Shown: positions 1 through 64,000 of the stretch, in pieces
Numbering within the stretch: the first letter of the stretch is position 1
How the letters are laid out: the number at the start of each line of letters is the position of its first letter
Virus record (IMG/VR): IMGVR_UViG_3300050343_000191
Span: 62,001-126,000 of that record
Length of the DNA: 64,000 nucleotides
Direction: 5' to 3' (one strand)
Translations under genes and position numbers: made by a program
Notes under the pieces: generated by a model
Database searches by the model: none
What the model was told of the DNA's origin: nothing
The model's input: only the letters and a program-made list of their open reading frames with translations

Positions 1-7
1 AAAAGCA

Positions 8-475
8 ATGTTAATTGCCATATTAGATAATGACGGAAAACGTTCTACCAGTGTAGGAGTAGGAACAACTGCAGCAAAGAAATCAGTATTCTTTAATGCA
101 ATATCAACCCCTAATGCAAGAAATACATCTATAGCACCTTGGAATGGATGGAATAATCCTGTAGGTGTATGTACTCCAACCTCAGTTTCAAGAAGTAGTA
201 ATGTTGCTATCGTCACTACAACTCCCGCACACGGATTAAGCACATCATATGATGATTGGGGTATATCGATGAACCTAAATACAGGTATATCTACGTCATT
301 TAATACTTCAAAGGTTACATATCCCAATGGTGTTCCGATAAAAATTATTGACACAAATACATTCTCATATCAAAATGTTGGTATCAATACGACATCAACA
401 TCGGTGACTGGAATAGCATCAGTTCATATTGGTTGGGGCGGAACTAGTATAAATCTACGTATGGCAATATCTTAA
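8..475 (+). CDS. Virion structural/tail-fibre-like protein (probably the 3' part of a longer gene)
   Basis: Thr/Ser/Gly-rich with VGVGTT/VGINTT motifs typical of cyanophage fibre and baseplate proteins; at the window edge. Confidence 0.55.
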   Translation: MLIAILDNDGKRSTSVGVGTTAAKKSVFFNAISTPNARNTSIAPWNGWNNPVGVCTPTSVSRSSNVAIVTTTPAHGLSTSYDDWGISMNLNTGISTSFNTSKVTYPNGVPIKIIDTNTFSYQNVGINTTSTSVTGIASVHIGWGGTSINLRMAIS

Positions 476-476
476 T

Positions 477-1205
477 ATGAATATATCCGACTTAAAACAA
501 AACAATCCTAGACAATACTATGATCTAGTTGCAAGTGGGAAATTATCATATTCCGATGCTGGTGCTCTAGTTTGGGGTAATAGAGTTACGAATGCATTTG
601 CAGAAGGTTTTCTTGGTGGACCATTTCCGCCAGATTACAGAGCAATAGCAGAACCTTCAGATTTTTCAACACCAACGACATTTGCTGCAAGTGGAGCATA
701 TCCAAAACCTTGGAGAAGTTACGCTCAAAGAACACAGAATGCTATTTACACAAACGTTGGACCTTATGCAGCATTAGTTGGATGGTCTGATGCAGATACA
801 ATATGTGATTTAAAAAATAAGACAAATAATATAAAACAATCTAGATTATGGGGAAGATGGGGTGTAGCAACATCGGGACCTAATAGTGGACAAGGTGCAT
901 TCTTTATGCAAGATTGGCATACTCCCTCTGAAGGACCAAATAATGCACACTATTATAATACTCAAGCATCACCAGATCCAGAATGGCAGTTACGTGTAGA
1001 TTGGTGGGAGTCTATAACCAAAAAAACAATCTTTACTAGATTTGAAAATACTGGATTAATTTGTCAAATTGAAGTTGCATATAAACATTTGGCGTTTGAT
1101 GATGTTGGATATTATCAAGGTCCCGATATTAATGGAATTGCAGATGCCAGTTATGATTTATTAGTTGCCATGGTAGCGTTAGCAGTAGCAATAAGGTGGT
1201 TATAA
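477..1205 (+). CDS. Hypothetical protein, 242 aa
   Basis: Clean ORF tightly coupled to both neighbours; Trp/Tyr-rich; no family recognised. Confidence 0.7.
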   Translation: MNISDLKQNNPRQYYDLVASGKLSYSDAGALVWGNRVTNAFAEGFLGGPFPPDYRAIAEPSDFSTPTTFAASGAYPKPWRSYAQRTQNAIYTNVGPYAALVGWSDADTICDLKNKTNNIKQSRLWGRWGVATSGPNSGQGAFFMQDWHTPSEGPNNAHYYNTQASPDPEWQLRVDWWESITKKTIFTRFENTGLICQIEVAYKHLAFDDVGYYQGPDINGIADASYDLLVAMVALAVAIRWL

Positions 1206-2918
1206 ATGCCAAGACCCAGTTTAAGCAATAGAGGTAATTTTAAAGCATACCTACGCCACTTCAAAAGAAAATTTAATAGCAATCTTCAAAAACTTCCAGA
1301 GTATTGGATTGATGCTATCCTATCATCAAAGGCAGCAGGAATTAGCACATCCGCTGACGTTAATGTTATTATATTTGATAACAAAGATACTGTTGATATT
1401 ACAAGTGCCTCCAACAATAACGAACTAATTTATATTCCAGCAATTGCTGGTGATGAGATTAGTCTGAAGATTGGTTCATCTGTAGTAACATTAAGTTTTG
1501 ATGCTGAGGGTGATCCAGTAACATTCAAAGGAACCACCTACGGTATTAATGATACAATACCTGCAAATATAGGTGGGAAAAACTTAGTAGTAAAAGGACT
1601 TGGTGGAGCATTACTTCAACCATCATCAGCACCATCATATAGTGTTGGTATATCAACAAACTCTGTAAATGAAGGCAGTTCTGTAGATATTACAGTTAAT
1701 ACAACCGATGTTGGTGCTGGAACTACACTATTCTATAGTACTAATACCACCACAGCATCTGCTGCAGATTTTGTAGACAACTCTTTAACTGGATCTTTTG
1801 TTGTTGTTGGCACTGGGTCAACAACTGGTATTGCAACAATAACAAGATCTATTACATCTGATGCAATTAGTGAATCAACTGAAAAGTTTATAATAGAAAT
1901 TAGAGAAGGATCTACATCTGGAACAAAAGTTACAGAAACTCAAAATATATCAATCAAAAGTGTTGACTCATATTATACAATAACTGAAAGTGCCGCATCA
2001 GTAAATGAAGGAAGTTCTGTAAGCTTTACAGTTAACACCGCAGGTGTAAGCACATCACAACCATTATACTATAGTACAGGTGGAACTGCCAGTGCTGCAG
2101 ATTTCTCTAATAACTCATTATCAGGATCCTTTAGTCTTGTAAGCACTGGGTCCACAACTGGTATTGCAACCTTTGTAAGATCCATTGCAACTGACTTTGA
2201 TACCGAATCTGGTGAAGTATTCAATATTGTTATTCGCACAGGTTCTGTATCGGGAACAGCAGTTACAACAAGTTCTAATATCACAATCGGTGACATTGTA
2301 CCATCAATTACGATTACAGAATCAGCAACATCAGTTGATGAAGGTGGTTCAGTAACATTCACTATATCTGGTTCTAATATACCAAATGGAACATATTACT
2401 ACACCATATCTGAAGAAGAAGGAACTATTGCATCTACAGATTTCAATCCTGCAAATCTAGATGGTTACTTTACTGTCAACAATAATAGTGGATCTCTCAC
2501 TATTACTCTAGCAGATGATTTAACAACTGAAGGGACTGATAGGTTCAGAATTCAAATTAGAAGAGATTCTGTCAGTGGCAATATAATTGCTACATCAAAT
2601 GCAATCACAGTTGGTGATACTTCTCAAGGTGTTGGTTCTAATTCTAGCGGTAAGACCTTTGGTCCTGTTCAGGTTAATAGAGATGATAGTAATCCAGGAT
2701 ATGAATCTGACTGGTATGCAATTGCAAACTTAGATCAAATTCCTGATGGTTCTTCGATTGCATTGTTCATTGATACCTCTGGTAGTATGACTATGGCAAC
2801 TGTTCAGGCATCTTATGATAAATTACTTGGAAAACTCAATGCAAGAGGAATTACCATCACTACAGTAACAAATTCTAATGAAGATTGGATTACTCCATTC
2901 TTGGTTGACCTTCCATAA
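1206..2918 (+). CDS. Virion protein with three ~110-aa Ig/Calx-beta-like repeats and a C-terminal DxSGS (vWA/MIDAS-like) motif
   Basis: Repeats 'SVNEGSSV..TV.T..LYYS..ASAADF..NSL.GSF..GSTTGIAT'; C-terminal 'LFIDTSGSM'. Confidence 0.65.
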   Translation: MPRPSLSNRGNFKAYLRHFKRKFNSNLQKLPEYWIDAILSSKAAGISTSADVNVIIFDNKDTVDITSASNNNELIYIPAIAGDEISLKIGSSVVTLSFDAEGDPVTFKGTTYGINDTIPANIGGKNLVVKGLGGALLQPSSAPSYSVGISTNSVNEGSSVDITVNTTDVGAGTTLFYSTNTTTASAADFVDNSLTGSFVVVGTGSTTGIATITRSITSDAISESTEKFIIEIREGSTSGTKVTETQNISIKSVDSYYTITESAASVNEGSSVSFTVNTAGVSTSQPLYYSTGGTASAADFSNNSLSGSFSLVSTGSTTGIATFVRSIATDFDTESGEVFNIVIRTGSVSGTAVTTSSNITIGDIVPSITITESATSVDEGGSVTFTISGSNIPNGTYYYTISEEEGTIASTDFNPANLDGYFTVNNNSGSLTITLADDLTTEGTDRFRIQIRRDSVSGNIIATSNAITVGDTSQGVGSNSSGKTFGPVQVNRDDSNPGYESDWYAIANLDQIPDGSSIALFIDTSGSMTMATVQASYDKLLGKLNARGITITTVTNSNEDWITPFLVDLP

Positions 2919-2921
2919 ATA
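2916..2921 (+). promoter_or_regulatory. T4-type late promoter core TAAATA
   Basis: Overlaps the upstream stop codon, 11 nt before the ATG at 2933. Confidence 0.6.
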
Positions 2922-2932
2922 TTTAAAAAACG

Positions 2933-3277
2933 ATGGCAGTCACATACGTAACTAATCTAGTAATGTATACTGGAGCAGACTTTGACCAAACATTTGTTCT
3001 AGAGGATGCACAGTCTAATAGCATTAAAGATTTGACTGGATTTAATGGATGTGCTCAAATGAAGAGATATGAGTCATCCTTAAAGACTGCTGACTTCACA
3101 GTATCTTTTGCTAATGATAGAAAATCGGGCAGAGTCACCATATCTCTACTTGCAACAGATACTGCAAATCTAAAACCTGGAAAATATTTTTACGACCTAA
3201 TACTAAACAGTCCCACTGGATCTACTACAAGAGCAGTAGAAGGGACTGTTTTAGTTAAAAAATCAGTTACTAGATAA
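2933..3277 (+). CDS. Small virion protein, BppU-N-like baseplate/fibre adaptor
   Basis: 'GADFDQTF..DLTGF..AQM..GKYFYDL..RAVEGTVLV' pattern. Confidence 0.65.
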   Translation: MAVTYVTNLVMYTGADFDQTFVLEDAQSNSIKDLTGFNGCAQMKRYESSLKTADFTVSFANDRKSGRVTISLLATDTANLKPGKYFYDLILNSPTGSTTRAVEGTVLVKKSVTR

Positions 3278-4219
3278 TTACTTCTTCTTCTTTTTCTTCT
3301 TATGTGATCCGCAAGAAGATTCGATAATGCTTTGGATGAACTCTTCATCCAATTGATTCATTACATAATCTGCTTCTTTAATATCAGAAGCATGTCCTTC
3401 TTTAATCAGATAGTCTGCAATCACCTCGTAGTGAGCATAGATTGAAGGTACAGGATTTGCTCTAATATTCTTATATGCTTTAAGACTTACCTGATATCCA
3501 GGACTGTTCTTATAAAGATCCTTTGGTTGATTTTGCAATCTCCACCATCCAGCAGATTTGTTATTTGAAGATGAACTCTTTGCTTTTGCTGCTTTTGCTG
3601 CTTCTGCTGCTTTTGCATCTGCTGCTGCTTTTTCTGCTTCTCTTTGCTCTCTAGATCTTTTTTCTTCCGGCGTTTCCACCTTCTCTTCTGGATCTGATGT
3701 ATCTACCTTTGAATCAGTACTAGGATCTGATATGCCAGGAATTAACTTGTTATCTAAAGCGACTTTTGTACCAAGAGTAACAAGACCTGCAGCACCCGCA
3801 ACTGCAGCACCTTGTTTGATCTTTGTTTTTTGAGCAGATGGTATCTTATCTTTAAGTTTTCTAATCAGCGATGGTGGTTTAGTAGGATCAACTTTGGCAC
3901 CTGGTCTTGTTGCACCACTGGTAATAGGTCTTCCGCCTTTAGTTGTTGTGGGAGGTTTGCGGAGACGTACCTTTCCACCTCTACCAAAAAGTCTCATCAA
4001 GAATCCCGACATACCTCCTTTTTCACATATAAGTAAAAAGTCGGGATTACCTGTATCAATTGTCTCACTTAGAGTTATCGACTCGCAGATTTCTAATACT
4101 TTAGATTCATCATTTAAATTCCAAAATTCCATGATCTGATCTACATCATAACCTTCCTCAAGCATAGAGTAAGATATATGCAAAAATGTCTTTTGCTCTT
4201 CAGAAAGATTGTAATGCAT
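3278..4219 (-). CDS. Late hypothetical protein with two acidic EG[YH] domains and a poly-Lys tail
   Basis: 'MLEEGYDVDQI', 'YLIKEGHASDIKEADYVM', ends KKKKKKK; TAAATA at 4243-4248. Confidence 0.75.
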   Translation of the reverse strand: MHYNLSEEQKTFLHISYSMLEEGYDVDQIMEFWNLNDESKVLEICESITLSETIDTGNPDFLLICEKGGMSGFLMRLFGRGGKVRLRKPPTTTKGGRPITSGATRPGAKVDPTKPPSLIRKLKDKIPSAQKTKIKQGAAVAGAAGLVTLGTKVALDNKLIPGISDPSTDSKVDTSDPEEKVETPEEKRSREQREAEKAAADAKAAEAAKAAKAKSSSSNNKSAGWWRLQNQPKDLYKNSPGYQVSLKAYKNIRANPVPSIYAHYEVIADYLIKEGHASDIKEADYVMNQLDEEFIQSIIESSCGSHKKKKKKK

Positions 4220-4248
4220 CTCTAGTTACTATCCTATATTGTTATTTA

Positions 4249-6016
4249 TTAGTTGCCCGCTCTAGATCTCTGAGCGGCAACATTTGCTTTTCTGGTTGCC
4301 TCATCATTTCTATTGTAATATCCCTTCAAATAATCAGAGACATATGGAACTCCTGCACCAGCAGTTCTTCTTCCAATTCTCTCAAGAGGATTAGATGAAG
4401 TATATGCAAGTGAAGAAGGATCGTTACCATGCTTGTATACTGCTTTACCATCCTTAAAAGCACGATATCCAACTCGTTCTTTATTATTAGCATCACGAAC
4501 AATTGCCTTATTTCCACTTCGTGAAGTAGCAGACATAGCAGGAGTTCCAGTTTGTACCTGACGATTTGCTTTTGCCATCCACTTTTTATCAGAAGCACTT
4601 GCTCCCATTACATAACCAGAAGCAGCATCACCAAGAGTAGAACCAGCAAGTGGTCCAACAAACGCTGATGCTCTTTTTCCAATAACACCACGTAATAATG
4701 CAGTGGTGGCAATAGATCCTAATGTAGAACCTGTGCCAGAAGCAAGTGCTGCATTTGTTTGTCTTTCAGCAGTTTGTCCTCGTGCTTTTTCTCTTTCCGC
4801 TGCACCATATGCGTTAAAAGCACCATAGAAAGCACCCGAACCTGCACCACTACTTGCCTTTTTGACTGTTGGTGGTTTATATGTACTACTACCCTTCCTT
4901 ATACTAGTAGATCTTCTTCCTAAATCTGGAGGAGTGTTTGCTATTTTTTGTCTTGCTTGTTGTGGTGTTACCGGGTTTTTTTTAGTTGAGGGGGGTTTAG
5001 GACCACTATCAATTCTACTAGAAGGACCAGCAGCACCACTTACTCTTCTTCTTGTTGGATTTGCAGATACTGATACTGGTTTATTGCCTGGTTTGTATGA
5101 GAACGATCCGCTGCTAGTCTGACCAAATTTCAAAGTCTTACCGGCAGTACCCACAGTACTTGAAGTGGATGGTAATTTTGGTGGAGTTTTTGTCTTTGTA
5201 GTACCAGAAATTGTGAAAGATGGTTTTGGTGCCGGTAGGGATTGCTTCACTTTAGCAATAGTTTTAACTGGAATAGGTTTGATTTTTGGAAGTTTTGATC
5301 CAGAAGTCGCAGTAGAACTAGATGCTCCGGTACCCATATTTTTGAGAATTTCCTTTGCATTCAGATCACCAACCTTTACTTTACTATACTGCCTTGCACT
5401 TGGCGCTCTTCCACCAACACCCTGTGGTAGATTAGTCGTTGCAGGAAGTGATCTGTACGTTGGTGCCCCTGTAAGAGGATTTGCACCAGTAGGCGTACCA
5501 AAAGACTGTCTGAATCTTGCTGCCCTCTTAGATACCTCAGACTGTTTAACTGCGGTTGTTTTAGGTGTTGGTGCTGGTTTTGTTCTAGTCCCAATACCAG
5601 TAGATTTTACATCTGACGGTCTTGTCTGACGATATCTTTGACCTCTTCCAGGTTTTGCTGTTTCTCCACCAATCTTAATGTCATCAGCATCAGCACCTTT
5701 ACCACCACCAATAATATTAGAAGCTGCTTTTCTTGGCGTAGGATCTGCTCCTGCACGAGATCTAATATCATCAGCAACTTTTACCTGCTGTTTAATATCT
5801 GGTTTACCGGCATATCGTGCTGCGGAATCTTTGCTTGGATTAAATCCCTGACCACTATTTTTAGGTGATCCTTTCTTTGGGTTTACAGTAGTATTGGCAG
5901 GATCTTGCACCTTTGAACGGGAAGTCTCTATATCAACATTACCCCCCCCCCCCCCCCCCAACACTACTCTTAGTGCCAAAATTTGATTTTTTTCTTCCTT
6001 CGTTTAGTGATGCCAT
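4249..6016 (-). CDS. Large basic low-complexity protein interrupted at a G18 tract
   Basis: ATG at 6016 gives MASLNEGRKKSNFGTKSSV-G6-stop; one G fewer joins it to the 576-aa frame. Confidence 0.7.
5942..5959. repeat. C18 homopolymer (G18 on the coding strand)
   Basis: Read directly from the sequence. Confidence 0.95.
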
Positions 6017-6044
6017 TTCAGATACTTTGTAGTTTTTGCTTAAA

Positions 6045-6401
6045 TTATTTTCTAAGGATTTCAGGTTTTGCTTTTTTTTCTTTCTCTTTTCTTTCATCAT
6101 CACGTTTTTTTAATCTCATCTGATCAACGCCTATGGCACCAAGTTTAAAAGCAGCAGTGTATGGATTTGTCGCTGGCAGTGCTTGTGCAGCAGCATTATA
6201 CATACCAAATTCATCCCCATCTCTTACAGATTCAATTCCTCTCTTGAGACCTATCCCCGCTGATACTAAATTAGCTCCTTGTGTCCAGTAACCCGCTTTA
6301 GATCCACCCCTCAAAATATTAAATGCAGCACCCCAAGGATTTTCAACAATCAACTTCGATTGATCTGATTCAATAACAAATTGTTTATATGTTTTCATCA
6401 C
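6045..6401 (-). CDS. Late protein with a T4 internal-protein-like capsid-targeting leader
   Basis: N-terminus MKTYKQFVIE resembles the T4 IPIII leader MKTYQEFIAE; TATAAATA at 6418-6425. Confidence 0.7.
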   Translation of the reverse strand: MMKTYKQFVIESDQSKLIVENPWGAAFNILRGGSKAGYWTQGANLVSAGIGLKRGIESVRDGDEFGMYNAAAQALPATNPYTAAFKLGAIGVDQMRLKKRDDERKEKEKKAKPEILRK

Positions 6402-6426
6402 TCACACTGTTTTTAGATATTTATAA

Positions 6427-7458
6427 TCACTTTGCGCTTATAGATCCTCCACTTGTACCAATCTCTTTTCTATAATTGATAGTATTTTTTGTTGCTTGTT
6501 GACGCTCTTTTGCAAGTGCTGCAGCGTCTCTTTCTCTTTGTCCACCAACACCAGTTGCTCTAGAAAGTCTAGAGAAAAGATTTTGATTGCCTCTTTGTGC
6601 CATACTTGCTCTTGCAAGATAAACAGGTTTACCGTTTTTATAAGCAAGATCACCAACTCTACCACCAGAGAGAATTTTAGTGCTAGGAAGTTTTGCAGTT
6701 TTACCTCCACTAGTAATAGTATTATTTTTTTTATCTACATCCATTTTACCACCAGTACCGACGATGCCAACACCCTGTCTAGATCCGTAGGCACCTTGCT
6801 GACCTGCTTTTTGTCTTGCTTTGACTGCAGCAACGTCTTTAGGGGTTCCAACTTTCTTTTCACCAGCAACAGAACCCCATTCAACTGGCACTACTTCACC
6901 TTTATATTTTGCTGCTCCAATTCTAAAAGGTTTATCCTTTTCAGATCTGTCTGTCTTATTAGCGTAAATTTTTTCGGCCTTAGGATCATTATAAGTATAT
7001 CCCTTTTTATTTCTCCCTGTTGCTAAGTACTGATCTAATTTAGATTCTCCACCAGTAACATCAATTCTTTTACTAATAGTATAGTCCCCATATTGCCTTC
7101 TACCCCTCGGTGCTGCGGAACTGGATCCGGCACCACCTAGAGCAATAGAAGTGATTGGATTTGCATATAATGCGGCAGTATTTATTGCAGAGTCTTTTGC
7201 AGTTCTCGCATTTTGTTGAGTTTTTGGATCTTTTATTTTACTGATTCCTACTTCTGCTGCAGTATCTAAAGCAACATAAGTACCAAGTCTTGCTGCACCC
7301 CCACCCACTCTTTTCAAAAGAGATGGTCTTGTAGTAGTTGTTGCTGCTGATGGTGGTGGGGATGTTGGTAACTTGGGAGCAACTCTTGGTGGTTGTGCTT
7401 GAGGTTTCATCCTCATTGAATTAGATTGACGCATTGCATTCAATTGATTCCTTCTAGA
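6427..7458 (-). CDS. Basic low-complexity protein, paralogous to 4249-6016 at its C-terminus; 5' end joined in frame to nrdB
   Basis: Non-NrdB part of ORF 6427-7767; 'RVGDLAYKNGKPVY'. Confidence 0.65.
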   Translation of the reverse strand, partial: SRRNQLNAMRQSNSMRMKPQAQPPRVAPKLPTSPPPSAATTTTRPSLLKRVGGGAARLGTYVALDTAAEVGISKIKDPKTQQNARTAKDSAINTAALYANPITSIALGGAGSSSAAPRGRRQYGDYTISKRIDVTGGESKLDQYLATGRNKKGYTYNDPKAEKIYANKTDRSEKDKPFRIGAAKYKGEVVPVEWGSVAGEKKVGTPKDVAAVKARQKAGQQGAYGSRQGVGIVGTGGKMDVDKKNNTITSGGKTAKLPSTKILSGGRVGDLAYKNGKPVYLARASMAQRGNQNLFSRLSRATGVGGQRERDAAALAKERQQATKNTINYRKEIGTSGGSISAK

Positions 7459-8636
7459 GAATCCTGAGAAGGTATCTTTTTTGACATCTTGTTTGATTCC
7501 TCCGACGATGTAAGACTCAACCTCAGTTTCCTGAGGAGCGACCTGAAGACCCTTCGACGAAATCCAATGTTCCGTCCAGGGGAGTGGGTTATTCTTTGCG
7601 GGTATGTCATAGATTGGTTTAAGTCCAATTGCTTTCATTCTACGATTGGCAATCCATTCAACATACTGCTGAAGCAGTTTATCATTCAGACCAATCATAG
7701 ATCCATCTTTGAACAGATACTCTGCCCAAAGTTTTTCTTGATTAACACAATTTTCAAAATGCGCCAATCAACCATTGCTCTTCTTCTTTGAAGATTTTGC
7801 CATCTCAGGATCATCACCTTCTCTCCACTTCTTCAGAATATTCTGAGTAATGGCAAGATGCTGATTCTCATCTCTGGCAATCAGTGAGATGATTTTTGCA
7901 CTTCCTTCCATAAGTTTGAGTTCGCCAAAAGCAAAACTGCAAGCAAATGATACGTAAAAGCGAATACCTTCAAGAATATTAACGTTTGCAACTGCTCTGA
8001 AGAGTTTGCGCTTGAGTTCATATCTTGAAATTTGTGCATAAGGAACTCCTTCTAATGCGTGTTGCCAATCATTAGTACTATCATAATGATGTGCTGCATT
8101 AATAAAGTCATTATATGCCTGAGTAACACTCATAGCACGTTCAACAATGCGATCATCATTCAGAATGTGATCAAACACATCTGAAGGGTCTGGATAGATG
8201 TTCTTGATGATATGAGTATATGAACGACTATGGATCATCTCCATGAACCCCCAGACCTCCATACATGCTTCTAATTCAGGTAAGAGAGCAGTAAGGGATA
8301 AATGCCATACCAGGACCACGACCCTGAACCGAATCCAGCATGATCTGATACTTCAAGATTAGAAGTAAAGATATGCTTTTGCTCTGGACGTAATGTCTGA
8401 TAATCAGCACGATCTTTCTGGAGAGAAACTTCCTCTGGTCTCCAGAAATATCCCTAATTGTTGCGTTGTGAGTTTATCAAAAATTGGATACTTGTAAGAA
8501 TCATATCTCTGAATACCCAATGGTTTACCAAAAAACATTGGTTGTTTTTTAGTATCAACTACCTCTGAGTTAAAAACAGTCATGGATTCGACCATTGGTT
8601 TTCTTCTTTGTTTGTCTTAAATTTTACAAGACTCAC
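7459..8636 (-). CDS. nrdB: Ribonucleotide reductase class Ia beta subunit (frameshifted; lacks its own stop)
   Basis: EMIHSRSY, NILEGIRFY, RDENQH, VAPQETEVESY motifs across several frames. Confidence 0.95.
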
Positions 8637-10920
8637 AGTCTTCCTCCTCGGCGTTTTCTAATTGAGAAATTAAACTATCAAGAGACTCCTTAGTAGATTC
8701 TCTACTTCATCAGTCTTGATTATCGTATGTATTTTGATAATAAGAAGTCTTCCAACCGTATTTGTATGTAGTTAAAAGATCTTGTGCCATTACTGAAACT
8801 GGAACTTCAGAATCAGGATAGTTCTCTGGATTATAACTCCAATTGCCAGAAATTGCTTGGTCAAAGAACTTCTGCATTATAGCAACAATATTAATATACC
8901 CACGATTGGACCAGGCATATCCCAAAGTAACGTATAATTATTTTTAAGGTTGCATATTGCGGAACAATTTGCTTAAGAGGTCCTTTTTTGGCTTTTCTTA
9001 ATGGACAAGTATCCTCTAGGTGGTTCAATTCCATTTGTTGCGTTTGACACAACGGAACTGCTCTCCGAAGGCATCTGTGCGGACAATGTTGAGTTCCTAA
9101 CTCCGTATTCCAAGTACCCGTTGTCTAAGATCTCCCAATCATACTGAAGCTCATTTGCAACTATTTCATCTACATCATGTTTATATGTATCAATTGGAAG
9201 AATTCCATTACCATACTTGGTTCGATGACTATATTCACATGCACCTTTTTCTTTTGCAAGATTGACAGTTGCAGAAATTAAATAGTATTGGAATGCCTCA
9301 GTTAAATCATGAACTGCAGTTTCCCAGGCTCTGCATCATTGTAATTGAACCCATGCTTCGCAAGATAGTGTGCTAAACCGATATAACCGATTCCAAGTGA
9401 ACGACGTGCCTTTGTGGCAATTTCTGCTGCTCTGATGGGGTATCCTGAAAATCAATGAGTTCATCAAGACTCCTAACAGCAAGATCGCAAAGAACTTGAA
9501 GATCTTCAAGATCCCTAATTTTACCAATATTAATAGCACTAAGGATGCAGAGAGCAATTTCCCGTTTTCATCATCAATATGTTGTAAAGGTTTAGTAGGA
9601 AGAGTAATCTCTTGACACAATTGCTCATCTCAACTTTATCCATAAAGGATGAGTGAGAATTACAATGGTCAATGTTCATGATGTAAAGACGACCAGTCTC
9701 TGCTCGTTCTTTCAAGAAGGTCTAAGAAAGAGATCCTGTGCCCCGATAGTCTTTCTTGGAGTAAACTCATCTGATTCATAGCGTACATAGAGATCGTCAA
9801 ATGTATCAGTACCAAAAGCATCATAGAGACCTGGTACGTCATGCGGTGAGAAGAAGCTAATCTCTCCATTCGTAATGAAACGTTCGTAGAAAAGTTTTGA
9901 AATTTGGATTGAGTAGTCAAGTTTCGTACCCGATTGTCTTCTGTGCCTTTGTTGTTCTTAAGAACAATAATATCTTCTATTTCTTGGTGCCAGATAGGAA
10001 AGTGAACTGTAGCTGAACCACCTCTGATCCCGTTTTGAGTGCAACATCGTACAGTTGATTCAAACTTTTTAAGGAAGGGGACCACGCCTGTGTGTTGTAC
10101 CTCTCCGCCTCTGATTTTAGCGTTGATGCCACGGATTCGACCTGCGTTGATGCCGATTCCTGCACGTTGTGCAACATATTTACCAATAGCCATGTCACTG
10201 CTAAAGATACTATCGAGGGTGTCATCAACATCAACAAGAACACAGCTCGCATACTGTCGCAAGGGGTTCTGACCCCTGCCATGATTGGCGTGGGGATGTT
10301 GAGTTTGTGTCTGCTGATTGCATCATAGTATTTTTTTACGTAATCTAGACGGGTTTCTTTTGGATACTTTGAAAAAATAGTGGCAGCAATCAACAGATAC
10401 ATGAACTGCGGTGTCTCGTATTGAGCACCCGTACTACGATCCTGCACTAGGTATTTATCCACAACCTGACGCAAACCAGCATAGGTAAACAGATAGTCAC
10501 GATCATGATCAATAAATGATTCAAGTTTATCAAACTCTTCATCAGAGTATAAAGATCAAGAATTTCTGCATCATAGACTCCTTTCTCCACACAGAGTTTA
10601 GTGTGTTCCTACACTTTGGTGTCTCGTGTCTACGACCGTTGATTTGCTTACCTGAGAGCAAACAGAAGCAAGCGAGCGGCAACAAACTGATAGTTGGGAT
10701 GATCCAGATCGATCAAGTCGCTTGCAGAGCGAATCAAAATCTCCTGAATTTCTCCTGTAGTAATCCCATCATAAAATTGAATGCCAGATTGCATCTCAAC
10801 CTGAGAGGCAGAAACACCTGCCAGGTCCTTACATGCTTCCTCCACCATTACGTGGAGTTTATTCAGATCAAGAGGTTCAGTATTTCCATTTCTCTTAATT
10901 ACCTTTGTCCCGTTGCTCAT
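8617..10920 (-). CDS. nrdA: Ribonucleotide reductase class Ia alpha subunit (frameshifted)
   Basis: ATP cone VIKRNG, PTPIMAG, CTQNGIRGG, CQEITLPT, GWKTSYY, C-terminal CESC. Confidence 0.95.
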
Positions 10921-11887
10921 ACTTTTTTCCAAGTGTTAAATTTAATTTTTGCTTCTAATCCAGCATATGTATTCAATTTTATCATAGACATAACATCATG
11001 TCCAGCAAGAACCATATCGTTAATGTCTTTCTCTACGATGTTGTTTGGCCAGATTACTACCTGGAGTCTCCTCTATCGATGAGTTTGGCAATTCGGTTGA
11101 CGATTTCTCTGTTACGTGGTTCATTATCAAGAACCCAAATATGATCGCTCCAATCAAACGACCGAATATCAACATCGGACCCACACATAGCAACAGCGTT
11201 TTCCACGAACGTGGAGTCGAAGGGTCCTTCAACGATGTAAATTGGTTGTTTTTCAATCGACATTATCAAGTCCGTATAGTTTCGGAGAATGGTCATTCAA
11301 CATCACAGTGATATATTTAAAGAGTTAGGAAGTGCTCTACCCTGAAATCCAATAAGATTTGTCTCTCATCATACATTGGTATAATGATACGTGGTTCATC
11401 CCTATGATGTGGAGTCAAACGTTTGTTTCTACTATTTGTCCACTCCATAAAACTTGTCAGCAAAATAAAACTTATCGGGATTAAGTTTTCTTTTTGTAAG
11501 ATATTTGTTCGCAACTGGATCTTGAAGATGCTTTGGTAAACCCAACTTCTTTTTGAATACTGGTTTCTTGAAGTTCAAACAGGTTCTTCGAACACAAAGT
11601 TTTTACCAGTATGACCTTCCTTAAACTTCTCAATAGTATATTGTTTATGAAGAGTAGTATCAATCTTCTTAATAAAATTATTCAACGACAAACTAGCACC
11701 ACAATTATGGCACTTAAAGTTAGTGTTATTCTTCATAACATACATATACCCACGTGCACTTGTTCTTGTTCTTCTGCGAGTCTCCACAGATAGGACAACG
11801 GAAGTTGTAAAGGTCTGGTTTGACCTTCTTGAATTTTTGTAGGCGTGACGAAACTAATCCAATATACTTGGAATCAATCAGATCCAT
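10917..11887 (-). CDS. gp61: DNA primase (frameshifted)
   Basis: Zn motifs FRCPICGDS..KCHNCG; TOPRIM YIVEGPFDS..DNEPRN. Confidence 0.92.
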
Positions 11888-11897
11888 TACAATAGGA

Positions 11898-12287
11898 CTA
11901 CTTCTGTTGTTCTATTATAACTGGTGTTTGGTTAGGAGTCAAGAAATTTCCCATCAATTTTTGACCTGGTATGCTAACCAAGAATGATATTACAGTCAGG
12001 GCACCAGCAATGGTCCACATCTTCTTTTCCATAAGACGAAGACGTTCATCAATTAATCTAATATCTCTCTCACAACCTTTCTTTATTTCCTCTGCTTTAC
12101 GATTTACTTCGCGATGTACACTATCTACCTTCTCAAAGAGTACAGCATCAATTCTATCTTGCTTATCTAACTTCTCATTATGGACTGCTAGAAGTTGACC
12201 CATCTTTACGGAGTTATCCTGCAAAGATTCAACTACTCTTTCCAATCTTTCTAAAATGGCAGCATTTACACCAGCAGCATCATCCAT
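11898..12287 (-). CDS. Coiled-coil protein with a C-terminal TM segment
   Basis: 'LLAVHNEKLD..RLRLMEKKMWTIAGAL'. Confidence 0.7.
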   Translation of the reverse strand: MDDAAGVNAAILERLERVVESLQDNSVKMGQLLAVHNEKLDKQDRIDAVLFEKVDSVHREVNRKAEEIKKGCERDIRLIDERLRLMEKKMWTIAGALTVISFLVSIPGQKLMGNFLTPNQTPVIIEQQK

Positions 12288-12661
12288 TATAACTTCCAGT
12301 TCTTACGGACACCTTTGAAGTAAATATATTTTTTCTTTCCTTTTTTGGGGTCCACAGGAGGATCATCTCCTGCTTGAACTGTTCCTGCAATCTTACCGTC
12401 ACCAACATTATTAGTTGGACCACTAACGGCACCAGCACCCATATCTTCATCCAGTTTAGTTTGTGGATCATTTTTAAATCTTCTTTCATCCCCTTTACCA
12501 GAAGGGTCGAGAAGTATTTGACGCATCGTTCTTACTTTTGGTTGTGAAGTTAAAACATTAGTTCCACCACCACCGCCACCCATTCTAAGATCGGCAGGCA
12601 ATTTTCTTCCTACTTTGAGGTTTTGCTCTCTTATAATATTAATGATCTTATCAATATCCAT
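12287..12661 (-). CDS. Hypothetical protein
   Basis: Likely start MDIDKIINIIRE; 'LDEDMGAGAVSGPTNNVG'. Confidence 0.65.
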   Translation of the reverse strand: MDIDKIINIIREQNLKVGRKLPADLRMGGGGGGTNVLTSQPKVRTMRQILLDPSGKGDERRFKNDPQTKLDEDMGAGAVSGPTNNVGDGKIAGTVQAGDDPPVDPKKGKKKYIYFKGVRKNWKL

Positions 12662-13032
12662 TAGAGTGATTTGAGTTCTTGTAAGCAATCATAGTCAATA
12701 GGAATTCCTGATATATGTGTTTTTGGATATTCAGGAATTCTATTGAGGAATGTAAGAAAACTTTTTATAGATGGCCAAAGATCTTCTTCTAAATTATAGA
12801 ACAGAAGAGGAACAGCAGCCTCGTCAAATACATTAAACAAAATTATAAGATGATTTAATATAAGGTGAACTTTTAGCTCACCTGTATTCTTGTATCTTTT
12901 CAATAAACGTTTTATATATCTAATCCTCTTTAAGTCAGACTCAAAATCATCTCTTGTGACTGCTTGCGGATTATTATAAAATTTTATAGCAAAGAGCAAG
13001 TAATTACTCTCGTTCAATTCATTAAATCTCAT
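12661..13032 (-). CDS. Conserved T4-like cyanophage hypothetical protein
   Basis: 'MRFNELNESNYLLFAIKFYNNPQ..HLILNHLIILFNVF'. Confidence 0.8.
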   Translation of the reverse strand: MRFNELNESNYLLFAIKFYNNPQAVTRDDFESDLKRIRYIKRLLKRYKNTGELKVHLILNHLIILFNVFDEAAVPLLFYNLEEDLWPSIKSFLTFLNRIPEYPKTHISGIPIDYDCLQELKSL

Positions 13033-13041
13033 ACCATATTA

Positions 13042-13339
13042 TCAGCTATCTGGAAGAATCGTATCGTCTGCCTGGTCAAGTCCAGTAATTCCAATTGCAA
13101 CGAGAGTCTCAGTTTTAACTCTAAGATTTCCGTGCATATCATTATATGTAGTAATACCAACCCAACCACCATGGGCGGGGGCATACTTGCCAGCATCACC
13201 AGAAGCAGCATTTGCTACTCCAAGTTCAGTTTCATCCACACCGAAAACTGTGAGGTTGGATGTATCCATGCCCTCATGGTGTGCTGTGAATTTTGGCTCA
13301 TCGGTGGATACATCTCCAGATCCCCAAAGTGGTGCCATG
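13042..13339 (-). CDS. Small late (probably virion) protein
   Basis: Start MAPLWG; 'HGGWVG..RVKTETLVA'; TATAAATA at 13368-13375. Confidence 0.7.
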
Positions 13340-13387
13340 TCTTTTACCTTTGAATCTTGTATAAAGATATTTATAAAAAGTAATGGA

Positions 13388-13594
13388 TTACTCTTCGCCC
13401 TCTCTTGACACCATTGCCTTCTTAACAACTTCTAATAATTGATCGTCCATATCAGTCTTAGTCAGCTTAACTGCCTTAGAAAGAATAACAAGACAGATCT
13501 CAACCATCTTCTCACCGAGTTCTTCATTCTCTGGAATGTTATTGATAGCATCTTTAATAATTTTCGACGCTAATGGGAGTAGAAATGCAAGCAT
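13388..13594 (-). CDS. Small hypothetical protein
   Basis: Clean 68-aa ORF 'MLAFLLPLASKII..TKTDMDDQLL'. Confidence 0.7.
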   Translation of the reverse strand: MLAFLLPLASKIIKDAINNIPENEELGEKMVEICLVILSKAVKLTKTDMDDQLLEVVKKAMVSREGEE

Positions 13595-13633
13595 TGTTTT
13601 ATCACATATTTACATTATATAGCACGCTAATAG

Positions 13634-14866
13634 TTACTTTTTCTTTTTCTTTTTGTTACCGTAACCTTCTGCAGACATTTTTGCAGTTTGAGAAGTCATA
13701 ATCTTCATAACTTCTTCCCCATCTTCAGGTGCTCCAAGCATCATTGGGTTCTTGATGCCCATCGCTCTCAACTTATTCTTAAGAAGTTCTCTATAAGTTC
13801 TCTTTTCTCTATCCATATGTCCACATTCACAAGGACACTTCTTACACTTAGGACATTCTTCACCTTTTTCTTCAGCAACCTTTTCTTCAGCAACCTTTTC
13901 TACAGGATCGTTATTTGAGTCAATCTCACGATTTTTATATTCAGAAACCATACTCATAAAACGTTGTTGAGTTTTACTTACCGATTTCTCAGCAATCATT
14001 TCACCTTCAACTTCTCTATGAGCACGGAGATTCTTACTGCCAGCACCATCAACTTTAGAATCTGGATTGATCTGAACTACTGGATTTTTACCTGCATAGT
14101 TATTGACCTTACCATCAGGAACCATCGTTCCCTGACCTTCGGTTGAGGTAGTTCCATCAACAAGGAACTCTTCACTCATTCCCTTTTTCTTGGCAATCGC
14201 TGCATTGATTGCATCACGACGAGCATAGATGTACTTATCAGTACCGTCTTTCTTGCCATCATTATTCACATCACCATCTCTTTTTTGGGGATTCTTAGCG
14301 ACAGGATCCATCTTACCGCGATTCTTCTTTTCACCTTCGTAAGGTTCGCCGTGCTCAGTCATTTCAACTTTGAGACCCTTCGCTCTTAGTTCTGTGATCT
14401 TGGAACGATTAGCATATCTTACATAAGACTTGTCACTCTTAGGATCAGTGACTCTTACCTTATACTTTCTCTCTGCACCTTCATCTTCTTGAATTGGTTC
14501 TTTTTCAACCTTCTCGACAAATACTTTGAAGAGTGCGCTAGCAACAGTTCCAGTAGCACTATCAGACATTAAAGAATCATACGACTCTTTCTTATCTCCG
14601 CCACCATCTTTACCAAATAGTTTTGCTCTAACTGCCGTTTGTTCAGGAGCACTCAGATTACTATTCTGCATATACTGAGCATATGCTGCTCTCAGGTCAA
14701 CACCTTCTCTTCTTGCACGATAACGAATATCGTAGACTGCCTGACGGATTTTCTTTTCAGAACCTCCTTCACCACTCTCCGTTTTTGCGCCTTCTTTAGC
14801 GGCAGGAACTGCAGATGCAGCAGCGTGCTTACGTACTGGAAGGTCTTCAAATATATTTTTAGTCAT
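13634..14866 (-). CDS. Late modular hypothetical protein
   Basis: 'QAVYDIRYRARRE', DxNxDG loop, CPKC..CPCEC, poly-Lys tail; TATAAATA at 14904-14911. Confidence 0.75.
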   Translation of the reverse strand: MTKNIFEDLPVRKHAAASAVPAAKEGAKTESGEGGSEKKIRQAVYDIRYRARREGVDLRAAYAQYMQNSNLSAPEQTAVRAKLFGKDGGGDKKESYDSLMSDSATGTVASALFKVFVEKVEKEPIQEDEGAERKYKVRVTDPKSDKSYVRYANRSKITELRAKGLKVEMTEHGEPYEGEKKNRGKMDPVAKNPQKRDGDVNNDGKKDGTDKYIYARRDAINAAIAKKKGMSEEFLVDGTTSTEGQGTMVPDGKVNNYAGKNPVVQINPDSKVDGAGSKNLRAHREVEGEMIAEKSVSKTQQRFMSMVSEYKNREIDSNNDPVEKVAEEKVAEEKGEECPKCKKCPCECGHMDREKRTYRELLKNKLRAMGIKNPMMLGAPEDGEEVMKIMTSQTAKMSAEGYGNKKKKKK

Positions 14867-14874
14867 CGAAGATT

Positions 14875-16155
14875 TTACGATTTACGTTTTCCTATCTTAT
14901 ATTTATTTATAAACGCTATTCCGCTAGACATAGCGCCTGGAACCATCGATGAAACATAGTTAAAGTGTGAGTCAGTTCCAACCAAACGTTGATCTGCAGG
15001 AACTCCGCCAATCTCAGTTCCATTGACAATTGCTTCATTCACATCTCTAATCCAAGACTTAAACATAATATCATCTTCTGTAACACAAATAAGATGATTT
15101 GCACCTCTACGGACAATTTTTCCAACCAACCCAGTATTCATATTTTCAACCCACTCACCAATTCGATATATTGTTTTGCTTACATAATTTTCACGAAGAG
15201 TTTGTTGATCAAACTTAGGTGCCATTTCCCAAATACCCCACTCCTCATTAATACCCATTGACATACGAAGAGTGTTATACAAATCCTTTACTTCCTTAGG
15301 TGCCATACCATCAGGCATTGCCATTTTAAAAGTTCTATAATCATTTTCAGACGCGGCAAGTCTCAATCTTGACGCCGAAAGACCTTCAACTCCTTGAGCA
15401 TCTGGATCTCTATCACCAGCAGAAACAACCTCAATATTGCTAAACTGATAGAGAGTGCCATTATAATTGTTGGCCAATTTACTAAATTCACCTACTCTGT
15501 CAGCACCACCAACAATTCTGACATTCTCATATCCATCACCATGTGCTTTCTTTAAAACATCAAAAATAGTTCTAGTATTGTTATCATTTTGAATTCTACC
15601 GGCGTGCTTGGGGAACATCCCTCTCATAAATGCAACTTTGGTATCAGCGTCGAGAGGATTCTTCTTAGGATCATTTGAACGAGATGGAACTATAATATAG
15701 TCTCCATGTTCTTGATCTGCCGATTTCTTAGCAGTATCCATCAATTGCTGATGCCCAATATGTGGGGGATTGAATCTGCCAAAAGCAATAGTAAGAGTTC
15801 CTTTTGATTTTACTGCTTTTTGTGGACCTGCAGTAAGATCTGGATTGAGTTCTACTGCTGGTTGTGCTGGAGCAGGTGCTGCTTCTTGTTCTGGTGCAAC
15901 TTGTTGGGGTTCTTGTTTTAGACCTGGATCTGTAAAGTTTGGATCGGAGACATTCTTTTCCAATTCAGTTTGATCGGGATCACCCTTACCAATCTTCTGT
16001 CTCTTGTTATAAAATTTTAATTTACCCTTTTCAGTTTTCGCTACAAATTCCTTAGTGGTCCTATCATACCAAGAACCATGACCGTCACCCTCCAGACCAA
16101 GACGTTGTGCTTGCTGTGTTGCAGATTCGCTTAGAAATTGAAAAAAGGATTTCAT
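14875..16155 (-). CDS. Cytidyltransferase-like (HIGH) nucleotidyltransferase
   Basis: FGRFNPPHIGH, GADR, SAS..R motifs. Confidence 0.85.
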   Translation of the reverse strand: MKSFFQFLSESATQQAQRLGLEGDGHGSWYDRTTKEFVAKTEKGKLKFYNKRQKIGKGDPDQTELEKNVSDPNFTDPGLKQEPQQVAPEQEAAPAPAQPAVELNPDLTAGPQKAVKSKGTLTIAFGRFNPPHIGHQQLMDTAKKSADQEHGDYIIVPSRSNDPKKNPLDADTKVAFMRGMFPKHAGRIQNDNNTRTIFDVLKKAHGDGYENVRIVGGADRVGEFSKLANNYNGTLYQFSNIEVVSAGDRDPDAQGVEGLSASRLRLAASENDYRTFKMAMPDGMAPKEVKDLYNTLRMSMGINEEWGIWEMAPKFDQQTLRENYVSKTIYRIGEWVENMNTGLVGKIVRRGANHLICVTEDDIMFKSWIRDVNEAIVNGTEIGGVPADQRLVGTDSHFNYVSSMVPGAMSSGIAFINKYKIGKRKS

Positions 16156-16367
16156 TGATATCGGTTTTTGCGTAGTTCTAAAGTAACATTGCCACGATTG
16201 GTAACTATGTACTTTAAAATGTCATTTCGTATCTTTATATATTTATCCTTATTTTTACCCCCATTAGAATCAATCTCACGCTGAAAAGTCATGTAGATAT
16301 ATCTGGTGAAGTGTTCGTAATTATCACCATCATAGTCTTTAATTAATTCTTTAACGTATGAATTCAT
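16152..16367 (-). CDS. Small hypothetical protein
   Basis: 71-aa ORF with ATGA overlaps on both sides. Confidence 0.6.
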   Translation of the reverse strand: MNSYVKELIKDYDGDNYEHFTRYIYMTFQREIDSNGGKNKDKYIKIRNDILKYIVTNRGNVTLELRKNRYQ

Positions 16368-17041
16368 GAATCTAAAATGTCTAAACTTTTATCGAGATCA
16401 TATGCCGAAATTCCAGGTTTGGTAGTAACTTGCAGTGCAGTAGTAAACCGATAATTATTGATGGGGACACTACCACCGCGCTTTGTACGAAGACGTATTC
16501 TCAAACCAGGTTTGAATTGTGGAATCGATAAACGTAAAGGGTTTGAACGCATATAGTACAAACCATATCCACCAATCTGAATGTAGAAAGTTCCCTTTGC
16601 TGCATAGTAATCATGCAAAGCAGAACTTGAAATTACTTTATATCGATTACCAAATCTTGCATAATCAGAAGTTACCATTTCCGGAGTAAACTGTTCTGCA
16701 GGAACAGTTGATCTAAAAGGAGCACCTTTAGGACCCCATTCAGAATTTGCAAATTGTTCAATACCAACTCCGCGCATCATATCGCGAAGAATATCTGCCT
16801 CTGGAGTTGAAGCGCCACCAAGTCTCCAAATACCATTATCATAGTTTAGCGTGCCTTGACCATAGTCTGTAGAGAGATTTAACTTGACTTCAAGTTTATA
16901 TGAAGAACCCCTATACATAAACATTGCGTCGGGAGCAAATGGATTTGCTCTTGCAGGGGTAAAACCTGCTGGAGCGATTCCCTTTGCCTTCAACTTGTTA
17001 TGGATTTTCTCTTCATAGACAAAACCCTTTTGACCTGCCAT
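16364..17041 (-). CDS. Putative PD-(D/E)xK endonuclease
   Basis: 'YEEKI..PDAMF..KLEVK'; TAAATA at 17055-17060. Confidence 0.6.
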   Translation of the reverse strand: MAGQKGFVYEEKIHNKLKAKGIAPAGFTPARANPFAPDAMFMYRGSSYKLEVKLNLSTDYGQGTLNYDNGIWRLGGASTPEADILRDMMRGVGIEQFANSEWGPKGAPFRSTVPAEQFTPEMVTSDYARFGNRYKVISSSALHDYYAAKGTFYIQIGGYGLYYMRSNPLRLSIPQFKPGLRIRLRTKRGGSVPINNYRFTTALQVTTKPGISAYDLDKSLDILDS

Positions 17042-17082
17042 TGGCGTTTTCGATTATTTATGTGCCCACTATAGCACAAATA

Positions 17083-17155
17083 TGGAGTTAAGCGGACTCG
17101 AACCGCTGACATCCTGCTTGCAAAGCAGGCGCTCTACCAACTGAGCTATAACCCC
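17083..17155 (-). tRNA. tRNA-Ala (anticodon TGC)
   Basis: GGGGTTATAGCTCAGTTGGTAGAGCG-CCTGC-TT-TGC-AA-GCAGG..GGTTCGAGTCC..CTCCA cloverleaf. Confidence 0.95.
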
Positions 17156-17337
17156 TTGAGATAGTCCTTCTCTTTTTGATATGGGACTACTTCTTTAGTG
17201 TATAGTTTCCATCCTTCGTGAAGTTCAGGAACTAACCACTGATCAACCCGATAACAGTATTGCCAATTAACGGGTTGAATACAATTCATAACAACTACAG
17301 TCCAAAATGCTGTAGCATAATTAAGAATCGTGTACAT
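17146..17337 (-). CDS. Small hypothetical protein
   Basis: Likely start MYTILNY; 'VVMNCIQPVNWQYC'. Confidence 0.55.
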   Translation of the reverse strand: MYTILNYATAFWTVVVMNCIQPVNWQYCYRVDQWLVPELHEGWKLYTKEVVPYQKEKDYLKGL

Positions 17338-18363
17338 TAGATTGCAAAAGTTATAATCGCTGCATATCCAATAAGTATGCCACACAGACCACCAATTACT
17401 TTATAATATTTCCTAATAGGAGTTCCAAAATATTGTTGTCCAATCATCAAACATTTATGTGCAGGTGACAATAGATATCCAGAATATTCAGTGCAAAGGA
17501 ACCACACCAAGTATTGGGGACCGAAGATTGCTACCAGAGCAGAAGTCATACCAGCATACTTACCAGATGAACCCATAATCCAAGCAGCAACCATAGCAAC
17601 AATTGAAGCGGGAATTAACATTTCAGGAGTTGCTGTTTTTAAGTATTCCATCACAGGACCTTTTATTTGCCCAACAACACCACTAAATGCAAGAACAATA
17701 GTAGCAATGATAGCAAACTTACCATCCAACCACTTGCCCCACTTCCAATCTTTAAATACAATAGAGTAATAGATTGACATTCCAAGGAACCAAGGGAAGA
17801 AGAAGATTGCTCCACCTTTACCTGTATTCAATAGAAGAATAATAGTAGCAATCAGTGGTGCCCATCCCGTAAGAGCACGACGCCAATTGAACTCACGAAC
17901 ATTATCCAAAATATTAACACTTTCAGGATCAATCTTTGAAGAAGATATACCACCAAGTATACGATAATGTAATGACAAGAGGAACGATTGTATATCCAAG
18001 AAATGTCGTATAGGATACTCCCATCACCGCCATAGGTAAGACAACTGTCTTCTCTAGTGGTGACCACCAATAATAATGATGGGTAGACAAATAATCAATT
18101 ACACCAAAATAAGAACGTTTTTTCTTTTCTGCTGGAGCAATAGCATCTAGGAGTGGTGCAGATAATGCCACACGTCCTGGAATAGGAAGTACGCCACCTA
18201 AAAGTGAGGTTAGAATAATAATAAGACGATTATCACTAATATATCTTTTTATTAGTGAATATACATCTTCAAGTGCATGATATTCACGAATGAACCCACC
18301 CAGGATCATAATACCAAAGATGTACCCCATGTAGAGTTCATTTTTAATTATAGATTCTATCAA
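17337..18363 (-). CDS. Multi-pass membrane transporter-like protein (one frameshift near 17940)
   Basis: Two hydrophobic ORFs that join; 'GGVLPIPGR', 'GYLLSPAHKCL'. Confidence 0.7.
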
Positions 18364-18770
18364 AGATCACCAACTTCTCTATTCTCGGAATAGTATACAT
18401 CAAACTGTCCACCAGGATAACGCTTCTCAAGTTTCTGGACATTGCGAGCAACAACTTCATCAAGAGAAACACCAAGTGCCATACACGCTTGAGCAACATA
18501 CCACATCAGATCACCAAGTTCGATAAACAGATGTTCCTTGTTTGCTTCATCCCAAGGTTTGCCTTGGAAGATAAGTTTCTTGATAATTTCAAGGAACTCT
18601 CCGCCTTCAGCATTGATACCAACACCAGCGGTCAGAAGACGTTCAATGTTTGCACCCTTTTCATCCAGTTCAACTAGACGATCTGCAAGGGCAACAAAAT
18701 CTGTAGATTGGTCTGAAGTAACAGCATCTACAAACTTCTGATACTTTTCAAAATCAACTTGCTTACTCAT
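18360..18770 (-). CDS. mazG: MazG nucleotide pyrophosphohydrolase
   Basis: 'AEGGEFLEIIKK..ELGDLMWY..KLEKRYP'. Confidence 0.92.
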   Translation of the reverse strand: MSKQVDFEKYQKFVDAVTSDQSTDFVALADRLVELDEKGANIERLLTAGVGINAEGGEFLEIIKKLIFQGKPWDEANKEHLFIELGDLMWYVAQACMALGVSLDEVVARNVQKLEKRYPGGQFDVYYSENREVGDL

Positions 18771-20148
18771 TAGAATTTAAATCCGTCGAATGATTTTTTA
18801 GGTTTCTTTTCGTCCTCATAATTATACTCCTCTTCCTGTCCAGAGTCAAGTATATCCTCTTGTGCTGACTGCTCACAATCATAAAGACGCATCTTGGCAC
18901 GGTCAATACCAACAACAAATCTCTTATTGACTAGATTAATATCATTATAACGTTCTTCAATTGCTTCACCATAATCTGTCCCAACTGTTCAAGTTCCTCA
19001 GTGCTAATAAGGGCAAACATAAGATCAGCAGTAGCAGGGAGACCAAAGGACTCAGAAGTGTCAGTAAGGTCAACATCAGAGCTACCATAACCAGAACGAG
19101 TGGTCTGGGTGGCAGATACGATAGGGACCTCGGCTTCGACAGCCAATCCTCTAAGTTCCTCTGCAATCGACTTAACAAGAGTATAGGAATTAATATTGGC
19201 AGATCCCGACTTGTAACGCGACGAGGCACAAATATTGAGGTAATCCATGAATATAATATCAGGTCTAAAAGATTTCTTAAGTGCAAGTTCATTAAGAAGT
19301 GCTTTAAAATGTCCACTATGAGCACTTGCAGTAGGATACTCTTTAATTATAAGTTGACCCTGAGTTTTTTTGTTCAACTTAACTTTGTTTTCAAACGAAG
19401 TTTAGGAAGATCACAATATCTCTGAATAGCAACATTCAATAAGGTTTGCATCAATTCGTTCAGCAATTTTTTCCTCTGCCATCTCCATTGTAATGTATAG
19501 TACGTTACTTCCTTGGAGACACGGAGCTAGCCATATGGCACATGAATAAAGACTTGCCGACACCTGTCCCAGCAAGAGCGATATTAAGAGTCTTATTAGA
19601 TATACCCCCTTTCGTAATCTTATTAAAATATTCAAGATCAAAGGGAATACCTTCTTCTTTCCTGATGATAGACTCATATCTTTCTTGATAATCTTCTAAG
19701 TAATTGTGTCCAATATGTTGTCAAAAGAAACTGCAAGTGCATCAGAAAGAATAGAAGGAATAGCATCGCGATTTTTCTTCTCATCAGCACCATCAGCAAT
19801 ACTGATAGATTCCATCAGTGCCAAATAAATGGCACGATCACGACACCACTTTTCAGTGGTATCTTAACCATTTATTATCGGCAGGAGAATCGTAAACGAA
19901 TTGCAATAATTTCACTGGTTTCTTTTACTTCAGTCTCAGAGAGATCTGTACGATTCCTCAATCTCAATTGAAGTGCTTCTGTAGTAATGGCATTGCCATA
20001 TTTCACAATAAACTGAGTAATCTCCTCAAAGATAATACCTTTTCGGTTCTCTGCTCAAAATAATCAGGTTCAATAAACGGAATTACTTTGCGAGAGTACT
20101 CTTCGTTGAAAACAAGTTTCGCAGAATAGTTGTCTCAATTCGCTCCAT
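18770..20148 (-). CDS. gp41: Replicative helicase (frameshifted)
   Basis: AGTGVGKS, YITMEMAEEKIAERIDAN, DYLNI, SESFGLP. Confidence 0.93.
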
Positions 20149-21144
20149 AAGAATAGGTTTCTTTTGCAATGGTGTCAAGTTTTTCCATCACCTCTGGGGT
20201 GAAGTAAACTTCAGGGTCTTTCAGGATTGCTTTGGCATAAACTTTCTTTCCATCTATTTCATATCGACCGGCAACATTTTTCCAAAGTCCACCAAGTTCA
20301 CCTAAGTTCAAGAAGACCATAATATCGATCAAGACCACGCTCATCGTAATAAAGACGCACCGTAACATTTTGATTCTCCTTACTTAAACGCGACTTAGCA
20401 GTCTTTGCCTTGATAAGATTTCCAATGACTTCTGTTCCATCCTTTTCTTTTTTCTTACTAAGTGAATAATCGTGGACGCAGCATACTTAAGACCAGAACC
20501 GCCACCCATCTCTTTAGTAGGAACATAAGCACCGATAACATCGTAAGTGTGATTAGTAACGATCATTGGAATGTTTGCTTGACCCAACTTGAGTGTGAGC
20601 ATTCTGAACGCACCTTTGATCAGTTGTGATTTAGTCATATCCCGAACTTGTTTTTCGTTTAGCGTATCAGTGATCTCTTTCTCAGTGGAAAGCATCCCCA
20701 AAGAGTCTAGCACAAACATACAGGGTTTGCGTTCTTCTTCAGATTTTTTTAAGTATATATCTACTGCCTTGAGTGCCTTACTGACGGAACTCTTCAACAG
20801 TTACTACATTAACCACGACCAGACGTGAGAGATCAATTCCTCTACTTTCGAGAAGAGATTTATTAACTGCTGCCTCGGTGTCAAAATAAAGGCAATATCC
20901 GTCAGGATTAGAATCAAGAAAGTTTTTGACGACAGCGAGAGAAAAGAAAGTCTTGCCAGTAGAAGACTCCCCAGCAATGGCAGTAATCTTATTCCCAGAT
21001 ACACCACCAAATATACTACCTGAAACCAATGCGTTAAAGATGTACGAACCCGTGTCCACGTAAGTTTTCAGTGTCGTCAATGTCGGATGCCAGTTTGGTA
21101 TAGTCATCTCCAATCTCTTTTACAATGTCGTTTAAAAAATCCAT
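20135..21144 (-). CDS. uvsX: RecA-like recombinase (frameshifted)
   Basis: [26 protein letters not shown]. Confidence 0.93.
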
Positions 21145-21148
21145 TACA

Positions 21149-21306
21149 TTACAAATCCAAATTCTTCACGGGCAATTTTTTTGTAAGGTCCGCCTGGGTT
21201 AGCATCACGGATATCCTTAATCTTCTTGAGTTTTTGATATAAACAGTATCTCCTCCAAGAGCACTTACAATAGTTGCAAGTTCTTTGTCGTTAATAGGTA
21301 GTCCAT
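21149..21306 (-). CDS. Small hypothetical protein (frameshifted)
   Basis: 'LPINDKELATIVSAL..GGDT' between gp43 and uvsX. Confidence 0.45.
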
Positions 21307-23810
21307 TTAACCGAAAAATAATTCCAAGTTTACAGTTTTTTCTACATTCCACCCAATTGCATCTAGGATTGACTTGAGAGGTTCGACAAAACTCTTTTCA
21401 AATTGTAGTCATAATCTATGTATTTGTCAAGGTCAAGTTCGCGTGGAAAGTCCTGGATGAATGAGATAACATTCTCATGAATAATATTGGGTTTCTTCAA
21501 ATACAGAATTTAATTTTTTCCCCATTATTGATAAGTGAATATTTATTCGTCAAGTTTCTTCTCCTTAATATAATGATTGAAGAGAAGAGCACCCCGACAA
21601 TGAATGGGAGTTCCCTTTGTGTAGATGCTGAGAGTAAGAACGGTATTTTATAACATCTGAGACTGAACTGGGGAAGGCAATTTCTTCAGGAGGAAGTTTC
21701 TTAAAATCAGTACGACACTTTATCAATGTACTTAATAACATCTTCTTCAGTGCCACTCATCATAAGTTTAAGACCATCCTTAATCATTGTGCTACAGGGT
21801 GCAGGTGTTGATGATTTGACTGCCTCAATACCCATCATCTTCAGTTTAGGTTCTTCATAACGAACACCTTCACTATCCCATACATTAAGAATGTATCGCT
21901 TCTTCGCAGTCCAGATACCACGTTCAGCAATATTCTCACGCTTCATCTGCATCTTCTGGTCATATGCCATTCACATACGTCCGCCAGTTCTTCGTAGCAA
22001 CGGTCAATATATGGTTCAACTTGTCTCTCACAGATCTTATCAAGTAACGTGACAATGCCTTGTTTTATCTCAGACTTATGACTAAGAAATTTATCAACAA
22101 GAGGTCCCATATTAAGATAGATTGAGTCAGTGTCAGATGCAATAACATAATCAACACTTTTGTTTTCAAGATCTTATTTAGATCTTTTGATTCATCTTAT
22201 TCTCAATCCAACGGATAGAGACTTGACCAGAAAGCGTAATTGCTTCCGCATTAGCCAGTTTATAATACGGAAATATTGATTACCAATAGCACCATAAGCA
22301 GAGTTGAGTTGAATCTTGCGCGCCATCTGAATGTTATTGCATCTGCAATCTCTTTCTCCAAGTGCCTTAGTTGGAGTTTTTTCATAATCTTGTTTTGCCT
22401 GCAAGCATCTTCTTTTTATAGATGGTTCGATCCTTATAGATCTTCTCCATCAGTTCTGGAAGAAACCCACGGACATCTTTACGATACATGGCACCATTAG
22501 CACACACTGCACTGTCCTTATAGTTCAAAGGTTAGTTCTTGATTAAGTATCTTATCAACTGTAACTGATGGGTGCCTGGTCTCTCAAGTGTCTCTGGAGA
22601 GATGTTGTACTGCATAATAAGATGAGGATAGAGAGAGTTAAGGTCAAAAGACACAACCCAATCATACTTTCCCGGAATCGGTTCCTTAACATATGCACCT
22701 GCATACTTAGCATCTTTGTCTGAACGTTCTTTGGGAGGAATTACAATGTTTCTCTTTTTGAGATAATTGTAAATGATCGCATCCCACATACGAACTTGAT
22801 AGAACACATCATTATAATTCACCTTAGCATCATATGCCATAACGATTGCAAGTTCAATCAGTTTCATCTTGTCTTCCATTCGGTCAACAAGTTCCACGTC
22901 AATGATGTTATATTCTACAAACTTCTGCCACCCATTAGTATAGAAATCTTTAAAGGTATCAAACTCAGAGTGATCAAGTTTCTTTTGCCCAAGTTCTACA
23001 CTCGCAATGTAATCCAGTCGATAAGACTCTTGTGCCTTATAAGTGAACTTCTTATATAGATTTAGGTAATCAAGTTGTGTAATACCACCAACATCATAAG
23101 AAATATGTTTACGACCCATAATAATAGTCTCACGTTCAGTCACCAAACCCCAAGGTGAAAGTCGTTTCATTAACTTCTCACCAAGATCCTATCGATACGA
23201 CGTCACCAAATATGGCATATCATACAGTTCACTATTCCATCCAGTAACAACTTCAGGAGTATTAGTCTTCAATCATCCACCAATTGATAAAGTCATTCAG
23301 AAGTTCATACTCTGTTCTAAACTTTTGTAGATAACATTCTCTTGCTTATTATTGAAAGGTCCTTGACCCCAAGTGCGAATCTGTTTGGTAGTGTAATCCT
23401 GCACCGTAATAAGAAGAACTTCTTCTGCAGCAGACTCTACATCAGGGAATCCATTTTCAGATTTTAACCTCAATATCAATCGTAGAATTTTGATCTTATG
23501 TAGTATCAAACTTAATCTCTTCCTCAGGATACATCTCAGAAATATACTGATAGATGTATCTGTCATTACCATAGATTTTAAAGTTTTCTACGCCATCATA
23601 CTTCTTGATAAACTCTCTACAATCACGAACAGTTCCAGGTTCTATTGATTCAACATAGTCTCCCTCAAGAGTTTTATATTTGGTTTTTCCTTTTGACTCA
23701 ACAAAAAGAGTCGGGTAAAACTTCTCTCGGGTCATGAAATGTTGACCATTTTCATAACCACGGACTAAGAAGTGATTCCCGACCATCTGAACGTTCGTGT
23801 AAAATCTCAT
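21307..23810 (-). CDS. gp43: Family B DNA polymerase (frameshifted)
   Basis: SFDLNSLYP, KIQLNSAYG, SDTDS, KKRY. Confidence 0.95.
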
Positions 23811-24166
23811 TCTGTAAGTTTCAAGTACGCTTCAACCTCCGTTTCGGATAATGGGACAGGATTAATTTTACTGTTATACATTTCTAGCACACTATCTAGA
23901 GGATCACAAATAGTTGCTACAATATCAGTAGTAATAACGAATTCCTTTGACTTAGAAAGAATCATCCAAGGTCGCAGAAATACGTCTAACTCATAATTAT
24001 TGTTCTGAGTTTCACTCTCAACCAAGAGAGTTTTTTCTTGAGATTCAATAACTTGAGGTTGGGTCAACATATAACCACGAACTTGCTCTTCCTGAACAAC
24101 TTCTTTAGTATCTGATATTAGGGTTTCTCCTGTTTTAAGGAGTACCATTTTAATTGTCATAATCAA
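23807..24166 (-). CDS. Conserved Sm-like small protein upstream of the polymerase
   Basis: 'IKMVLLKTGETLISD..PW..DP'. Confidence 0.75.
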   Translation of the reverse strand: MIMTIKMVLLKTGETLISDTKEVVQEEQVRGYMLTQPQVIESQEKTLLVESETQNNNYELDVFLRPWMILSKSKEFVITTDIVATICDPLDSVLEMYNSKINPVPLSETEVEAYLKLTE

Positions 24167-24182
24167 GTATTTTATCTTTTAC

Positions 24183-24261
24183 ATTCTACCAAGAAAAAAG
24201 AGGGGCGTCAACTGGATTGTGCCAGTTGCCCCTCTGCGGCGACGATATTCAATTTTATTTA
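24183..24261 (-). ncRNA. Composite element: late promoter, short hairpin/terminator RNA, embedded sigma70 promoter
   Basis: TAAATA(24256-61)..AGAGGGGCAACTGG-cacaat-CCAGTTGACGCCCCTCT-TTTTT; TTGACG-N17-TAGAAT. Confidence 0.6.
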
Positions 24262-25335
24262 GTAGAGAGGATTACTTTTACAAAGTTTAGATACTCTTAC
24301 CAAACATTCTTCTTTATTTCCATCTTGCTCATAATTTTTTAATCGACTTGCAATGATATCAGCAACTTCAACAAAGTCGTTTTCATCAAACCCTCTAGTA
24401 GTAAGAGCAGATGAACCCAATCTTAATCCACTGGTAACAAAGGGAGACTCAGGATCAAAAGGAACTGTATTTTTATTCGCAGTGATATTAATTTCACTTA
24501 CCAGTTGATCAGCAATCTTTCCAGTAATTCCCAGACTCCTCAAATCAAGTAGAACAATATGATTATCTGTTCCATCAGATACAATGTTAATACCATTTTC
24601 AATTAATCTCTTGGCAAGTGTTTTTGAATTAGAAACGACTTGCGAGCAATACTCTTTAAACTCTGGTTTAAGTGCCTCACCAAATGCAACTGCTTTTGCA
24701 GCAATCACATGTTCCAATGGACCACCCTGAGTTCCTGGAAATACTGCCTTGTCTAACCTCTTACCCATCTCCACATCATTAGACATAATCAACCCACCTC
24801 TTGGACCTCTCAGAGTCTTATGAGTTGTTGTGGTAACTACATCTGCATATGGAAGTGGTGATGGATGAACACCTGATGCAACCAATCCTGCAATGTGTGC
24901 GATGTCTGCTAATAGGTATGATCCAACTTCATCAGCAATATTTCTAAACTTACTGAAATCAATTGTTCTAGTGTATGCAGAGAACCCACAGATAATAAGT
25001 TGTGGTTTACATTCCCTTGCAAGTTCTAATATTCTATCATAGTCCAGTCTACCAGTCTCATCAACTTCATAGTGGCAAACATTGAACCACTTACCAGACA
25101 TATTAACTTTTGATCCGTGCGATAGATGACCACCATGTGATAGATCCAGAGATAGAACAGTATCTCCTGGTTTCAGAAGAGCAAGGAATACAGCAGCATT
25201 TGCTTGTGCTCCACTATGAGGTTGGACATTTGCCCACTCTGCATTGAATAGTTTTTTTACTCTTTCTCTTGCTAGATCCTCAATCTGGTCAACCCATTCA
25301 CATCCACCATAATATCTTTTACCAGGCAATCCTTC
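24259..25335 (-). CDS. glyA: Serine hydroxymethyltransferase, lacking about 50-55 N-terminal residues
   Basis: [31 protein letters not shown] (PLP lysine), NKNTVP, SGLRLG. Confidence 0.93.
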
Positions 25336-25385
25336 ACTGGATTTTACCAGTCGTCCTCTGTGGTGACGATATTCAGTTTTATTTA
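25336..25385 (-). repeat. Truncated second copy of the 24183-24261 element
   Basis: TAAATAAAAcTGAATATCGTCaCCaCAGAGGacgACTGGtaaAATCCAGT, then directly glyA codons. Confidence 0.8.
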
Positions 25386-25419
25386 TGGAGTAGTTAGATA
25401 TAGATTTGTGGGTGGACCA

Positions 25420-25503
25420 TTAGGGTAGTATGCTAGAGATGGGACCACCGATAAAAATAGTCATTGCAATTCCAACGGTGAGAGTGGCGGCTGTAAAGTT
25501 CAT
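25420..25503 (-). CDS. 27-aa hydrophobic peptide MNFTAATLTVGIAMTIFIGGPISSILP
   Basis: GAGGA RBS 5 nt upstream of the ATG; TATAAT at 25527-25532. Confidence 0.6.
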   Translation of the reverse strand: MNFTAATLTVGIAMTIFIGGPISSILP

Positions 25504-25542
25504 AAGTCGTCCTCTGTAAGTACATAATTATATAGAGTATAC

Positions 25543-25570
25543 TGTATCATAGTGATACACTTCTGTATCA
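25543..25570. promoter_or_regulatory. Operator-like triple half-site TGTATCA-N3-TGATACA-N4-TGTATCA
   Basis: Perfect 7-bp inverted repeats upstream of the peptide promoter. Confidence 0.5.
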
Positions 25571-25588
25571 ACATATGGCAAAAATATG

Positions 25589-26527
25589 TCATTGTTCAAC
25601 AACATTTCCAATAATCCAAGACCTCATACCGAATGGAGTATCTGCAATAAGACATTGAGTATGTTCCGCTACTTCTTTTGGCACTACCAAACAGAATCCA
25701 ATACCAAGATTGAATACATTACGCATCTCATCCTCAGTAATGTCTCCTGCCTTCTGGATCTTATTGAAGAGTTCTGGTCTCTCCCAAGCATCATAGTCAA
25801 CATCAACTCTAAGACCTGCTGGAAGGCATCGTGGAAGGTTCTCAGGCAGTCCTCCCCCAGTAATATGTGCCATACCAAGAATAGGAACTTCATCCAACAG
25901 GTACTGGATGAGACGGGCATAGATGGTGGTTGGTCTCAACAACTCAGGCATCTCTTTATACTTAATATAATTTCTCCACAACATATCATTGACGAGAGTA
26001 TATCCATTACTATGAAGACCACTACTCTCAATACCAATGACTACATCACCTGCTCTGATGTTACTGCCATCAACAATATCATTCTTCTCTACAATACCAG
26101 TACAGAAACCAGCAAGGTCATAATCATTTGCTCTGAAATGTTCTGCAGTTTCTCCACCAATAAGTTCCATCCCAGCCATTGTGCAACCAACATTAACTCC
26201 ATACACAATGTCACTTACATTGGCATCAAGTGTTTTAGTAGAGATATAATCTAAAAAATATAATGGTTTAGCACCAGAACATATAACATCATTGACGCAC
26301 ATAGCAACAAGATCCTGACCAATAGTGGTGTAATCATCAGCAATCCTACAGATATTCATTTTAGTTCCGACACCATCAGCACCAGATACTAATACAGGTT
26401 TCTCATATCCTGATGGAACTTCCATCATTCCACTGAACCCACCATCAATCTTAGGTGCCAGTACCTTAATATACTCCACAAAAGATCTACCTTTAATAAT
26501 GTCAACACCAGAAGTTTTGTAGTCCAT
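25589..26527 (-). CDS. purM: AIR synthetase (phosphoribosylformylglycinamidine cyclo-ligase)
   Basis: YKTSGVDI, DGVGTK, GGETAE, SSGLHSNGY, HITGGG, FNLGIG. Confidence 0.95.
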   Translation of the reverse strand: MDYKTSGVDIIKGRSFVEYIKVLAPKIDGGFSGMMEVPSGYEKPVLVSGADGVGTKMNICRIADDYTTIGQDLVAMCVNDVICSGAKPLYFLDYISTKTLDANVSDIVYGVNVGCTMAGMELIGGETAEHFRANDYDLAGFCTGIVEKNDIVDGSNIRAGDVVIGIESSGLHSNGYTLVNDMLWRNYIKYKEMPELLRPTTIYARLIQYLLDEVPILGMAHITGGGLPENLPRCLPAGLRVDVDYDAWERPELFNKIQKAGDITEDEMRNVFNLGIGFCLVVPKEVAEHTQCLIADTPFGMRSWIIGNVVEQ

Positions 26528-26796
26528 TAATGAATTTCTCCTTTCGCAATTTGTTCACGACGTTTTAGTTTCCATACTATGTAATCCATTGTTGGAATAC
26601 ACATAGGGTTCCAACCTACAAATGTTGTGGATTCCTTACTTGGGATCTTCCAACAGGGAGCATCATCATTATCAAGATCTAATGATTTACGATACTCATC
26701 CTCACCAAGTAAAACAACTGCTCTCTCAGCAGCATTCAAACTCTTGAAACAATCAAAGCAGTTCTTTCTAATCTCATCAGGGATTTGGTGTTTCAT
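26527..26796 (-). CDS. Hypothetical protein
   Basis: Clean 89-aa ORF. Confidence 0.65.
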   Translation of the reverse strand: MKHQIPDEIRKNCFDCFKSLNAAERAVVLLGEDEYRKSLDLDNDDAPCWKIPSKESTTFVGWNPMCIPTMDYIVWKLKRREQIAKGEIH

Positions 26797-26829
26797 GATT
26801 TATACTAATATTATACAAAGTTTACAATC

Positions 26830-27151
26830 CCATTTTCCAGTATCCCAAAGATATTCTTCAAAAATATTGTATGACAGCATTCCTGTTTCTTTTTTTATTT
26901 GTCAACATAAGATTTGCCTTCCTTCCATAATTTACATACCTCAAACTTTGGGCAGTTTTGGTCTTCCACCAACACCATTTTTTTGTCCTGCCTTACATAA
27001 AGCAACGAAATTTTCTTTATCTCTTGTTTTTTTAATGTTATGAATAAATATGTTCCCACCGAGTGATCATCTCTCCTTCAATTTTAGGAATGATATGATG
27101 ATGTTGTAAATTTTTATTTGTTCCACAAATTACACAAAATCTCAACTTCAT
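26830..27151 (-). pseudogene. Degenerate HNH endonuclease
   Basis: ATG overlapping the purC stop: MKLRFCVICGTNKNLQHHHIIPK.., then frameshifts; 'GGRPKL' downstream. Confidence 0.6.
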
Positions 27152-27848
27152 TGGACTGCAAGTGGTTGTAGTCGGTCAAGAATCTCACGATAGGCAGGAA
27201 CGATATCACCTTCATCTTTTCTGAATAGATCCTTATCAAATCTTTCATCACTACCAATCTTCCAGAGTCTCATACTATCAGGACTGATCTCATCGGCAAG
27301 ATACAAATCACCATGAGCATCATAACCATACTCAACCTTAAAATCTACAAGATCAATACCTAAGATGTAGAACATCTGACGAAGGTAATCATTGACCCGT
27401 AGTGTCATCTCAACAAAAGGTTCTGGATCATATCCCATCAAACGCACACGATCTGGTGTCAGAAGAGGATCGTGCTTGCTATCATCCTTCAGAAAGAACT
27501 CCACAATCGGTTGTGGTAGTGGAGCACCTTCTACCAAGAGTTGTCTCACGAACAATAGATCCAGCAGCACGATTACGACAGATAACTTCTAATGGAACGA
27601 TACCTACCTTCTTACATATCATCTTATTAGCACCAACCATATTAATATAATGAGTTGGGATATTTTCTTTGGAAAGTTTCTCAAAGATGATGGATGAGAT
27701 ACTACAACAGAGAGATCCTTTTCCTAAAGGATGATCTTCCTTCTCTCCGTTGCCTGCAGTCACTTTATCATGATACTCAATGATGACACTGCTGTGCATC
27801 ATCACCTTGATAAACAGTTTTAACCTTACCTTCGGTAATTACTTCCAT
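27148..27848 (-). CDS. purC: SAICAR synthetase (frameshifted)
   Basis: EGKVKTVY, PLEVICRN, DFKVEYG, LADEISPDSMRLW, DKD. Confidence 0.93.
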
Positions 27849-28045
27849 CAATCATCCTCCACTTTATATGTAATAGTAATTTGTTTGTATACTTCATCTC
27901 TATTGTCACTGTTGTATACATTACAACGTTCGATCTTAGCATCTAAGATTTTCACTACATTATCGAGTTGTAAATTAACTACAAAATCTGTAAATACAGG
28001 AGTGATTCCTATCTTATTAGATCCTGGTGCGTTAAAATCGGTCAT
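27848..28045 (-). CDS. Small hypothetical protein
   Basis: 65-aa ORF coupled to purS and purC. Confidence 0.6.
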   Translation of the reverse strand: MTDFNAPGSNKIGITPVFTDFVVNLQLDNVVKILDAKIERCNVYNSDNRDEVYKQITITYKVEDD

Positions 28046-28320
28046 GCTTCAATACCTTTGGGAAAGTTTTCAATCTCAGTCAATTCATAATCCCAATCTT
28101 CCATAACTGTGTTAGCAAGAAATCTATCAGAAAGCATTTCGAGTTCCTTCTCAGCATACTCTCTAGTTTCTGCCTCTAACCAAACATCAATCACCTTGCC
28201 AAGTCTAAGTTTCTTGATGTCTAACTCGGACAGTCTCTTACAGGCATCTCTCACAGCATTACCAGGAGAGTCATCCACCTGCGATCTCAAACGAACGAAT
28301 ACAAGTGCTTTAAACTTCAT
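28042..28320 (-). CDS. purS: FGAM synthase small subunit
   Basis: 'VFVRLRSQVDDSPG..LRLGK..LANTVMEDW'. Confidence 0.88.
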   Translation of the reverse strand: MKFKALVFVRLRSQVDDSPGNAVRDACKRLSELDIKKLRLGKVIDVWLEAETREYAEKELEMLSDRFLANTVMEDWDYELTEIENFPKGIEA

Positions 28321-28483
28321 TATTATAATATGCGATAGTTGCGTGAAACTTATCTATGGGATCAATAGTCTCTCCCAATGCACTTCTTATTCTTACTTTC
28401 ACTTCTTCATTACTAATCTCTTTCAAGATCTGTCGTAGTTCATCATCGTCAAACTTGACGTAATAATTATCACGATGCTTCAT
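28310..28483 (-). CDS. 57-aa hypothetical protein (below the ORF-track cutoff)
   Basis: MKHRDNYYVKFDDDELRQIL..; ATGA overlap with the upstream ORF. Confidence 0.55.
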   Translation of the reverse strand: MKHRDNYYVKFDDDELRQILKEISNEEVKVRIRSALGETIDPIDKFHATIAYYNNEV

Positions 28484-28644
28484 GCTTTCTCCCTTTCGTC
28501 AAGTGCTTCATTAATGATTTGCTTCAACTCGACACGTTCTTCTGGTGTAAATATTGTGCGATGCTTCACAGGCATAGGATCATAACTACTTGGTTTCTTT
28601 GATTTGCCAGGAAAACTCATACCCTGCGTATCGATTTTATCCAT
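28480..28644 (-). CDS. Small hypothetical protein
   Basis: MDKIDTQGMSFPG..ELKQIINEALDE. Confidence 0.6.
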   Translation of the reverse strand: MDKIDTQGMSFPGKSKKPSSYDPMPVKHRTIFTPEERVELKQIINEALDEREKA

Positions 28645-28670
28645 AAAAAAAGAGGGTCGTAATGACCCTC
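28645..28670 (-). terminator. Intrinsic terminator after hsp20
   Basis: GAGGGTC-attac-GACCCTC-T7. Confidence 0.75.
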
Positions 28671-28691
28671 CAATTGTAGCATATAAGTTGG

Positions 28692-29126
28692 TTAAAACCA
28701 AACTTTTTTCTGATGATGTTCAGGTACGATCCTACCAAGAACAATAGTTAGCAACCCATCCTCAAATTCAACTGATCTAACTTCCGTGTCCTCTGCCAAT
28801 GTCCAAGATCTGGTGAAAGATCGTTGAGCCATTCCTCTGTGGACATAAGTTTTTTCGGACTCGGTATCCTCCCTTTGTCCTTCGACAAAGAGTTTTCCGT
28901 CTTGTGTGTAGACATTTACTTCTTTCTTTTTAAATCCTGCAAGTGCAATTTCTAGTTTCGATTCTACTTCGCTGACCGTAACTAGATTAAATGGTGGATA
29001 ATTCTTCGTTGTTTCGTGGAGATTAAACAACCTATCGAAGTATTCATCCATTCCAATGCTATTCCTATTTATGCGTTCCATCAACGCAGGCAGGTCCGCA
29101 GCAGTATACCGTGCAAGGTTTCCCAT
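28692..29126 (-). CDS. hsp20: Small heat-shock protein
   Basis: NYPPFNL, LAGF, HRGMAQRSFTRSW, DGLL. Confidence 0.95.
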   Translation of the reverse strand: MGNLARYTAADLPALMERINRNSIGMDEYFDRLFNLHETTKNYPPFNLVTVSEVESKLEIALAGFKKKEVNVYTQDGKLFVEGQREDTESEKTYVHRGMAQRSFTRSWTLAEDTEVRSVEFEDGLLTIVLGRIVPEHHQKKVWF

Positions 29127-29203
29127 GATTGTAGCTCCTTTAAAAGCGAGTTTGTGTTTTGTGGACCCCGAAGGCATCCATAAGTATATTTAACACAAGA
29201 CAT

Positions 29204-29227
29204 AAAAAACGGGGTGTTGAACCCCGT
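29204..29227 (-). terminator. Intrinsic terminator after regA
   Basis: ACGGGG-ttcaaca-CCCCGT-T5. Confidence 0.7.
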
Positions 29228-29246
29228 AGTTTTTTATTCGGTTACT

Positions 29247-29674
29247 TCAACCTTCTTTCTTCTTCGATCCAATATTGTACTTAGTTTCAAGAATCCAGTC
29301 TTGCTTGTCTTTGTAAGCAAGTACTTTAATCTGATTAAGCGGAGCGATATCCTGAATTTTAGAGACATCTACAATACCAATTAGACCCCAATCGGCAAGC
29401 AGTTGAGCAATACGATTACGGCGTTGAACATCATTAACTGTAAGGTTAGCGTGTTTACCATCCAATGCAAACAATTCTTTAAAGTGAACAAGGTAATATC
29501 TACCTTGCTTATGTAAAATGTGACAGGATTGATAGATTTTTTTCTCTTTCCTTGATGCCACTCCGATTCTAGTCAAAGTCTCACGCACTTTCAAAAAGTC
29601 ATCGGGTTCATTAAGAACCACTTCAACCATTTGTTCAGGTGTCCACTTCACTTAGGTTCTTGAACCACGCTCAT
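29247..29674 (-). CDS. regA: Translational repressor RegA
   Basis: DDFLKVRETLTRIG, QSCHILHKQG, VHFKELF. Confidence 0.95.
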
Positions 29675-30052
29675 CTTTTTCCTCCAATATCAAATTTTGA
29701 TTTAATAAAATTAAGTTGTTCTTCTGTGAGAATTTTCAAAGATTGCTTTGCCTTTTCATTACTATAACCATAATAACGTTTGACATAATCAAGATCTTTG
29801 ATTTTATCCTGTCGGAGCCAAGGAGAGAATCTCTTCTTTTTCCTCAAAGTATTTAGATAAAAATCATATTGCATATTTTTCGGAAGAAAATGATACTGAT
29901 TCATCTCATTTGCAAATCATAATTGCATCAAGATGACCAGAAAAACAACGGTTAATAATATAAGGAGGATATTCTTTTTCAAGAGATGGATCTTCATCAA
30001 TCAAATTTTCTTTAGTCTGATTAATACTATTCAACCAATCCTTTAGTTCCAT
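29671..30052 (-). CDS. gp62: Clamp loader small subunit (frameshifted)
   Basis: MELKDWLNSIN..YPPYIINR..KRFSPW..YYGYSNEKA. Confidence 0.9.
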
Positions 30053-30873
30053 AATTAAAAAGTAAAAGTTCCTTACGTTCTTTTGTTCACGCATATACTC
30101 ACCAACAGATCGCATAGTATATGTTAAATCAAATTCACCTGTTTGCCACCCATCAAATCTTTCTTTGATAAGTTGAGATGAATTATAAGATATGAGTTGA
30201 GGACCAACAAATCTATCACACTTGACAGCAAAGTGGTCGTGATTAAATCCACTATGCATACTTCCCTTTCTTACCATATAGATTAGAACCAATCTCATAT
30301 GGTGGATCTAAGTAAGTAAAAATGTTCTTATCCATCAGTAAGAAGTTGCTCATAACTGAGATTGGTAATCTTCCAGTTCTCAATTATCTTTGTGTATCCT
30401 TGTAGTTTTTCAATTCCTCGCATTGAGAAGTTTGAGTCACTTGCTTGTTTGCTGAAGGAGGATGACTCGGTGAGACCAGAAAAAGAACACTTATTGATAG
30501 TATAAAAACTGACAGCACGCCATAAAGCGTCATTATTGGATTCATCATTTAGATACTCTTTTGATTCAAGGAAAAGACCTTTTGCAGAAATAGGATCAGG
30601 ATATCTAGATTTAAGTTCCTGAAGTTTCTTATATAGGTTATACCCATCATCCTGAAGAACTCTCCAAAAATTATAGAGAGGTTCATACAGATCGTTTACC
30701 CACACGTCAAGATGTGGATACTTTTTAGTAATGTGAATTGCAACACTACCGCCACCCAAAAAGGGTTCACGATATTCACTATACCCATCAAGATTGGGAA
30801 TGTATTGATCTAGTTTTGTACAGGCACGGGATTTACCCCCTGGATACCTGAGGGGAGTCTTGAGAGATTTCAT
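30040..30873 (-). CDS. dam: DNA adenine methyltransferase (frameshifted)
   Basis: PLRYPGGKS, EPFLGGGS, YLDPPY. Confidence 0.9.
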
Positions 30874-31069
30874 AATCAGGTTTGTTGTATTTCAAATATT
30901 CCCAGAAGGTTAGTTTCATTTCCTTCTCGGTCATACCACAATGTTTTGCAGCATTAGGTAAATTCATCGTAGCACGAAATAAACTGTCGTTTGATTCTGC
31001 CACATTTTGGGGAGTAGTTTTTACCTTTGGTTCAACTAAATTACTCTTGTCAGTTTTTAAGAAACTCAT
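30833..31069 (-). CDS. Small HTH-like hypothetical protein
   Basis: 'MNLPNAAKHCGMTEKEMKLTF'. Confidence 0.6.
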   Translation of the reverse strand: MSFLKTDKSNLVEPKVKTTPQNVAESNDSLFRATMNLPNAAKHCGMTEKEMKLTFWEYLKYNKPDYEISQDSPQVSRG

Positions 31070-31258
31070 AGGTAGTTCGGTTCATCCGCACGAAGAAGAA
31101 CACCCTCAACCCTATTCAATAGTTCCCGCATATCACCGTGTAATACACGATATCCAGTTCCAACATAAAGTTGTCCCAGAACAACCTGATACTGTAGCAG
31201 TTCCCCAGAAGATGTAGTACCATCTGGATTTAACTTGTGCCTTAATTTTAGTTTTCAT
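31066..31258 (-). CDS. Small membrane protein (one frameshift)
   Basis: MKTKIKAQVKSRWYYIFWG..GQLYVGTGY. Confidence 0.5.
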
Positions 31259-31260
31259 AA

Positions 31261-31554
31261 TTAAACAATCAATTTTTTAGTATCTGGAGTAATTAGTTTA
31301 CTTCCAAACATTTCATTGTACTTTTTAGAAACATCTTCTTGAACTGCCACCATATACACAATGTGGTTTTTAGACATTTCAATCTCGGGTTCTTCTTTAC
31401 TAATAACTGTTGCCCAAGGAGCAAATCCAACACCCTGAGCACTAGGAAGAACTACCAAACCATTTTGAACGGTAATAGTATCATCAGTTTCAGAGAGGAC
31501 CTCTCCAATAATTTCTTCACCAGTTACGATACGAATCAGTTTTACATCAATCAT
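31261..31554 (-). CDS. Sm-like conserved small protein
   Basis: 'VKLIRIVTGEEIIG..FAPW..YNEMFGS'. Confidence 0.75.
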   Translation of the reverse strand: MIDVKLIRIVTGEEIIGEVLSETDDTITVQNGLVVLPSAQGVGFAPWATVISKEEPEIEMSKNHIVYMVAVQEDVSKKYNEMFGSKLITPDTKKLIV

Positions 31555-31733
31555 TTTTTAAATTCAAATTCATTAATTAATCGTTCAATTTGTTTCTTAT
31601 CTGTACCACAGGGAGCATTCCTTAAACAGATAAGAGTGGCATCAGTATCTGAGATTGAAGGTTTGATAGTAAACCCCCACTTATCAACTTCACCATCAAT
31701 AGGTGCTTCACAAGGATCAAATTCATGTGGCAT
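31551..31733 (-). CDS. Small hypothetical protein
   Basis: Coupled 60-aa ORF. Confidence 0.55.
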   Translation of the reverse strand: MPHEFDPCEAPIDGEVDKWGFTIKPSISDTDATLICLRNAPCGTDKKQIERLINEFEFKK

Positions 31734-31915
31734 TAGAATCCCTTACCGTTCTTCTTTGATTTAGGTAACAAATTTTTTAGTTCTTTTTCCGAGTAATTTT
31801 GACACGTTTCGAGCATCTTATCTAAAGCATATTGGAATTGAGAACCTTTACTCATTTTACTAAGTAGATGATGTGCTACATCATATCTTAGTTCTTCAAG
31901 TTCGTTCTTGTTCAC
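31733..31915 (-). CDS. Small hypothetical protein
   Basis: Coupled 60-aa ORF ending KGF. Confidence 0.55.
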   Translation of the reverse strand: MNKNELEELRYDVAHHLLSKMSKGSQFQYALDKMLETCQNYSEKELKNLLPKSKKNGKGF

Positions 31916-32853
31916 CTGAATTCACACTCAACCATAATTTCAGTTAAACATGCAAGCATATTTATTTCTTGGTCGGCAACGAATGCTGCCTGATACTGAT
32001 ACTTAGCAATAATGAGCACAGCAGCAGGAACAGTAGCGTTTGTAAGGGATGAATAGCAAGCATCGTAAATACGACGCATAAGTACAGTAGTATCATTATC
32101 CAAATTAGAAACGATCCACTTACGAACTTCCGCAAAGTTCTTCTCCTTAAGATTCTTGACAAGTTCATTTACAGCAACATCAGAGAAAGTAGCAAGAATG
32201 CCAGAATCAATCTTCCCACTAACAGAATATCGCTGAATCTCATTGAGTACACGACGCCAGTCTGGAAAGTGCTTATTAACAAGTTCTACCAGGACCTTGT
32301 TATCATATTCAACACCTTCTGTATCCAAGATTTCTTGGAGACGTTTGAAGAATTGTGCGGCAATGGATTGTCGATCTTTTCCTTTAATTCCAAACTCAAT
32401 GACTGCACATCGGGAGTGAAGGGGTTCAAGGATTTTATTTTTATAGTTGCAGGTGAAGATGAATCTGCAGTTACCAGCAAACTCCTCAATAAACGCCCGT
32501 AGGAGGAGTTGTACATCGTTGGATGTGTTATCTGCTTCATCAATGATGATGACTTTGTGTTTTGCAGTTGAAGAAAGCGAGACGGTCGAAGCGAAATTCT
32601 TCGCATTGTTTCTGACCGTATCCAGAAAGCGTCCCTCATCGGATCCATTGATGACATAACAGTCAACTCCAAGTTCATTACAGAGTGCCTTTGCTACTGT
32701 GGTCTTACCGATACCTGGTGGACCAGAAAGAAGCATATTAGGAATCTCTCCTTTATCTAGGAAAGATTGAAATGTCTTCTTGGTTTGTTCAGGGAGGATA
32801 CACTCTTCAATAGTCTTCGGGCGATATTTTTCAACCCAAATAAAGTCGCTCAT
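31912..32853 (-). CDS. gp44: Clamp loader large subunit
   Basis: WVEKYRP, GPPGIGKTT, IIDEAD, SRC. Confidence 0.97.
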   Translation of the reverse strand: MSDFIWVEKYRPKTIEECILPEQTKKTFQSFLDKGEIPNMLLSGPPGIGKTTVAKALCNELGVDCYVINGSDEGRFLDTVRNNAKNFASTVSLSSTAKHKVIIIDEADNTSNDVQLLLRAFIEEFAGNCRFIFTCNYKNKILEPLHSRCAVIEFGIKGKDRQSIAAQFFKRLQEILDTEGVEYDNKVLVELVNKHFPDWRRVLNEIQRYSVSGKIDSGILATFSDVAVNELVKNLKEKNFAEVRKWIVSNLDNDTTVLMRRIYDACYSSLTNATVPAAVLIIAKYQYQAAFVADQEINMLACLTEIMVECEFR

Positions 32854-32864
32854 AATAATAAAGG

Positions 32865-33392
32865 TTATACCCAATCAGGTTTACGATCTGGAATGCGAAG
32901 GTAATTATCGCATACCCATGGTTTAGATGCAATATACATCTTGTAAGCAGTGAAAATATCAATGCTTGTATCATACTTGAACTCATCAGGTCCAGCAAAG
33001 ACAAAGGGTGTTGTATCCTTTCCACTGCGACCTTGAGGATCTGCGGTAGGAAGTATCTCCTTTGCTGCTAGAAGGGTCTTGTGGCAGGTGTGGACCTTAC
33101 CATAGCGAGCAGTGTACTCTTCACACATAGCAAGTCCATGAGCAAGCAACCACTGCCAATTGGTTACAAATTCATTCGCCCACTTGGTGCAAGGATGATT
33201 GCGAAATGCTCCCTTCTCAGTTGCATATGGAGTTCCATCTGCCTTAGGAAGATTACCAAATCCGTGACCCCATTTATCAGAACATACGATTGCAAGCATC
33301 TGACAGGTCTCTAAGGGCATCTTGACAATGTGCTTGTCAGGGAGAACCGTAGCAGACTTGTATGGACTCGGATCAGTTACAAAGATGTTCAT
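32865..33392 (-). CDS. Pyrimidine-dimer glycosylase (DenV-like) family protein
   Basis: MNIF..DKHIVKMPLETCQML..NHPCTKW..EYTARYGK. Confidence 0.75.
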   Translation of the reverse strand: MNIFVTDPSPYKSATVLPDKHIVKMPLETCQMLAIVCSDKWGHGFGNLPKADGTPYATEKGAFRNHPCTKWANEFVTNWQWLLAHGLAMCEEYTARYGKVHTCHKTLLAAKEILPTADPQGRSGKDTTPFVFAGPDEFKYDTSIDIFTAYKMYIASKPWVCDNYLRIPDRKPDWV

Positions 33393-33597
33393 ATCAAAAG
33401 TTTACTAACGCTAATTGAAAGTAGGAACGTTAACATTATAACAAGGTCCCATGCCCTAGTTCTAATAAAGTATGGGATTGTAATCAAATCTGCAACAAAG
33501 TGTATTAGGACCCCCCAAAAAGAACTGACGTGAAGAATGACAAAGTAGGCAACAATAACTCCAATACTGCCCATAATTCTCATCCTAACTAGCGTAT
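33389..33597 (-). CDS. Small membrane protein
   Basis: Hydrophobic 'GSIGVIVAYFVILH..IPYF..WDLVIML'. Confidence 0.55.
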
Positions 33598-34261
33598 CAT
33601 CCAAAAGTCGAATCGGGTTCAAGAGCAATGTAATAGGTAAGATTGTACTTAGTATTCGTAAACTTAGAGAGAAGTTTAGAAGAAACAACTACATCATAGG
33701 CACCAGGAATAATTTTGATATTCTCTACTTTGAAGTTGAATGAGAACTCTTTATCAGTTTCACCAACAACAATTGCATATTCATTAGAAGTATCATTCTT
33801 CTTATCACGAACAACCAGTTTGATAACTCCTGCTTCACCAATAGCAGAAAAATCTGGGAGTTGATAAACTTGTGCTGCTTTGATTAGTTTTTCCAAAGAA
33901 GAACTGTCAAGTTCAAAGCAGACATCCTGAGTAGGAAGATTGATTTCTTTCTCTGGAGGAGAAACAATAACCGCAGGATCAGCATAAAAATACTTGACCC
34001 GACGCTTACCTTCTTTAATACTCAGATAAGAATCTTCTCTAAAATCAAGATCAGGATCTTGATGAAGACTTAAACCATTAAGAACTGGTTCAAATCATAG
34101 ATGGCAAAATCGCGAGGGAATTCTTCTTTAATGTCTGCTTCTGCCAAAATATTTTTAGCAACAGAAATAGTACGGAGTTTGTTACCCTCTTTCACCAGAA
34201 TAGAATTGTTAATTCCAGCAAAGTTCTTAAGAACAGTTAGAGTGTTGTCGGACAGTTTCAT
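33597..34261 (-). CDS. gp45: Sliding clamp (frameshifted)
   Basis: MKLSDNTL..LKNFAGIN..FAIYDLNQFL..YYIALE. Confidence 0.93.
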
Positions 34262-34281
34262 AGTATTGAGATTCAATTTCA

Positions 34282-34830
34282 TCACTGAGGATAGGTTTCA
34301 CGGTTTGCATTTTTGTCATTGAAATGCATTAGAAGTACAGCATAATGCAGAATCTTCATAATGTCACGACGGGCAGTGCCCTTCTTATCATATCGTGACG
34401 CATACTTGAGGATGTTGCTGCGACAGAATGCCTCACCATCACCACAAGCTTCGATAAGATCCAGAGTTTGAATCTTATCATCGCCAGCAGAATAGTGCTG
34501 GTCATATGTTCTAGTGATGTAATCTTTCAGTTCTTTAATAATTACATCTTCACTATACTTCTGTCTATTATTAGATTCGGATTTTTTATCCATAGTCAAG
34601 TCAAAGTTAATGTGGTCTTCGCCACCAAAGGTCATAGGTACAGGTTGTGCTGCAAAGGGACCAGGATCACCAAAATCAATTACGCCGTCATAGTAAGAAC
34701 TACCGAATGTGATTGTATCGTTAGACATAGCACCTGGAAGATGAGATCCTAGATTTAGCATACCTTCATAGTTGTCTTCACCAAGAGATTCGTTCATAGT
34801 ATCGTAAAGTAAACTCCAAGCATTAATCAT
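34282..34830 (-). CDS. DUF3310-like (T7 gp1.7 nucleotide kinase-like) protein
   Basis: 'HY..IQTLDLI..FCRSNILKY..RYDKKG..DIMK'. Confidence 0.65.
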   Translation of the reverse strand: MINAWSLLYDTMNESLGEDNYEGMLNLGSHLPGAMSNDTITFGSSYYDGVIDFGDPGPFAAQPVPMTFGGEDHINFDLTMDKKSESNNRQKYSEDVIIKELKDYITRTYDQHYSAGDDKIQTLDLIEACGDGEAFCRSNILKYASRYDKKGTARRDIMKILHYAVLLMHFNDKNANRETYPQ

Positions 34831-34834
34831 TATA

Positions 34835-35932
34835 TCAGGAGATGATGCCTTTGTCTAGTTGCTCTTGAGAAGTTTCTTCAGATGTCTGACTTGGCATCAC
34901 AAAGTCAGCATCAACTTTATCATACAATTCCAAGAATGCTTGCTTGGTTTCATCATCGAAACGATTTACACAAACTTGAATTGCCTTTGCCTTATCATTG
35001 AAGATACTGTATGCCTTCACAATATGAACCAGACGACGGGTGCTGATGATTTCTTCAATACCACCATCATAGAAGGTTTTGCGGATGATGTCTGCCCAAT
35101 CACAAGTCGCTTGCAGAAGTTCTCATCAGCACAGATTTTATTAAGAATCTTAATCTCAGTAACAGCAGTGGGATACTCCTGCTCAAAGGTTACAGGGAAT
35201 CGTTCAAGGAATGCTTCATTGAGCACGTTAGTTCCAATGAATCGTCCGTCGTCTGAACCTTTACCCTTAGTGTTTGCGGTTGCGATGACGTTGAAACCTG
35301 CAGTGGGGTGTACAAACTTCGTCCAATTTTTTTGAGGAAAACTCCTTTTCCTTCAAGGATAGATTGGAGACAGAGAATTTTGTTAGAAGCAAGGTCGATC
35401 TCGTCAAGGAGCAAGATAGCTCCTCGTTGGAGTGCTTCAATGACTGGGCCATTGTGCCAGACGGTTCCACCATTAACAAGGCGGAAACCGCCAATAAGAT
35501 CATCTTCATCAGTTTCGATTGTAATGTTTACACGGATAAGTTCCCTACCAAGTTGAGCACACGCTTGCTCAACAGAGAACGTTTTACCATTACCAGAAAG
35601 ACCGGTAATAAACGTAGGATAAAATAGACGGGACTCAATAATTTTTTTAATATCGCCAAAATTACCAAACTTGACGAAGGTATCATCTTTAGTAGGAATA
35701 AGGTTTTGCTCGAAACAGGCATAGCAGGAGGTGCCTGATAAGTTTGCTCAAGTTTTTCTTGAACGGTCAAGTTCCATTTACCACGACTAACTTTATAATC
35801 AGACAATTTATTAGATACAGTCTGATAGTTAGATCCATTCATTGCACACCAAGCACGAATATCAGCACCAGTTACAGACTCTCCATAAAGTTCCTGTAAA
35901 GAAGTGAGAATGTAATCAGTAGAGAGGGACAT
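34835..35932 (-). CDS. cobS: CobS-like AAA+ ATPase (frameshifted)
   Basis: GLSGNGKT, LLDEIDL, NEAFLERF. Confidence 0.88.
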
Positions 35933-35961
35933 CTGTTGCCTTGTTTGTTTCAACTGTAGTA

Positions 35962-36018
35962 ATTATACTAAAAAAGGGGGCACTTTGGAGTACCCCCTGT
36001 GACAGTTATGTAAGTGGA
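35962..36018 (-). promoter_or_regulatory. Motif + terminator hairpin + TATAAT unit upstream of cobS
   Basis: CCActtacatAACTGTC-a-cagggggtac..gtgccccc-T6-agTATAAT. Confidence 0.55.
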
Positions 36019-36021
36019 CTA

Positions 36022-36270
36022 CTAGTCTTCTGCATCTTTGATTTCTTCAATCAAGGATTCTTTACTATGCCTTCTGTCTAATTCAATACCAAGTGTTCTA
36101 CCATAATCTTCCAATTCTTTCTTACTCATTTCTTCAAGAGGACTTGCTTCAGTAAGAACTTCCTCTTCAGGAGTAAACAGAACTTCTTCTACAATGGGTT
36201 CAGGAGCAGGTGCTGCCTCAACCTTAGGTGCGGATGGTCCGCCTTTAAGTAAATCTCCGAACTTGCTCAT
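36022..36270 (-). CDS. Small acidic late protein with a Rho-N/SAP-like C-terminus
   Basis: 'LEEMSKKELEDYGRTLGIELDRR'; TAAATA at 36293-36298. Confidence 0.7.
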   Translation of the reverse strand: MSKFGDLLKGGPSAPKVEAAPAPEPIVEEVLFTPEEEVLTEASPLEEMSKKELEDYGRTLGIELDRRHSKESLIEEIKDAED

Positions 36271-36330
36271 TAGTCTAACAGTAATTTTGAATTATTTATT
36301 AAAAAAGGAGGTCCTAAAACCTCCAAATAA

Positions 36331-37787
36331 TTATTCAGGAAGTCCCTTTACTCCTGCTCTCTTATCAGCATAATATCTCTTTAATGCTTCTTTAGATCCT
36401 GGATTATTTGGATTGTACCAAGAAGGTCTCCCCATCTCCATATTTCTCTGTCTGACTTGAGTAGATGCTTCACGAGCATTGCGATCACTAACAGCACGAG
36501 GATCTAAATTATTCAATCTAGTTTTTTCTCTCGTAGCAGCGCGAGTTGCATCCTTTGCCTTCGATGCTGCAGTGCTCTGATTAAGTCTATTGACAGCATC
36601 TGTTGCTTGACCTTGGCGAAGTCTCAATGCCCCAATATCACCAGCTGGCATTTGCGTTGGTGCCTTGTTAATTAACTTTTTAATAAAAGGAATTTTGCTT
36701 GCATACTTAGTAGCTTGCTTTCTAATAAAACCCACCAATTCATTCAATTGTTCTTCATTCAAATTTGCCATCATATACATTGTATCCTCTTCACTATATC
36801 CTTCTTCAATAAATTCACCTTTGACAATATCAAAAAGGTCTACACTTGAAAGCTTAAGGGATTGCGTAATTTTTTTAGTTGCAGCAGGAGTTCTCGTTTG
36901 AGTTACACTAATACTAGTGTCTGGATTAACTTTCGTTTTTACAGTATCACCTGTTGAAACTGTACCAGACTTAACTGTATTGTTTACAGAAGACTGTGTA
37001 TTTGCAGGAATCTTTGCAGGAATCCCACTCTTAACAGCAGCAACTTCTTTTTGAATCTTATTTTTTTGAGCAAGTCGATCTTGTTGAGCACGAAGAGCAC
37101 TACCGGTAGGTGCCTGCTTATTCAAAACAGATGGTCTGTTAGCAGATTTAATAGAAGCATTAACTGATGCCTGTCTTTGACCCTGCTGCACAGCCAGCTT
37201 TAATCTGCACCTTCAGCGCCCTTACCTGCCGCTCTTGCTGCTTGTGCCGCTCTCAATTCTGCAGACGTAGGTGCTCTCCTCTCAAACTTTGTTCCACCAG
37301 GAGTGGTTCCAATTGCTGGTTTATTAGTTGCCTTAAATGCCTTATCACCGAATGCCTTTGCATCACCGCCAGATTTTCTTAATCTATCATATTCCTTATT
37401 AATTTCTGCTTTGGATGAATATGTCTTACCACCAATTGTATATGTTTGGGTTGATTTTGGGGTAGATGGTGAAGGTTTTGATTGAACACGCTGGTCATCA
37501 GTTCTTGCGGCGTTATCACGCTTAATCTGCGCTTCAACCTCATTTCTACGATCAGAACCCTTAGGAGAAATACCGACTGATCCTACAGGAACAGTATTGG
37601 CAGCAGCCTTTCTCTGTTGCAGTCTTTTTGCAATGACACCTTCTGGATTTCCAGATTTTTGAACAAGTTTACTAAATTCCTCATCACTCATTGATGTGTA
37701 ATCAGGAACTTTTATTTGTTCTTCAATATAAACTTTAGCGTAAGCCTCTTTGAGAGACTTCGCTCCTTTACCAGTTAGTCTCTCCAT
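36331..37787 (-). CDS. Basic protein with an internal acidic EEGY domain (two ORFs joined across frameshift(s) near 37200)
   Basis: 'SLKEAYAKVY', 'DLFDIVKGEFIEEGYSEEDTMYMMANL'. Confidence 0.7.
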
Positions 37788-37790
37788 GAA

Positions 37791-37949
37791 TCAACCTTCT
37801 TGAATTTGTTCAAACCACTGTTCACTCATTCCACTAATAATGGAATCTGCAGAATCTACGTCTGTGGCGTAACCTTCCTCAATGAGGTGTGTTACAACCT
37901 TTTCATAGATCTCTTTAGTCTCTTTTAATTTCTTAGGGGAAGGTTTCAT
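37791..37949 (-). CDS. 52-aa stand-alone EEGY-domain protein (below the ORF-track cutoff)
   Basis: MKPSPKKLKETKEIYEKVVTHLIEEGYATDVDSADSIISGMSEQWFEQIQEG; TAAATA at 37974-37979. Confidence 0.75.
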   Translation of the reverse strand: MKPSPKKLKETKEIYEKVVTHLIEEGYATDVDSADSIISGMSEQWFEQIQEG

Positions 37950-37980
37950 CTCTAGACACTTTTTCTATAAACCTATTTAT

Positions 37981-40117
37981 TCAAGCGATAAGTTCAATAA
38001 ATTCACCTAAAACCCTTTTGTTCATTTTCTTACTTTTCAAACTTTTAACAAAAGCAGATTTGATCTTTGCTTTAGTAGCACCCTCATCAACATCAAAGTC
38101 AGAATCACTAGAAAGTACGGTACCAGAAAGTCCAAAATAAGTGTGATATCCAGATTTATGAATAGCAAATGCCTTTTCCTTTTTCCAAATCTTTTGAATC
38201 CTATCAAAGTTTTTACCACCCCAACCAGTATATCGGCGGATGAAACTAGTAGCATCACGAGATTGAAGGACACGAATACCAATAAAGTTTACGTCAGTAA
38301 ACTTATCACGAAGATTACGAAGAAGAATATCAGTAAACTCATACCACTCACAATCTAGAGAATATGTATTTCCAGTTTTACGATCTCGAAGAAAAGCATT
38401 GCTATGAATAGTACCAGTTCCAATAAATGGTTCGTGCTCCCAGTGACGTTGAATTTCACGATGAAGTTTTAGAGGAGGTGCTTCGCCGTCAGTCATCACA
38501 ACGCACTGAACTTTCTGCAGTTTATTCTCCTTTTTAAACTGAGGTAGAATCTGATGTAGAGCAATCATTGATTCATTAAGAGGAGTTCCAGAAAGATTCA
38601 ATCCACTAGGAATGGGAAGCATACCATAACGACAGAATGAGGATGCCAAACGAAAGAAATTTTTCATTTGTTTTTCCATTTCTTTCAAATTAGTTTTGCT
38701 AGTGAAAATATTCATCATTGAAAACCACTCAGCAATATAGAGAAGACCCTCACGCTTCTCATAAGGGAGATCACGAATCTGCGGATGACCACTATTGTTA
38801 TAAGTAACGAGAGGATAGTCGTTAGTGAAGGCATATACTTCAAACGGAATAGAAACCTTCTTACAAAACCACATCAGATTATAAAGTTGCTTGAGAGTAT
38901 CCATCATTACATCACACATAGAACCACTCCAGTCAAGAATAAAAATAAGACCATGACTCTTGCCATCAGCAAGTGTAGTTACTTTTTTGAATATATCTTC
39001 ATTATAATTGTAAGTATGCAACTTGGAGCAGTCAAGAACACCAGTGCGAGCAGTAGTAGCACGGGCATAAGAATCTGCTGCCTTTTTACATTCAAACTCT
39101 TTTACCAGATAGTTGACTTCTTTCTGAGCAGATTTTTTAAACTTCAAAAATTCTCTATCAACAAAACCAAACGCCTGTTCTTCAGTAACCTCATTTTCCT
39201 CCATTAATTCATCCCACTCATTAAAACGAGAGTGAATTTCAGAATTAGGAACAATAATTTTTTTCAAGTTAACTTTAGGAACTTCAACATATACATTCTC
39301 ATTACCATCTATTGGATGCAAGTTCTTTAAGAGCTTCCTCCAGACTATTCATAGTAGAAACTTCAGGATCTTCTAAACTCTCACCATCATCAGAAGATTT
39401 GCATTATCTTCCAGATTCCATATCAAAGTCATCATATTCCTGCTGAGGTTCTTCATTAGTTCCTTGTTCAATACCAGATTCTTGACTTTGATTAATCTCA
39501 GGTTGATCTTCTTCACCTTCCTTGACCACCTTGCATCTGTAGGTCATCAGTCTTAGTCATCATCTCTTGCTGTTTCTTACAAAAGTCATAAAGTTCTTTA
39601 GAAACTTGAAGAACATCATCGAAAGTCTCAGTATCAGAAATCTTTCAATTCATCAACTGATTTTCATCTTCAGTAAAGGTCAATATCTTACAAAACTACC
39701 AATCTTAAACTGAAGATTTGCTTTATCAGCAAGATTCATTGTATTCAGATTCTCATTCTCAATCTGAAAGAAATCATTCTCAGCCAATTCTTGATATCCA
39801 CGATAGAAGGTCTTAGATATACCTCCATATCGACGCTTCATTAGTTTTTCAATTCGCACATCTTCAACTACATTCACAAACTGTGGAGGAATAATTTCTT
39901 TCAACCAGTTGCGATCAGGAGTGTAAAGTGCGTGTCCAACTTCGTGTCCGACAAGCATATCATAAACTTGACTACTTGCCTTTTCCCACATTGGCAGACG
40001 TCAAACACGAGTATGAACATTGAAACAAGCAGTTTCACAATACTTATGCTCAACTACCAAATCTTCGGTTGCCAGAAGTTTAGCAAGTTGAGATTTGATT
40101 TCGTGTGAGACTGCCAT
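37981..40117 (-). CDS. CobT-like metallopeptidase/vWA protein (frameshifted)
   Basis: HEVGH motif, NVVEDVRIE, LDWSGSM, GTPL, TDGE. Confidence 0.85.
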
Positions 40118-40138
40118 TGCTTGGTTGCGTATGGATCT

Positions 40139-40193
40139 ATTATACAAAAAAAGGAGGTCCGAAGACCTCCCAGTAGACAGTTTATAAACTGGT
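40139..40193 (-). promoter_or_regulatory. Motif + UUCG terminator + TATAAT unit upstream of the peptidase
   Basis: CCAgtttataAACTGTC..GGAGGTC-TTCG-GACCTCC-T7-gTATAAT. Confidence 0.6.
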
Positions 40194-40194
40194 T

Positions 40195-40833
40195 CTATTT
40201 GGATTGTTTGCCTTCAACAATACTCTCTTTCCACCCTTCACTCATATTTGCCATAATGGCGACCGCAGCCTCCTCAGTTTCAGCAAAACCTTCATCAATT
40301 AAATGACCTTTGATGATATCAAAGAGGTCTGTATCTTCATTGTTTACAGTTCCAGCAGCGACACCCTTTTCCTGTTTTGTTTGAGGTCTGCGCTTACCCA
40401 TTCTTGCTGCTTCTGCTTCAGGGGATTGGTCAGCAGGTCCAAGAACTTTTTTACCTACATCGACCGCAGCTTGACCAATTTTTTTAACAGCACCCATCAT
40501 ACCACCCATTTCACTGATGGTATCACCTTCGTGCTCAACGTGCTCTGGATGCTCAACCATAGTAATAACTTCCATATCTTCTACGGATACGTTCTCTACA
40601 ATACCGTGCTCAAACTGAACATCGTAGTGTGAAACGAAACCGTTCTCATCAGGAACAGCGTGCTGACCGAAGATGGTTTCACCTTCACCCCACTGCTCAG
40701 AGCAGACTTTCTTGGCACAATTGTGATCGCCCTTTTCAGACTTACTTACACAATCACCCTTTTTCTTCTTTCCATATCCCTCATAAACGGAAGCATATGC
40801 CTCCATAAGAGATCTTACTTCTTTTGCTTCCAT
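40195..40833 (-). CDS. Late modular protein with an EAY leader, a His/Cys domain and a C-terminal EG[FY] domain
   Basis: 'SLMEAYASVY', 'HNCAKKV..HYDVQFEHG', 'DLFDIIKGHLIDEGFAETEEAA'; TAAATA at 40862-40867. Confidence 0.75.
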   Translation of the reverse strand: MEAKEVRSLMEAYASVYEGYGKKKKGDCVSKSEKGDHNCAKKVCSEQWGEGETIFGQHAVPDENGFVSHYDVQFEHGIVENVSVEDMEVITMVEHPEHVEHEGDTISEMGGMMGAVKKIGQAAVDVGKKVLGPADQSPEAEAARMGKRRPQTKQEKGVAAGTVNNEDTDLFDIIKGHLIDEGFAETEEAAVAIMANMSEGWKESIVEGKQSK

Positions 40834-40848
40834 TGTAATATAGAAAAG

Positions 40849-41542
40849 TTATTCTCCTTTATATTTAGTATTGTATTTCTTTCCGCGCCAAGAAAATTCT
40901 GCTTTACCTTTCTTTCTAGCATCCGCAAATGCTGCATCAAAATTCTTAGCAGACTTTCTTCTTCTTTCTGCATTTGCCTTTGCTTCTTCCTGCTTCTTCG
41001 CATTTGCTTCAGCAGATCGCTCACCAGTTCCTTGAGACTTTGGTGGAGATTCGGGGCGACTGGTAGAAGGCGTTTGAGAAGCAGGCATACGTACTTCAGT
41101 TTTCTTAGAACCTTGACTACTACTAAGTGCTAATCCAGTAGCACCAGCAACTCCGACTGGTAGAGCAGATTTTTTCACAGCACCAATAACTTTATCAAGT
41201 TTAGATACGGTAGGTGATACTGGAGGTTGAGGAAGGGAAGGTGCAACTCTCTCAGGTTGTGCTTTTAAGGTCGGCATACTTCTCTGAGATGCCTTACCAC
41301 CAGACATTGTAAGACCAGTATTACCACTTCCAGACAATCCAGTGTTGGGATTTCTGGTTACATTTCTCAACTCCTGTGCTCTAGCAGAAGTTCCAGGAAT
41401 CTGCATCTGTCCTGGAGATGCTTGTGCAGGCTGCTACTTTCGGTGTTGGTAAAGCAGAGCTTGCAGCAGGAACTGGACTGGTGCCAGTAAATGGTGTTCT
41501 TCCACCAGTAAAGTTTTGCGCCTTACCAGTTTTTGTAAGAAG
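40849..41542 (-). CDS. Basic low-complexity protein; 5' end joined to gp46
   Basis: C-terminus 'FDAAFADARKKGKAEFSWRGKKYNT'; upstream reading LLTKTGKAQNFTGG follows gp46 DKVKGF. Confidence 0.65.
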
Positions 41543-43242
41543 AAATCCTTTGACTTTATCAAACTTATGACACTTTCAAATTTGTCATGCAATCTGTTTA
41601 TGAGAGATGACAAAAATATTAGCATCCTTTAATCACATAACGAATAATTTTTAGAAACTCTTCGGTTCCAAATCCATCTAGTGAAGAGTCAAATACTTCA
41701 TCCATAATCAGCAGGTTGGTGTTTACAGAATTTTTGACACGCGCAACTTCTCTCCAAGTGAAGAGTAGAGGCAAATCAATTCTCATCTTTTCACCTTCAC
41801 TAAAAGAACTATAAGAAAATCTTCGTGAATAGGTGACTTCAATGGTTTCACTTAAATTCCTCATCAAGATTGAAGTTAATGTAGAAATCCATCATCTGAA
41901 GATAACGATTAACCTGCTGATTAATGAATGGAAGATACTTTCTTGATGATCTTTGTTTTTACTCCATCATCTTTGAGTAAGTGAATATGCAAAATCGTAA
42001 TGAACGATTTCTTGTTTTTTGTCTGAAAGATATTCAATTGTATTTTGGAGATTACTTTAAACTCGCTCTAATTTCTCATGTTCAGTATTTCTGGTTTGCA
42101 AGGTTACTCGGTAATAGTTTGAATTTCATGTTCAAGATCTCTGATTTGTCGTTGATTTGAGGGAAATCCGAGTATTGTTTTGAGAAATGCCATGCGTTAG
42201 TTTTGTAATCTCCTTAGATAGGGAATTGAATTGACGTTCTCTTTCTTGTTCAAACTTAATGGTTGATTCCAACTCTTGATAACCTTCCTTAAGTTCCTTT
42301 GCTTTATTTTGAACGTCCTCAATTTTATTTAACCGAAACTCTTCTTCTATGTCTTGAGTACAAGTAGGGCAGACCGTATTTTCTGTAAAAAACTTATGCT
42401 CTTTGGTAATGGTCGCAACTTTTGAGAGATTTTACCTTTAAGATTGTTTAGTTTTGATAATTTTTCACGTTGCACCAGTAACATCTTCTTGCTCTTTAGT
42501 GAACTTTATATATCTTCTTCTAGACAGCATTATCTTTCATATAAACTTCAACTTCACTCATCAACTTAGTAATTTTATCATTATTAGATTTTATATTCGC
42601 ATTGCCACGACTTTCAAGTTCATTAATAAAGTTCTTGCTGCATCTTCATCTTATCTTTAAGATTATCTTTCTTCAATATCAAAGATTTGATTTGTTCTTT
42701 CTGAGTACGAATTTATCTTTGAGAATATTATTCATCGCAGAGAAGATACGAATATCCAACAAGTCTTCAATTACTTCACGACGATTAGTAGTAGTAGTTG
42801 CATAAAAGGCACAAAGGTGCTACTACCCAGAATTACAATCTGTGTAAATGATTTATAATTTACTTTAAGAATACTCTCTTCAAGAATGCGTTGATTGGCA
42901 CGATCATCTGCTTCCTTATGAAGTGGATTACCATTCACCTCAATATCAAAGACATTTGGTTTGATTCCACGACGAACCAAATAGTCACGACTATTCACAG
43001 AGAACTCAATCTCAACTAAACAATCACTCTCATTTGTAGCATTCGCATTAGTTGTGGTTTATTAATCTTACGAAATGGTTTATTGAACAATACAAAAGTA
43101 AGTGCATCCAACATTGTGGATTTACCTGCACCATTTGTTCCAATAATCAAGATTAGTATGATGTTTTGAAAATCAATCTCAGTAAATTGATTGCCAGTGA
43201 ACTTAAAAAGTTTTTATATCTAATCTTTTGGAAGGTTATCAT
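41543..43242 (-). CDS. gp46: Recombination endonuclease ATPase subunit (frameshifted)
   Basis: GTNGAGKST, CPTC hook, FSEGEKMRIDL, IMDEVFDSSLD. Confidence 0.92.
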
Positions 43243-43500
43243 TCTTAGGAGGAATCACAATGTCATTAGGTGTAATTACCGCATATTTGTAATTATAGCG
43301 TTTACAAGTTAAAATTGCAAGTTCATCATCAACTTCTACAACATCCATATCAGCATCTTCTTATCTTCTAATAGCATCATAGCATAACGATCTGCATCAT
43401 CTTCATCTTCAAAGAAAAAGAGAACTTTATTCACCATAACCTATCCTGAACGGCATAAGCACCATCATCTTTACTTATCTTTGAGAGTGAGAAGATACAT
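43225..43500 (-). CDS. Conserved small protein between gp47 and gp46 (frameshifted)
   Basis: 'GAYAV..EDEDDADRYAM..ITPNDIVIPP'. Confidence 0.55.
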
Positions 43501-44539
43501 TTACTCTACTTCGCAAGCTTGTGAATAGACTTTCTTGAAAGATATCCCTTTAATTATATTTTTATCACAATCAAACTCTGACTTCATCAATATAACGATT
43601 TAGAATTGAAAGTGTATTTTCTTCTTCCTCAATTCAAATTCTTCATTCTCTTGAATTTCAAAGTTTTCAACAATTTTTAAATCTTGAACTCCACAGAATA
43701 CAACTTATCAATAAACTTTCAAAATCTTTGGTTTTGTTTTTTTACGAACAATAACTTTTACAATCTTGTTTTCATATTCAGTTGCATTGAAGAGTTTATG
43801 ATTGAGTATCCTCATAATAGATATTATAAAATAATTTATAAGGATTATTAACTGGGGTATGAGTGAGGGTATCCGTATCAAAGATATGAAATCCTCTTGT
43901 ATCATTCACATCATTCCAGAACATCTCATAAGGATTTCCTAAGTAGAAGATTTTTCCGTTGTCTGACCGTGTATGGTAGTGTCCCGAAAACACTTTGTCG
44001 AACTTCTCAAATAAGTCGCACGCCATACCGTCTTCCATGACGTGTCCACGATGCGCTCTGAATCCGTTGAGCTCAAGGTGCCCCATCGCACATATGCTAT
44101 CAGTAGTTTTGACAGCCTTGACAGTATCCTCAAAGTTTTCTGCATTGATCCAAGGAATAAACAATACTTTTAATTTATCTAATCATAACCTCTGATACTT
44201 CACTATAGTCTTAATATTATTATAAGTCTGTAGAAGAAGTTCTGGAGAGTTTACATTATTGGTATTCTTATAATAAGCAATCATGATTACCAATAATCAT
44301 ATGAACGTTATAGTTTCCAAGTCTCTCAAATACAACTCTCTTTGACCACTCAAGACTCTGATAATCAATTGACTTACGACTATCAAAAGCATCACCCATA
44401 TGAATAACAGTATCAATTCCTTCTGCTTCTAAGTGGGAAAGAAGACATCATCATAGAACTTCTCAAAATAGTCATGAAGAAACTTAGAACCTTTACGGGC
44501 ACCATAAGTGATTGTATCCGTGATGATAGCAACCTTCAT
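43501..44539 (-). CDS. gp47: Recombination endonuclease nuclease subunit (frameshifted)
   Basis: MKVAIITD, MGDAFD, GNH, MGHLE, SGHYH. Confidence 0.92.
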
Positions 44540-45074
44540 CGACGTTTTTTTGTGCATCTTATATTGAATATTATCCTTAATGGTATTATACTCTGAACTA
44601 TGCCCAGAAAGCAAGCTATCGTCAACAATCATAACTTCATCAAATCCAGTACCTTCTCAATGATCTTAGTTTTGATTTCCAGTTGCTTCTTCTCCTTCTG
44701 AATTCGTCTCAGGAAGGCATAATGAATAATCTGAGTAAAGTATGCAAAAGGATTCTTAGACTTCTCTGGATCGAAATTATGAATGTATTGAACGCAATTT
44801 TCAATACCATCAGAAATCATATCCTCACGGAACATATAATTCACAAAGTTTGGTTTATATGAGAGAGTGTGTTGCAATCTTAAGAAAACACTCACCAAGA
44901 TAATTTGGAATTGGTGGTTTTCCTTCCCATTTTTCCTCTTTCTGTTTTGGTAGGTTCTCAGTGATCTTTATTGAAAGTCTTTTTGTATGATACTTCTACC
45001 TTGGTTCGATAGACAATCATTGCCTCTAGCAACTCTTTATTGTTTACATAATGTTCTGATTTCTTTTTAGGCAT
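44536..45074 (-). CDS. gp55: Late transcription sigma factor (frameshifted)
   Basis: HYVNNKELL, DMISDGIENC, NPFAYFTQI, RRIQKEKKQ. Confidence 0.93.
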
Positions 45075-45113
45075 AATTCATTACTTTTCGCCTTTAATAA
45101 AGTTGTTATGTAT

Positions 45114-45163
45114 ATTATACCATACTTTTAAGGCTTGACAACATAGTGAATTATAAGTAGAAT
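45114..45163. promoter_or_regulatory. Overlapping divergent sigma70-type promoters
   Basis: + strand TTGACA(45135)-N17-TAGAAT(45158); - strand TTGTCA-N16-TATAAT with TG extension toward gp55. Confidence 0.65.
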
Positions 45164-45188
45164 ACCTTTGTTAGGTTGAAGAGAAAGC

Positions 45189-45621
45189 TTAGCTTTCTTT
45201 ATTATCTTTAAGTTTATAAAGATATTCTCTAGATTTTTCTTGCTTCTTCTACAGAAGATATAACCCATTTTAGTAGATGGTTTTACTTTACCAGGTTTTT
45301 CATTGGATTACTAGATTCCAATTATCAATATTGATCATCATCATCTTCAATATAAGTTATATAAATTCTCAATTATTAATCTTTGATTTTACTTCTGTCA
45401 TTGTAATAATTTTATCAGGTATTTATAATAATAAAATCATCAGATGCTATTTCCATCCATGGTTTTACTTTGACATGCATTCCTGTCTTTGAGAATTATT
45501 TTCATAATGTACTGGATTTTGCAGTAGAATCAAAGGATCTCCATCATTCTCATCAATGAGACTAATGAAAATATTTCTTCTCCTGATACTAATTTTATAT
45601 TGCATAAAATTCTTCTCCCAT
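45189..45621 (-). CDS. Conserved Sm-like protein upstream of gp55 (frameshifted)
   Basis: MGEEFY..KLVSGEEIFS..VKPW..MGYISSVE. Confidence 0.6.
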
Positions 45622-47088
45622 TAGTTTTTTAGCGGTATGTTTACAATATCGTAATTAAAATTTTCTTCGTTATAAACTTTAATTCTTTCAATTAGATGAT
45701 TAAGTGTATAGTTTCTCCTGGATTTGTAGGATATGTCGTCAGCAATGTCATAGAGAGTTGCCTTGGTCTTGTTATTTCCTTTCCTGAGCACCCTTCCAAT
45801 AGACTGGAGATTCCGAATTCTAGATTTGGATGGAGAAGCAAAAATAACATTATGGAGGTTTTTGATATTAATACCTGTACTGAAAGTTCCATATGAAGCA
45901 ACAATAATCGCATTATTTTCTTTTTCAGTAATCTCTCTTACTTGTTCTCTATCTTTGTTGCCACACCACCGTGAACAAAAAAGACTTGACTTTCTTCAAC
46001 AGTTACTATTATTTATTAAATCATATAATGGTTGACCATGACCTTCAACTCTTGCAAAAAGAATTAAGAGTATTTCCTTTGAGATCTAGTGCAAGATTTC
46101 TAATGAACTTATTTCTACGTTTTTCATGATTGATAATATACTGAACTTCTTCCTCAAAGTTTTCAAATTTATGTGCTGGATGCTTCAGTAGAAGTACATT
46201 AATATCCAGTTTAGCAACATGCCCCTTCTTCATCAGTTCTTCGGTACGAATGATTTTATATGAAGGACCAAACAATCCTTCAAGAACCCATTTATGAGTT
46301 TGTGTCCATCAAGAGTTCCGGTAAATCCAAAACGATATTTTGCATCAGCAAGTTTTGTCATTATAGATATTAATGACTTACTTTTGAACTGGTGTGCCTC
46401 ATCCCCAACAACTACGTTAAATCGTTCAAAATATTTTCGGGGGAGTTTGTAGATAGACTGCCAGGTAGTAATGATAACTTGAGAATCTGTTTCTCTTTCT
46501 TCCCAGCATAGATCTTGTGGCAATATGAACCTACATCCCAACCATAGTCTGCAAAATCTTTATACATCTGCTCTACTAGCGAAGTCGTCGGAACAACTAT
46601 CAGAGTATTTTGTCCTTTCTCAACGTAATATCTCACAATCGAATATATCATCAGAGACTTTCCAGAAGCAGTTGGGGATATCAGCAACTTTCTATTATGT
46701 CTTTAAGGCGTCGTATACTCCTTCTAACTTGGTAATCTCTCGGGGAATACTTACAAATAGCATTCATATAATCTTTTACACCTTCCTTTGAGATAAAGTT
46801 ATTCGTCTCAAAAGGAAGACCATAATACTTACTTATCTACAAACTCATAAGTATATTCGTGATCATCACAAAATTTTGTAACCTTATCTAACAACCCAAC
46901 GTATATCTCTCCAGTCTGGGTATTAAATAATCTTATCTTTCCATCCCAGTATTTACTACGATACGAGGACATAAACTTTGCACCAGGAACCTCAAAGGTA
47001 AACTGGTCTGATAATTCGTAGTATACGTGAGGTTCTGCCTTAACCTGTAAATAACTTCATTCTTTTTTGATATAATCAAATGAGACAT
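45621..47088 (-). CDS. uvsW: SF2 RNA-DNA helicase (frameshifted)
   Basis: SPTASGKS, DEAH, GFTGT, QSIGRVLR. Confidence 0.93.
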
Positions 47089-47114
47089 AACTCATAGGTT
47101 CACCTATGAAGTAT

Positions 47115-47323
47115 TTAGTTCATACTGTCAAACTGATGTTCTAAATGTATAAGTCTATAAAAATTATCTCTCATCGCGCATATACCAAAGATGCTCCTGT
47201 TCTTCATATGGTTCTAGCGTGCTCCTGGCCATTTTTAATAGCTTTCTAAGTCCAGAATGATGAAAAGACTAATTCGTCTGATATAGTTAAATTTACTTGG
47301 TAATCAAATTCTTGATCTTCCAT
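47115..47323 (-). CDS. Small hypothetical protein (frameshifted)
   Basis: MEDQEFDYQV..RPYEEQEHLW. Confidence 0.45.
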
Positions 47324-47759
47324 TAGAATCCTGCTTGGAACTTGTGCCAGTCAATAGCATTTTTAATTTGAAAGGTTCTATTTGATACTGTCTTGATAAT
47401 TTCTTCTAAAAATTTTAAAGCATCAGTATCGTAGTAGCGAATCTTCATATCAATCTTATTTAACTTCGATCATCTGCATCTAGATACCTTTGAATGCATC
47501 TTTATCTCGGACTTTATATGGAAAAGGTTCTTCTTCATACACCTCTGCTGTCTGCCTTTCCTGTGTAAAAGTTATGATCGTTCAATTTTACTTTGTTATA
47601 AGTTGCCCTCTTGCTTTCTCTCTCAAAAGAGTGATAGTATTGTATAATTGTATAATACTTTGAATGAAGTTGTGGAATTTTTAGTGATTCATCATGTAGA
47701 TTATCAGGGTCGATTTGAGAATCTTTCTGCCACATTTCCTGAATTTTTTCAAGGTCCAT
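47323..47759 (-). CDS. uvsY: Recombination mediator (frameshifted)
   Basis: MDLEKIQEMWQKDS..IPQLHSKY..RTFQIKNAIDW. Confidence 0.9.
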
Positions 47760-48309
47760 TAGGGTGTTCTGTTATCAGCAGCTAATACATTATACACAGT
47801 ATACTTGAAAGTGACCTCTGCTGTAAAGTAGTTGATATCAGTGATCACTTGCATCAAATTCTAAAGAAGTCAAGTGAGACAGGAAAACATATCTTAGAAT
47901 TTTACAATAGCAACATCTCTAAAGTTGCTATTTAAAATATGAAGACTTCCATCACTAAATTGTTCATTTAAATCTCTTACTCCATCATTATTTGTTGTTA
48001 AATCTTTAAATTGTTGTGGTTTCTGGAAAACCTAAACCAGTCAATCCAATTATGAACTATGCCATATAATTTTCCATATTCTCATCAACTAAAAATCTTA
48101 AGGAAAAATCTCCATAAGTAAGTTTTTCTCCAGGAATATCAATATCTTTAAGATAAGATGGTTGTATTGCAGTTCCTAAACTAATTTCTGGTATTCTAGC
48201 AGAATTACAGAAAAAATCAACCTTTGGTTCTTTTGATAGATGTAAATTTAAAACCAACCAGATAAAAAATTTCTATTGTTTATCTGGTTGGCCCAACTAA
48301 ATTTGCCAT
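47759..48309 (-). CDS. gp3: Tail tube terminator (frameshifted)
   Basis: RNFLS..KVDFFCN..FLVDENMENY. Confidence 0.85.
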
Positions 48310-48333
48310 CATCGTTTTTATTTGTATTTAGAT

Positions 48334-48360
48334 AAAAAAAAGAGGGTCCGAAGACCCTCT
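48334..48360 (-). terminator. UUCG intrinsic terminator after gp23
   Basis: AGAGGGTC-TTCG-GACCCTCT-T7. Confidence 0.9.
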
Positions 48361-48381
48361 GTAAAATATGTGAACCGTGGA

Positions 48382-49751
48382 TCACATGAGGTTTTGAACC
48401 TTGACTCTTCTGTAGTAACGGTTGGCGTTCTTGAGTAAGAGCCAAGACCAGCGCCAACGTTGCACCTTCTAGCGAAGGGGTTAGCGACCATGCCGTAGCG
48501 AGTCTTGAATCCGATTTTGGGCTGGAAGGTGTTCTCTCCAACTGCACGAACCATCTGAAGAGGAACGTATGGGCAGTAGAACAGACCTGCGTCATAAGGT
48601 GAAGAACCCTTATAACCAGCAACGTAGTACTGATAGCAGCAGCACGTTAGCAGAATAAGGATCGATGTAGACCGATACTTACCTTGCAAGAACACCAGCG
48701 AAGGTGTTACCGGTGTCATCAACGTTCAGGTTGCGTTGAGTGCAGGGGTGTAATCAAGTACACCAGCCATGGTCAGTGCGGAAGCAACGTCTGCAGAACA
48801 CAGAATCATGTTGCCCTTTCCTCTACGAGTCTTTGTGCGATTGCGTTAGCATCTCGCTCGATTTGGAAAATAAGACCTTTGAACTTCTCAACAGACCAAC
48901 GACCGTTGGAGTCAACGTCAAGGTCAAAAGTACCAGCGGTTAGCAACATTAGTTGAGCACCAGTTCAGCAACTTGTAGATGGTTCTGATGACTTCACGGT
49001 TGATTTCAGCAAGGATCTCAGTGGAGAGAATGTTGGCAAGTTCTGCTCAGCATTCAGACCATGAATTGCCTTGAGGTCTTGTGCCAGTTCTAAGTGAATA
49101 CTCTGCTTTCAGAGCTCTGGACTTAGCAGTAACGGTGACTTTCTCGATCGAGAATGCCATCTCGTTGAATGTCATTACCGTGCCATCTCCAAGTGCTTCA
49201 GCGTCGTCGTGGTACGCATACCCTGACCTACGTTGTAAGCTTGGGCTTGGGTTAACTCAGAGACCAGGATTGGTTACCAGCTGTGCAGTAGTACCTAAAC
49301 CAACGTTGCAGCAGTTGTCCTGCCGGGTGAGATTGCCAGACCACCAGCATTCTGACCAGAGAATGCAGTATCTGCTTCGTCGAACAATGCTTCAGTTCCA
49401 CCTGATTGGTATAGCGGGAACGCATTGCGAAGATCAGTCCAGTAGGACCGTTCATTGGTTGAACGCCTGCGAGGTCATATGCGACCAAGTTAGGCATTGC
49501 GCGTCTGATCAGGAGATCAGAACGGGGTCGAAACCTGTTAGGGGCAAGAGCTCCAGATCCAGGTTACCAACAGAGTTGGTAGGAGCTTCAGAAAGGAATT
49601 CTCTTTCCTCTCTGAGCATGTTTTTCTTGGTTCTCCAGGAGAACTGCGGTAACCATTCTCTACGGTGGGAATCCTTGATGCCTCCGAGACCCTCGTAGTT
49701 GAGGATGGTGCCCACTTCTCCTGCAGGTGTTCAGCATTGAAACATTTGCAT
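48382..49751 (-). CDS. gp23: Major capsid protein (frameshifted)
   Basis: GVQPMNGPTGLIFAMRSRY, FYCPYVPL, FQPKIGFKTRYG. Confidence 0.97.
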
Positions 49752-49799
49752 TTGAATTTACCTTGTTAAAAAGTTTTAGTTTGATTTATAATTAAAAAA

Positions 49800-50916
49800 T
49801 CACTTTTTAGAAACTCTAGTCAGAGTATCGAGATAGGATTCCATTAAACCAGTACTGGTTGTGCAATGGACCTTCTGAACTCTTCGGAAATATTCTCAGA
49901 GTTGTCTCTTTGAGTACCAACGGACTCTGGGAAATAAGATTCTCTCAGAGTTACCAGTTTCTCACGATAGTTGTCTTCACTTTCAAACTCAACATTTTCA
50001 GCAAGAGAAGCGAGTTTATCCTTTCTGGGTGTCTGCAAGACCCTCAGAGACATCGCGAAAATTACATCAGCAACCGACTCAGCTAATCTACGATTAAGAG
50101 CAACATTTCTATCGATTTGCTCGTTGAGTTTACCTTCCATTTCATCTAATTTATCTACCATGCTCTCAAGTTACATCATATTTTTCTTCAGGGATTGTTA
50201 CATAATGTTCTTCAAAAAGACCCTTCATTCCGTCGAGGAATGATTCGGTCATTTCTGCTCTTGAGACCTTGCTCAACTGCGAGTTGATTTTCAGAATCCA
50301 CTCATCGGCAACATACTCAAGATATGAATCAACGCTCAGTCAGTTCTTCTTAATAACGGACAACTTCTTCTTCAGAGAGTCTGATTCGTATTGTGCTTTC
50401 AGTTCTTCTTGAATTTCGGCAACTTTAGTCTTAATAGCAGCTTCAAAGATGGTGCGTGCTTTCTCTTGGAACTCTTCGGAAAGTTCTTCACCCTCAAGAA
50501 GTGCTTCAACATCTTCTTCGATGTCAATCCTTCTCTTCGTGAGTTCTTCTTCAGTTTCTTCTTCTTCAGAACAACTTCTCTTCGGAAACTACATCTTCTT
50601 CAGATGCAGTGGTGTTTCTTCTTCGGACTACTTCACCTTCAACTTCCTCTTCTTCCTTCATACTTCTTAGGCATGGGAGCAGCAGGTTTACACATCTATT
50701 CACTTGCTTGACAGTTGCGATTTTGGTTCTGCGAGTTTAGTTAGAGTTGTCGTCAGGTCTTATAGTTTTCTGGAGTAGGACCGCCGAGATCTTCGTCTAC
50801 AGTTTGACCAGGGGTCCACCAGAAGCATTACTTCCGGATTTTGCATTGCTTCAGCAGGCAGCAGCTCCTTTAGTTACTACGTTTTCCATTTCTTGTAAAT
50901 TGCTACCAACGGACAT
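49800..50916 (-). CDS. gp22: Prohead core scaffold protein (frameshifted)
   Basis: DLGGPTPENY, TIFEAA, LASLAENVEF. Confidence 0.9.
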
Positions 50917-50956
50917 TTGATTTTATTAATTTTTAACTAATATATTTATTTATAAT

Positions 50957-51603
50957 TTAAAGATTTGATAAGAAATTATTGAATAATCTCAACTTATGCT
51001 CTTCAAGTTTTTTGATCAACGAGAGTATTAATTCTCTTCTGAGTTCTTTCTGCAAGTTGTTCACGAAGGATTCCTCCTTCCCAAACCCACTCTTTTCCTT
51101 CCATAATTCCTGAACAAAAGCATCAGGAGCAGAAGGATCGGCAACGATATCAGCAGCAGTTGCTAACATGAAATCTTCACCAACAACTTTACATACCTTC
51201 ATTGGTCTTCTTTTAATGAACCAACACCACGAGAAGAAACTCCAAGCATCACACCTTCATCGAGAAGTGAAGATGCAATTTTACCCATAGGAGTAAAGAA
51301 TTTGTGCCTTTACCTTTAAAATTATTACCTTCTCTGAGTGAGTGAAGTAATCTTATGAGAAACACGGTCAAGATTGACGGTAGGACCATCAGGATGACCA
51401 AGTTCTCCAAGAGCACGACCCTTATTAACGAAAGATTCGTTATATCGATCTACTTCTTTAGAAAGAGTAGTAATGGGATACATTCTTCCATTACGATTTT
51501 TGAGTTCACCTTGAAGGAATACACCTTCAATGTAAAGTTTTATTAGACCCTTACCTTCGGTAATAATCTGTACGTTTGAAATTTCTTCTGTGATAAGTTT
51601 CAT
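50957..51603 (-). CDS. gp21: Prohead protease (frameshifted)
   Basis: NRNGRMY, GELGHP, GVSSRG, DIVADPSAPDA. Confidence 0.93.
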
Positions 51604-51608
51604 TTTTA

Positions 51609-51857
51609 TTAACCTGTAAATCCTACTTTTCATCATGACAACTCCTGGTGCTGATGCAGAAATTATCTTGAGCACCTTTTTCTTGATATGTTCCAGGATC
51701 TAGGTGTGTTATCAGCATTACGGGCTTGATAGTCCAGCATTGAAGTACTTTCATAAGCAACACTTGACCACCCTTCATCTGCCACCATTGTGTGACTGAT
51801 TTTTTCCTGGTTGAGGAGAAACAGGTTGCAGTTTTCGTCGTAACGCTATGTTGCCAT
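51609..51857 (-). CDS. Garbled small gene upstream of gp21
   Basis: Fragments RYDENCN..DYQARNADNTP and ..KVGFTG in different frames. Confidence 0.4.
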
Positions 51858-52091
51858 TACTCAGAATCCTCTTCTGGTGCCAATGCATCAACTACTTCAT
51901 CTAAAAGTTCTTGCCATTAGTTTCCTTCCCCTTCGGAATTATCTTGCTGGTCATCAAACATGGATGCGCCAACTGTTGGACGAATAGTATTAATACGTTC
52001 TGCTGCTTTTGCATACAAAACATCTTTAATTCTGTCACTAATATCAGATGCCGACGAATCGGATCCGCACTAAATTTACAATTTCTTCCAT
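51857..52091 (-). CDS. Small prohead-associated protein (frameshifted)
   Basis: MEEIVNL..SDISDRIKDVLYAKAAERI; position between gp20 and gp21. Confidence 0.6.
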
Positions 52092-52118
52092 GAAAATTTA
52101 ATATATGTATATTTTATA

Positions 52119-53794
52119 TTTATATCTCGGCAGCTTTACCGTCTACTTCAGTCATTCCACCATCAATTTCAGGAACTTCCATCGGAACATCACCCATCAT
52201 TCCTTCTCACCTTCTTGTGGTAATGGTTCTCCAGTTACTGGATCAATTGCGACTGGATCTGGCAATAATACCTTTTTGATTTCATCTTCAATCTGTTCAT
52301 CAAGTTCAATGATTTCTCAGAATCAGTCTGACGAAGAACTTCTTACGAACATATTCGGTAGAGTAGTATTTTCCAATATATGGTTCCATAGTTGCAAGAA
52401 TGCCAAGTCTATTTTGAATTAACTCAGATTCTTTCAATTCTGCAAACTGATTATCATAAAGAAGTCATATTGAATATGATCACTTCATCTTTCCCAGTCT
52501 TCTGGGGTACAGACATTCTTCAGAATCAAGTTGAGTTCTGAGCATATCGTTGAACATTTGAGCAAAACGCTTTCTCAAACGACCAACAAACTTAGCAAAT
52601 TTCAAGTTCGTCACGAAGAATTTCTGAAGAACGACCAAGATTAAAACCACCATCAGCAGCGATTCTAGATTCAGGTACACCAAGTGCTCTATAAAGTTTC
52701 TTTTGGAAATACTCAATATCAGAGAGTTCTCCTAAATTCTGACCACCAGGAAGAGTTGTTATTTCAGTTCCTCTACCACCTTCTCTACGAGGTAACCAAA
52801 AATCTTCCAGCATACTCATAAACTTTTTGTCGTCACGAACTTCGCCAGTGTTGTGCATCATAGACTAGTTTATTTCTATAGCGAGACATAACCTCACGAG
52901 ATATTGCTCTGCTTTACTTTAGGAAGATTGCCAACATCAATATAAAAAATACGACGCTCTGGTGCGCGGGATAATCTATAGATGAACAAAGAATCCTCAA
53001 TCATTCTCAGTTGATTGAGTGCTTTAATTGCTTTATGAAGATATGATAGAACTGTATTCTTTATTTCTATCTACAAGACCAGAAGTGCAATATGTAATTG
53101 AATCTTTTGCAATTTTTACAGATTTCCTTTACCATTTAAAGATCCTGTTGGATATTTGGTGATGGAGTATACTGGAAAAACTCTTCAAACTCTGGTCCAT
53201 TAGCATACTTTTCTGTTCATTAGATTTGCCATTTAAATTTATTTGCCTACTCGTGCAAATAAGTATCATATCTAGTCTCGTCTTTCTTTTCTTGGCGAAT
53301 ATACTTGATCTTTCAATGGATCAATATATCTAAGTTCTTGAATACCTTCTTGAGGTTTTTTAAGATCAATTACTTTTAAATAATATACTCTTCCATCAAC
53401 ATACCAATTTCTAAAAATTTCGTGTGACTTTCTATCAAAATCTAAAATTTCTTTAATATACTTAAACTCTGATCTGATTCTTTTTTAAATTGTCGCTTGC
53501 ATTCAGATTTGATAGTTCAATTTCTACAGGAGAATCATAAAGATCACTAACGATTGCTTCATTAACAACATCTTCAATAGCACCATCCGCTTCGGGATGG
53601 AGTGACATTTCTCTATATCTTCTAATTAAATCATGTTCTGTTTTATAGACACCTTCAATATCTACATATTGTCCATAAAATCCACTACTAATATAGTTAT
53701 CAACCCCGTCCTGATTAGTTTCAGGAACGGGGGAAATAACTGAAGGTGACTTCTTTTGCTTGTCGTCAATAGAAAAACCAAAAAGTTTGGCCAT
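52119..53794 (-). CDS. gp20: Portal protein (frameshifted)
   Basis: MAKLFGFSI, RAPERRIFYIDVGN, EDFWLPRREGGRGTEI. Confidence 0.95.
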
Positions 53795-53826
53795 AATAAC
53801 TTAAAGTGCCTATTACCTTCTTCTAT

Positions 53827-54417
53827 TTAGTTGATGTCTTCACCGCCAGCATTTACGCCGCTGCCCTTAGTAGCTTCCCACCACTGAACTTGAAGTTCAA
53901 CAGTGAATTCTTGGATACCTTGAGCATCATAAGAAAGTTCGATTGGTGATACCTGAGTCGGGAATACATCGTAAAAACGATATGATCTCAGAGTAGAACC
54001 GTCACGATCTAACTGATAAACGTAAGCATCTGATTGATAATCTGCTGGATTAACCAGACCAGTATTATCAGATACTCTGTTAATCGTATTCATCCAACGC
54101 TCAAAGGCAGAGCGGATTGAAAAGTCCGTATCGTTCAGAACTGTAACGGTCCAAGAATCGAAGGTTCTATCACCTGCGATTTTTAGAACACGACCTCTGA
54201 AAGGTACTTCGATCTGAGCAATGTTAGATGCAGGCATATTTGCACCTTTGACCAAGAATCTTGATTTCTCAAGAACTACTGAGTCAGGTTGCGCTGTATC
54301 AGGGAACTGAAGAACGACTTCAAAGAGGTTGGCGCGAGCGCCACCACCCGTTAACTTACTCTTGAAGTCGGTAATTTTCCTTAGTGGGGGTGGATTAATT
54401 TGATTTCTAGATGGCAT
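53827..54417 (-). CDS. gp19: Tail tube protein
   Basis: GGARANLFEV, PFRGR, GDRTF. Confidence 0.95.
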   Translation of the reverse strand: MPSRNQINPPPLRKITDFKSKLTGGGARANLFEVVLQFPDTAQPDSVVLEKSRFLVKGANMPASNIAQIEVPFRGRVLKIAGDRTFDSWTVTVLNDTDFSIRSAFERWMNTINRVSDNTGLVNPADYQSDAYVYQLDRDGSTLRSYRFYDVFPTQVSPIELSYDAQGIQEFTVELQVQWWEATKGSGVNAGGEDIN

Positions 54418-54438
54418 TTGAGTTAACCTCTACTTGAA

Positions 54439-56658
54439 TTAAACGGAGCCGATTACTTCTTCAAAAGCAACACCAGTTCTGGTGGCAATGAAGGTAAGAC
54501 CAATGAAGTTGATCGATCTTGCTGGTTTGATGAAGATGTCCGCTACAAACTCATTGCTATCGATAACGGCAGCAGTATTGTTTGTTTCATCACAAATAAC
54601 AACATAATCTTGGATACCTCTCTTAGACTGAACGTCACGGAGGAATGGTTCAACAATATTTACAAAGTTAGTTCTTGTAATTTCATCGTTGAACTCGAAC
54701 AGGAAGTCCTTAGCAGCAGCGGCGATTGCATCTTCTAAGAAGATAAACAAGCGACGAACGTTGATTCTATCGAATGCGGAAGACTTACCAAATCCAGTTT
54801 TATCACCAAATAGGATAATACCTGCTCCAGGAGAGAAGATAATTGGATTGATTCTGTTAGAGTACAGAGCGTCTCTTTGCTTTCTACCTGGATTGTATGC
54901 CAGTTTGACAGCATTGAGAATTGCACCTCTTGAAGTTCCAGCAGGTGAGAACCAAGGGAACTGTTGAATATCAGTTCTAGCACAAGTGCCTGCGATGTCT
55001 CCATTTAGAGGAACATAACGGAAAGTATCGTTGAAGCGGTCGTACATATACTTGTAACCACTATCAAATATGCCGTAAGTTGTAGAACTTAGTGGTGCAT
55101 AGAACCCAAGAACGTTATTAGTAATAGTGTCAACATCATTGACAGTTACTGTTCCGACTTGACTATCACTCAAGAATGCTGCTCTATATGGCGAAATGAA
55201 TGCAACTGCATCTTTTCTTTCTTCAGCAACTGCAATGCACTTTTGTGCGATTCCTTGAGAAGTTTCTTTATCATACTTGGCAGATCCCATCAGAATGAAA
55301 TCTACTTCAAACTCTTCAGTGTTTTCAAACTTAGTGAGACCTGAAATAATATCATCGGCACCACAATCCAAAGAACCTGCGCTAGTTAAATTGGTTGAAC
55401 CGCCATAGTTTCTACCACCTGCCATTGCAAGTGAAAGTGAACCGCATCCACCAAAGTTTACACCATCTGCATTTTGATCCCAACCAGTGTCAGCATCAAG
55501 TTCCGATTGTGCTCTACCATTGTCGGCGAATGCAATTGCAGTTGTTCCTGCAGGTGCAGAACCACCAAAGATATAGCGAGAGTTGGTATAAAGGTACTTT
55601 CTCCAATAAGAAGGAGAACCTACAGAATATTCAGCATCCTTTGCTTTGGAAAGGTTGAGGTGCTTTTCTAGGATTGAACCTGCATTTCCAGTAACCAATC
55701 CCTTGTCATCAATAACGACAACATGAACTTCATCAAATCTAGAGTTTCTATTTGCAGCAAACTCAGAAGTTCCGGGACGGTTTGATAGTTGATCCCACTC
55801 AAGTTTAGCTGGATCACCGTTAAAGTCAGTAGAACTCAGTTCAATATACTGATTTTCAAACCAGTCTTTTTCAGTAGTGTAAGAACGAGTTGCTAAAGGT
55901 GCTTCGAGGACAGCAGTGTCTGTGGTATGAATACCAATGCTTCCTACGTTTGTGAGGGCATATACACTGTTCTGAGTGTAGTCTGCATTGCTTACTGTTC
56001 CTGCAGCAGAAACGTGTGCAATAAGTTTTGTGGATATTTGACCATCACCAACTTCAGTGATAACACCTTGGAAGAATCCATCGATTGATCTTGTTCCACC
56101 TGTCGCTGCAGGAACAGTTGCTCCTGAAGTAACTGCCTGTGTAAATCCATAACCAACGTTAATATTGGCAGTAGAGATTCCAGTCAGAATTTGATCCGCC
56201 TTGGCATCAATAATTCCAATTCTGATTCCGTTTGCCCAAGTTCCTGGGTTTCTTGCAGCAACTGTTACGTTGGTAATTGAATTGTCATCATATGCAAGTT
56301 GCTCATAATGTTCAGTACTCTTGATTCTTATGCTGGTTGCTGAACCAACATATGCATTTTTAAGTCCCGTTCCATTAGTGATATCAAAATCATCTGCTCT
56401 AGAAACTCTCAGAGTTCCTCCGTAAGCAAGATAGGATGATGCAACCATCCAACTCTCATAATGCTTATCTGTTGAATATGGTCTGCCGAAAGTGTTTAAG
56501 AGATCGTCCTCGTTTTCAATAAACTGTGGAAGATCTACAGGTCCCTTGGCAAAAGGAGCAACAATCGCCCCAATAGAGCCAGAGACTGGATCGACTCTTC
56601 CAATAGTTAAGTCAACTTCTCTTACTACAATTCCAGGAGATGCTAAATTTAGTGGCAT
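54439..56658 (-). CDS. gp18: Tail sheath protein
   Basis: SPGIVVREVD, PWFSPAG, FDRINVRRLF; TAAATA at 56695-56700. Confidence 0.97.
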   Translation of the reverse strand: MPLNLASPGIVVREVDLTIGRVDPVSGSIGAIVAPFAKGPVDLPQFIENEDDLLNTFGRPYSTDKHYESWMVASSYLAYGGTLRVSRADDFDITNGTGLKNAYVGSATSIRIKSTEHYEQLAYDDNSITNVTVAARNPGTWANGIRIGIIDAKADQILTGISTANINVGYGFTQAVTSGATVPAATGGTRSIDGFFQGVITEVGDGQISTKLIAHVSAAGTVSNADYTQNSVYALTNVGSIGIHTTDTAVLEAPLATRSYTTEKDWFENQYIELSSTDFNGDPAKLEWDQLSNRPGTSEFAANRNSRFDEVHVVVIDDKGLVTGNAGSILEKHLNLSKAKDAEYSVGSPSYWRKYLYTNSRYIFGGSAPAGTTAIAFADNGRAQSELDADTGWDQNADGVNFGGCGSLSLAMAGGRNYGGSTNLTSAGSLDCGADDIISGLTKFENTEEFEVDFILMGSAKYDKETSQGIAQKCIAVAEERKDAVAFISPYRAAFLSDSQVGTVTVNDVDTITNNVLGFYAPLSSTTYGIFDSGYKYMYDRFNDTFRYVPLNGDIAGTCARTDIQQFPWFSPAGTSRGAILNAVKLAYNPGRKQRDALYSNRINPIIFSPGAGIILFGDKTGFGKSSAFDRINVRRLFIFLEDAIAAAAKDFLFEFNDEITRTNFVNIVEPFLRDVQSKRGIQDYVVICDETNNTAAVIDSNEFVADIFIKPARSINFIGLTFIATRTGVAFEEVIGSV

Positions 56659-56740
56659 CTTTTTTGTTCTCCTTGGTCCAGAATTACCTGAAATTATTTA
56701 TCAAAAAGGGCATTTTGAATGGGGAATCTAGACGTGAAGT

Positions 56741-56953
56741 CTACCAATCTGGATATTCCCAAACATTATTATCCTTTTTAACTCTTTTTTTAGTACAATC
56801 TTTACACTCATAAGAGTATGATGATACTACAGGACCTCTATCTTTTCTAGTCCTATAAAATCCATCAACTAAATTTTTCATTTCACCACAAGTTCTACAT
56901 TTTCTTTCGTAAAGAAGTAAATGTCCTAATTTTAGTTGACTATCTAAGTCCAC
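56741..56953 (-). CDS. Small Zn-finger protein
   Basis: CRTC..CKDC. Confidence 0.65.
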   Translation of the reverse strand: MDLDSQLKLGHLLLYERKCRTCGEMKNLVDGFYRTRKDRGPVVSSYSYECKDCTKKRVKKDNNVWEYPDW

Positions 56954-58602
56954 TAGTAATAATCCCACATATATGATTTATCTCCATATTCATCAGTATG
57001 CCAACGATCACCATTAGTATCTGTAAATGAAACTTCACCATTAATTCCATCATCTAAAAATCCAAATGGTGCCATATCCTGTTCAATTTGATTTTTCTGC
57101 TCATCATAAATTTTTTTACGGACATCAGTATCCGTCATCTCTTTAAAGTAATCTTGTGCTACCAACCAAGAGAAGATAACAAGGCACATTGCCAAGTCAT
57201 CATTACATCCCTCTTCCGCTTCAAACGAATTGTGTTTTTGAGCAAACGTCGTAAGTTCAGATATGATCTCATAATCAAGAGTCAACAACTTATCATCTTC
57301 TAAAAGAGTTTTTAAGTTTGAACAACCAAGTCTCTTTACCTGCGCTGTTGTTCTAACTCCCATTTGAGATTTTTTACCCGAAAATCCATGACCAACAACT
57401 TGACCAGCACGACCTCTCATTGCTGCCATTAGCATATTTTCATATTCTAAATCATAATGAAGAATACTTGCTACTTGCTCACCAATATCATTAACTTCAA
57501 TCAATACCCAAGCATTATTATACCCCTTTAAAGTTTCTTGAATCACATTTGGGAATAACATTGGTTTGATTTCATTATTCCTATACTTTGCTACAATTTT
57601 GTAAGGAAATTCTGTAATATCAAACACTACAAATGCAGAGTAGTCATTACCCAAACCACGAGCAACGTCTACAGTCATAAGATAATTGTGTTCTGGTCTT
57701 GGTTTTTCGTAAATATCTAATCCAGCGTTTCTTTGGATGGGATCTTCATAGACTAGATTCCTGAGTTTTGCCGGATTTATAAGGGTATTGACAGAACCAA
57801 GAAACTCACACTCGAACTCGACTTTGAATTGCTGTTCTGATGTGTTAGCAATCGTCTGTTCTTTCCATACTTGATCTCTTCCAGGAACCTCGGACCAATG
57901 AACATCAGTTGGAATGTATTCATTTTTACCTTTTTCTGAGTCGTGCCACATTCGGTAGAAATGATTCATACCGCGTGGCGTGGATACAATGATTACCTTT
58001 GTGCTTTGTCCAGAAGAAATAGTAGGATAAACAGAGGCAAAGAAGTCATCAGCAATGTGATTCGGGATGAACGCGAATTCGTCAAGAAAGATGACATTAT
58101 AGGATCCGCCTCGGACAGCAGATGACGAAGTAGAGTTAGATGAAATTTTGGATCCATTTTCAAGTTCTAAACTACCTTTGTTCCAAGATATAATACCCTG
58201 CTGCATCCACTTTGGCAAATTTTCATAAGCAAGTTGTAATCTTTGAAGGAGATCTCTTGCAGTAGATGCCTTGTTCGCCAAAATTGCAATATTAACATTA
58301 TCGTTAAAAACTGCATAGTGTAAAAGATATGATATACACGTTGTAGACTTACCAGTCTGTCGTGGCATTTTGCAGATATTAAATCTATTATCATGGAAGT
58401 TTTGAATCAACTTCTCTTGAAAAGGATACATATCAAAATTAACAAGACCATAATCCAGAGATACAATCTTGATATAATTTCTTGCAAAATAAACAGGGTC
58501 ATTCTTACATCTGATAAACTCAATGACCTGCTCCTCTGTAAATTCGTGAGGAGTATTTGCTTTTTTTAGATTCGGATTACCAAGATAAATGTTATCACTC
58601 AT
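56953..58602 (-). CDS. gp17: Terminase large subunit
   Basis: PRQTGKST, LDEFAF, DVARG, DDLAM. Confidence 0.97.
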   Translation of the reverse strand: MSDNIYLGNPNLKKANTPHEFTEEQVIEFIRCKNDPVYFARNYIKIVSLDYGLVNFDMYPFQEKLIQNFHDNRFNICKMPRQTGKSTTCISYLLHYAVFNDNVNIAILANKASTARDLLQRLQLAYENLPKWMQQGIISWNKGSLELENGSKISSNSTSSSAVRGGSYNVIFLDEFAFIPNHIADDFFASVYPTISSGQSTKVIIVSTPRGMNHFYRMWHDSEKGKNEYIPTDVHWSEVPGRDQVWKEQTIANTSEQQFKVEFECEFLGSVNTLINPAKLRNLVYEDPIQRNAGLDIYEKPRPEHNYLMTVDVARGLGNDYSAFVVFDITEFPYKIVAKYRNNEIKPMLFPNVIQETLKGYNNAWVLIEVNDIGEQVASILHYDLEYENMLMAAMRGRAGQVVGHGFSGKKSQMGVRTTAQVKRLGCSNLKTLLEDDKLLTLDYEIISELTTFAQKHNSFEAEEGCNDDLAMCLVIFSWLVAQDYFKEMTDTDVRKKIYDEQKNQIEQDMAPFGFLDDGINGEVSFTDTNGDRWHTDEYGDKSYMWDYY

Positions 58603-58617
58603 AATAAAACTCCTAAA

Positions 58618-60552
58618 TCAACATCTCCAGCGTTTACGTGCCTTACAGATTTTTTTGTCTGGGGTCTTTGAACAATCAATATTATGCATCTTCATCTGAC
58701 CTTTAGAACGACTGCAATAGTTCTTACGGCGATTGGCATCTTTACTTCCCTTTTTAACTTTACCAGTTACTGCAGTCTGTAACTTTGAACCTGGATTTTC
58801 GCGCTTATAAGCATTTACAGATTTCTGACTCATACCATCAACACCGTCTTTACGGTTTGATTTTTGCCAGTCTTCCTTTACCTCTTGCTTACCATAAGTT
58901 TTGCAGGGATCTTTTCCACAACCACAGTTCTTTTTCTTTTTTTCTTGCAGATCCATATCTGATTTCCAATCAGAGAAATGTGCTTTTACACAATTTGGAT
59001 ATCTCTTTCCAAACATTGTCTTCATACCCTTTTTCTTATATCCTTTCCAACACTTTTCATCAAGATTAGCAGCAACTTTAGCAACTTTTTTAGATTGCTT
59101 TGCGTGCATCTTAGAAGCACCTGCTAACTGCTTTGAGATCTCTTTCAGTTTATCTTGTTTAGAGTTTGCTTCATCAAGCATATCACTTCCAAGACCTTGA
59201 GATTGCTGAAGTGGTTCGTTAGAAATCAAATCTATAGATTCTACTTCAGTTGCATGGAAATCATCTCTCCAGTTGGAGAACTCATAACTTTCATTTTTGG
59301 TCTTATTGCCCCAATTCTTAGCACCAACTTTGCGGCACTTAACTAGAGCACCTGATGCATATGCACTTGGCCAGACAGAATAACGTGACTTGACTTTATG
59401 GTAACAAGCATCTTTGGTGCCACTACCTTTTCCTTTTCTATCCTTCCCTTCTTCTACAATTTCACCTTCTGGTTCATATGAGTTTCTAAGTCTCTGCATT
59501 TTTGGATCCAAAGTTCCTGGTTTTGCGCCAGCAGCATTTTCAATTGCTCTTTGTCTAGCACCAGCACCAAACGGTTTTCCGTTAATAGTAGCATTTTGTC
59601 TGGCATTATCTAATGCTTCATCACCCTTTCTCTTAAGATATTTTCCTGCTTTATAAAGACCATATGCTCCTGCAGCAATACCAAGACCTCCAAGAACACC
59701 TTCGTCTAGTTCAGTTTTCCAGTTTGAGTAAGATTCTTTCATTTTTTTCTTTGGTTTGTCAGTAGAAACATAGGTTGGTTTAGCTGCTCCAGACTTTTGT
59801 TGTTGTCCGGGATCTTGTCTTGACTTTCTTGTGTCAGCCGATCGAAGTTCTTTCTTCGACATACTGGCTTTCTTGGCCGAGGAGTAACATTTAGGTGTTC
59901 CCTTCTCACCAGGTTCATTAGCACAAGGGGAACCATCAGATTGAACCCAACCGGGTTTTCCGTCTTTTGATTTAGATTTACCAAACCAATCACGGAGACC
60001 TTCCTCACTTACAGTCTGCTCATTCATTTTATCTGCGTAACCAGCAGCAGCATCAGTGTCGTGTGCGGTATCAGTAATCTTTGCTTGCATCCAGGCAGGA
60101 ATATCCTTTTCCTTTTTACCTAATGCCTTTCTCAACTTTCTGATGTTTTCTGCTGACTTTTTGAGTTGACTCTGTGCCATTGCAACTTCATGATCACCAT
60201 TTTTTCCTTCACTTACCTTTTCTCTACCCCTACAATGGGATTTCTGAGAGAATCCTTTTGGATTATCGCAATCGATGGATTTTTTATATTTCGCACTCCA
60301 TGCTTCAGAGACGCCACCTCCGCCGCCTTCACCACCTCCATCAGAAGAGGAGCCATTCCCGTTGCCATTGCCATTTGAGTAATTTCCATTCCCATTACCA
60401 TTCTTTTTTTTACCTTCAGTTTCCTTTTCGTCCTGATGCTCATTATCCCGCATCAAATATCCACTGGACATTACATGATAACCTTTAGGAATTTTCTTGC
60501 ATTTTTTGGAGGTATTACAGTAGTAATAACCCTTTTTACAGGACTTTGCCAT
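58618..60552 (-). CDS. Modular 644-aa late protein between gp16 and gp17
   Basis: Many short Cys/Lys-rich modules separated by x-x-E sites; TAAATA at 60575-60580. Confidence 0.8.
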   Translation of the reverse strand: MAKSCKKGYYYCNTSKKCKKIPKGYHVMSSGYLMRDNEHQDEKETEGKKKNGNGNGNYSNGNGNGNGSSSDGGGEGGGGGVSEAWSAKYKKSIDCDNPKGFSQKSHCRGREKVSEGKNGDHEVAMAQSQLKKSAENIRKLRKALGKKEKDIPAWMQAKITDTAHDTDAAAGYADKMNEQTVSEEGLRDWFGKSKSKDGKPGWVQSDGSPCANEPGEKGTPKCYSSAKKASMSKKELRSADTRKSRQDPGQQQKSGAAKPTYVSTDKPKKKMKESYSNWKTELDEGVLGGLGIAAGAYGLYKAGKYLKRKGDEALDNARQNATINGKPFGAGARQRAIENAAGAKPGTLDPKMQRLRNSYEPEGEIVEEGKDRKGKGSGTKDACYHKVKSRYSVWPSAYASGALVKCRKVGAKNWGNKTKNESYEFSNWRDDFHATEVESIDLISNEPLQQSQGLGSDMLDEANSKQDKLKEISKQLAGASKMHAKQSKKVAKVAANLDEKCWKGYKKKGMKTMFGKRYPNCVKAHFSDWKSDMDLQEKKKKNCGCGKDPCKTYGKQEVKEDWQKSNRKDGVDGMSQKSVNAYKRENPGSKLQTAVTGKVKKGSKDANRRKNYCSRSKGQMKMHNIDCSKTPDKKICKARKRWRC

Positions 60553-60983
60553 TATTTGGTCGGAGCGTCATTATTATTTAGAAAACCTTGTTTCAACAGT
60601 TTTGACAGTTCCGTTGTAGATCCAACAAACAGTGCATTATTTGTAACATTACTAGGACCTTTCTGTACAGAATCTTGCTCTAAATCTTTCACTTTCTTTT
60701 GCAAATCTGCCAACTTGTCGGTAGTATCTGCAACACTCTTAATAAGTTGTCCAGCAACTTCATATGCTCTAGGACTTGCACTTTCTCCTGCAAGTTCCAT
60801 AATTCCATTTATTGCTTCTTGACCTTTTTCTATGAGAGAATATAGATTGGCACGAGTATATTCATAATCTTTAGTTATATCATTTCTTTCCTGTTTTGGG
60901 GGAACAGGTTTTATTGGTTTTGATTCAACAATGCTACTTTCAATATTAAGTGCATCGTCAATGGACTCATAATTATTACTCAT
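60552..60983 (-). CDS. gp16: Terminase small subunit
   Basis: DYEYTRANLY, SPRAYEV, FVGSTTEL. Confidence 0.93.
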   Translation of the reverse strand: MSNNYESIDDALNIESSIVESKPIKPVPPKQERNDITKDYEYTRANLYSLIEKGQEAINGIMELAGESASPRAYEVAGQLIKSVADTTDKLADLQKKVKDLEQDSVQKGPSNVTNNALFVGSTTELSKLLKQGFLNNNDAPTK

Positions 60984-60988
60984 GATTA

Positions 60989-61834
60989 TTAAATATCAGT
61001 TTGTCTTGTGGGACTATATTTCTTAGAATCTGAGAAAAATTCCCAGTCCTCATCGAAACCAAAGTTGTCACCAGGTTGGAGAAGTTTATGATCTACCTCA
61101 TTGATTACACCATCATCATTTCTATCAATCTTGGATGTTGGTGTAACGGTGTAGCGCATCTCACGTTTAGCAGTCTTCTGATCAGTGCTGGTATACATAT
61201 CAACTTGAACCTTACGGATAAGTCCATCACTGCTATCGGCAACAGGACCAAACAGATATGTTTTTGCTGTAAATTGCAATGTATAAATTAAGGATCTTCT
61301 TGTATCAAAGTTTCCTTCATAATCATCTTGAAAATTTACAGATTCAAGGATGATAGGAATATCCCTCTTTTCTCCAATAGAGTCAATTAGATCAACAGTT
61401 AAGTTGAAATGTGGTTGAAAATATGGAAGAATTTGCTCTAAAATTTGCAATGAATCATCATTCAATTTTGACATAATATTGAGTTCAAATCCAATATTAT
61501 ATGGAACGGGCATAAAGACTTTCTTTGCCTTTGTTCCATCTTCACAAGTTTTGAAAGTTTGAACTAAACTAGACTTTCTTGTAGAATCATAGGAAATGTT
61601 TGACATTTCAAATGACATTCTAGGCATTGTAATTTGAATCGCTTTATTCAGATCTGCCTGTTGGGTTATTCTTGCCAGGAACTTTTGACTAGGACCATAT
61701 GCTAGAGGAACTTTCAGGTCACTAACATCTTTACCAGCATCATCTTGATGGCGGATATGAATATCATTGAATAAAGTTCCGAATGAAATAATAGTTTTCC
61801 TAACTATTTCGTGATAATAATATGTTCCTAACAT
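60989..61834 (-). CDS. gp15: Tail sheath stabilizer/completion protein
   Basis: FGTLFN, VPLAY, PRMSFE, EQILPYFQP. Confidence 0.95.
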   Translation of the reverse strand: MLGTYYYHEIVRKTIISFGTLFNDIHIRHQDDAGKDVSDLKVPLAYGPSQKFLARITQQADLNKAIQITMPRMSFEMSNISYDSTRKSSLVQTFKTCEDGTKAKKVFMPVPYNIGFELNIMSKLNDDSLQILEQILPYFQPHFNLTVDLIDSIGEKRDIPIILESVNFQDDYEGNFDTRRSLIYTLQFTAKTYLFGPVADSSDGLIRKVQVDMYTSTDQKTAKREMRYTVTPTSKIDRNDDGVINEVDHKLLQPGDNFGFDEDWEFFSDSKKYSPTRQTDI

Positions 61835-63276
61835 TAAAATGTCCCAAATGGATTGGTTTCAGTAAAGTCTAAAAGATTATCTCCGAGAGTTTCAAACTCA
61901 TCGTTCTCGGTATATTTATCATAAGTATCATCTTGTACATAACTAAAGACTGGATATTCTGCTCCAGATGTTTGTCCAATTACAGTTTCTCCAGGATAGA
62001 ATCCAATTGGTTGTGTAGAACCAATACTTACATTAGAAATCTTAAGAATGTGAGTGTCTTGATCATATTCCTTGACTCTTGCTCGTATCATAGACCTAGA
62101 TCCCATAACAATTTCATTAAAGAGATATGTTCCAAGACCTGCTAAAGTTTCTGGGTCTGCAATTGTAACTGTTGGTGCGTTACTATATCCTCTTCCAGGA
62201 TCTTTGACGTAAATTGATTTGAGAATACGACTGGATCCATCAATACCAATAGAAGCGATACCAACTGCAGTATGTGCAATACCACTTGCTGGTGGACCTG
62301 TAATGGTTACGGTTGGTGCAGTGCCGTAACCAACGCCACCATCTTGAATACTAAATCTAATTACACCTTGACCACTAGTTTCAATGGATGCAGTTGCTGC
62401 TGCTCCAACACCACCACCTCCAGTAATCGTAATTGATGGTGGTGTTGTATATCCTGCACCAGCATTTGTCATCAAAATCTTTTCAATCGAGGTAACTCTA
62501 CCTCTTGTTGTCAAGAATCCAACAGCAGTAGCATTATCACCAATTTGTCCTGTTGGTGAAGATGATATTCCGATGATCGGAACTGAGGTAAATCCACTTC
62601 CATCATTATCTAGATGAATTGTTCTTAGATAACCACTTGGAGTTGAACCACTAATTAATGCTGTTGCAGTAGCAGTTCTACCAACCCCAATTAATTGAAG
62701 TGTAGTAATATATCCTTCATCCTGAACCTGAGTATCGATTGTTTCAATAGTTGTATCGATAACTTCGTCTTCATATTCAAAGAGTTCACATTTGAGTTGA
62801 TAAACGTAGTTCTTTCCTAATTGAAAGAATGGATCTTCATGCTCAACAAATTTTACTTCAAATAATCTTTGACCTAATGGAAAATATACTAAATCTCCCT
62901 CTCTGGGGCGAGTAGGAGTAGGCATAATGGAATCATCAGTTCCATCATCTTGTCCTGCCATAAATGGCGCAATAAAATCTTCAAATCTTTCTTTAGATAG
63001 TGTAATGATTAACTCATCTCTTACACTTACCCCAAATTTTGTTAGGATATCTCCTGCTCCACCATATCCTTCAAAAGTATTGACATATGCTTCAATAGAA
63101 AAATTATCATCAAACTTTGATGTCTGTACTTCTTCAATAACTGTCTTTGTATTGACGTATTTTCTTGGAATATAAGTTACTTCAACACCATGAAAAGACA
63201 GATGCTCGTTTATTAGATCTTGGACTAATCTCTGTTCAGATGCAGTCCCTTGTAAGAAAAAAGGATTAAGTGCCAT
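61834..63276 (-). CDS. gp14: Neck protein with a Gly-rich repeat insertion
   Basis: RPREGDLVY, FFQLGK, NPFG; G.GY..P repeats. Confidence 0.92.
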   Translation of the reverse strand: MALNPFFLQGTASEQRLVQDLINEHLSFHGVEVTYIPRKYVNTKTVIEEVQTSKFDDNFSIEAYVNTFEGYGGAGDILTKFGVSVRDELIITLSKERFEDFIAPFMAGQDDGTDDSIMPTPTRPREGDLVYFPLGQRLFEVKFVEHEDPFFQLGKNYVYQLKCELFEYEDEVIDTTIETIDTQVQDEGYITTLQLIGVGRTATATALISGSTPSGYLRTIHLDNDGSGFTSVPIIGISSSPTGQIGDNATAVGFLTTRGRVTSIEKILMTNAGAGYTTPPSITITGGGGVGAAATASIETSGQGVIRFSIQDGGVGYGTAPTVTITGPPASGIAHTAVGIASIGIDGSSRILKSIYVKDPGRGYSNAPTVTIADPETLAGLGTYLFNEIVMGSRSMIRARVKEYDQDTHILKISNVSIGSTQPIGFYPGETVIGQTSGAEYPVFSYVQDDTYDKYTENDEFETLGDNLLDFTETNPFGTF

Positions 63277-64000
63277 TATCCAATAAAGTCGAGAGGTGGC
63301 ATTTCATATTCCATAGTCATACGAGATTTAATATCACTTAATTCTTGTTCTGCTTGCTGTAAAATTTCACCACCATTTAGTTCAATTCCACCAGGAAGTT
63401 TTACTCCTCGGAACTTACTAAGATTTCTTCCCCACTGACGCTTAATAACTGCTGTCAAATATCTCTTGACAAAACTATCATTATAAACTTGTGAGAATGA
63501 TTCTGGATCAAGTGCTCTATAGCACTCAAGTACAATAAAATTACCTGCACTCTGCGATCCCCAATCTATATCCAAATATAATCTATCTTGCCTCTTATTA
63601 AATCTGATCTGTTTGTCTGTCGTTAATAAATGATCTATAGATTCAAGATATGATTTCGTCATAGAATATTGAAGAAGTTCAACTGAATTGAAATAATAAA
63701 GATCATTCAGGAACATTTGATACTTGATACTAAACATCCCACCAGAGATTGAACTAGTATCAAATTTAAAAAGTCTTTCTACTCCAATTACGGAATCTGG
63801 AACTTGTATGAAATTTGAGTTTTCATAGAAGTTGAAAGTAGTTGCAGCAATTCCAGTAGAAGTTGCTGTAGTAGTTACAATACCAACTCCAGTTTTACCA
63901 TTTACTTGATTGCCAGATGCAATATCTACACCTTTTCCTCTATCAATATCATCTTGAGAAATTTCGTACTTGAGGTACATTTTCTCAACACCGTCATAAT
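63276..64000 (-). CDS. gp13: Neck protein (5' part outside the window)
   Basis: KRQWGRNL.KF.GVKLPGG..LNG. Confidence 0.93.
   Translation of the reverse strand, partial: YDGVEKMYLKYEISQDDIDRGKGVDIASGNQVNGKTGVGIVTTTATSTGIAATTFNFYENSNFIQVPDSVIGVERLFKFDTSSISGGMFSIKYQMFLNDLYYFNSVELLQYSMTKSYLESIDHLLTTDKQIRFNKRQDRLYLDIDWGSQSAGNFIVLECYRALDPESFSQVYNDSFVKRYLTAVIKRQWGRNLSKFRGVKLPGGIELNGGEILQQAEQELSDIKSRMTMEYEMPPLDFIG

Follow-up and report, generated by a model that had tools for sequence, protein, structure and literature searches.

Module copies and carrier genes in the window

The window, i.e. the whole 64,000-nt stretch analyzed here (positions 62,001–126,000 of the IMG/VR record IMGVR_UViG_3300050343_000191), derives from the 231 kb genome of a marine T4-like cyanomyovirus. 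Its minus strand encodes basic, disordered proteins of low complexity that carry copies of an acidic module of approximately 42 residues, referred to below as the LIEEGY domain. E-values in the list are those obtained with the outside-only profile described in the next section.

40195–40833, minus strand: 212-aa carrier ORF, composed of a leader (residues 1–11), a Cys/His-rich region, a disordered linker and the module
40213–40329, minus strand: module copy 1, residues 169–207 of the 212-aa ORF, long "DEGFAET...NMSEGW...IVE" subtype (E-value 6.8e-20)
37791–37949, minus strand: stand-alone 52-aa gene, with the leader MKPSPKKLKE (37920–37949) followed by the module
37797–37907, minus strand: module copy 2, in the 52-aa gene (E-value 6.5e-16)
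36331–37787, minus strand: carrier gene of ~480–508 aa, assembled as a 195-aa ORF (37200–37787) and a 286-aa ORF (36331–37191)
36730–36840, minus strand: module copy 3, in the ORF 36331–37191, short-loop "EGYSE..NLNEEQL" subtype (E-value 2.7e-10)
4082–4192, minus strand: N-terminal domain of the 313-aa protein (residues 10–46), with the motif "MLEEGYDV", taken for a fifth copy in the first-pass annotation
3320–3430, minus strand: module copy 4, residues 264–300 of the 313-aa ORF (3278–4219), "EGHAS" subtype (E-value 3.2e-11)
3281–3319, minus strand: C-terminal tail with S-S-C-G-S-H and a lysine run, immediately after module copy 4

The assembly contains local indel errors, and the head genes of the window, including gp21, gp22 and gp23, are disrupted by assembly errors; a homolog of gp21 is present. 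In a related genome (L010) a single 508-aa gene spans both the 195-aa and the 286-aa ORF, matching them in two different frames, so we regard the two as one gene cut by a frame change; comparison of metagenome contigs with the assembly reveals two gaps inside 37000–37900. Judged from these alignments, what appears as a "286-aa ORF" is the final portion of a ~500-aa gene. The 52-aa gene, which had been proposed as a free-standing copy of the module, proves to be real and conserved: independent metagenome contigs match it without any difference, it has homologs in 56 clusters (73–96% identity), and it is annotated in two phages, as PSSM2_140 in P-SSM2 and SSCSM2R_130 in S-SCSM2R. Metatranscriptome contigs map to small fragments of the locus only, and the 52-aa gene is not among these.

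The 212-aa protein has 447 homologs, the majority of them full length, whose alignment reveals an invariant Cys/His-rich region at approximately residues 26–95. Copy 3 groups with the copies of P0190 and P0202. Copy 4 is nearly invariant in 29 orthologs of the 313-aa protein, most of which also retain the tail that follows it. The 212-aa family has a comparable tail, E-G-S-C-M-G...poly-K, and the tail motif is found in 97 of the 390 proteins fetched, followed in 95 of these by a lysine run.

Membership and conservation of the module family

The first-pass annotation reported five copies of the domain. All five stretches lie on the minus strand at the places described, and four of them are significant members of one family, while the fifth is not. 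A profile made of the five window copies recovered only itself and leave-one-out comparisons were weak for both stretches of the 313-aa ORF; it was replaced by a profile of 45 columns that draws on 73 outside sequences and excludes those of the window. The search with it covered the complete six-frame set of 3685 ORFs from the 231 kb genome. This outside-only profile finds exactly four copies, and every other ORF has an E-value of at least 0.7. The weak leave-one-out result could suggest that the similarity is due to chance or to acidic low-complexity sequence, but the outside-only E-values (7e-20 to 3e-10), the 1352 outside clusters that match at E-values up to 1e-10 and the position-specific character of the conservation make such an explanation negligible; it is ruled out for the four copies and applies to the fifth stretch only.

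The fifth stretch scores 0.0 against the outside-only profile (E-value 140), and in the profile-profile comparison (hhalign) it reaches a probability of 6% over 8 columns; what it shares with the module is the eight-residue "MLEEGYDV". Within the 313-aa protein family no other region is as well conserved, and the alignments show invariant residues in it. By these comparisons it is a conserved domain without detectable membership of the module family. A short variant of the module, "W-V-N-S-L-x-E-E-G-Y-D-L-S", found in 22 outside proteins, was also considered for this stretch and rejected (variant profile 7 bits, E-value 0.74).

The family comprises 3430 clusters at 50% identity and includes thousands of proteins from uncultured cyanophages. 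Its members are 52–600 aa long and carry one to three copies of the module at any position, which bears out the N-terminal, internal, C-terminal or solitary placement described from the window. The expected I/L-x-E ending is likewise recovered: over 232 instances the hydrophobic position is I in 88% and L in 6%, and the module closes with E in 73% and with D in 9%. Some copies terminate the protein with Q or G. The most conserved positions of the module are G (99%), E (96%), L (95%) and A (93%). The copies in the window are 40–80% identical to copies in other phages, compared with 32–40% to each other.

No Pfam model exists for the family and none matches any ORF of the window. Among 120 family proteins, matches were found to PHROG 3708 (106 proteins), 22522 (78) and 27516 (21), all annotated without a function; in the window the 286-aa ORF matches 3708 and the 212-aa ORF both 3708 and 22522. 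These PHROGs are whole-protein clusters and do not delimit the 42-residue module or its repeats. A feature search of the ESM Atlas returned unnamed clusters only, and in the fold search of BFVD the sole good matches were uncharacterized cyanomyovirus proteins. We found no published description of the module in the literature on cyanophages and LisH or on cyanophage capsid targeting sequences. We conclude that this acidic three-helix unit is a real, previously undescribed protein module.

Wherever the genomic context could be read, the family belongs to cyanomyoviruses, in which two conserved loci account for most of its occurrences; T4-like cyanophages are so far its only known source. An IMG/VR locus search with an 8-row alignment placed 67 of 80 loci in two conserved neighborhoods, with the gene orders gp46-[X]-peptidase-[X]-cobS-gp45 and nrdB-...-basic protein-[X]-tail fibre genes. 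The description of the domain as a mobile module thus needs to be divided: among orthologs of the 212-aa protein, one and the same position is occupied by one or the other of two module subtypes, as expected of a shared and shuffled domain, but the confinement to two loci speaks against free mobility in the genome. Most carrier genes lie amid replication and recombination genes, and those of S-CRM01 adjoin psbA or lie amid small genes with no assigned function.

Predicted fold and self-pairing

AlphaFold models the module confidently as three helices (residues 3–16, 22–31 and 34–44; pLDDT 84), and in the model of the 212-aa protein the module is the only confidently folded part (pLDDT 81–84). 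On these models, the module is predicted to fold autonomously as three helices. A homodimer of the module is also predicted, with a score of 0.52 against 0.02 for the best control, full (100%) agreement of contacts among three runs and a partner pLDDT of at least 82; in the calibration, 20 of 30 solved homodimers and 1 of 23 monomers attained the mark that it passes, and the custom alignment used for the module lies outside that calibration. The predicted interface (residues 17–20, 24–28 and 30–36) coincides with nearly invariant columns of the family, and the contact surface is formed by the E-G-Y-A loop, helix 2 and the N-M-S-E-E-W turn. According to these models the module probably pairs with itself.

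As regards predictions of this kind, small helical peptides may be placed together without real binding. The conserved surface could instead serve a different partner.

N-terminal leader and promoter-like motif

Many carriers begin with a leader of fixed length, M-x7-L-x-E-A-Y, which is separate from the LIEEGY domain. The commonest arrangement is L9/E11, represented by L9-M10-E11 in the 212-aa ORF, while the 52-aa protein has L8-K9-E10 in a leader that is nearly invariant among its homologs.

40801–40833, minus strand: leader of the 212-aa ORF (leader profile E-value 3e-8)
37746–37787, minus strand: 14-residue leader variant of the 195-aa ORF, with L12-K13-E14
37974–37980, minus strand: ATAAATA, 24 nt before the 52-aa ORF; the heptamer resembles a late promoter of the T4 type
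36293–36299: ATAAATA, 22 nt before the 82-aa ORF
4243–4249: ATAAATA, 23 nt before the 313-aa ORF

In T4, capsid targeting follows the rule of a 10-residue leader with L/I at residue 8 and E at residue 10, and the gp21 protease cleaves after L/I-x-E, whereby core and internal proteins are processed (PMC9026906). The leaders described above, of approximately 10 residues and ending in L-x-E, resemble this targeting sequence, the likeness being one of pattern, and by this analogy a T4-like signal is better matched by the N-terminal leader than by the LIEEGY domain. In the 231 kb genome the leader profile matches two ORFs only and detects no further cargo, so the leader is not a general signal in this genome. 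The heptamer ATAAATA occurs 24 times in the whole window against 20 expected; with no enrichment across the window, we treat the three sites listed above as a lead only.

Possible function of the module

The first-pass annotation regarded the module either as a scaffold-binding or packaging tag or as an acidic pro-domain that neutralizes the basic payload until cleavage. Spelled out further, the tag would bind the prohead core or scaffold, or the acidic piece would shield the basic regions until the prohead protease gp21 cuts after the terminal I/L-x-E. Several observations agree with this: I-x-E is retained as the ending (I/L in 94%, E in 73%), T4 gp21 has just such a specificity and the window encodes a gp21 homolog, basic linkers and poly-K tails are interspersed with the acidic module, the 52-aa gene directly follows the major capsid gene in S-SCSM2R and lies near gp3/uvsY in P-SSM2, and ATAAATA stands 22–24 nt ahead of three ORFs. 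Yet the terminal glutamate is replaced or absent in about a quarter of the copies, L/I-x-E is frequent in any acidic amphipathic helix, the majority of carriers are found in the replication/recombination or psbA surroundings described above, and the separate leader accounts better for a T4-like signal. The text on the S-SCSM2R virion proteome reports 23 proteins, only one of them of unassigned function and not named there, and offers no virion evidence for the module; no other proteome of a module-bearing phage was found, the S-SRM01 paper containing none. On balance we consider a prohead tag or pro-piece unlikely, while keeping it as a candidate.

Two readings start from resemblances to known domains. 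Descent from the eukaryote-type LIS1-homology dimerization motif (LisH, PF08513), of which the module would be a viral branch, is suggested by Pfam matches in 18 of 120 family proteins at E-values up to 0.01 (best 3.5e-6), by the common pattern of a hydrophobic helix 1, G-Y/F and a second helix in a short helical unit, and by the predicted homodimer, LisH being a dimerization device at varied positions in multidomain proteins. The matches, though, span only profile positions 2–19 of 27, the two inspected score 17.6 and 12.8 bits compared with a gathering score of 21.6, no ORF or module copy of the window matches LisH even at an E-value of 10, and neither the PDB profile search nor the fold matches listed for the PDB include a structure with LisH. 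The module differs, moreover, in being strongly acidic, in its longer loop and in a third conserved helix (N-M-S-E-E-W...I-x-E), and its carriers are disordered phage proteins rather than eukaryotic regulators; true homology to LisH is in our view improbable. The best cellular fold analog is a three-helix element of the RNA polymerase beta' subunit (approximately residues 370–420 in E. coli numbering), which we take to be the "dock" and which the module might mimic in order to bind a sigma factor or another transcription factor. This element, with a similar G-Y/L-A...A...W pattern, is the top match in Foldseek (E-value about 2) and VIA-align (Z 5.7) searches of the PDB, among Swiss-Prot AlphaFold models (28 of 30 rows) and in the PDB sequence-profile search (Clostridioides difficile beta' 370–396, E-value 0.088). 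None of these matches is significant (E-values 0.09–4, and Z under the level that the tool considers meaningful for helical folds), and the Foldseek and VIA-align searches of the PDB and the Foldseek search of Swiss-Prot models gave weak generic three-helix matches only. Three-helix bundles are common, with ANTAR domains scoring almost equally; the beta' element is part of a 1400-residue enzyme and not a free module, and there is no contextual link to transcription genes, so that mimicry of beta' appears very improbable.

The explanation that we prefer, and hold to be about evenly balanced between right and wrong, is that the module is an acidic autonomous self-association unit on multivalent disordered proteins of T4-like cyanophages. 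It would serve protein-protein association by pairing with itself or with sister copies; one to three modules would be strung on fast-evolving basic disordered proteins, and their pairing would link these multivalent carriers to each other. The free 52-aa copy may cap or bridge such links, and its earlier interpretation as a competitor would fit a self-pairing module. The analysis itself shows family membership, the independent predicted fold, the predicted homodimer, conserved synteny and the shuffling of subtypes; pairing inside the cell and the role of the resulting assemblies are inferred. The prohead core or packaged DNA would be a likely setting, as many carriers and the 52-aa protein start with a leader of fixed length ending in L-x-E, like the T4 capsid-targeting sequence.

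The T4 internal proteins (IPI, IPII, IPIII and Alt) offer a parallel: they too are diverse proteins with a common short N-terminal leader of fixed length ending in L/I-x-E, and the gp21 protease is present in both phage groups. Some T4 internal proteins are basic, as are the module carriers. They differ in lacking a LIEEGY-like domain, and in the source genome the leader is found on two ORFs only. A more speculative proposal, which we regard as rather doubtful, is that the carriers are the long-missing internal head proteins of marine cyanomyoviruses. The leader would direct them to the prohead core, where the acidic self-pairing modules would neutralize the basic DNA-binding segments; gp21 would then cut at the leader and at the I-x-E end of the module, and the basic polypeptides so released would settle on the packaged DNA or be ejected into the host.

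Few viruses in the ocean are as abundant as the T4-like cyanophages, yet a function is known for only a minority of their genes. With the module, thousands of protein clusters that Pfam does not cover can be grouped into one family, and in combination with its probable self-pairing, with the leader and with the poly-lysine tail it gives genes annotated as "hypothetical, low-complexity" a testable architecture. If the carriers are indeed internal to the head or ejected, they would provide a handle on cyanophage DNA condensation or host takeover, and possibly a natural tag with which cargo could be directed into the capsids of cyanophages.

Neighboring basic ORFs

Next to two of the carriers lie further ORFs for basic proteins:

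40849–41406, minus strand: basic ORF of 185 aa that corresponds to the C-terminal portion of a ~349-aa gene, with its start inside error-ridden sequence
4249–5979, minus strand: 576-aa module-less neighbor, very basic and of low complexity (pI 10.9, net charge +66)

Metagenome contigs are identical to the assembly over 40150–41404, and at position 41426 four bases are absent in all four metagenomes. The 576-aa ORF is syntenic with PSSM2_211.

Copies of the module in the window

A profile built only from the five copies that the first-pass annotation had listed is circular, and in leave-one-out testing it was weak on both copies of the 313-aa ORF. Outside relatives were gathered for this reason, and 73 of their module sequences, with none from the window, went into a new profile. 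As an HMM test of that list, this profile recovered exactly four copies of the ~42-residue module, and no further ones, among the 3685 six-frame ORFs of the genome.

Module copies recovered by the outside-only profile
40213-40329, minus strand, module copy in the 212-aa ORF, E 6.8e-20
37797-37907, minus strand, module copy in the 52-aa ORF, E 6.5e-16
3320-3430, minus strand, module copy in the 313-aa ORF, E 3.2e-11
36730-36840, minus strand, module copy in the 286-aa ORF (split gene with the 195-aa ORF), E 2.7e-10

All five listed stretches are present where they had been placed, but the fifth (4082-4192) scores zero with this profile. Against a profile made from the short "EEGYD" variant of 22 outside proteins it reaches only 7 bits, and profile-profile comparison aligned 8 columns with a probability of 6%. 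The N-terminal region containing it is more conserved than any other part of the 313-aa protein (29 orthologues); it is a real domain with a shared short motif, but not a demonstrable copy of the module. The window copies are 40-80% identical to copies from other phages, as against 32-40% to their neighbours in the window.

Genome setting and assembly quality

The window corresponds to bases 62001-126000 of a single contig of 231,085 bases from a T4-like cyanomyovirus, and codes for terminase, tail sheath, nrdB, a "cytidyltransferase" and a cobS-linked "peptidase"; the minus strand carries nearly all genes of the region of interest. The closest annotated relatives are the Synechococcus and Prochlorococcus phages S-SKS1, S-SRM01, P-SSM2 and S-SCSM2R. 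Between ~41400 and 53400 the core genes gp46, gp47, gp55, uvsW, uvsY, gp3, gp23, gp22, gp21 and gp20 are all fragmented into pieces of 70-130 aa with shifting frame, at about one indel per 47 bases relative to S-SKS1, a pattern that suggests unpolished or chimeric assembly rather than biology. Four independent metagenomes match the window perfectly at 37.6-39.3 kb and 40.15-41.4 kb, and at 39.3-40.0 kb and from 41426 on they agree with each other against it, with a dozen small indels (about 12 in the "peptidase" region 39308-40003). The module copies themselves are untouched by assembly errors.

The "peptidase" (phrog_459, HExxH; 37981-40117) is split into two ORFs and is intact in a close relative (709 aa), where other genes are also whole (349 aa vs 185 aa in the window; 508 aa vs 195 + 286 aa). 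The nrdB gene (6427-8319) is split at 7767/7768 into ORFs of 183 and 446 aa, and in the latter the nrdB match is confined to the first 121 residues, the other ~325 being unexplained.

Size, conservation and distribution of the family

A search of 1.84 billion proteins with the module profile gave 3430 cluster representatives with E-values of 0.001 or below, of which 1352 reach 1e-10 or below. In the best 150 of the 3430, one copy is present in 70 proteins, two in 74 and three in 6; the proteins range in length from 52 to 600 residues, and copies may lie anywhere along them, which agrees with the proposed N-terminal, internal, C-terminal and solitary placement (a copy ends within 5 residues of the C-terminus in 25 of 236 cases and starts within 5 of the N-terminus in 10 of 236). 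Conserved columns are L (95%), E (96%), G (99%), Y (85%), A (83%) and A (93%), followed by I (79%), M (84%), S (84%), W (78%), I (88%) and, at the last position, E (73%); the I/L-x-E ending described earlier is a family trait.

We found no Pfam family for the module; most members are covered by PHROGs 3708, 22522 and 27516, all of unknown function, and the family appears to be undescribed. Cyanomyoviruses are the only isolated phages that have it, and its metagenome contexts are T4-like cyanophage. Two neighbourhoods, both also seen in the window, account for 67 of 80 IMG/VR loci:

gp46-[X]-peptidase-[X]-cobS-DUF3310-gp45
nrdB-...-basic protein-[X]-tail fibre genes (also in P-SSM2)

Rarer contexts are beside gp43/gp41 or beside a baseplate gene. 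Among orthologues of the 212-aa protein, the module at this one site belongs to either of two subtypes. The module had been called mobile; given the two prevailing neighbourhoods, what occurs is shuffling within resident proteins, not free hopping.

A second short variant, W-V-N-S-L-x-E-E-G-Y-D-L-S-x-Y-T-W-E-E-M-Y-E-A-Y, missed by the main profile, closely follows the N-terminal leader of 22 of the 146 representatives (e.g. outside proteins P0068, P0129 and P0183, residues ~25-70). In S-SKS1, the nearest annotated relative, hardly any genes are annotated from the gp45 region to gp46 (record 89725-93556), and the profile detected no copy in that interval; this locus may differ or be poorly annotated.

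The stand-alone gene

That the module also exists as a gene of its own is borne out by 56 homologue clusters of the 52-aa ORF (73-96% identity, with a length of 52 residues in nearly all), by annotated genes in P-SSM2, where uvsY precedes it, and in S-SCSM2R, where the major capsid gene immediately precedes it, and by exact matches in independent metagenome contigs. The protein opens with ten almost invariant residues, MKPSPKKLKE. A single codon separates its stop codon from the in-frame ATG of the following gene (37787-37793), a layout found in this phage, two metagenome relatives and S-SCSM2R, where the downstream gene is gp3 (outside loci L010, 6159-6163; L011, 497-501; L002, 6159-6163). 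The arrangement suggests translational coupling, or possibly read-through.

Carrier proteins

The carriers are basic and of low complexity (pI 9-11), the acidic 212-aa protein being the exception. The N-terminal half of the latter is an invariant Cys/His-rich region shared with "cytidyltransferase" PHROGs (phrog_764, 11470, 22379); at 40549-40758 (~residues 26-95), C28, H37, C39, C44, H58, H69 and H76 are nearly invariant. This region may be metal-dependent, since AlphaFold leaves it unfolded. The putative cytidylyltransferase (T4-GC190) is reported to be a virion protein in S-SM1 (Sullivan et al., PMC3037559).

A leader ending in L-x-E is present in 61 of 146 representatives, with L-x-E-A-Y beginning at residue 9 (42 cases) or 12 (13 cases); in this genome it occurs on the 212-aa and 195-aa ORFs and on no other. 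The module is followed by a tail E-[G/S]-S-C-G...poly-K in many members of the 313-aa and 212-aa families, and this sequence (E-[G/S]-S-C-G-x, then a lysine run; 3281-3319 in the window) recurs in the alignments of both, which are otherwise unrelated. Possible roles of the tail are nucleic-acid binding, membrane binding or that of a cleaved propeptide.

Fold and possible function

Modelled alone, as had been proposed, the module forms three helices (AlphaFold, mean pLDDT 84), and it is the only confident part of the whole 212-aa protein. The predicted homodimer passed our test, scoring 0.52 against 0.02 for the best of three controls; it was run on an alignment of our own, so the calibration counts (20 of 30 solved homodimers reached the mark, as did 1 of 23 monomers) hold only roughly. 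All contacts (100%) agree between runs, partner pLDDT is at least 82, and the predicted interface (residues 17-20, 24-28, 30-36) coincides with the most conserved columns, which supports, without showing, that the module binds. The best-supported mechanism, to which we give an even chance, is that the module would be a self-association unit carried on multivalent disordered proteins.

The packaging tag or pro-domain of the first-pass annotation is a pattern-based and rather unlikely alternative. In T4, IPIII begins with a capsid-targeting sequence of ten residues, of which 8 and 10 determine processing, and gp21 cleaves after L/I-x-E (PMC9026906); the carrier leader resembles it in pattern only. 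The leader, the I-x-E ending, the proximity of the 52-aa gene to the capsid gene in other phages and the promoter-like ATAAATA (22-24 nt before the starts of the 52-aa, 82-aa and 313-aa ORFs and 36 nt before gp18, with no overall enrichment) speak indirectly for such a role, but most carrier genes lie among replication genes. Fold searches against PDB and Swiss-Prot models returned nothing significant. The top analogue in every library was a three-helix element of RNA polymerase beta', with ANTAR domains ranking next, and a beta' segment also came first in the PDB sequence-profile search, with E 0.088; mimicry of this element is a weak lead and very improbable. Descent from LisH, a weak lead and somewhat less remote, would account for weak Pfam LisH matches in 18 of 120 relatives, but the window copies gave none.

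Expression and a neighbouring ORF

RNA libraries contain only small pieces of the locus. The 82-aa acidic ORF (36022-36270), also preceded by ATAAATA, is 99% identical in the close relative L010; over its last 45 residues it matches the phrog_3281 ("endonuclease VII") profile, in the C-terminal part of that profile, and this looks like an HeH / Rho-N type motif.

Follow-up and report, generated by a model that had tools for sequence, protein, structure and literature searches.

We consider it rather probable that the variable islands of an S-SKS1-like cyanomyovirus encode late accessory proteins that fall into three or more groups, one of which (class A) constitutes head cargo in the style of bacteriophage T4. 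Class A proteins start with a decapeptide which, as judged from its residues, is the cyanophage version of the capsid-targeting sequence (CTS) of the T4 internal proteins IPII and IPIII, and most of the other genes considered here belong to a second family, distinct from class A. The preliminary description of the window, the whole 64-kb stretch of DNA that was analysed, had grouped nine accessory ORFs as leader-directed head cargo. This interpretation is partly supported, as it holds for a subset with a T4-like leader (the genes at 6045 and 14875–16155 and the intact form of the gene at 6427) and not for all nine ORFs.

The assembly from which the window is taken, a noisy one in IMG/VR, represents a T4-type cyanomyovirus resembling S-SKS1. 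Single-base indels are frequent in its core genes, two deletions of ~320–350 bp are located at core/island borders, and the N-termini of two cargo genes have been lost from it. Such defects would favour an explanation of the ORFs or their leaders as artefacts of poor assembly, produced by frameshifts, chimeric joins or recoded stops. However, each of the nine ORFs is present on the minus strand and is found again in independent contigs (L126–L135), and the same genes with identical N-termini are intact in contigs from other samples (L126–L135 and P0001–P0007) and in cultured phages. Comparison with 99 % identical contigs shows that the in-frame stops in the window stem from indels, and not from recoding. 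The artefact explanation is largely refuted already, and we regard it as extremely improbable.

The class A leader is found in two genes of the window, and in a third where intact relatives are considered. The gene at 6045..6398 (minus strand) encodes a protein of 117 aa (pI 9.7) with the leader MKTYKQFVIE (6369–6398), downstream of the promoter TATAAATA (6418–6425), and M1, K2, Y4, F7 and E10 are invariant among its homologs, down to 37 % identity. The gene at 14875..16155 (minus strand) encodes an NMNAT/cytidylyltransferase-like enzyme of 426 aa with a Pfam CTP_transf_like domain and the leader MKSFFQFLSE (16126–16155), and is probably co-transcribed from CATAAATA, which precedes 16364–17041. 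Its product shares 45 % identity with the NMNAT of S-SCSM1, which starts with MKSFLQFLKE and is labelled as a virion protein. This gene was absent from the initial list of ORFs and was found by a regex match. The third gene is represented by a very basic body (6427..7458, minus strand; net charge +38), with no leader left in the window. What had been listed as an intact ORF at 6427–7767 is the C-terminus of nrdB (7459–7767) fused by a 350-bp deletion to a separate 380-aa gene, whose body reads on from nrdB because its promoter and first ~37 codons have been deleted. In relatives, this gene has its own TAAATA and starts with MKRFNEFMNMIKE or with MKTFNEFLNxISE, the latter resembling the start of T4 IPI. 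All three class A leaders match the T4 CTS at the key residues, with aromatic residues at positions 4 and 7, a hydrophobic residue at position 8 and Glu at position 10.

The products of T4 ipII and ipIII start with the CTS, MKTYQEFIAE, as had been correctly quoted, while that of ipI starts with MKTFKEF. In the T4 CTS, targeting depends on residues 4 and 7 and processing on residues 8 and 10 (PMC9026906); in the 6045 family these positions are invariant. The class A decapeptides take the form MK[TS][YF]xQF[LIV]xE, and a strict pattern gave only two occurrences in the six frames of the window, both at ORF starts. Across 866 kb of loci chosen without a DNA pattern scan, fourteen Met-first occurrences were found, all at ORF starts, with the same nine residues following any non-Met residue on three occasions. 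A degenerate DNA scan of IMG/VR yielded listed matches of which 118/125 fit the peptide motif, nearly all of them at or near ORF starts, and among these matches the leader heads at least forty-eight unrelated, mostly basic cargo clusters on T4-like viral contigs. Ser at position 3 is encoded by both AGY and TCN codons, and Arg, Cys and Trp, which the DNA pattern allows, are almost absent from the leaders, which argues for selection on the peptide and not on the DNA. At position 11, which the search left free, 69 % of the listed sequences and 23/48 clusters among the matches listed have Ala or Ser, in agreement with the known Glu-Ala cleavage by gp21. The mature parts carry a net positive charge in 38/48 clusters among the matches listed, compared to 27 % of background proteins. 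Furthermore, the leader appears to be portable, with DUF6267, NMNAT and the Cys-rich module of the 58618 product each occurring with and without it. A point against the CTS reading is that the cytidylyltransferase of P-HM2 has no leader.

The late-promoter motif TAAATA (NATAAATA in PMC2984593) is present 15–45 nt upstream of six of the nine ORFs (3278, 6045, 13634, 37791, 40195 and 58618), as had been claimed for most of them, and also upstream of gp18 and gp20, compared to none of eleven replication genes. Using tblastn with gp21 of S-SKS1 (Pfam Peptidase_S77, E = 1e-34), the gp21 prohead protease gene was located at 50960..51603 (minus strand), where assembly indels divide it between two reading frames. 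The frameshifted gp23 gene (48385–49751) encodes the propeptide cleavage site REFLSE/APT (49578..49604, minus strand). Its FLSE/A aligns with SFLTE/AE at residue 65 of T4 gp23, confirming that gp23 carries a site of the same type.

The NMNAT/cytidylyltransferase has been detected in the virions of at least three cyanophages (PMC9602691, PMC9146016, PMC10665884). The leader-bearing form was detected in virions of S-SCSM1 and S-SZBM1 (MRFRQFIIE), and the enzyme as such also in those of S-CREM2. The virion proteomes used record protein detection and not peptide-level N-termini, and their authors noted that abundant late proteins might co-purify with the particles. The virion proteins reported for S-SCSM1 and S-SZBM1 do not include the members of the most common leader-A family (~104 aa, SxNIxGDFNG), gp030 in the former and 191 and 192 in the latter.

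The second family is characterised by two elements. The genes at 36331–37787 and 40195 have a common N-terminal block, L-x-E-A-Y-x-x-V-Y (motif B), whose Glu is residue 11 or 14, while a new 40-residue three-helix module (module C) is found in both of these, in the 3278 and 37791 genes and in the gene at 40849. The gene at 36331..37787 (minus strand) encodes 480 aa when intact (net +34, pI 10.0), starting with MERLTGKGAKSLKE followed by AYAKVY, with module C at 36727–36843. It is frameshifted in the window near 37206, so that 36331–37191 and 37200–37787 represent one gene, which is intact in a 99 % identical contig (L131). The first gene of its operon (37791..37949, minus strand; AATAAATA at -30) encodes an acidic 52-aa protein (pI 4.6) consisting essentially of a single module C (37794–37919), and is kept downstream of a peptidase gene in many contigs. 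The acidic 212-aa product (pI 4.9) of the gene at 40195..40833 (minus strand; CTAAATAT at -34) comprises the helix MEAKEVRSLME followed by AYASVY, a small Cys/His beta domain, a disordered linker and module C (40210–40335). Its AlphaFold2 model predicts a helix at residues 3–18 and the three-helix module at 170–210 (pLDDT ~88), and E11 and A12 are invariant in the family. Only the 3' two-thirds of a basic 315-aa gene are present at 40849..41554 (minus strand), its promoter and first ~82 codons being absent from the window; the intact form starts with module C (MDNFYEEVYQYLIDEGI). Finally, the 313-aa product of the gene at 3278..4219 (minus strand; AATAAATA at -29) has module C at both ends (4079–4198 and 3317–3439), a basic Pro/Lys/Ala-rich middle, a Lys7 C-terminus and a conserved N-terminus, M[HY]YNL[ST]E. 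Among the best 150 module-C proteins, 85 start with motif B, 61 of them with the Glu at residue 11. A single class B protein, gp089 of S-SCSM1 (MDSKTFNSLSEAYAAVY), has proteomic support, being labelled as a virion protein. The class B/C proteins are probably virion-associated too, on thinner support than class A, and their invariant L-x-E-A may be a gp21 site.

Three further genes encode basic proteins without a canonical leader. The gene at 4249..6016 (minus strand) encodes a very basic low-complexity protein of ~583 aa (net +66 to +69, pI 10.9). Its true start, MASLNEG, is at 6016, with an indel or frameshift in a poly-Gly run near 5940–5960 of the window; it lies behind the 6045 gene and lacks a separate promoter, and MASL[NS]EG is conserved in L126–L128. 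Directly after the NMNAT gene, and with TATAAATAAATA upstream, the gene at 13634..14866 (minus strand; phrog_3326) encodes a basic 410-aa protein (pI 9.2) with a Lys6 C-terminus and a conserved N-terminus, MxxxIFE[ED]xPxRxH. Its homologs adjoin the cytidylyltransferase in P-SSM2, P-SSM5 and S-SRM01, and its product shows weak similarity to gp280 and gp279 of S-SCSM1, both labelled as virion proteins. Between terS and terL, the gene at 58618..60552 (minus strand; CTAAATAA at -28) encodes a Cys-rich, very basic multi-module protein of 644 aa (net +57), with DUF6321 at the C-terminus and no leader at the N-terminus. Its modules are found behind leader A in L040, L041, L067, L068 and L089. Its full-length counterpart, gp029 of S-SCSM1, is labelled as a virion protein, and a leader is therefore not required for virion association.

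The preliminary description had viewed all nine ORFs as one family of cationic head cargo that bears leaders, is matured by gp21 and reaches the host, on a scale far beyond that of T4, which we consider quite unlikely. A hydrophobic-x-Glu motif is indeed present within 16 residues of the N-terminus in eight of the nine, and seven are basic (pI 9.0–10.9, net up to +66); the frequency of their own TAAATA, the conserved N-termini of the 4249, 13634 and 3278 products and the virion counterparts of 13634 and 58618 in S-SCSM1 point in the same direction. However, the loose motif is a weak criterion, since it occurs in 30 % of 244 background cyanophage proteins, and the ORFs had been picked for having it; among the nine, the true T4-like decapeptide is found only in 6045. 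All-against-all comparison revealed no common homology other than module C, in four ORFs, and at least three unrelated N-terminal types are represented (A, B with module C, and none), with 58618 falling in the last. The starts MHYNLSE and MKPSPKKLKE coincide with a predicted folded module or immediately precede it and do not form an obvious detachable leader, the 37791 and 40195 products are acidic, and one listed ORF is a deletion fusion. The supposedly much larger set also shrinks to 2–3 canonical leaders per ~65–100 kb examined, as in T4.

It is likewise unlikely, though less so, that something other than capsid targeting underlies the conservation of the class A decapeptide, such as a role in translation initiation or in the mRNA, as a recombination linker by which cassettes are shuffled, as a degradation signal or as a tag for another assembly (tail or baseplate, for instance). 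The evidence for a head location of class A proteins is indirect, the 104-aa family is missing from two virion proteomes, and the leader is found at the edges of hypervariable islands, where shuffling takes place. Against this alternative, it is the peptide that is conserved, while synonymous codons and those of the two Ser families are exchanged freely, and the leader is almost identical, at the positions that matter for function, to a T4 signal defined by experiment. Further points against it are the small residue after Glu, as at gp21 sites, the confinement of the pattern to contigs with T4 core genes (on 96/120 loci among the matches listed) and the repeated detection of the NMNAT cargo in particles. 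A serious possibility, if short of a probable one, is that the class B/C proteins and the leaderless 4249, 13634 and 58618 products are late proteins other than protease-matured head cargo. Such proteins might belong to the exterior or the tail of the virion, act in DNA condensation or assembly, or simply contaminate particle preparations because of their abundance; in that case, the L-x-E would lie in a functional helix or have arisen by chance. Conservation of motif B runs six residues beyond the Glu, within a predicted single helix, so the block might function as a helix in the mature protein instead of serving as a propeptide; module C, as an acidic folded domain, differs from the T4 internal proteins, and both the virion counterpart of the leaderless 58618 and the lone class B detection fit this alternative. 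However, L-x-E-A is nearly invariant at residue 11 or 14 in most of the 85 diverse representatives, and this fixed distance from Met1 makes an ordinary helix hard to accept as the explanation. It also equals the L-S-E/A of the gp23 site in the same lineage, and late promoters and co-location with class A genes in the islands likewise speak against this alternative.

The closest known parallel is found in the T4 internal proteins, which share with class A a ten-residue tag ending in hydrophobic-x-Glu and followed by Ala or Ser, its portability over unrelated, mostly basic cargo, hypervariable gene loci and a Peptidase_S77 gp21, with the longer variant MKTFNEF mirroring MKTFKEF of IPI. Unlike IPI–III, the cyanophage cargo shows no sequence homology to them beyond the leader and includes a 400-aa NMNAT-like enzyme, DUF6267, DUF5661 and low-complexity polycations of 500–770 aa. 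Its genes are dispersed among replication genes behind late-type promoters, its packaging and cleavage are putative, and one common leader family is missing from two virion proteomes. T4 Alt, a head-borne, injected ADP-ribosyltransferase matured by gp21, offers a conceptual parallel to the NMNAT as a particle-carried enzyme with a presumed role in earliest infection, but belongs to another enzyme class without homology, and has propeptides at both ends rather than an IPIII-type decapeptide. SPN3US/phiKZ-like phages also carry many internal head proteins with N-terminal propeptides cut after Glu by a related prohead protease; these differ in lineage and propeptides, no shared decapeptide tag is known for them, and the cyanophage set is smaller. 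The Dar proteins of P1 (DarA/Hdf/DarB), co-packaged and injected head-internal proteins acting against host defences, represent a possible functional analogy, although the proteins and their incorporation hierarchy are unrelated and P1 has neither a CTS-type decapeptide nor a Peptidase_S77.

For class A, we infer a route in which the decapeptide would dock the protein onto the prohead core, gp21 would cut after the Glu, and the mature protein, mostly basic or an NMNAT-like enzyme, would stay in the DNA-filled head and probably accompany the DNA into the host. A near-copy of the T4 head-loading tag would explain the repeated presence of an NAD-related enzyme in cyanophage particles.

The preliminary description had read nine late ORFs of the window (3278, 4249, 6045, 6427, 13634, 36331-37787, 37791, 40195 and 58618, named by their lower coordinates and all on the minus strand) as one family of leader-bearing, gp21-matured, cationic head cargo. 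All nine ORFs could be confirmed, each within an island without DNA match to phage S-SKS1, while comparison of the ORFs with one another rejects a single homologous family. Searches against Pfam and PHROGs placed them in unknown-function families only, in addition to a DUF6321 match on 58618. The motif TAAATA, said to precede most of them, stands 15-45 nt upstream of six of the nine (3278, 6045, 13634, 37791, 40195 and 58618); it occurs at the same distance ahead of 16364, 36022, gp18 and gp20 and ahead of none of the eleven replication genes examined. The published late promoter of cyanophages is NATAAATA (PMC2984593). Basic products are encoded by seven of the nine (pI 9.0-10.9), with net charges of +66 and +57 for the products of 4249 and 58618, respectively, while those of 37791 and 40195 are acidic. 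A hydrophobic-x-Glu can be recognised within the first 16 residues of eight of the nine products, but 30 % of 244 background cyanophage proteins also contain one, and this loose criterion, which for that reason carries little weight alone, was rejected as leader evidence. Overall, the observation was thus partly confirmed and its interpretation partly supported: as judged from sequence, a decapeptide of the type of the T4 capsid-targeting sequence (CTS) is carried in this phage by two genes, and by three in intact relatives. This result, termed class A here, is narrower than the original claim but firmer, and is the strongest of the analysis.

The gene models depend on the quality of the assembly. 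The 64-kb window (window position x equals position x + 62000 of contig IMGVR_UViG_3300050343_000191) is collinear with S-SKS1 (HQ633071, about 56-118 kb), and nearly all of its T4-type core genes lie on the minus strand; listed from the high to the low coordinates, the core genes are gp13, gp14, gp15-like, terS, terL, gp18, gp19, gp20, gp21, gp22 and gp23, followed by UvsW, gp55, gp47, gp46, gp45, gp44, gp43, UvsX, gp41, gp61, nrdA and nrdB. Relative to S-SKS1 and near-identical contigs, several of these (gp23, gp20, gp21, gp43, nrdA, nrdB and others) are fragmented by dense single-base indels. Stop-codon reassignment and programmed frameshifting were ruled out as explanations of the in-frame stops by the intact ORFs of the near-identical contigs; as the differences are scattered single-base indels, the stops represent assembly errors rather than recoding. 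The variable islands share 92-99 % identity, with few indels, with three cleaner, independent contigs (L126, L131 and L132). Core segments are only 82-90 % identical to the same contigs and indel-rich, and two deletions of ~320-350 bp (window 7459 and 41543-41554) fall, by comparison with near-identical contigs, exactly at the borders between a core gene (nrdB and gp46) and an island, each depriving the first gene of the island of its promoter and N-terminus. The window assembly resembles a chimeric consensus built from strains that co-occur. Three gene models were corrected from cleaner relatives. ORFs 36331-37191 and 37200-37787 form a single 480-aa gene (L131 2376-3818), the 4249 gene has its start, MASLNEG, at 6016 and is disrupted in the window, where an indel falls within a Gly run, and "ORF 6427-7767" joins the last 103 nrdB codons, via the 350-bp deletion at 7459, to the main part of another gene. 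In contigs L126-L128 the intact 6427 gene has its own TAAATA and starts with MKRFNEFMNMIKE or MKTFNEFLNxISE, a leader in 13-residue form. At the edge of the long minus-strand block, four plus-strand genes (1-3277) are convergent on 3278, and their products include one with a virion-structural C-terminal match (phrog_29022) and one resembling tail-fibre assembly proteins (phrog_3304).

The T4 genes ipII and ipIII (NC_000866) start with MKTYQEFIAE and ipI with MKTFKEF, and within the T4 CTS residues 4 and 7 serve targeting while residues 8 and 10 serve processing (PMC9026906). Using the strict pattern M-[KR]-[TS]-aromatic-x-x-aromatic-hydrophobic-x-E, only two matches could be distinguished among all six reading frames of the window, both at ORF starts on the minus strand. 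The gene at 6045-6398 (start 6398) encodes a 117-aa product beginning with MKTYKQFVIE, while the gene at 14875-16155 (start 16155), unlisted in the preliminary description, encodes a 426-aa nucleotidyltransferase of the NMNAT/cytidylyltransferase type (Pfam) beginning with MKSFFQFLSE. Both incorporate the aromatic residues 4 and 7, hydrophobic residue 8 and Glu 10, a type of leader that is absent from 3278, 4249, 13634, 36331-37787, 37791, 40195 or 58618. Among homologs of 6045, M1, K2, Y4, F7 and E10 are invariant down to 37 % identity; its AlphaFold2 model is all-helical with low confidence (pLDDT 55) and was set aside, and an ESM Atlas search with it returned nothing informative. The Pfam and PHROG searches matched no internal-protein family. 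The likeness to IPI, IPII and IPIII is confined to the leader, and class A genes would thus join the CTS-led internal proteins of T4 by mechanism and not by homology of the mature protein.

The presumptive processing protease, gp21, is encoded at 50960-51603, and its S-SKS1 counterpart is a Peptidase_S77 protein (PF03420, E = 1e-34). The T4-type site attributed to gp23 was borne out: REFLSE|AP aligns exactly with SFLTE|AE of T4 gp23, the Glu being residue 65, which suggests that the T4 cleavage specificity, (L/I)-x-Glu, is probably retained in this lineage.

In the NMNAT-like proteins the leader is directly followed by a conserved ~50-residue block (residues 11-60, QQAxRLGLxGDGHGGWYD...), which in another locus (L046) forms part of a separate 144-aa leader-A protein. 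A single tRNA-Ala(TGC) (17083-17155) is located between the late-promoter genes 16364-17041 and 17337-17999; phage S-SCSM1 has in the same neighbourhood a tRNA-Ala, flanked by two genes with the label virion protein and just ahead of the NMNAT gene. The GenBank record of S-SKS1 leaves the NMNAT homolog (MKSFFQFLFE), the 709-aa peptidase (see below) and other genes unannotated (L001 18013-19235; L002 3257-4597). The S-SKS1 NMNAT reading frame is also split, and the record thus probably carries frameshift errors or pseudogenes.

Scanning of IMG/VR with a degenerate DNA pattern for the leader (leader A) returned at least 120 loci. Among the matches listed, the peptide motif fits 118 of 125, nearly all at or close to ORF starts, T4 core genes are present in 96/120 loci, and the cargo behind the decapeptide falls into 48 clusters without mutual similarity. 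In 866 kb of loci not chosen via the DNA scan, the Met-led motif occurs fourteen times, every one at an ORF start, and the same nine residues follow a non-Met residue three times. Further features of the listed matches bear on selection. AGY as well as TCN codons are used for Ser at leader position 3, and Arg, Cys and Trp, though permitted by the search pattern, are virtually absent. At position 11, left unconstrained by the search, 69 % of sequences and 23/48 clusters have Ala or Ser, as predicted for a gp21 site of the Glu|Ala type, and conservation ends at the predicted cleavage point, with position 12 onward variable. The mature parts are net positive in 38/48 clusters, compared with 27 % of background proteins. 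Codon use, the Ala/Ser preference after the Glu and the positive mature parts argue that selection acts on the decapeptide itself and that it behaves as a tag trimmed by a protease would. The leader is also portable. For example, DUF6267 proteins are tagged in locus L042, but those of S-SZBM1, P-HM2 and Syn9 start directly, the NMNAT is tagged in the window, S-SCSM1, Syn9 (MKKFSAFLSE) and S-SZBM1 (MRFRQFIIE) and lacks a tag in P-HM2, and the Cys-rich N-terminal module of 58618 is tagged in L040. Pfam comparison of twenty leader-A cargo proteins identified only DUF6267, DUF5661 and DUF6576, besides sub-threshold matches. In a distant T4-like contig of the IMGVR_UViG_3300047491 type (L121 6505-9422), four consecutive genes start with MKTFKQFI[TSL]E and continue into unrelated sequence; this array is reminiscent of the T-even internal-protein locus, and the contig is ~30-39 % identical to cyanophage gp18-gp20. 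At the level of sequence, leader A is a modular element of wide occurrence among marine T4-like phages.

Virion proteomics of relatives bears on the NMNAT. Mass spectrometry detected the cytidylyltransferase of S-SZBM1 (locus 140; PMC9146016) and the NMNAT of S-SCSM1 (PMC9602691) in virions, and their N-termini are MRFRQFIIE and MKSFLQFLKE, respectively. A cytidylyltransferase was also detected in virions of S-CREM2, in a study that points to "the frequent detection" of enzymes of this kind in virions of cyanophages (PMC10665884). These three papers do not mention a targeting leader, a full-text search of openly accessible literature found no description of a CTS in cyanophages, and a review of T4-like cyanophages from 2010 is silent on internal proteins. 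Within the first 104 kb of S-SCSM1, three proteins bear the tag and two of these are virion proteins, a suggestive proportion from too small a sample. The published proteomes contain no N-terminal peptides. Neither for S-SCSM1 nor for S-SZBM1 do the reported virion proteins include the commonest leader-A family (SxNIxGDFNG, about 104 aa), and the proteome authors caution that abundant late proteins could co-purify with particles.

The SLKE|AY and SLME|AY leaders proposed for 36331-37787 and 40195 are indeed common to both, and belong to a different, strongly conserved N-terminal block. Both proteins combine this block (motif B, with Glu at residue 11 or 14) with at least one copy of a 40-residue module (module C, the "EEGY" three-helix module; consensus about xDxFDxIxxHLIxEGYAxxxExAxxIMxNMSExWxxSIxE), which 3278 contains in two copies and 37791, 36331-37787 and 40195 in one copy each, and with which the intact 40849 gene begins. 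With a profile of module C, 3,594 clusters were recovered from 1.84 billion representatives at E <= 0.001; proteins often contain two or three copies, and no Pfam family covers the module. Among the best 150 representatives, 85 start with motif B, and leader A heads none of the 150. Alignment on the Glu gives the consensus L-x-E-A-Y-x-x-V-Y, and this Glu is residue 11 in 61/85 and residue 14 in 17/85. In the 40195 family, E11 and A12 are invariant. Motif B and module C define a separate, large and undescribed family. AlphaFold2 modelling of 40195 predicts residues 3-18, within the N-terminal block, as a helix, the linker as disordered and module C as a three-helix bundle, the only confident part of the model (pLDDT about 88). 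Foldseek comparison of the model against the PDB returned nothing below E = 0.05, and weak Tudor/SH3-like matches of its small beta domain were disregarded. The intact 480-aa gene (36331-37787) had no tblastn match among cultured phages. The conserved 709-aa "peptidase" gene, without Pfam match (37981-40147), intact in L131 and split into three ORFs in the window, separates the two class B/C islands.

The fixed-distance L-x-E-A of motif B is identical to the gp23 site, which suggests processing by gp21, and S-SCSM1 gp089, which starts with MDSKTFNSLSEAYAAVY behind a TAAATAAATAAATA promoter, is labelled a virion protein. Equally compatible with these sequences is a functional helix that is never removed, as fits the conservation of motif B on both sides of the Glu; the chance that gp21 processes class B proteins is about even. 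The products of 3278 and 37791 start at or just before a module C; more probably, their "leaders" belong to a folded domain or lie next to one.

The three remaining ORFs encode basic late proteins devoid of a leader, and some proteomic data support their association with virions. No leader was found on 58618, whose full-length counterpart, S-SCSM1 gp029, shares its N-terminus, modules and position next to terL and is a virion protein, and several 58618 modules stand behind leader A elsewhere. Its C-terminal DUF6321 module (58618-60552 compared with L040, L060, L067 and L102) also occurs in Pelagibacter podophages (HTVC027P and Skadi-5) and Microcystis phage MaMV-DC, and in other places forms a stand-alone ~95-aa protein behind leader A. 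The 13634 gene directly follows the NMNAT gene, as do its homologs in P-SSM2, P-SSM5 and S-SRM01; its N-terminus MxxxIFE[ED] is conserved and its product weakly resembles S-SCSM1 gp280 and gp279, both virion proteins. The 4249 product is a polycation of 580-770 aa with a conserved start, MASL[NS]EG. Oligo-Lys C-termini on 3278 (seven Lys, 3278-3300) and 13634 (six Lys, 13634-13655), with similar tails on relatives in L136, L146 and L062, might bind DNA or have arisen from A-runs prone to slippage.

For the class A proteins we infer targeting, cleavage, location in the head and ejection, and by analogy the cargo may enter the host with the DNA. The route by which NMNAT/cytidylyltransferase enzymes enter purified cyanophage virions was previously unexplained in several papers, and the T4-type leader on the NMNAT would supply a mechanism for their presence. 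Delivered at the moment of infection, the enzyme might, for example, sustain NAD when host defences deplete it. A wider and rather doubtful reading is that two parallel N-terminal address systems load the heads of marine T4-like phages, namely the T4-type decapeptide and a hitherto unrecognised tag, M-x(8-11)-L-x-E|A-Y-x-x-V-Y, coupled to a new three-helix docking module, together packaging dozens of cargo families, including a NAD-salvage enzyme and long polycations. If true, the virion would be a general protein-delivery vehicle whose cargo could be read from genome sequence alone in thousands of ocean viruses. Module C with motif B adds a large, newly delimited domain family without an existing model. 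The ten-residue tag may serve as a sequence-only predictor of head cargo in abundant ocean phages and as a means of loading foreign proteins into the heads of cyanophages, and points to many uncharacterised, fast-evolving cargo families as candidates for host takeover or anti-defence.

What the first reader, a model, noticed from the sequence alone, without database searches (positions are those of the whole stretch)
24183..24261. Compact switch upstream of the polymerase unit: late promoter, ~60-nt hairpin RNA, and a sigma70 promoter built into the terminator
Seen: TAAATA (overlapping the glyA stop), a leader ATATCGTCGCCGC, a long stem AGAGGGGCAACTGG/CCAGTTGACGCCCCTCT and a U-tract. The 3' arm contains TTGACG exactly 17 nt before TAGAAT, facing the 23807 ORF and gp43. 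No ORF lies between the late promoter and the terminator. Inference: a late sRNA, and/or late transcription that occludes the early promoter and shuts off replication genes.
Basis: partly seen in the sequence, partly recalled or inferred. Interest (0 to 1): 0.6.

Follow-up and report, generated by a model that had tools for sequence, protein, structure and literature searches.

The report
Conserved cyanophage late-promoter/terminator/early-promoter cassette
The 80-base gap in front of the DNA-polymerase genes of this marine cyanophage holds a small non-coding cassette (late promoter box, 15-base leader, terminator hairpin, early promoter inside the hairpin) whose core is kept almost letter for letter in many, but not all, cyanobacterial T4-like phages, is absent from the RNA family library, and marks the borders of a swappable metabolic gene.

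Summary
On the minus strand lie CTAAATA (its TAA is the SHMT stop), the leader GAATATCGTCGCCGC, a 14-pair bulged hairpin, six T, and TTGACG-17 nt-TGgTAGAAT facing the DUF6561 ORF and gp43.

It is not a local curiosity. The block matches 293 cyanophage records. I read 183 distinct copies from phage and IMG/VR contigs, usually one per genome. The lower stem covaries. The late box is kept in 96% and the sigma-70 promoter in about 84%.

Syn9, S-PM2 and the copy in front of intact phage SHMT genes keep box, leader, hairpin and T-run but have no sigma-70 promoter. The conserved core is therefore the late box, leader and hairpin, not the early promoter.

It precedes unrelated genes: DUF6561, a tail-lysozyme-like gene, DUF6445, DUF2997 and SHMT. 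In SHMT-carrying relatives two copies flank the gene, and the junctions lie inside the element. This resembles the PeSL cassettes of T4-type coliphages.

No Rfam family and no paper I could search describes it. No run gave transcript starts or ends, so the late short RNA stays inferred. The promoter-occlusion idea is untested and cannot be the conserved role.

Verdict: a real composite regulatory cassette, a new variant of a known kind, and possibly a new phage RNA family.

The parts
24256..24262 (-). Late-promoter-type box CTAAATA; its TAA (24261-24259) is the SHMT stop codon
   Evidence: Sequence. TAAAT is kept in 120 of 125 leader-and-apex-anchored elements whatever the upstream gene. In the phage's own genome TAAATA lies at -70..-5 of 61 of 352 ORFs, 6.7 times expectation, and the base before it is A in 41 and C in 16. 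NATAAATA is the published cyanomyovirus late motif (PMC2984593).
24236..24250 (-). Conserved leader GAATATCGTCGCCGC, the most conserved block and the predicted 5' end of a late RNA
   Evidence: TAT..T.G are invariant and CG.C..CGC at least 90% conserved in 59 diverse sequences. It is kept in Syn9 and S-PM2. It does not follow the other late boxes of this genome. A leader-only scan finds elements whose hairpin apex differs.
24199..24235 (-). Hairpin P2: 5' arm 24235-24222, loop CACAAT 24221-24216, 3' arm 24215-24199 with a GAC bulge
   Evidence: MFE -22 kcal/mol from leader to T-run. Of 11 consensus pairs, 5 show compensatory changes. Covariation exceeds 500 of 500 shuffles and all slid controls. 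G-U pairs (18) outnumber A-C (5), which points to the sense-strand RNA.
24194..24199 (-). T-run (6 T, then CTT): U-tract of the intrinsic terminator and also part of the early promoter's spacer
   Evidence: Sequence. A T-run is present in 122 of 125 elements.
24183..24211 (-). Sigma-70-type early promoter: -35 TTGACG 24211-24206, 17-nt spacer, TG 24191-24190, -10 TAGAAT 24188-24183; predicted start near 24176
   Evidence: Scan match of 10 in 12 with TG. Of 125 elements, TTGAC is in 106, a -10 at 16-18 nt in 105 and TGn in 100. It is absent in Syn9, S-PM2 and the SHMT-upstream copies.
23807..24160 (-). Downstream gene: DUF6561 protein (T4-like gene cluster 176, phrog_431), first gene of the polymerase unit
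   Evidence: Pfam DUF6561 2e-9; phrog_431 8e-24. The same family lies downstream in 102 of 124 elements.
21316..23810 (-). gp43 DNA polymerase; its ATG at 23810 overlaps the DUF6561 stop; in this assembly it is spread over three frames
   Evidence: tblastn of the S-SKS1 polymerase covers residues 1-816 in frames -1, -2 and -3. Megablast to the S-SKS1 polymerase. 1-nt indels against environmental contigs (table 4).
25336..25386 (-). Second, truncated copy of the element (late box 25385-25380, leader 25374-25360, 5' arm, loop, CCAGT), cut at 25336|25335
   Evidence: blastn of the own genome, 84% over 51 nt; model R1 35.5 bits. Relatives carry the complete promoter-less copy plus SD, ATG and about 45 more SHMT codons at this point. 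One environmental contig has 180 extra letters exactly at 25335|25336.
24259..25335 (-). SHMT gene body bracketed by the two copies; 5'-truncated in this assembly, with no ATG/GTG start and the Pfam match beginning at profile position 53
   Evidence: Pfam; upstream frame read-through; intact 409-aa relatives at 93-98% identity.

Best explanation
This is a portable, sequence-conserved regulatory cassette of cyanobacterial T4-like phages. It sits at the 5' border of the DUF6561-gp43 (DNA polymerase) unit.

Reading 5' to 3' on the gene strand it has three jobs.

1. Late promoter unit. A gp55-type late box (C/A)TAAATA would start an RNA about 7 nt downstream. That RNA begins with the invariant leader AAUAUCGUCGNCGC and runs into the hairpin.

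2. Terminator. The G+C-rich hairpin plus U-tract is an intrinsic terminator. It ends transcription from upstream genes (here SHMT and the pur genes; in most relatives hsp20). It also ends most late-box transcripts, which gives an RNA of about 57 nt. A fraction reads through.

3. Early promoter. An extended -10 sigma-70 promoter is built into the terminator: its -35 is in the 3' arm and the U-tract lies in its spacer. It starts hairpin-free mRNA for DUF6561, gp43 and uvsX early in infection.

Together this gives the polymerase unit an insulated early promoter and a late promoter. That pairing is the arrangement proposed for cyanophage homologues of T4 middle genes.

Because its core is nearly identical in many phages, the cassette also serves as a site of homologous exchange. 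A gene such as SHMT can be inserted or lost between two copies.

Shown here: the sequence anatomy, conservation, covariation, copy number, contexts and recombination junctions.

Inferred: that each promoter fires, when it fires, how efficient the terminator is, and why the 15-nt leader is invariant.
For: Anatomy.

Conservation:
- 293 phage records match.
- The scans gave 124, 125 and 183 unique elements.
- The late box is in 96%, TTGAC in 85%, a -10 at 16-18 nt in 84%, TGn in 80% and a T-run in 98%.

Structure:
- Compensatory changes in the lower stem.
- 0 of 500 shuffles reach the observed covariation.

Copy number:
- One strong copy per genome in S-SM2, S-RIM8, Syn9, S-PM2, S-SRM01, S-IOM18, S-SCSM1, P-SSM7 and S-SKS1.

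Position:
- The downstream gene is DUF6561, followed by gp43, in 102 of 124 elements. hsp20 lies upstream in 64 of 123.
- At the S-PM2 hsp20/GC176 junction the same layout (late box, short hairpin, T-run, TGnTATACT) is built from unrelated sequence. The layout itself is therefore selected there.

Late box:
- It is enriched 6.7-fold upstream of ORFs in this genome, and the C variant is common.
- The literature says cyanomyovirus homologues of T4 middle genes carry both early and late promoters, and gives the late motif as NATAAATA (PMC2984593).

Exchange:
- Intact SHMT is flanked by two copies.
- Its left contexts differ: hsp20, a small membrane ORF, or purM plus a 27-aa ORF. The right-hand hairpins are of the local type.
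- Environmental contigs join 24261/24263 to 25521/25605, and 24234 to 25365. These are relatives with a single element and no SHMT.
Against: - No transcript start, end or timing was seen. Only assembled contigs of metatranscriptomes were available, and the element's depth there is inflated by matches from many phages.
- A promoter and terminator junction does not explain why the 15-nt leader and, in most copies, the GGCAMAAUCC apex are invariant while the stem beneath them drifts.
- In about 11% of copies the T-run is followed at once by SD and ATG with no sigma-70 promoter: SHMT, Syn9 gp213, L072, L215 and L222. There the hairpin cannot be a tight terminator, or those genes would be silent.
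- Duplication was seen only around SHMT. None of the 120 loci of the first scan held two copies. The exchange role is therefore documented for one cassette only.
- The element is absent, at noise level and equal to the T4 control, from P-SSM2, P-SSM4, P-HM2 and S-CRM01. It is not indispensable.
Confidence: 0.6

Rival explanations
1. The late box, leader and hairpin form a gene for a small RNA of about 55-80 nt made late in infection. Its conserved single-stranded 5' end (AAUAUCGUCGNCGC) acts in trans on a host or phage RNA or protein. The promoter in the hairpin is a secondary addition.
For: - It has the classical sRNA layout: own promoter box, no ORF, conserved unpaired 5' block, covarying terminator hairpin.
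- The core persists without a sigma-70 promoter in Syn9, and in S-PM2 it faces a convergent gene with nothing to regulate in cis.
- Its position in the genome moves while its sequence stays: next to gp43 in some genomes, next to hli and psbA in others.
- The leader is not a general feature of late promoters.
- G-U pairs outnumber A-C pairs, which fits a sense-strand RNA.
Against: - No expression data.
- A duplex scan of the phage's own genome found only the antisense of the two copies and generic GGC-repeat matches. Host genomes were not scanned.
- 174 of 183 copies lie directly in front of a gene, and truly stand-alone copies are rare.
- It is absent from several Prochlorococcus phages.
Confidence: 0.25
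2. It is a cis-acting 5' leader, an attenuator. Late transcripts start at the box, and the leader, perhaps with a bound protein or by modifying RNA polymerase as put-type RNAs do, decides whether the polymerase stops at the hairpin or reads on into the next gene.
For: - In 20 of 183 copies the gene (SHMT, Syn9 gp213/DUF6445 and others) starts 0-25 nt after the T-run and has no promoter of its own. Read-through of this hairpin is then the only nearby route to expression.
- About half of the copies carry a second small hairpin (P1) between leader and P2. Its sequence varies but its pairing with the leader is kept.
Against: - No alternative pairing between the invariant leader and the variable stem is possible. 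The stem covaries without the leader changing.
- No ligand or protein partner is known.
- The S-PM2 copy has no downstream gene on its strand.
- No Rfam cis-regulatory family matches.
Confidence: 0.2
3. Late transcription from TAAATA runs across the -35 and stops in the spacer of the early promoter. It thereby occludes the early promoter and turns off the polymerase genes late in infection.
For: The geometry allows it. The late unit overlaps the whole -35 and spacer of the early promoter, and this overlap is kept in about 84% of copies.
Against: - The conserved core exists without any early promoter (Syn9, S-PM2, SHMT-upstream copies).
- It also stands in front of non-replication genes.
- The published view is that the late promoter adds expression rather than removing it (PMC2984593).
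- No data on timing.
Confidence: 0.1
4. The conservation is at the DNA level. The block is a recombination or recognition site, such as a target of a homing-type nuclease, a site-specific exchange site or a replication origin. Its promoter and terminator features are incidental.
For: It is single-copy and nearly identical between otherwise diverged genomes. Gene cassettes join inside it.
Against: - Conservation is position-specific and comes with compensatory, G-U-tolerant stem changes. That fits RNA better than a duplex DNA site.
- The T-run and the promoter spacing are themselves conserved.
- Cumulative GC skew shows no inflection at the element.
- No nuclease or integrase gene is consistently adjacent.
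Confidence: 0.1

Closest known systems
PeSL (promoter-early stem-loop) cassettes of T4-type phages (Arbiol et al. 2010, PMC2839356; Comeau et al. 2014, PMC4122927)
   Same: It is a composite of a stem-loop or terminator and a sigma-70-like early promoter with an N17 spacer, followed by SD and start codon. It sits at borders of variable genes. Flanking copies bracket an inserted gene (here SHMT), and junctions lie inside the motif, as in the PeSL mini-circle model.
   Different: - PeSLs are many per genome and cluster in hyperplastic regions. This sequence family occurs once per genome, or twice with SHMT.
- In PeSLs the stem-loop lies just upstream of the promoter. Here the -35 is inside the 3' arm and the U-tract is the spacer.
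- This cassette adds a late box and an invariant 15-nt leader that PeSLs lack.
- It is conserved across genera, not only between close pairs.
- Those papers did not treat cyanophages, and one paper found no dense PeSLs in S-PM2 (PMC4503421).
Tandem early plus late promoters in front of T4 middle-gene homologues in RB49 and cyanomyoviruses (reviewed in PMC2984593)
   Same: A sigma-70 early promoter and an NATAAATA-type late box both stand upstream of a replication gene unit, in phages that lack MotA and AsiA.
   Different: The published model has no terminator between the two promoters and no conserved leader. Here the late start is separated from the gene by a strong hairpin and U-tract.
Phage-encoded small RNAs and structured RNAs known in cyanophages (CfrI, PhotoRC-II, wcaG, manA, glnA, abiF; PMC9964418, PMC12197685)
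   Same: It is a short, conserved, non-coding element of cyanomyoviruses with a covarying structure. In the psbA-context genomes it lies within about 1.5 kb of PhotoRC-II and wcaG RNA.
   Different: No sequence or structure match to any Rfam 15 family. It has a late-promoter box and is fused to a promoter and terminator. No expression has been shown.
Intrinsic (Rho-independent) terminators that overlap the next promoter
   Same: A G+C-rich hairpin and U-tract sit directly before a -10 box. Other examples occur in this genome, for instance after hsp20 at 28651-28671 with TTACGA-17-TAAAAT, and at genome positions 207274, 102152 and 97975.
   Different: Ordinary terminators drift freely in sequence. 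This one keeps a leader and apex across genera.

Membership tests
PeSL cassette (T4-type phages) | Stem-loop directly coupled to a sigma-70-like early promoter (-35, N17, -10) | tested here: met
   TTGACG-17-TAGAAT with the -35 in the 3' arm; kept in about 84% of copies.
PeSL cassette (T4-type phages) | Shine-Dalgarno and start codon of the next gene at the 3' end | tested here: inconclusive
   Most relatives have GGAG or GAGG 8-12 nt after the -10, then ATG. The window itself has only an A-rich stretch before ATG 24160.
PeSL cassette (T4-type phages) | Many similar copies per genome, clustered in hyperplastic regions | tested here: not met
   One strong model hit per genome in nine isolates, and two in SHMT carriers. 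Generic terminator plus -10 composites of other sequence do occur.
PeSL cassette (T4-type phages) | Found at insertion, deletion or replacement borders between related phages, with junctions in the motif | tested here: met
   The SHMT cassette is flanked by two copies, with varied left contexts and local-type right hairpins. SHMT-less joints appear in environmental contigs. The gene upstream of the element is variable.
PeSL cassette (T4-type phages) | Excision as mini-circles by recombination between tandem copies | not testable with these tools
   Needs PCR on infected cells.
T4-type late promoter (gp55/gp33/gp45-dependent) | TATAAATA-like box (cyanophages: NATAAATA) about 7 nt before the start | tested here: inconclusive
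   The box is CTAAATA, with C where the consensus has A. In this genome 16 of 66 ORF-proximal boxes have C, and the motif is enriched 6.7-fold upstream of ORFs. It is kept in 96% of copies. No start site was mapped.
Intrinsic terminator | G+C-rich hairpin followed by a U-tract, with structure maintained in evolution | tested here: met
   -22 kcal/mol and six U; covariation 0 of 500 shuffles; T-run in 122 of 125. Efficiency was not measured.
Trans-acting small RNA | Own promoter and terminator, no ORF, conserved unpaired region | tested here: met
Trans-acting small RNA | A discrete transcript and a target | not testable with these tools
   Only contigs of public runs were available. The self-genome duplex scan gave nothing specific.
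Any Rfam 15 family | Score at or above the family's gathering threshold | tested here: not met
   The window has only a tRNA at 17083-17155. The best sub-threshold hits reach 19 bits against cut-offs of 39-285. Relatives' loci give only tRNA, PhotoRC-II and wcaG at other places.

The most novel reading that the evidence does not exclude
The late box, invariant leader and hairpin are the gene of an undescribed RNA family of marine cyanomyoviruses. It would be made by the phage's late transcription machinery and would have a function of its own. That function could be trans-regulation of a host or phage target through the AAUAUCGUCGNCGC 5' end, or a put-like action on RNA polymerase that lets late transcription pass terminators. 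The same conserved block doubles as the landing pad through which metabolic genes such as SHMT move between phages.
Probability: 0.3. Interest if true: 0.8.

Novelty: new variant of a known kind. Interest (0 to 1): 0.6.

Why it matters
Cyanomyoviruses kill a large share of marine Synechococcus, yet they lack the T4 middle-mode regulators MotA and AsiA. How they time replication genes is therefore still open.

This cassette is a concrete, widely conserved and easily mutated element at the head of the polymerase unit. It would let that question be tested.

If the short late RNA exists, it would be one of very few phage small RNAs conserved across genera.

The two copies around SHMT give direct, population-level evidence for how auxiliary metabolic genes are slotted into cyanophage genomes. 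They extend the PeSL idea from coliphages and vibriophages to ocean phages.

The covariance model built here could be used to annotate the element in viromes.

Tried and rejected
- Rfam at gathering and at E up to 10 gave nothing relevant.
- Small-ORF reading. The 14-codon TTG frame through the leader and hairpin is broken by 4-5-nt insertions in relatives, and a 41-aa plus-strand ORF runs into antisense SHMT. Both were rejected.
- Pseudoknot between the AAUUG upstream of the leader and the loop. The upstream letters vary while the loop is constant, but my tabulation pattern left out the CACAAT-loop copies, so this check is incomplete. The idea was not pursued.
- Antiterminator pairing of the leader with the stem. 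None is possible, because the stem varies and the leader does not.
- Target search by duplex energy in the phage genome returned only self-antisense and GGC-repeat noise.
- Replication-origin idea. Cumulative GC skew is monotonic through the element.
- Expression evidence. The one run search and the one read-laying run returned only Logan contigs of marine metatranscriptomes, which carry no strand, ends or levels. The higher depth over 24171-24337 comes from many phages matching a conserved block and is no evidence of a small RNA.
- The Syn9 start-site paper (Doron et al. 2016, PMC5029184) is not held, so I could not check whether its data already show this RNA.
- A text search for four 12-14-mers of the element found only unrelated papers.
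- 'Core of all cyanomyoviruses' was rejected. P-SSM2, P-SSM4, P-HM2 and S-CRM01 score no better than T4.
- Double copies outside SHMT loci: none among 120 loci.

Full report
**What is there**

The window is part of a 231-kb IMG/VR cyanomyovirus record. Its closest isolate by DNA in this region is Synechococcus phage S-SKS1. Genes around the finding are on the minus strand.

Read on that strand, the intergenic stretch 24262-24161 contains the following:
- CTAAATA at 24262-24256. Its TAA ends the upstream SHMT ORF (Pfam SHMT 2e-147).
- Five bases, then GAATATCGTCGCCGC at 24250-24236.
- A hairpin: 5' arm 24235-24222, loop CACAAT, 3' arm 24215-24199 with a bulged GAC.
- Six T.
- TTGACG at 24211-24206, exactly 17 nt before TAGAAT at 24188-24183. 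TGg precedes the TAGAAT.
- 22 nt further on, ATG 24160 of a DUF6561 protein.

The stop of the DUF6561 gene overlaps the ATG of gp43 at 23810.

The fold is better than all 200 shuffles (z = -3.7). A lone sigma-70-like match would not be remarkable here, since 77 were found against 65 expected in 20 kb.

**It is a conserved module**

Megablast of 2 kb around the site matched other Kyanoviridae only over these 80 bases, at 89-94% identity, while the flanking genes did not match. A sensitive blastn found the block in 293 phage records.

I ran three scans of IMG/VR:
- anchored on the apex plus GAC;
- anchored on the leader plus apex;
- anchored on the leader alone.

Each scan stopped at its 120-locus limit, so more copies exist. 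Pooled with the phage loci, they gave 183 distinct elements.

The common plan is as follows:
- (C/A)TAAATA;
- 3-10 nt, rarely about 20;
- (T)GAATATCGTCGNCGC;
- an optional 4-25-nt insert that forms a small hairpin with the leader;
- a G+C-rich stem whose sequence drifts with compensation;
- an apex, mostly ACUGG-CAMAAU-CCAGU;
- a T-run;
- TGnTAnAAT.

In the set anchored on leader and apex, which does not presuppose a promoter, the counts out of 125 are:

| Feature | Copies |
|---|---|
| TAAAT | 120 |
| TTGAC | 106 |
| -10 at 16-18 nt | 105 |
| TGn | 100 |
| T-run | 122 |

RNAalifold finds 11 pairs, 5 of them with compensatory changes. With the named structure, 97.2% of cells pair. 48 cells changed on both sides against 12.7 +/- 6.4 in shuffles (0 of 500), and all slid registers score far lower. 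G-U pairs (18) outnumber A-C pairs (5), as expected for an RNA of the gene strand.

A covariance model (R1) finds one strong copy per complete genome in S-SM2, S-RIM8, Syn9, S-PM2, S-SRM01, S-IOM18, S-SCSM1, P-SSM7 and S-SKS1. It finds nothing above the noise seen in T4 in P-SSM2, P-SSM4, P-HM2 and freshwater S-CRM01. The element is therefore widespread but not universal.

**What is core and what is added**

In Syn9 the element lies between gp212 and gp213 near psbA. In S-PM2 it follows an hli gene and faces a convergent virion gene.

Both keep box, leader, hairpin and T-run, but neither has a -35 or a -10. In Syn9 the T-run runs straight into the ATG of gp213.

At the S-PM2 hsp20/GC176 junction, where most phages have the element, the same layout is built from unrelated sequence: late box, short hairpin, T-run, TGnTATACT.

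Two layers follow from this:
- a selected layout at the head of the polymerase unit;
- a specific leader-hairpin module that can sit elsewhere.

The leader-only scan shows that the leader is the most constant block. In more distant copies the apex keeps GGCAAAAUCC on compensated stems (UUGG/CCAA, AUGG/CCAU) or is replaced altogether.

Other late boxes in this genome are not followed by anything like the leader.

The genes downstream of the element are unrelated to each other: DUF6561/phrog_431, tail-lysozyme-like gp214/phrog_512, DUF6445, DUF2997 and SHMT.

**The second copy and the SHMT cassette**

The phage's own genome holds a partial copy at window 25336-25386, directly 5' of SHMT.

The window's SHMT lacks its first 50 or so residues and any ATG/GTG start. 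No isolate cyanophage in the phage collection has an SHMT. IMG/VR, however, holds 47 loci with the same gene at up to 98% identity.

In those loci the intact 409-aa gene has this arrangement:
- Upstream is a complete but promoter-less copy: box, leader, hairpin AGAGGAC...GUCCUCU, T-run, then GGAGAUUAUUAUG.
- Downstream is the promoter-bearing copy and DUF6561.

The left neighbour differs between loci: hsp20, a small membrane ORF, or purM plus a 27-aa ORF as in the window. One locus has no left copy.

In some loci the left hairpin is of the local type up to the T-run (L150). In others it joins a local 5' arm to the cassette's 3' arm (L157-159). The right-hand hairpins are of many local types although the SHMT 3' end is constant.

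Contigs of marine metatranscriptomes laid on the window show three things:
- relatives that join 24261/24263 to 25521/25605, and 24234 to 25365, which means a single element and no SHMT;
- one relative with 180 extra letters exactly at 25335|25336;
- many 1-nt indels in gp43.

So the window's SHMT carries a 180-nt deletion that removed the 3' half of the left copy, the SD, the ATG and about 45 codons. I cannot tell whether that deletion is biological or an assembly fault. gp43, uvsX and purC nearby are also frame-broken.

The pattern matches what the PeSL papers describe for T4-type coliphages and vibriophages (PMC2839356, PMC4122927): a gene bracketed by two copies of a promoter/terminator motif, with junctions inside the motif and present/absent variants in the population. 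Double copies were found only around SHMT.

**How it most likely works**

The best-supported reading is a composite regulatory cassette:
- an intrinsic terminator that closes the upstream unit;
- an extended -10 sigma-70 promoter built into that terminator, which starts the DUF6561-gp43 mRNA early;
- a gp55-type late box upstream, whose transcripts mostly end at the hairpin (about 57 nt here) and partly read through.

TAAATA is enriched 6.7-fold just upstream of ORFs in this genome, and C before it is the second commonest variant. Cyanomyovirus homologues of T4 middle genes are reported to carry both early and late promoters (PMC2984593).

This does not explain the invariant leader. The leader is the main reason to keep open a small RNA with its own function, or a cis-acting attenuator. 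The attenuator reading is favoured by the 11% of copies in which a gene with no promoter of its own starts right after the T-run.

It cannot be the conserved role, because the core survives without the early promoter and in front of non-replication genes.

**Known or new**

- No Rfam 15 family matches.
- The cyanophage non-coding RNAs listed in recent papers (CfrI, PhotoRC-II, wcaG, manA, glnA, abiF) are other elements.
- The PeSL papers do not treat cyanophages.
- A paper on S-PM2 found no dense PeSLs there.
- A text search for the element's own words found nothing relevant.
- I could not read the Syn9 start-site study, which may already contain the transcript.

I therefore rate it a new variant of a known kind: a PeSL-like promoter/terminator cassette with an added late unit. 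There is roughly a 0.3 chance that it is also a new phage RNA family.

**Limits**

- All promoter, terminator and RNA assignments are from sequence and comparison.
- The apex conservation in the first two scans is partly due to the search patterns.
- Metagenomic loci are fragments.

Noticed in passing
window 24259-25386 (-): The SHMT (glyA-like) gene is 5'-truncated in this assembly. Relatives have 180 more bases at 25335|25336: the 3' half of an element copy, the SD, the ATG and about 45 codons. SHMT was not found in any isolate cyanophage record but is in 47 IMG/VR loci.
   Followed up: yes
window 20138-23810 (-) and 27148-27805 (-): gp43 DNA polymerase and uvsX are spread over all three frames, and purC is in two pieces. 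Environmental contigs differ by many 1-nt indels here. This suggests local assembly errors rather than pseudogenes.
   Followed up: partly
window 24259-28701 (-): A 4.4-kb island of metabolic genes lies between hsp20 (28692-29177) and the polymerase unit, where most relatives have hsp20 directly next to the element. It holds purS (28042-28320), purC, an 89-aa ORF, purM (25589-26527), a 27-aa hydrophobic ORF (about 25419-25502) and SHMT. These are purine synthesis genes plus a one-carbon supply.
   Followed up: partly
window 28623-28671 (-): A second terminator-promoter composite of unrelated sequence lies right after hsp20: GGAGGGUC-loop-GACCCUC, seven T, with TTACGA-17-TAAAAT overlapping the loop and 3' arm. 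Similar terminator plus -10 pairs occur at genome positions 97975, 102152 and 207274.
   Followed up: partly
L072, L215, L222, L230, L274, L295 (IMG/VR loci): In these variant elements the conserved small hairpin (..UGGCAAAAUCCA..) stands alone after the leader. It is followed by a -10-like or second late box and then a separate G+C-rich terminator. The apex hairpin and the terminator are therefore separable.
   Followed up: partly
L002 1285-1379 and 3933-4027; L009 2668-2758; L010 38-143 and 3181-3272: In genomes where the element sits in the hli/psbA region, the Rfam motifs PhotoRC-II (before psbA) and wcaG RNA lie within about 0.6-1.9 kb of it. This makes a cluster of structured non-coding elements.
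   Followed up: no
window 17083-17155 (-): A tRNA gene (74.6 bits) is the only Rfam family at gathering score in the window.
   Followed up: no
window 23807-23810 (-): The DUF6561 stop and the gp43 start overlap (ATGA). The small ORF T4-GC177, which separates them in S-SM2, S-PM2 and S-SCSM1, is absent here.
   Followed up: no
L163 (IMG/VR), about 110 nt upstream of its SHMT start: An A+T-rich look-alike of the element stands in front of a more distant SHMT (87% identity). It has a late box, AGAUAUAGUUAUAC in place of the leader, a hairpin with an ACUGG/CCAGU stem and a T-run.
   Followed up: no

What the first reader, a model, noticed from the sequence alone, without database searches (positions are those of the whole stretch)
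58618..60552. Gene between the terminase subunits looks like a polyprotein of about ten peptide modules
Seen: distinct modules bounded by VSE|AWS, VSE|GKN, VSE|EGL, MKE|SYS, LDE|GVL, IVE|EGK, LDE|ANS, LDE|KCW, LQE|KKK and VKE|DWQ, with a recurring linker motif (ESYSNWKTEL, ESYEFSNWRDDF, HFSDWKSDM). Several modules are Cys-paired, Lys-rich mini-domains (CKKGYYYC, CWKGY..PNC, CGCGKDPC). Inference: a cassette gene cut by gp21 into several small DNA- or membrane-binding peptides, with modules gained and lost by recombination.
Basis: partly seen in the sequence, partly recalled or inferred. Interest (0 to 1): 0.65.

Follow-up and report, generated by a model that had tools for sequence, protein, structure and literature searches.

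The report
Modular virion polyprotein between terminase genes
A T4-like cyanophage gene between its two terminase genes strings about ten small, mostly basic, cysteine-paired mini-proteins together through junctions that match the cut site of the phage head protease. Other marine phages encode the same units as separate small genes, so it is probably a precursor cut into small virion peptides, but no cleavage has been shown.

Summary
ORF 58618-60552 (minus strand, 644 aa, pI 9.7) lies between terS and terL of a T4-like cyanomyovirus, and every quoted motif is present.

- **Site enrichment.** [LIVM]-x-Glu occurs 13 times against 4.6 expected. Twelve of the 13 sites lie at module junctions.
- **Junction conservation.** In 82 related ORFs, 196 of 250 distinct internal module starts have such a site just upstream (16% expected), in otherwise variable contexts.
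- **Module exchange.** Modules are present, absent, reordered and swapped between relatives, with patchwork identity.
- **Stand-alone units.** Three units (G, D, M) are separate tandem small genes without these junctions in podovirus-like marine phages that lack the T4-type protease.
- **Virion association.** The family is T4-GC119, found by mass spectrometry in S-SM1 and S-SCSM1 virions.
- **Positive control.** Known gp21 substrates of P-SSM2 (gp21, gp22, the gp23 propeptide) show the same site enrichment.

Best reading: a cargo polyprotein taken into the prohead and cut by gp21 into peptides of 1.4-10.5 kDa, functionally like an array of T4 internal proteins. Cleavage, head location and function are inferred, not shown. 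Half the sites have Val or Met, not Leu or Ile, at P3. This is a new variant of a known kind, of moderately high interest.

The parts
58618..60552 (-). Whole ORF (P0001): 644 aa, 71 kDa, pI 9.7, 16.8% Lys, 18 Cys. Its start codon overlaps the gp16 stop (TAATG). gp17 starts 15 nt after its stop, behind an AGGAG.
60436..60552 (-). Module A (aa 1-39): N-terminal beta-hairpin mini-domain with conserved Cys5, Cys12 and Cys18, then a P-K-G-Y-H..M..G..L-M stretch.
   Evidence: Nearly invariant Cys; pLDDT 75-90; HMM hits in 60 ORFs
60304..60435 (-). Gly/Asn-rich disordered spacer (aa 40-83) ending in the V-S-E junction (P1 Glu83).
   Evidence: pLDDT below 50; G-G-G-V-S-E precedes module B in 19 of 26 contexts
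60208..60303 (-). Module B (aa 84-115): W-S-x-K-Y-K-K-S-I-D-C..N-P-K-G-F-S-Q..H-C, with Cys95 and Cys107. Ends in V-S-E (Glu115).
   Evidence: Some relatives start their ORF exactly at this module.
60004..60207 (-). Module C (aa 116-183): helical, no Cys. Ends in M-N-E (Glu178) and V-S-E (Glu183).
   Evidence: Helices 121-173. Its position differs between phages: before D here, after D in S-T4, after G in S-SRM01.
59734..60003 (-). Module D (aa 184-273): L-R-D-W-F-G..G-W-V..P-C..K-C domain with invariant Cys210 and Cys222 and a basic tail. Ends in M-K-E (Glu273). It is the most widespread unit.
   Evidence: Invariant columns; 366 phage records; an 82-aa stand-alone gene in L103 and a stand-alone ORF in CRP-901; no PDB fold match
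59701..59733 (-). Junction element 1 (aa 274-284): S-Y-S-N-W-K-T-E-L-D-E, acidic, 11 aa, bounded by two hydrophobic-x-Glu sites.
59452..59700 (-). Module F (aa 285-367): a Gly/Ala-rich hydrophobic stretch (285-306) then helices. Ends in I-V-E-E (Glu367 and Glu368). It is the most variable unit.
59293..59451 (-). Module G (aa 368-420): K-D-A-C-Y..W-P-S-A-Y-A-S-G-A-L-V-K-C-R-K, with Cys383 and Cys406. It is almost invariant and weakly DUF5872-like.
   Evidence: Invariant columns 380-416; 2270 stand-alone proteins of 29-93 aa; DUF5872 below threshold; low AF2 confidence
59170..59292 (-). Module H (aa 421-461): acidic spacer starting with junction element 2 (E-S-Y-E-F-S-N-W-R-D-D-F) and ending in L-D-E (Glu461).
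59056..59169 (-). Module I (aa 462-499): a single long basic helix ending in L-D-E (Glu499). It holds the only intra-module site, L-K-E (Glu471).
58981..59055 (-). Module J (aa 500-524): K-C-W-K-G-Y..G-K-x-Y-P-N-C beta-hairpin with Cys501 and Cys521.
   Evidence: pLDDT about 83; 40 of 41 contexts are preceded by hydrophobic-x-Glu; depth peak in metagenomes
58942..58980 (-). Junction element 3 (aa 525-537): H-F-S-D-W-K-S-D-M-D-L-Q-E, ending at Glu537.
58873..58941 (-). Module L (aa 538-560): K-K-K-K-N-C-G-C-G-K-D-P-C peptide with 3 Cys. Ends in V-K-E (Glu560). It is present in few relatives.
58621..58872 (-). Module M (aa 561-644): DUF6321 domain, net charge +18, with conserved Cys613 and Cys644.
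   Evidence: PF19846, 36.6 bits against a 28.5 cut-off; pLDDT 81-91; stand-alone genes in pelagiphage HTVC024P, MaMV-DC and L103
60552..60983 (-). gp16, small terminase subunit, directly upstream and translationally coupled.
   Evidence: gp16 is directly upstream in 36 of 48 related loci
56953..58602 (-). gp17, large terminase subunit, directly downstream.
50950..51675 (-). gp21-type prohead protease (Peptidase_S77), the proposed processing enzyme. In this record it is broken by frameshifts and stops, as are its neighbours gp20, gp22 and gp23.

Best explanation
The gene encodes a cargo polyprotein of the phage head. It is made late, translationally coupled to the small terminase, as one 71-kDa chain of about ten small independent units, most of them basic and several held by one Cys pair. 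The units are separated by disordered or acidic spacers. Each spacer ends in hydrophobic-x-Glu, the recognition motif of the T4-type prohead protease gp21. The precursor is taken into the prohead core, where gp21 cuts after the junction Glu residues. This releases peptides of 1.4-10.5 kDa that stay in the head with the DNA and may leave with it at infection. In function it would be an array of T4 internal-protein-like cargoes loaded through one precursor. The units evolve as cassettes: recombination between co-occurring phages adds, removes, reorders and swaps them.

Shown: the modular anatomy, junction motif enrichment and conservation, cassette exchange, virion association of homologues, and the existence of the same units as separate genes elsewhere. 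Inferred: uptake into the head, cleavage by gp21, and what the peptides do (charge neutralisation of DNA or action on the host).
For: 1. Thirteen [LIVM]xE sites against 4.6 expected. The strict [LI]xE form is also enriched, and the xD and [SAG]xE controls are not.
2. Twelve of the 13 sites lie at module borders. Eight or nine of the ten main sites lie in low-pLDDT linkers.
3. Across 82 homologous ORFs, 196 of 250 distinct internal module starts have hydrophobic-x-Glu ending within -7..+2 of the start, against 16% expected. Only 51 have the Asp version. P2 and the upstream residues vary freely, and the following module can be any of B, C, D, F, G, I, J or M.
4. Indel boundaries fall within 2 aa of a site for 32% of events against 10% under the null (p 0.004).
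5. Units G, D and M are separate tandem genes, each starting M-A-K-K-K with no such junction, in a podovirus-like Tara contig. G, D and an A-like unit are separate in Roseobacter phage CRP-901, and M is separate in pelagiphage HTVC024P and MaMV-DC. Those three cultured phages have no Peptidase_S77 match, whereas P-SSM2 and S-SCSM1, which carry fused genes, do.
6. Of the 120 best stand-alone G proteins, 98 carry an N-terminal leader holding a hydrophobic-x-Glu; most are acidic and amphipathic and are followed by poly-Lys. This layout is like the T4 IP propeptide M-K-T-Y-Q-E-F-I-A-E.
7. In P-SSM2 the known gp21 substrates show the same enrichment: gp21 z 4.0, gp22 z 3.4, and four sites in the first 57 aa of gp23. 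gp19 and gp20 have z near 0.
8. The family is T4-GC119, detected in S-SM1 virions with 13 peptide counts (PMC3037559 Table S8). S-SCSM1 ORF29 is a virion protein by MS (PMC9602691).
9. The genome encodes a gp21 homologue.
Against: No direct evidence of cleavage exists for any family member: no fragment sizes, N-termini or semi-specific peptides. Five of the ten main sites have Val or Met at P3, whereas the published T4 consensus is L/I-x-E. There is no T4-like N-terminal targeting propeptide; the protein starts directly with module A, so how it would enter the prohead is unknown. Virion detection does not tell head from tail or neck. Syn9 has the gene, but the protein was not detected in its virion, and S-PM2 lacks the gene. 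A z-score above 3 for the motif count is reached by 5 of 229 ORFs in this genome, so count alone is weak. Stand-alone DUF6321 in pelagiphage HTVC024P sits among small genes near replication and recombination genes (a DnaA-like initiator, a strand-annealing protein), not among head genes. The gp21 gene of this record is frameshifted, probably an assembly fault. The sample of phages with and without the protease is small (2 against 3).
Confidence: 0.55

Rival explanations
1. An uncleaved multi-domain virion protein. The mini-domains stay joined as beads on a flexible string, for example as a DNA-contacting or neck or tail accessory protein. The hydrophobic-x-Glu residues are just the preferred make-up of linker ends or helix N-caps.
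For: AF2 shows beads joined by disordered linkers, which is equally typical of uncleaved proteins. At site 183 a helix starts directly after the Glu (185-192), so a capping role is possible. Half the sites deviate from L/I at P3. No cleavage data exist.
Against: The stand-alone versions of G, D and M lack the motif, so it is not part of the folds. Glu is preferred over Asp about 4 to 1 at junctions although Asp is nearly as common overall. There is no common structural context after the sites: helix, strand or coil. The motif is kept while everything around it changes.
Confidence: 0.25
2. A non-head protein. The chain, cleaved or not, acts in the infected cell, for example as nucleic-acid-binding host take-over or anti-defence units, and its detection in virions is adventitious.
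For: DUF6321 alone sits among small genes near DnaA-like and recombination genes in pelagiphage HTVC024P, and near helicases in MaMV-DC. The protein was not detected in the Syn9 virion. Leader-bearing G proteins lie near metabolic genes in a large uncultured virus.
Against: Two independent virion proteomes detect the family, and other records annotate homologues as structural proteins. The gene is fixed inside the late structural operon, between terS and terL, in 36-37 of 48 loci and is coupled to terS. In CRP-901 the units follow a DUF2213 gene in the structural region.
Confidence: 0.12
3. The conserved junctions serve recombination rather than proteolysis: short shared sequences at module borders act as cross-over points for cassette exchange.
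For: Cassette exchange is real. Metagenome contigs show in-frame joints near module borders.
Against: Only an amino-acid pattern is kept. P3 is any of V, L, M, I; P2 is any of D, S, N, E, K, G; P1' varies. No shared DNA stretch therefore exists at most junctions. This idea does not exclude cleavage.
Confidence: 0.05
4. An artefact: a chimeric or mis-assembled ORF in a record that has frameshifts elsewhere.
For: gp20-gp23 of the same record are broken.
Against: The identical ORF occurs in independent contigs and runs. More than 50 intact full-length relatives exist, and there are 398 phage records with homologues.
Confidence: 0.01

Closest known systems
T4-GC119 'structural protein' of cyanomyoviruses (Sullivan et al. 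2010, PMC3037559), e.g. P-SSM2 gp123, the S-SM1 orthologue and S-SCSM1 ORF29; PHROGs 727, 3477 and 12753
   Same: Sequence homology over modules D, G, J and M. It lies in the g15-g18 hyperplastic region. Gene size is highly variable, 276-2985 nt. It was detected in virions.
   Different: This member is one of the richer versions, with ten units including B, C, F, I and L. It sits between g16 and g17, whereas P-SSM2 gp123 sits between g15 and g16. In the papers searched here the family is only called hypothetical or structural; no modular or polyprotein reading was found.
T4 internal proteins IPI, IPII, IPIII and Alt, with their capsid targeting sequence and gp21 processing
   Same: Small, basic, non-essential, polymorphic cargo proteins. 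Their propeptide ends in hydrophobic-x-Glu and is cut by gp21. Stand-alone G proteins with acidic leaders have the same layout. The junction element has an aromatic residue at P7, a hydrophobic one at P3 and Glu at P1, like Y4/I8/E10 of the T4 propeptide.
   Different: There is no sequence similarity. Here many cargoes are fused in one chain with internal sites. There is no N-terminal propeptide. Cleavage and head location are unproven.
T4 prohead core proteins gp22, gp67 and gp68, cut by gp21 into several internal peptides
   Same: Multiple hydrophobic-x-Glu sites along one chain, giving small peptides that remain in the head. P-SSM2 gp22 shows a comparable enrichment.
   Different: gp22 is an acidic helical scaffold without folded Cys-paired basic domains. 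This protein is basic and modular and has no scaffold signature.
Head proteins of giant phages (phiKZ, 201phi2-1, SPN3US) processed at several sites by the prohead protease
   Same: Many head and ejection proteins are cut by a T4-related protease, and the fragments are retained in the head (papers listed; general knowledge).
   Different: The motif there is S/A/G-x-Glu, which is not enriched here. There is no homology.
Pfam DUF6321 and DUF5872 small viral proteins
   Same: Module M is a DUF6321 member. Module G resembles the first 44 positions of DUF5872.
   Different: Those families are described as single small proteins of unknown function. Here they are fused with eight other units.

Membership tests
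T4-GC119 / PHROG 727 cyanomyovirus virion protein family | Sequence homology to family members | tested here: met
   phrog_727 E 1.5e-84 and phrog_3477 E 1.6e-56. Module HMMs D, J, G and M hit P-SSM2 gp123, which is T4-GC119, at E 1e-4 to 1e-37.
T4-GC119 / PHROG 727 cyanomyovirus virion protein family | Location in the g15-g18 hyperplastic region of a T4-like cyanophage | tested here: met
   Between gp16 and gp17. The same holds in 36-37 of 48 related loci. The region is described in PMC2984593 and PMC3037559.
T4-GC119 / PHROG 727 cyanomyovirus virion protein family | Presence in purified virions | not testable with these tools
   Shown only for the homologues in S-SM1 and S-SCSM1. This phage is uncultured.
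gp21-processed head cargo (T4 internal-protein type) | Genome encodes a T4-type prohead protease (Peptidase_S77) | tested here: met
   PF03420 match, 66 bits, at window about 51193-51540. The gene is frameshifted in this record.
gp21-processed head cargo (T4 internal-protein type) | L/I-x-Glu cleavage motifs at the borders of the mature parts | tested here: inconclusive
   Ten junction sites, of which five have L or I and five have V or M at P3. The motif position is conserved in relatives. The specificity of the cyanophage enzyme is not known.
gp21-processed head cargo (T4 internal-protein type) | N-terminal capsid targeting propeptide of about 10-20 aa | tested here: not met
   The N-terminus is module A itself, and the first hydrophobic-x-Glu ends at residue 83. 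Only internal propeptide-like elements exist.
gp21-processed head cargo (T4 internal-protein type) | Actual cleavage, packaging inside the head and ejection | not testable with these tools
   This needs virion N-terminomics or top-down MS.
gp21-processed head cargo (T4 internal-protein type) | Sequence similarity to T4 IPI, IPII or IPIII | tested here: not met
   BLASTP against IPIII gives E 0.31. No PHROG or Pfam link was found.
Pfam DUF6321 (PF19846) | Score above the gathering threshold | tested here: met
   36.6 bits against a 28.5 cut-off, residues 571-642.
Pfam DUF5872 (PF19197) | Score above the gathering threshold | tested here: not met
   13.3 bits for residues 384-421, and 19 bits for the CRP-901 stand-alone unit, against a cut-off of 27.5. 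The Atlas lead scores 0.84.

The most novel reading that the evidence does not exclude
Marine phages share a toolkit of tiny Cys-paired basic proteins (units G, D, M and others). T4-like cyanophages have fused this toolkit into one head-targeted precursor with protease-site junctions. A single loading event would then deliver about ten independently evolving, freely swappable peptides into the capsid and possibly into the host. That would be a polyprotein version of the T4 internal-protein system and a recombination hotspot for phage-host arms-race cargo. The recurring S-N-W-R element would be an internal capsid-targeting or processing signal.
Probability: 0.35. Interest if true: 0.75.

Novelty: new variant of a known kind. 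Interest (0 to 1): 0.62.

Why it matters
T4-like cyanophages are among the most abundant viruses in the sea, and this gene family is present in nearly all of them (15 of 16 genomes in PMC3037559; 398 phage records here). It is still annotated only as hypothetical or structural.

If the polyprotein reading holds, three things follow:
- It would explain a large part of the long-noted hypervariability between g15 and g18.
- It would identify the missing internal proteins of cyanomyoviruses, in which T4-type gp67, gp68 and internal-protein genes have not been annotated as such.
- It would show a way for a DNA phage to package many small cargo peptides in fixed proportion through one precursor.

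It also links hundreds to thousands of orphan mini-proteins of 50-95 aa in podoviruses and other marine viruses to a common role. The prediction is cheap to test by re-searching existing virion mass-spectrometry data.

Tried and rejected
- **Family libraries.** Pfam, NCBIfam and PHROGs gave no function. The only hits were DUF6321, a sub-threshold DUF5872 match, and PHROGs of unknown function.
- **Structure.** The PDB sequence search found nothing (best E 0.68). Foldseek of the module D model against the PDB found nothing (best E 3.5). That model has a mean pLDDT of only 65. The whole-protein model averages 56, and the invariant module G is below 50, so fold-based function calls were not attempted further.
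- **Protein Atlas.** The search on module G gave only leads below 0.9.
- **T4 IPIII.** BLASTP gave no significant similarity (E 0.31). A W-R-T-D-L-N-I-E stretch in IPIII resembles the junction element but is within chance.
- **Motif-count scan.** A genome-wide scan by motif count alone is noisy (5 of 229 ORFs above z 3) and was not used as the main argument.
- **Short module D proteins.** Most hits of the word search were frameshifted fragments from error-prone assemblies and were not used as evidence for stand-alone genes.
- **Host virus of leader-bearing G proteins.** It could not be identified. Their records are not held for whole-record search, and PhoH gave only distant jumbo-phage hits.
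- **Metatranscriptomes.** These runs hold exact-match fragments, but contigs cannot prove transcription.
- **Not run.** The large profile search and the complex predictor were left out, because the family is already well populated and no binding claim is made.
Full report
**Setting.** The window is part of a 231-kb IMG/VR record of a T4-like cyanomyovirus. On the minus strand the order is gp15-like, gp16 (TerS), the 644-aa ORF, gp17 (TerL), a 75-aa endonuclease VII-like ORF, gp18 and gp19. The ORF's ATG overlaps the gp16 stop (TAATG). gp17 starts 15 nt after its stop, behind an AGGAG. It therefore belongs to the late structural operon. The region between g15 and g18 is the known hyperplastic region of cyanomyoviruses (PMC2984593, PMC3037559).

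**Check of the observation.** [LIVM]-x-Glu occurs 13 times against 4.6 +/- 1.9 in shuffles (p about 2e-4). The strict T4 form [LI]-x-Glu occurs 6 times against 2.3 (p 0.02). [LIVM]-x-Asp (4 against 4.8) and the giant-phage motif [SAG]-x-Glu (11 against 10.7) are not enriched. The ORF ranks second of 229 ORFs of the genome for this enrichment, but five ORFs exceed z 3, so the count alone is weak. The ORF is confirmed by independent contigs at 100% and 99.5% identity and by error-free contigs in several metagenome studies.

**Anatomy.** The protein is 71 kDa with pI 9.7, 16.8% Lys and 18 Cys.
- An AlphaFold2 model built on 40 relatives gives a beads-on-a-string picture. Confident small units lie at 1-39, 121-175, 190-247, 300-350, 457-525 and 600-644. 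They are separated by low-confidence stretches that hold eight or nine of the ten junction sites.
- Conserved Cys occur in pairs within units: 5/12/18, 95/107, 210/222, 383/406, 501/521 and 613/644.
- Cutting at the ten sites would give eleven pieces of 1.4-10.5 kDa. All are basic except the 11-aa linker S-Y-S-N-W-K-T-E-L-D-E.
- Only the last unit has a Pfam family, DUF6321. Unit G is weakly DUF5872-like.

**Relatives and the junction motif.** The phage collection holds 398 records with homologues, none covering 80% of the protein. Eighty IMG/VR loci were fetched.
- HMMs of ten units were searched in 82 homologous ORFs. Of 250 distinct internal unit starts, 196 (78%) have hydrophobic-x-Glu ending within -7..+2 residues, against 16% expected from the density of the motif in these proteins. 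Only 51 have the Asp version.
- The residues further upstream, P2 and P1' vary widely. The pattern kept is a hydrophobic P3, a free P2 and a strict Glu at P1. That is the form of a protease specificity and cannot be a conserved DNA stretch.
- A second element, S-[ND]-W-[RK]-x-[DE]-hydrophobic, occurs in 92 distinct contexts. It is usually followed within a few residues by hydrophobic-x-Glu and then by different units: F, J, L, M and others.
In a 51-sequence alignment, 32% of indel boundaries of at least 10 aa fall within 2 aa of a site against 10% for circularly shifted sites (p 0.004). Most other boundaries lie at the starts of the linker elements or inside the variable unit F.

**Cassette behaviour.** Unit order differs between phages:

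| Phage | Unit order |
|---|---|
| This phage | A-B-C-D-F-G-I-J-L-M |
| S-SRM01 | B-D-G-C-F-J-M |
| S-T4 | D-C-G-J-M |
| S-SCSM1 | A-D-G-J-M |
| P-SSM2 gp123 | D-J-G-M |

- Close relatives show patchwork identity. L010 is 100% identical in A, B, H and L but 52% in D, and it lacks I and J. L055 is 100% identical in D only.
- Some relatives start their ORF exactly at a unit border.
- In metagenome contigs laid on the gene, depth peaks fall on units J, G and D.
- One in-frame joint skips 366 nt (residues 58-179: the rest of the Gly/Asn spacer, B and most of C). It appears in three runs.
- Gain, loss and exchange of units by recombination is therefore well supported.

**The same units as separate genes.**
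- A podovirus-like Tara contig (with DNA polymerase A and a 5'-3' exonuclease) carries three adjacent small genes: G (53 aa), D (82 aa) and M (95 aa). Each starts M-A-K-K-K and has no hydrophobic-x-Glu leader.
- Roseobacter phage CRP-901 has G, D and an A-like unit as separate small ORFs after a DUF2213 gene.
- Pelagiphage HTVC024P and Microcystis phage MaMV-DC have M alone.
- These three cultured phages have no Peptidase_S77 match. P-SSM2 and S-SCSM1, which carry fused genes, do.
- The junction motif is therefore not part of the folds. It appears where the units are fused and a gp21-type protease is present.
- The word search found 2270 stand-alone G proteins of 29-93 aa. Of the best 120, 98 carry an N-terminal leader holding a hydrophobic-x-Glu; most are acidic and amphipathic and are followed by poly-Lys. 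This is the layout of T4 internal proteins, which start M-K-T-Y-Q-E-F-I-A-E before the gp21 cut. Their viruses could not be identified.

**Virion association and the protease.**
- T4-GC119 is listed as a structural protein detected in S-SM1 virions with 13 peptide counts. It was not detected in Syn9 and is absent from S-PM2. Gene sizes run from 276 to 2985 nt (PMC3037559 Table S8).
- S-SCSM1 ORF29, with units A, D, G, J and M, is annotated as a virion protein in a study that identified 45 virion proteins by MS.
- T4 gp21 cuts after Glu in L/I-x-Glu. It removes the targeting propeptides of internal proteins and cuts core proteins into several peptides (PMC9026906).
- As a positive control, in P-SSM2 the motif is enriched in gp21 (z 4.0) and gp22 (z 3.4), and it occurs four times in the first 57 residues of gp23, including F-L-S-E before A-P-N-V. 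gp19 and gp20 are at z near 0.
- The present ORF, at z 4.2, behaves like the known substrates.

**Explanation and its limits.** The most likely reading (about 0.55) is a cargo polyprotein cut by gp21 inside the prohead into small basic peptides. It would be an array version of the T4 internal-protein principle, with units exchanged as cassettes.
- No cleavage data exist for any family member.
- Half of the sites have Val or Met at P3.
- There is no N-terminal targeting peptide.
- The function of the peptides is unknown. DNA charge neutralisation, action on the host and membrane activity of the Gly/Ala-rich stretch at 285-306 are all untested ideas.
- The main rival (about 0.25) is an uncleaved multi-domain virion protein.
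- A non-head role (about 0.12) and a purely recombinational role of the junctions (about 0.05) are less likely.
- An artefact is excluded.

**Comparison with what is known.** The gene is a member of T4-GC119 / PHROG 727, a family known only as hypothetical or structural. It works like, but is not homologous to, T4 internal proteins and gp22/gp67/gp68. One defining feature, the N-terminal targeting propeptide, was tested and not met, so it is not filed as a member. No paper in the searchable library describes the modular or polyprotein nature of this family. I rate it a new variant of a known kind, with interest 0.62.

Noticed in passing
window about 46000-53800, minus strand: The head-core genes gp20 (portal), gp21 (protease), gp22 and gp23 (major capsid protein) are each split over several frames with many in-frame stops, while all flanking structural genes are intact. 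This looks like an assembly or consensus fault in a conserved, high-coverage stretch.
   Followed up: partly
window 56741-56968, minus strand: A 75-aa endonuclease VII-like ORF (phrog_4723, E 4e-32) overlaps the end of gp17 and sits between gp17 and gp18, as in several cultured cyanophages.
   Followed up: no
L103:4864-5701 (Tara podovirus-like contig): Tandem stand-alone genes for units G (53 aa), D (82 aa) and M (95 aa), each starting M-A-K-K-K. A 38-aa Lys-rich ORF precedes them, just downstream of the DNA polymerase A and exonuclease genes.
   Followed up: partly
L088:2980-3757 (Roseobacter phage CRP-901): Four small ORFs in a row after a DUF2213 gene and a 456-aa protein. They are unit G (unannotated in the record), unit D (unannotated), an A-like P-K-G-Y-H-W-M unit (unannotated) and an 'HVA1 family protein' whose C-terminus recalls unit B.
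   Followed up: partly
proteins P0101-P0187 (e.g. P0104, P0157, P0178); L100/L101:6001-6237: A large class of stand-alone unit-G proteins from uncultured marine viruses has a conserved acidic leader of about 20 aa (I-I-x-E-E-L-x-x-V-L-D-E), then 6-15 Lys/Arg, then the domain. The encoding contig also carries ClpP-like, Hc1, PhoH2-like and mannose-metabolism genes. The virus type is unknown.
   Followed up: partly
window 60016-60381: Contigs in two DNA runs and one RNA run join 60015 to 60382. This is an in-frame 366-nt skip that removes residues 58-179, so a shorter natural allele co-occurs with this one.
   Followed up: no
G000:C1:186663-189155 (outside the window); window 3278-4219 and 1206-2918: Other ORFs of the genome have a strong [LIVM]xE excess: an 830-aa ORF at z 4.3, a 313-aa ORF at z 3.9 and a 570-aa ORF at z 3.3. 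They may be further protease substrates or chance.
   Followed up: no
window 59293-59451 (unit G): The most conserved unit, with 37 invariant or nearly invariant columns, gets pLDDT below 50 in the whole-protein model. It may need a partner, a metal or a disulfide to fold.
   Followed up: no
L098:5835-6416 (T4 ipIII): T4 IPIII contains W-R-T-D-L-N-I-E, which resembles the cyanophage junction element S-N-W-R-T-D-L..x-E. The BLASTP E-value is 0.31, so this is within chance.
   Followed up: no
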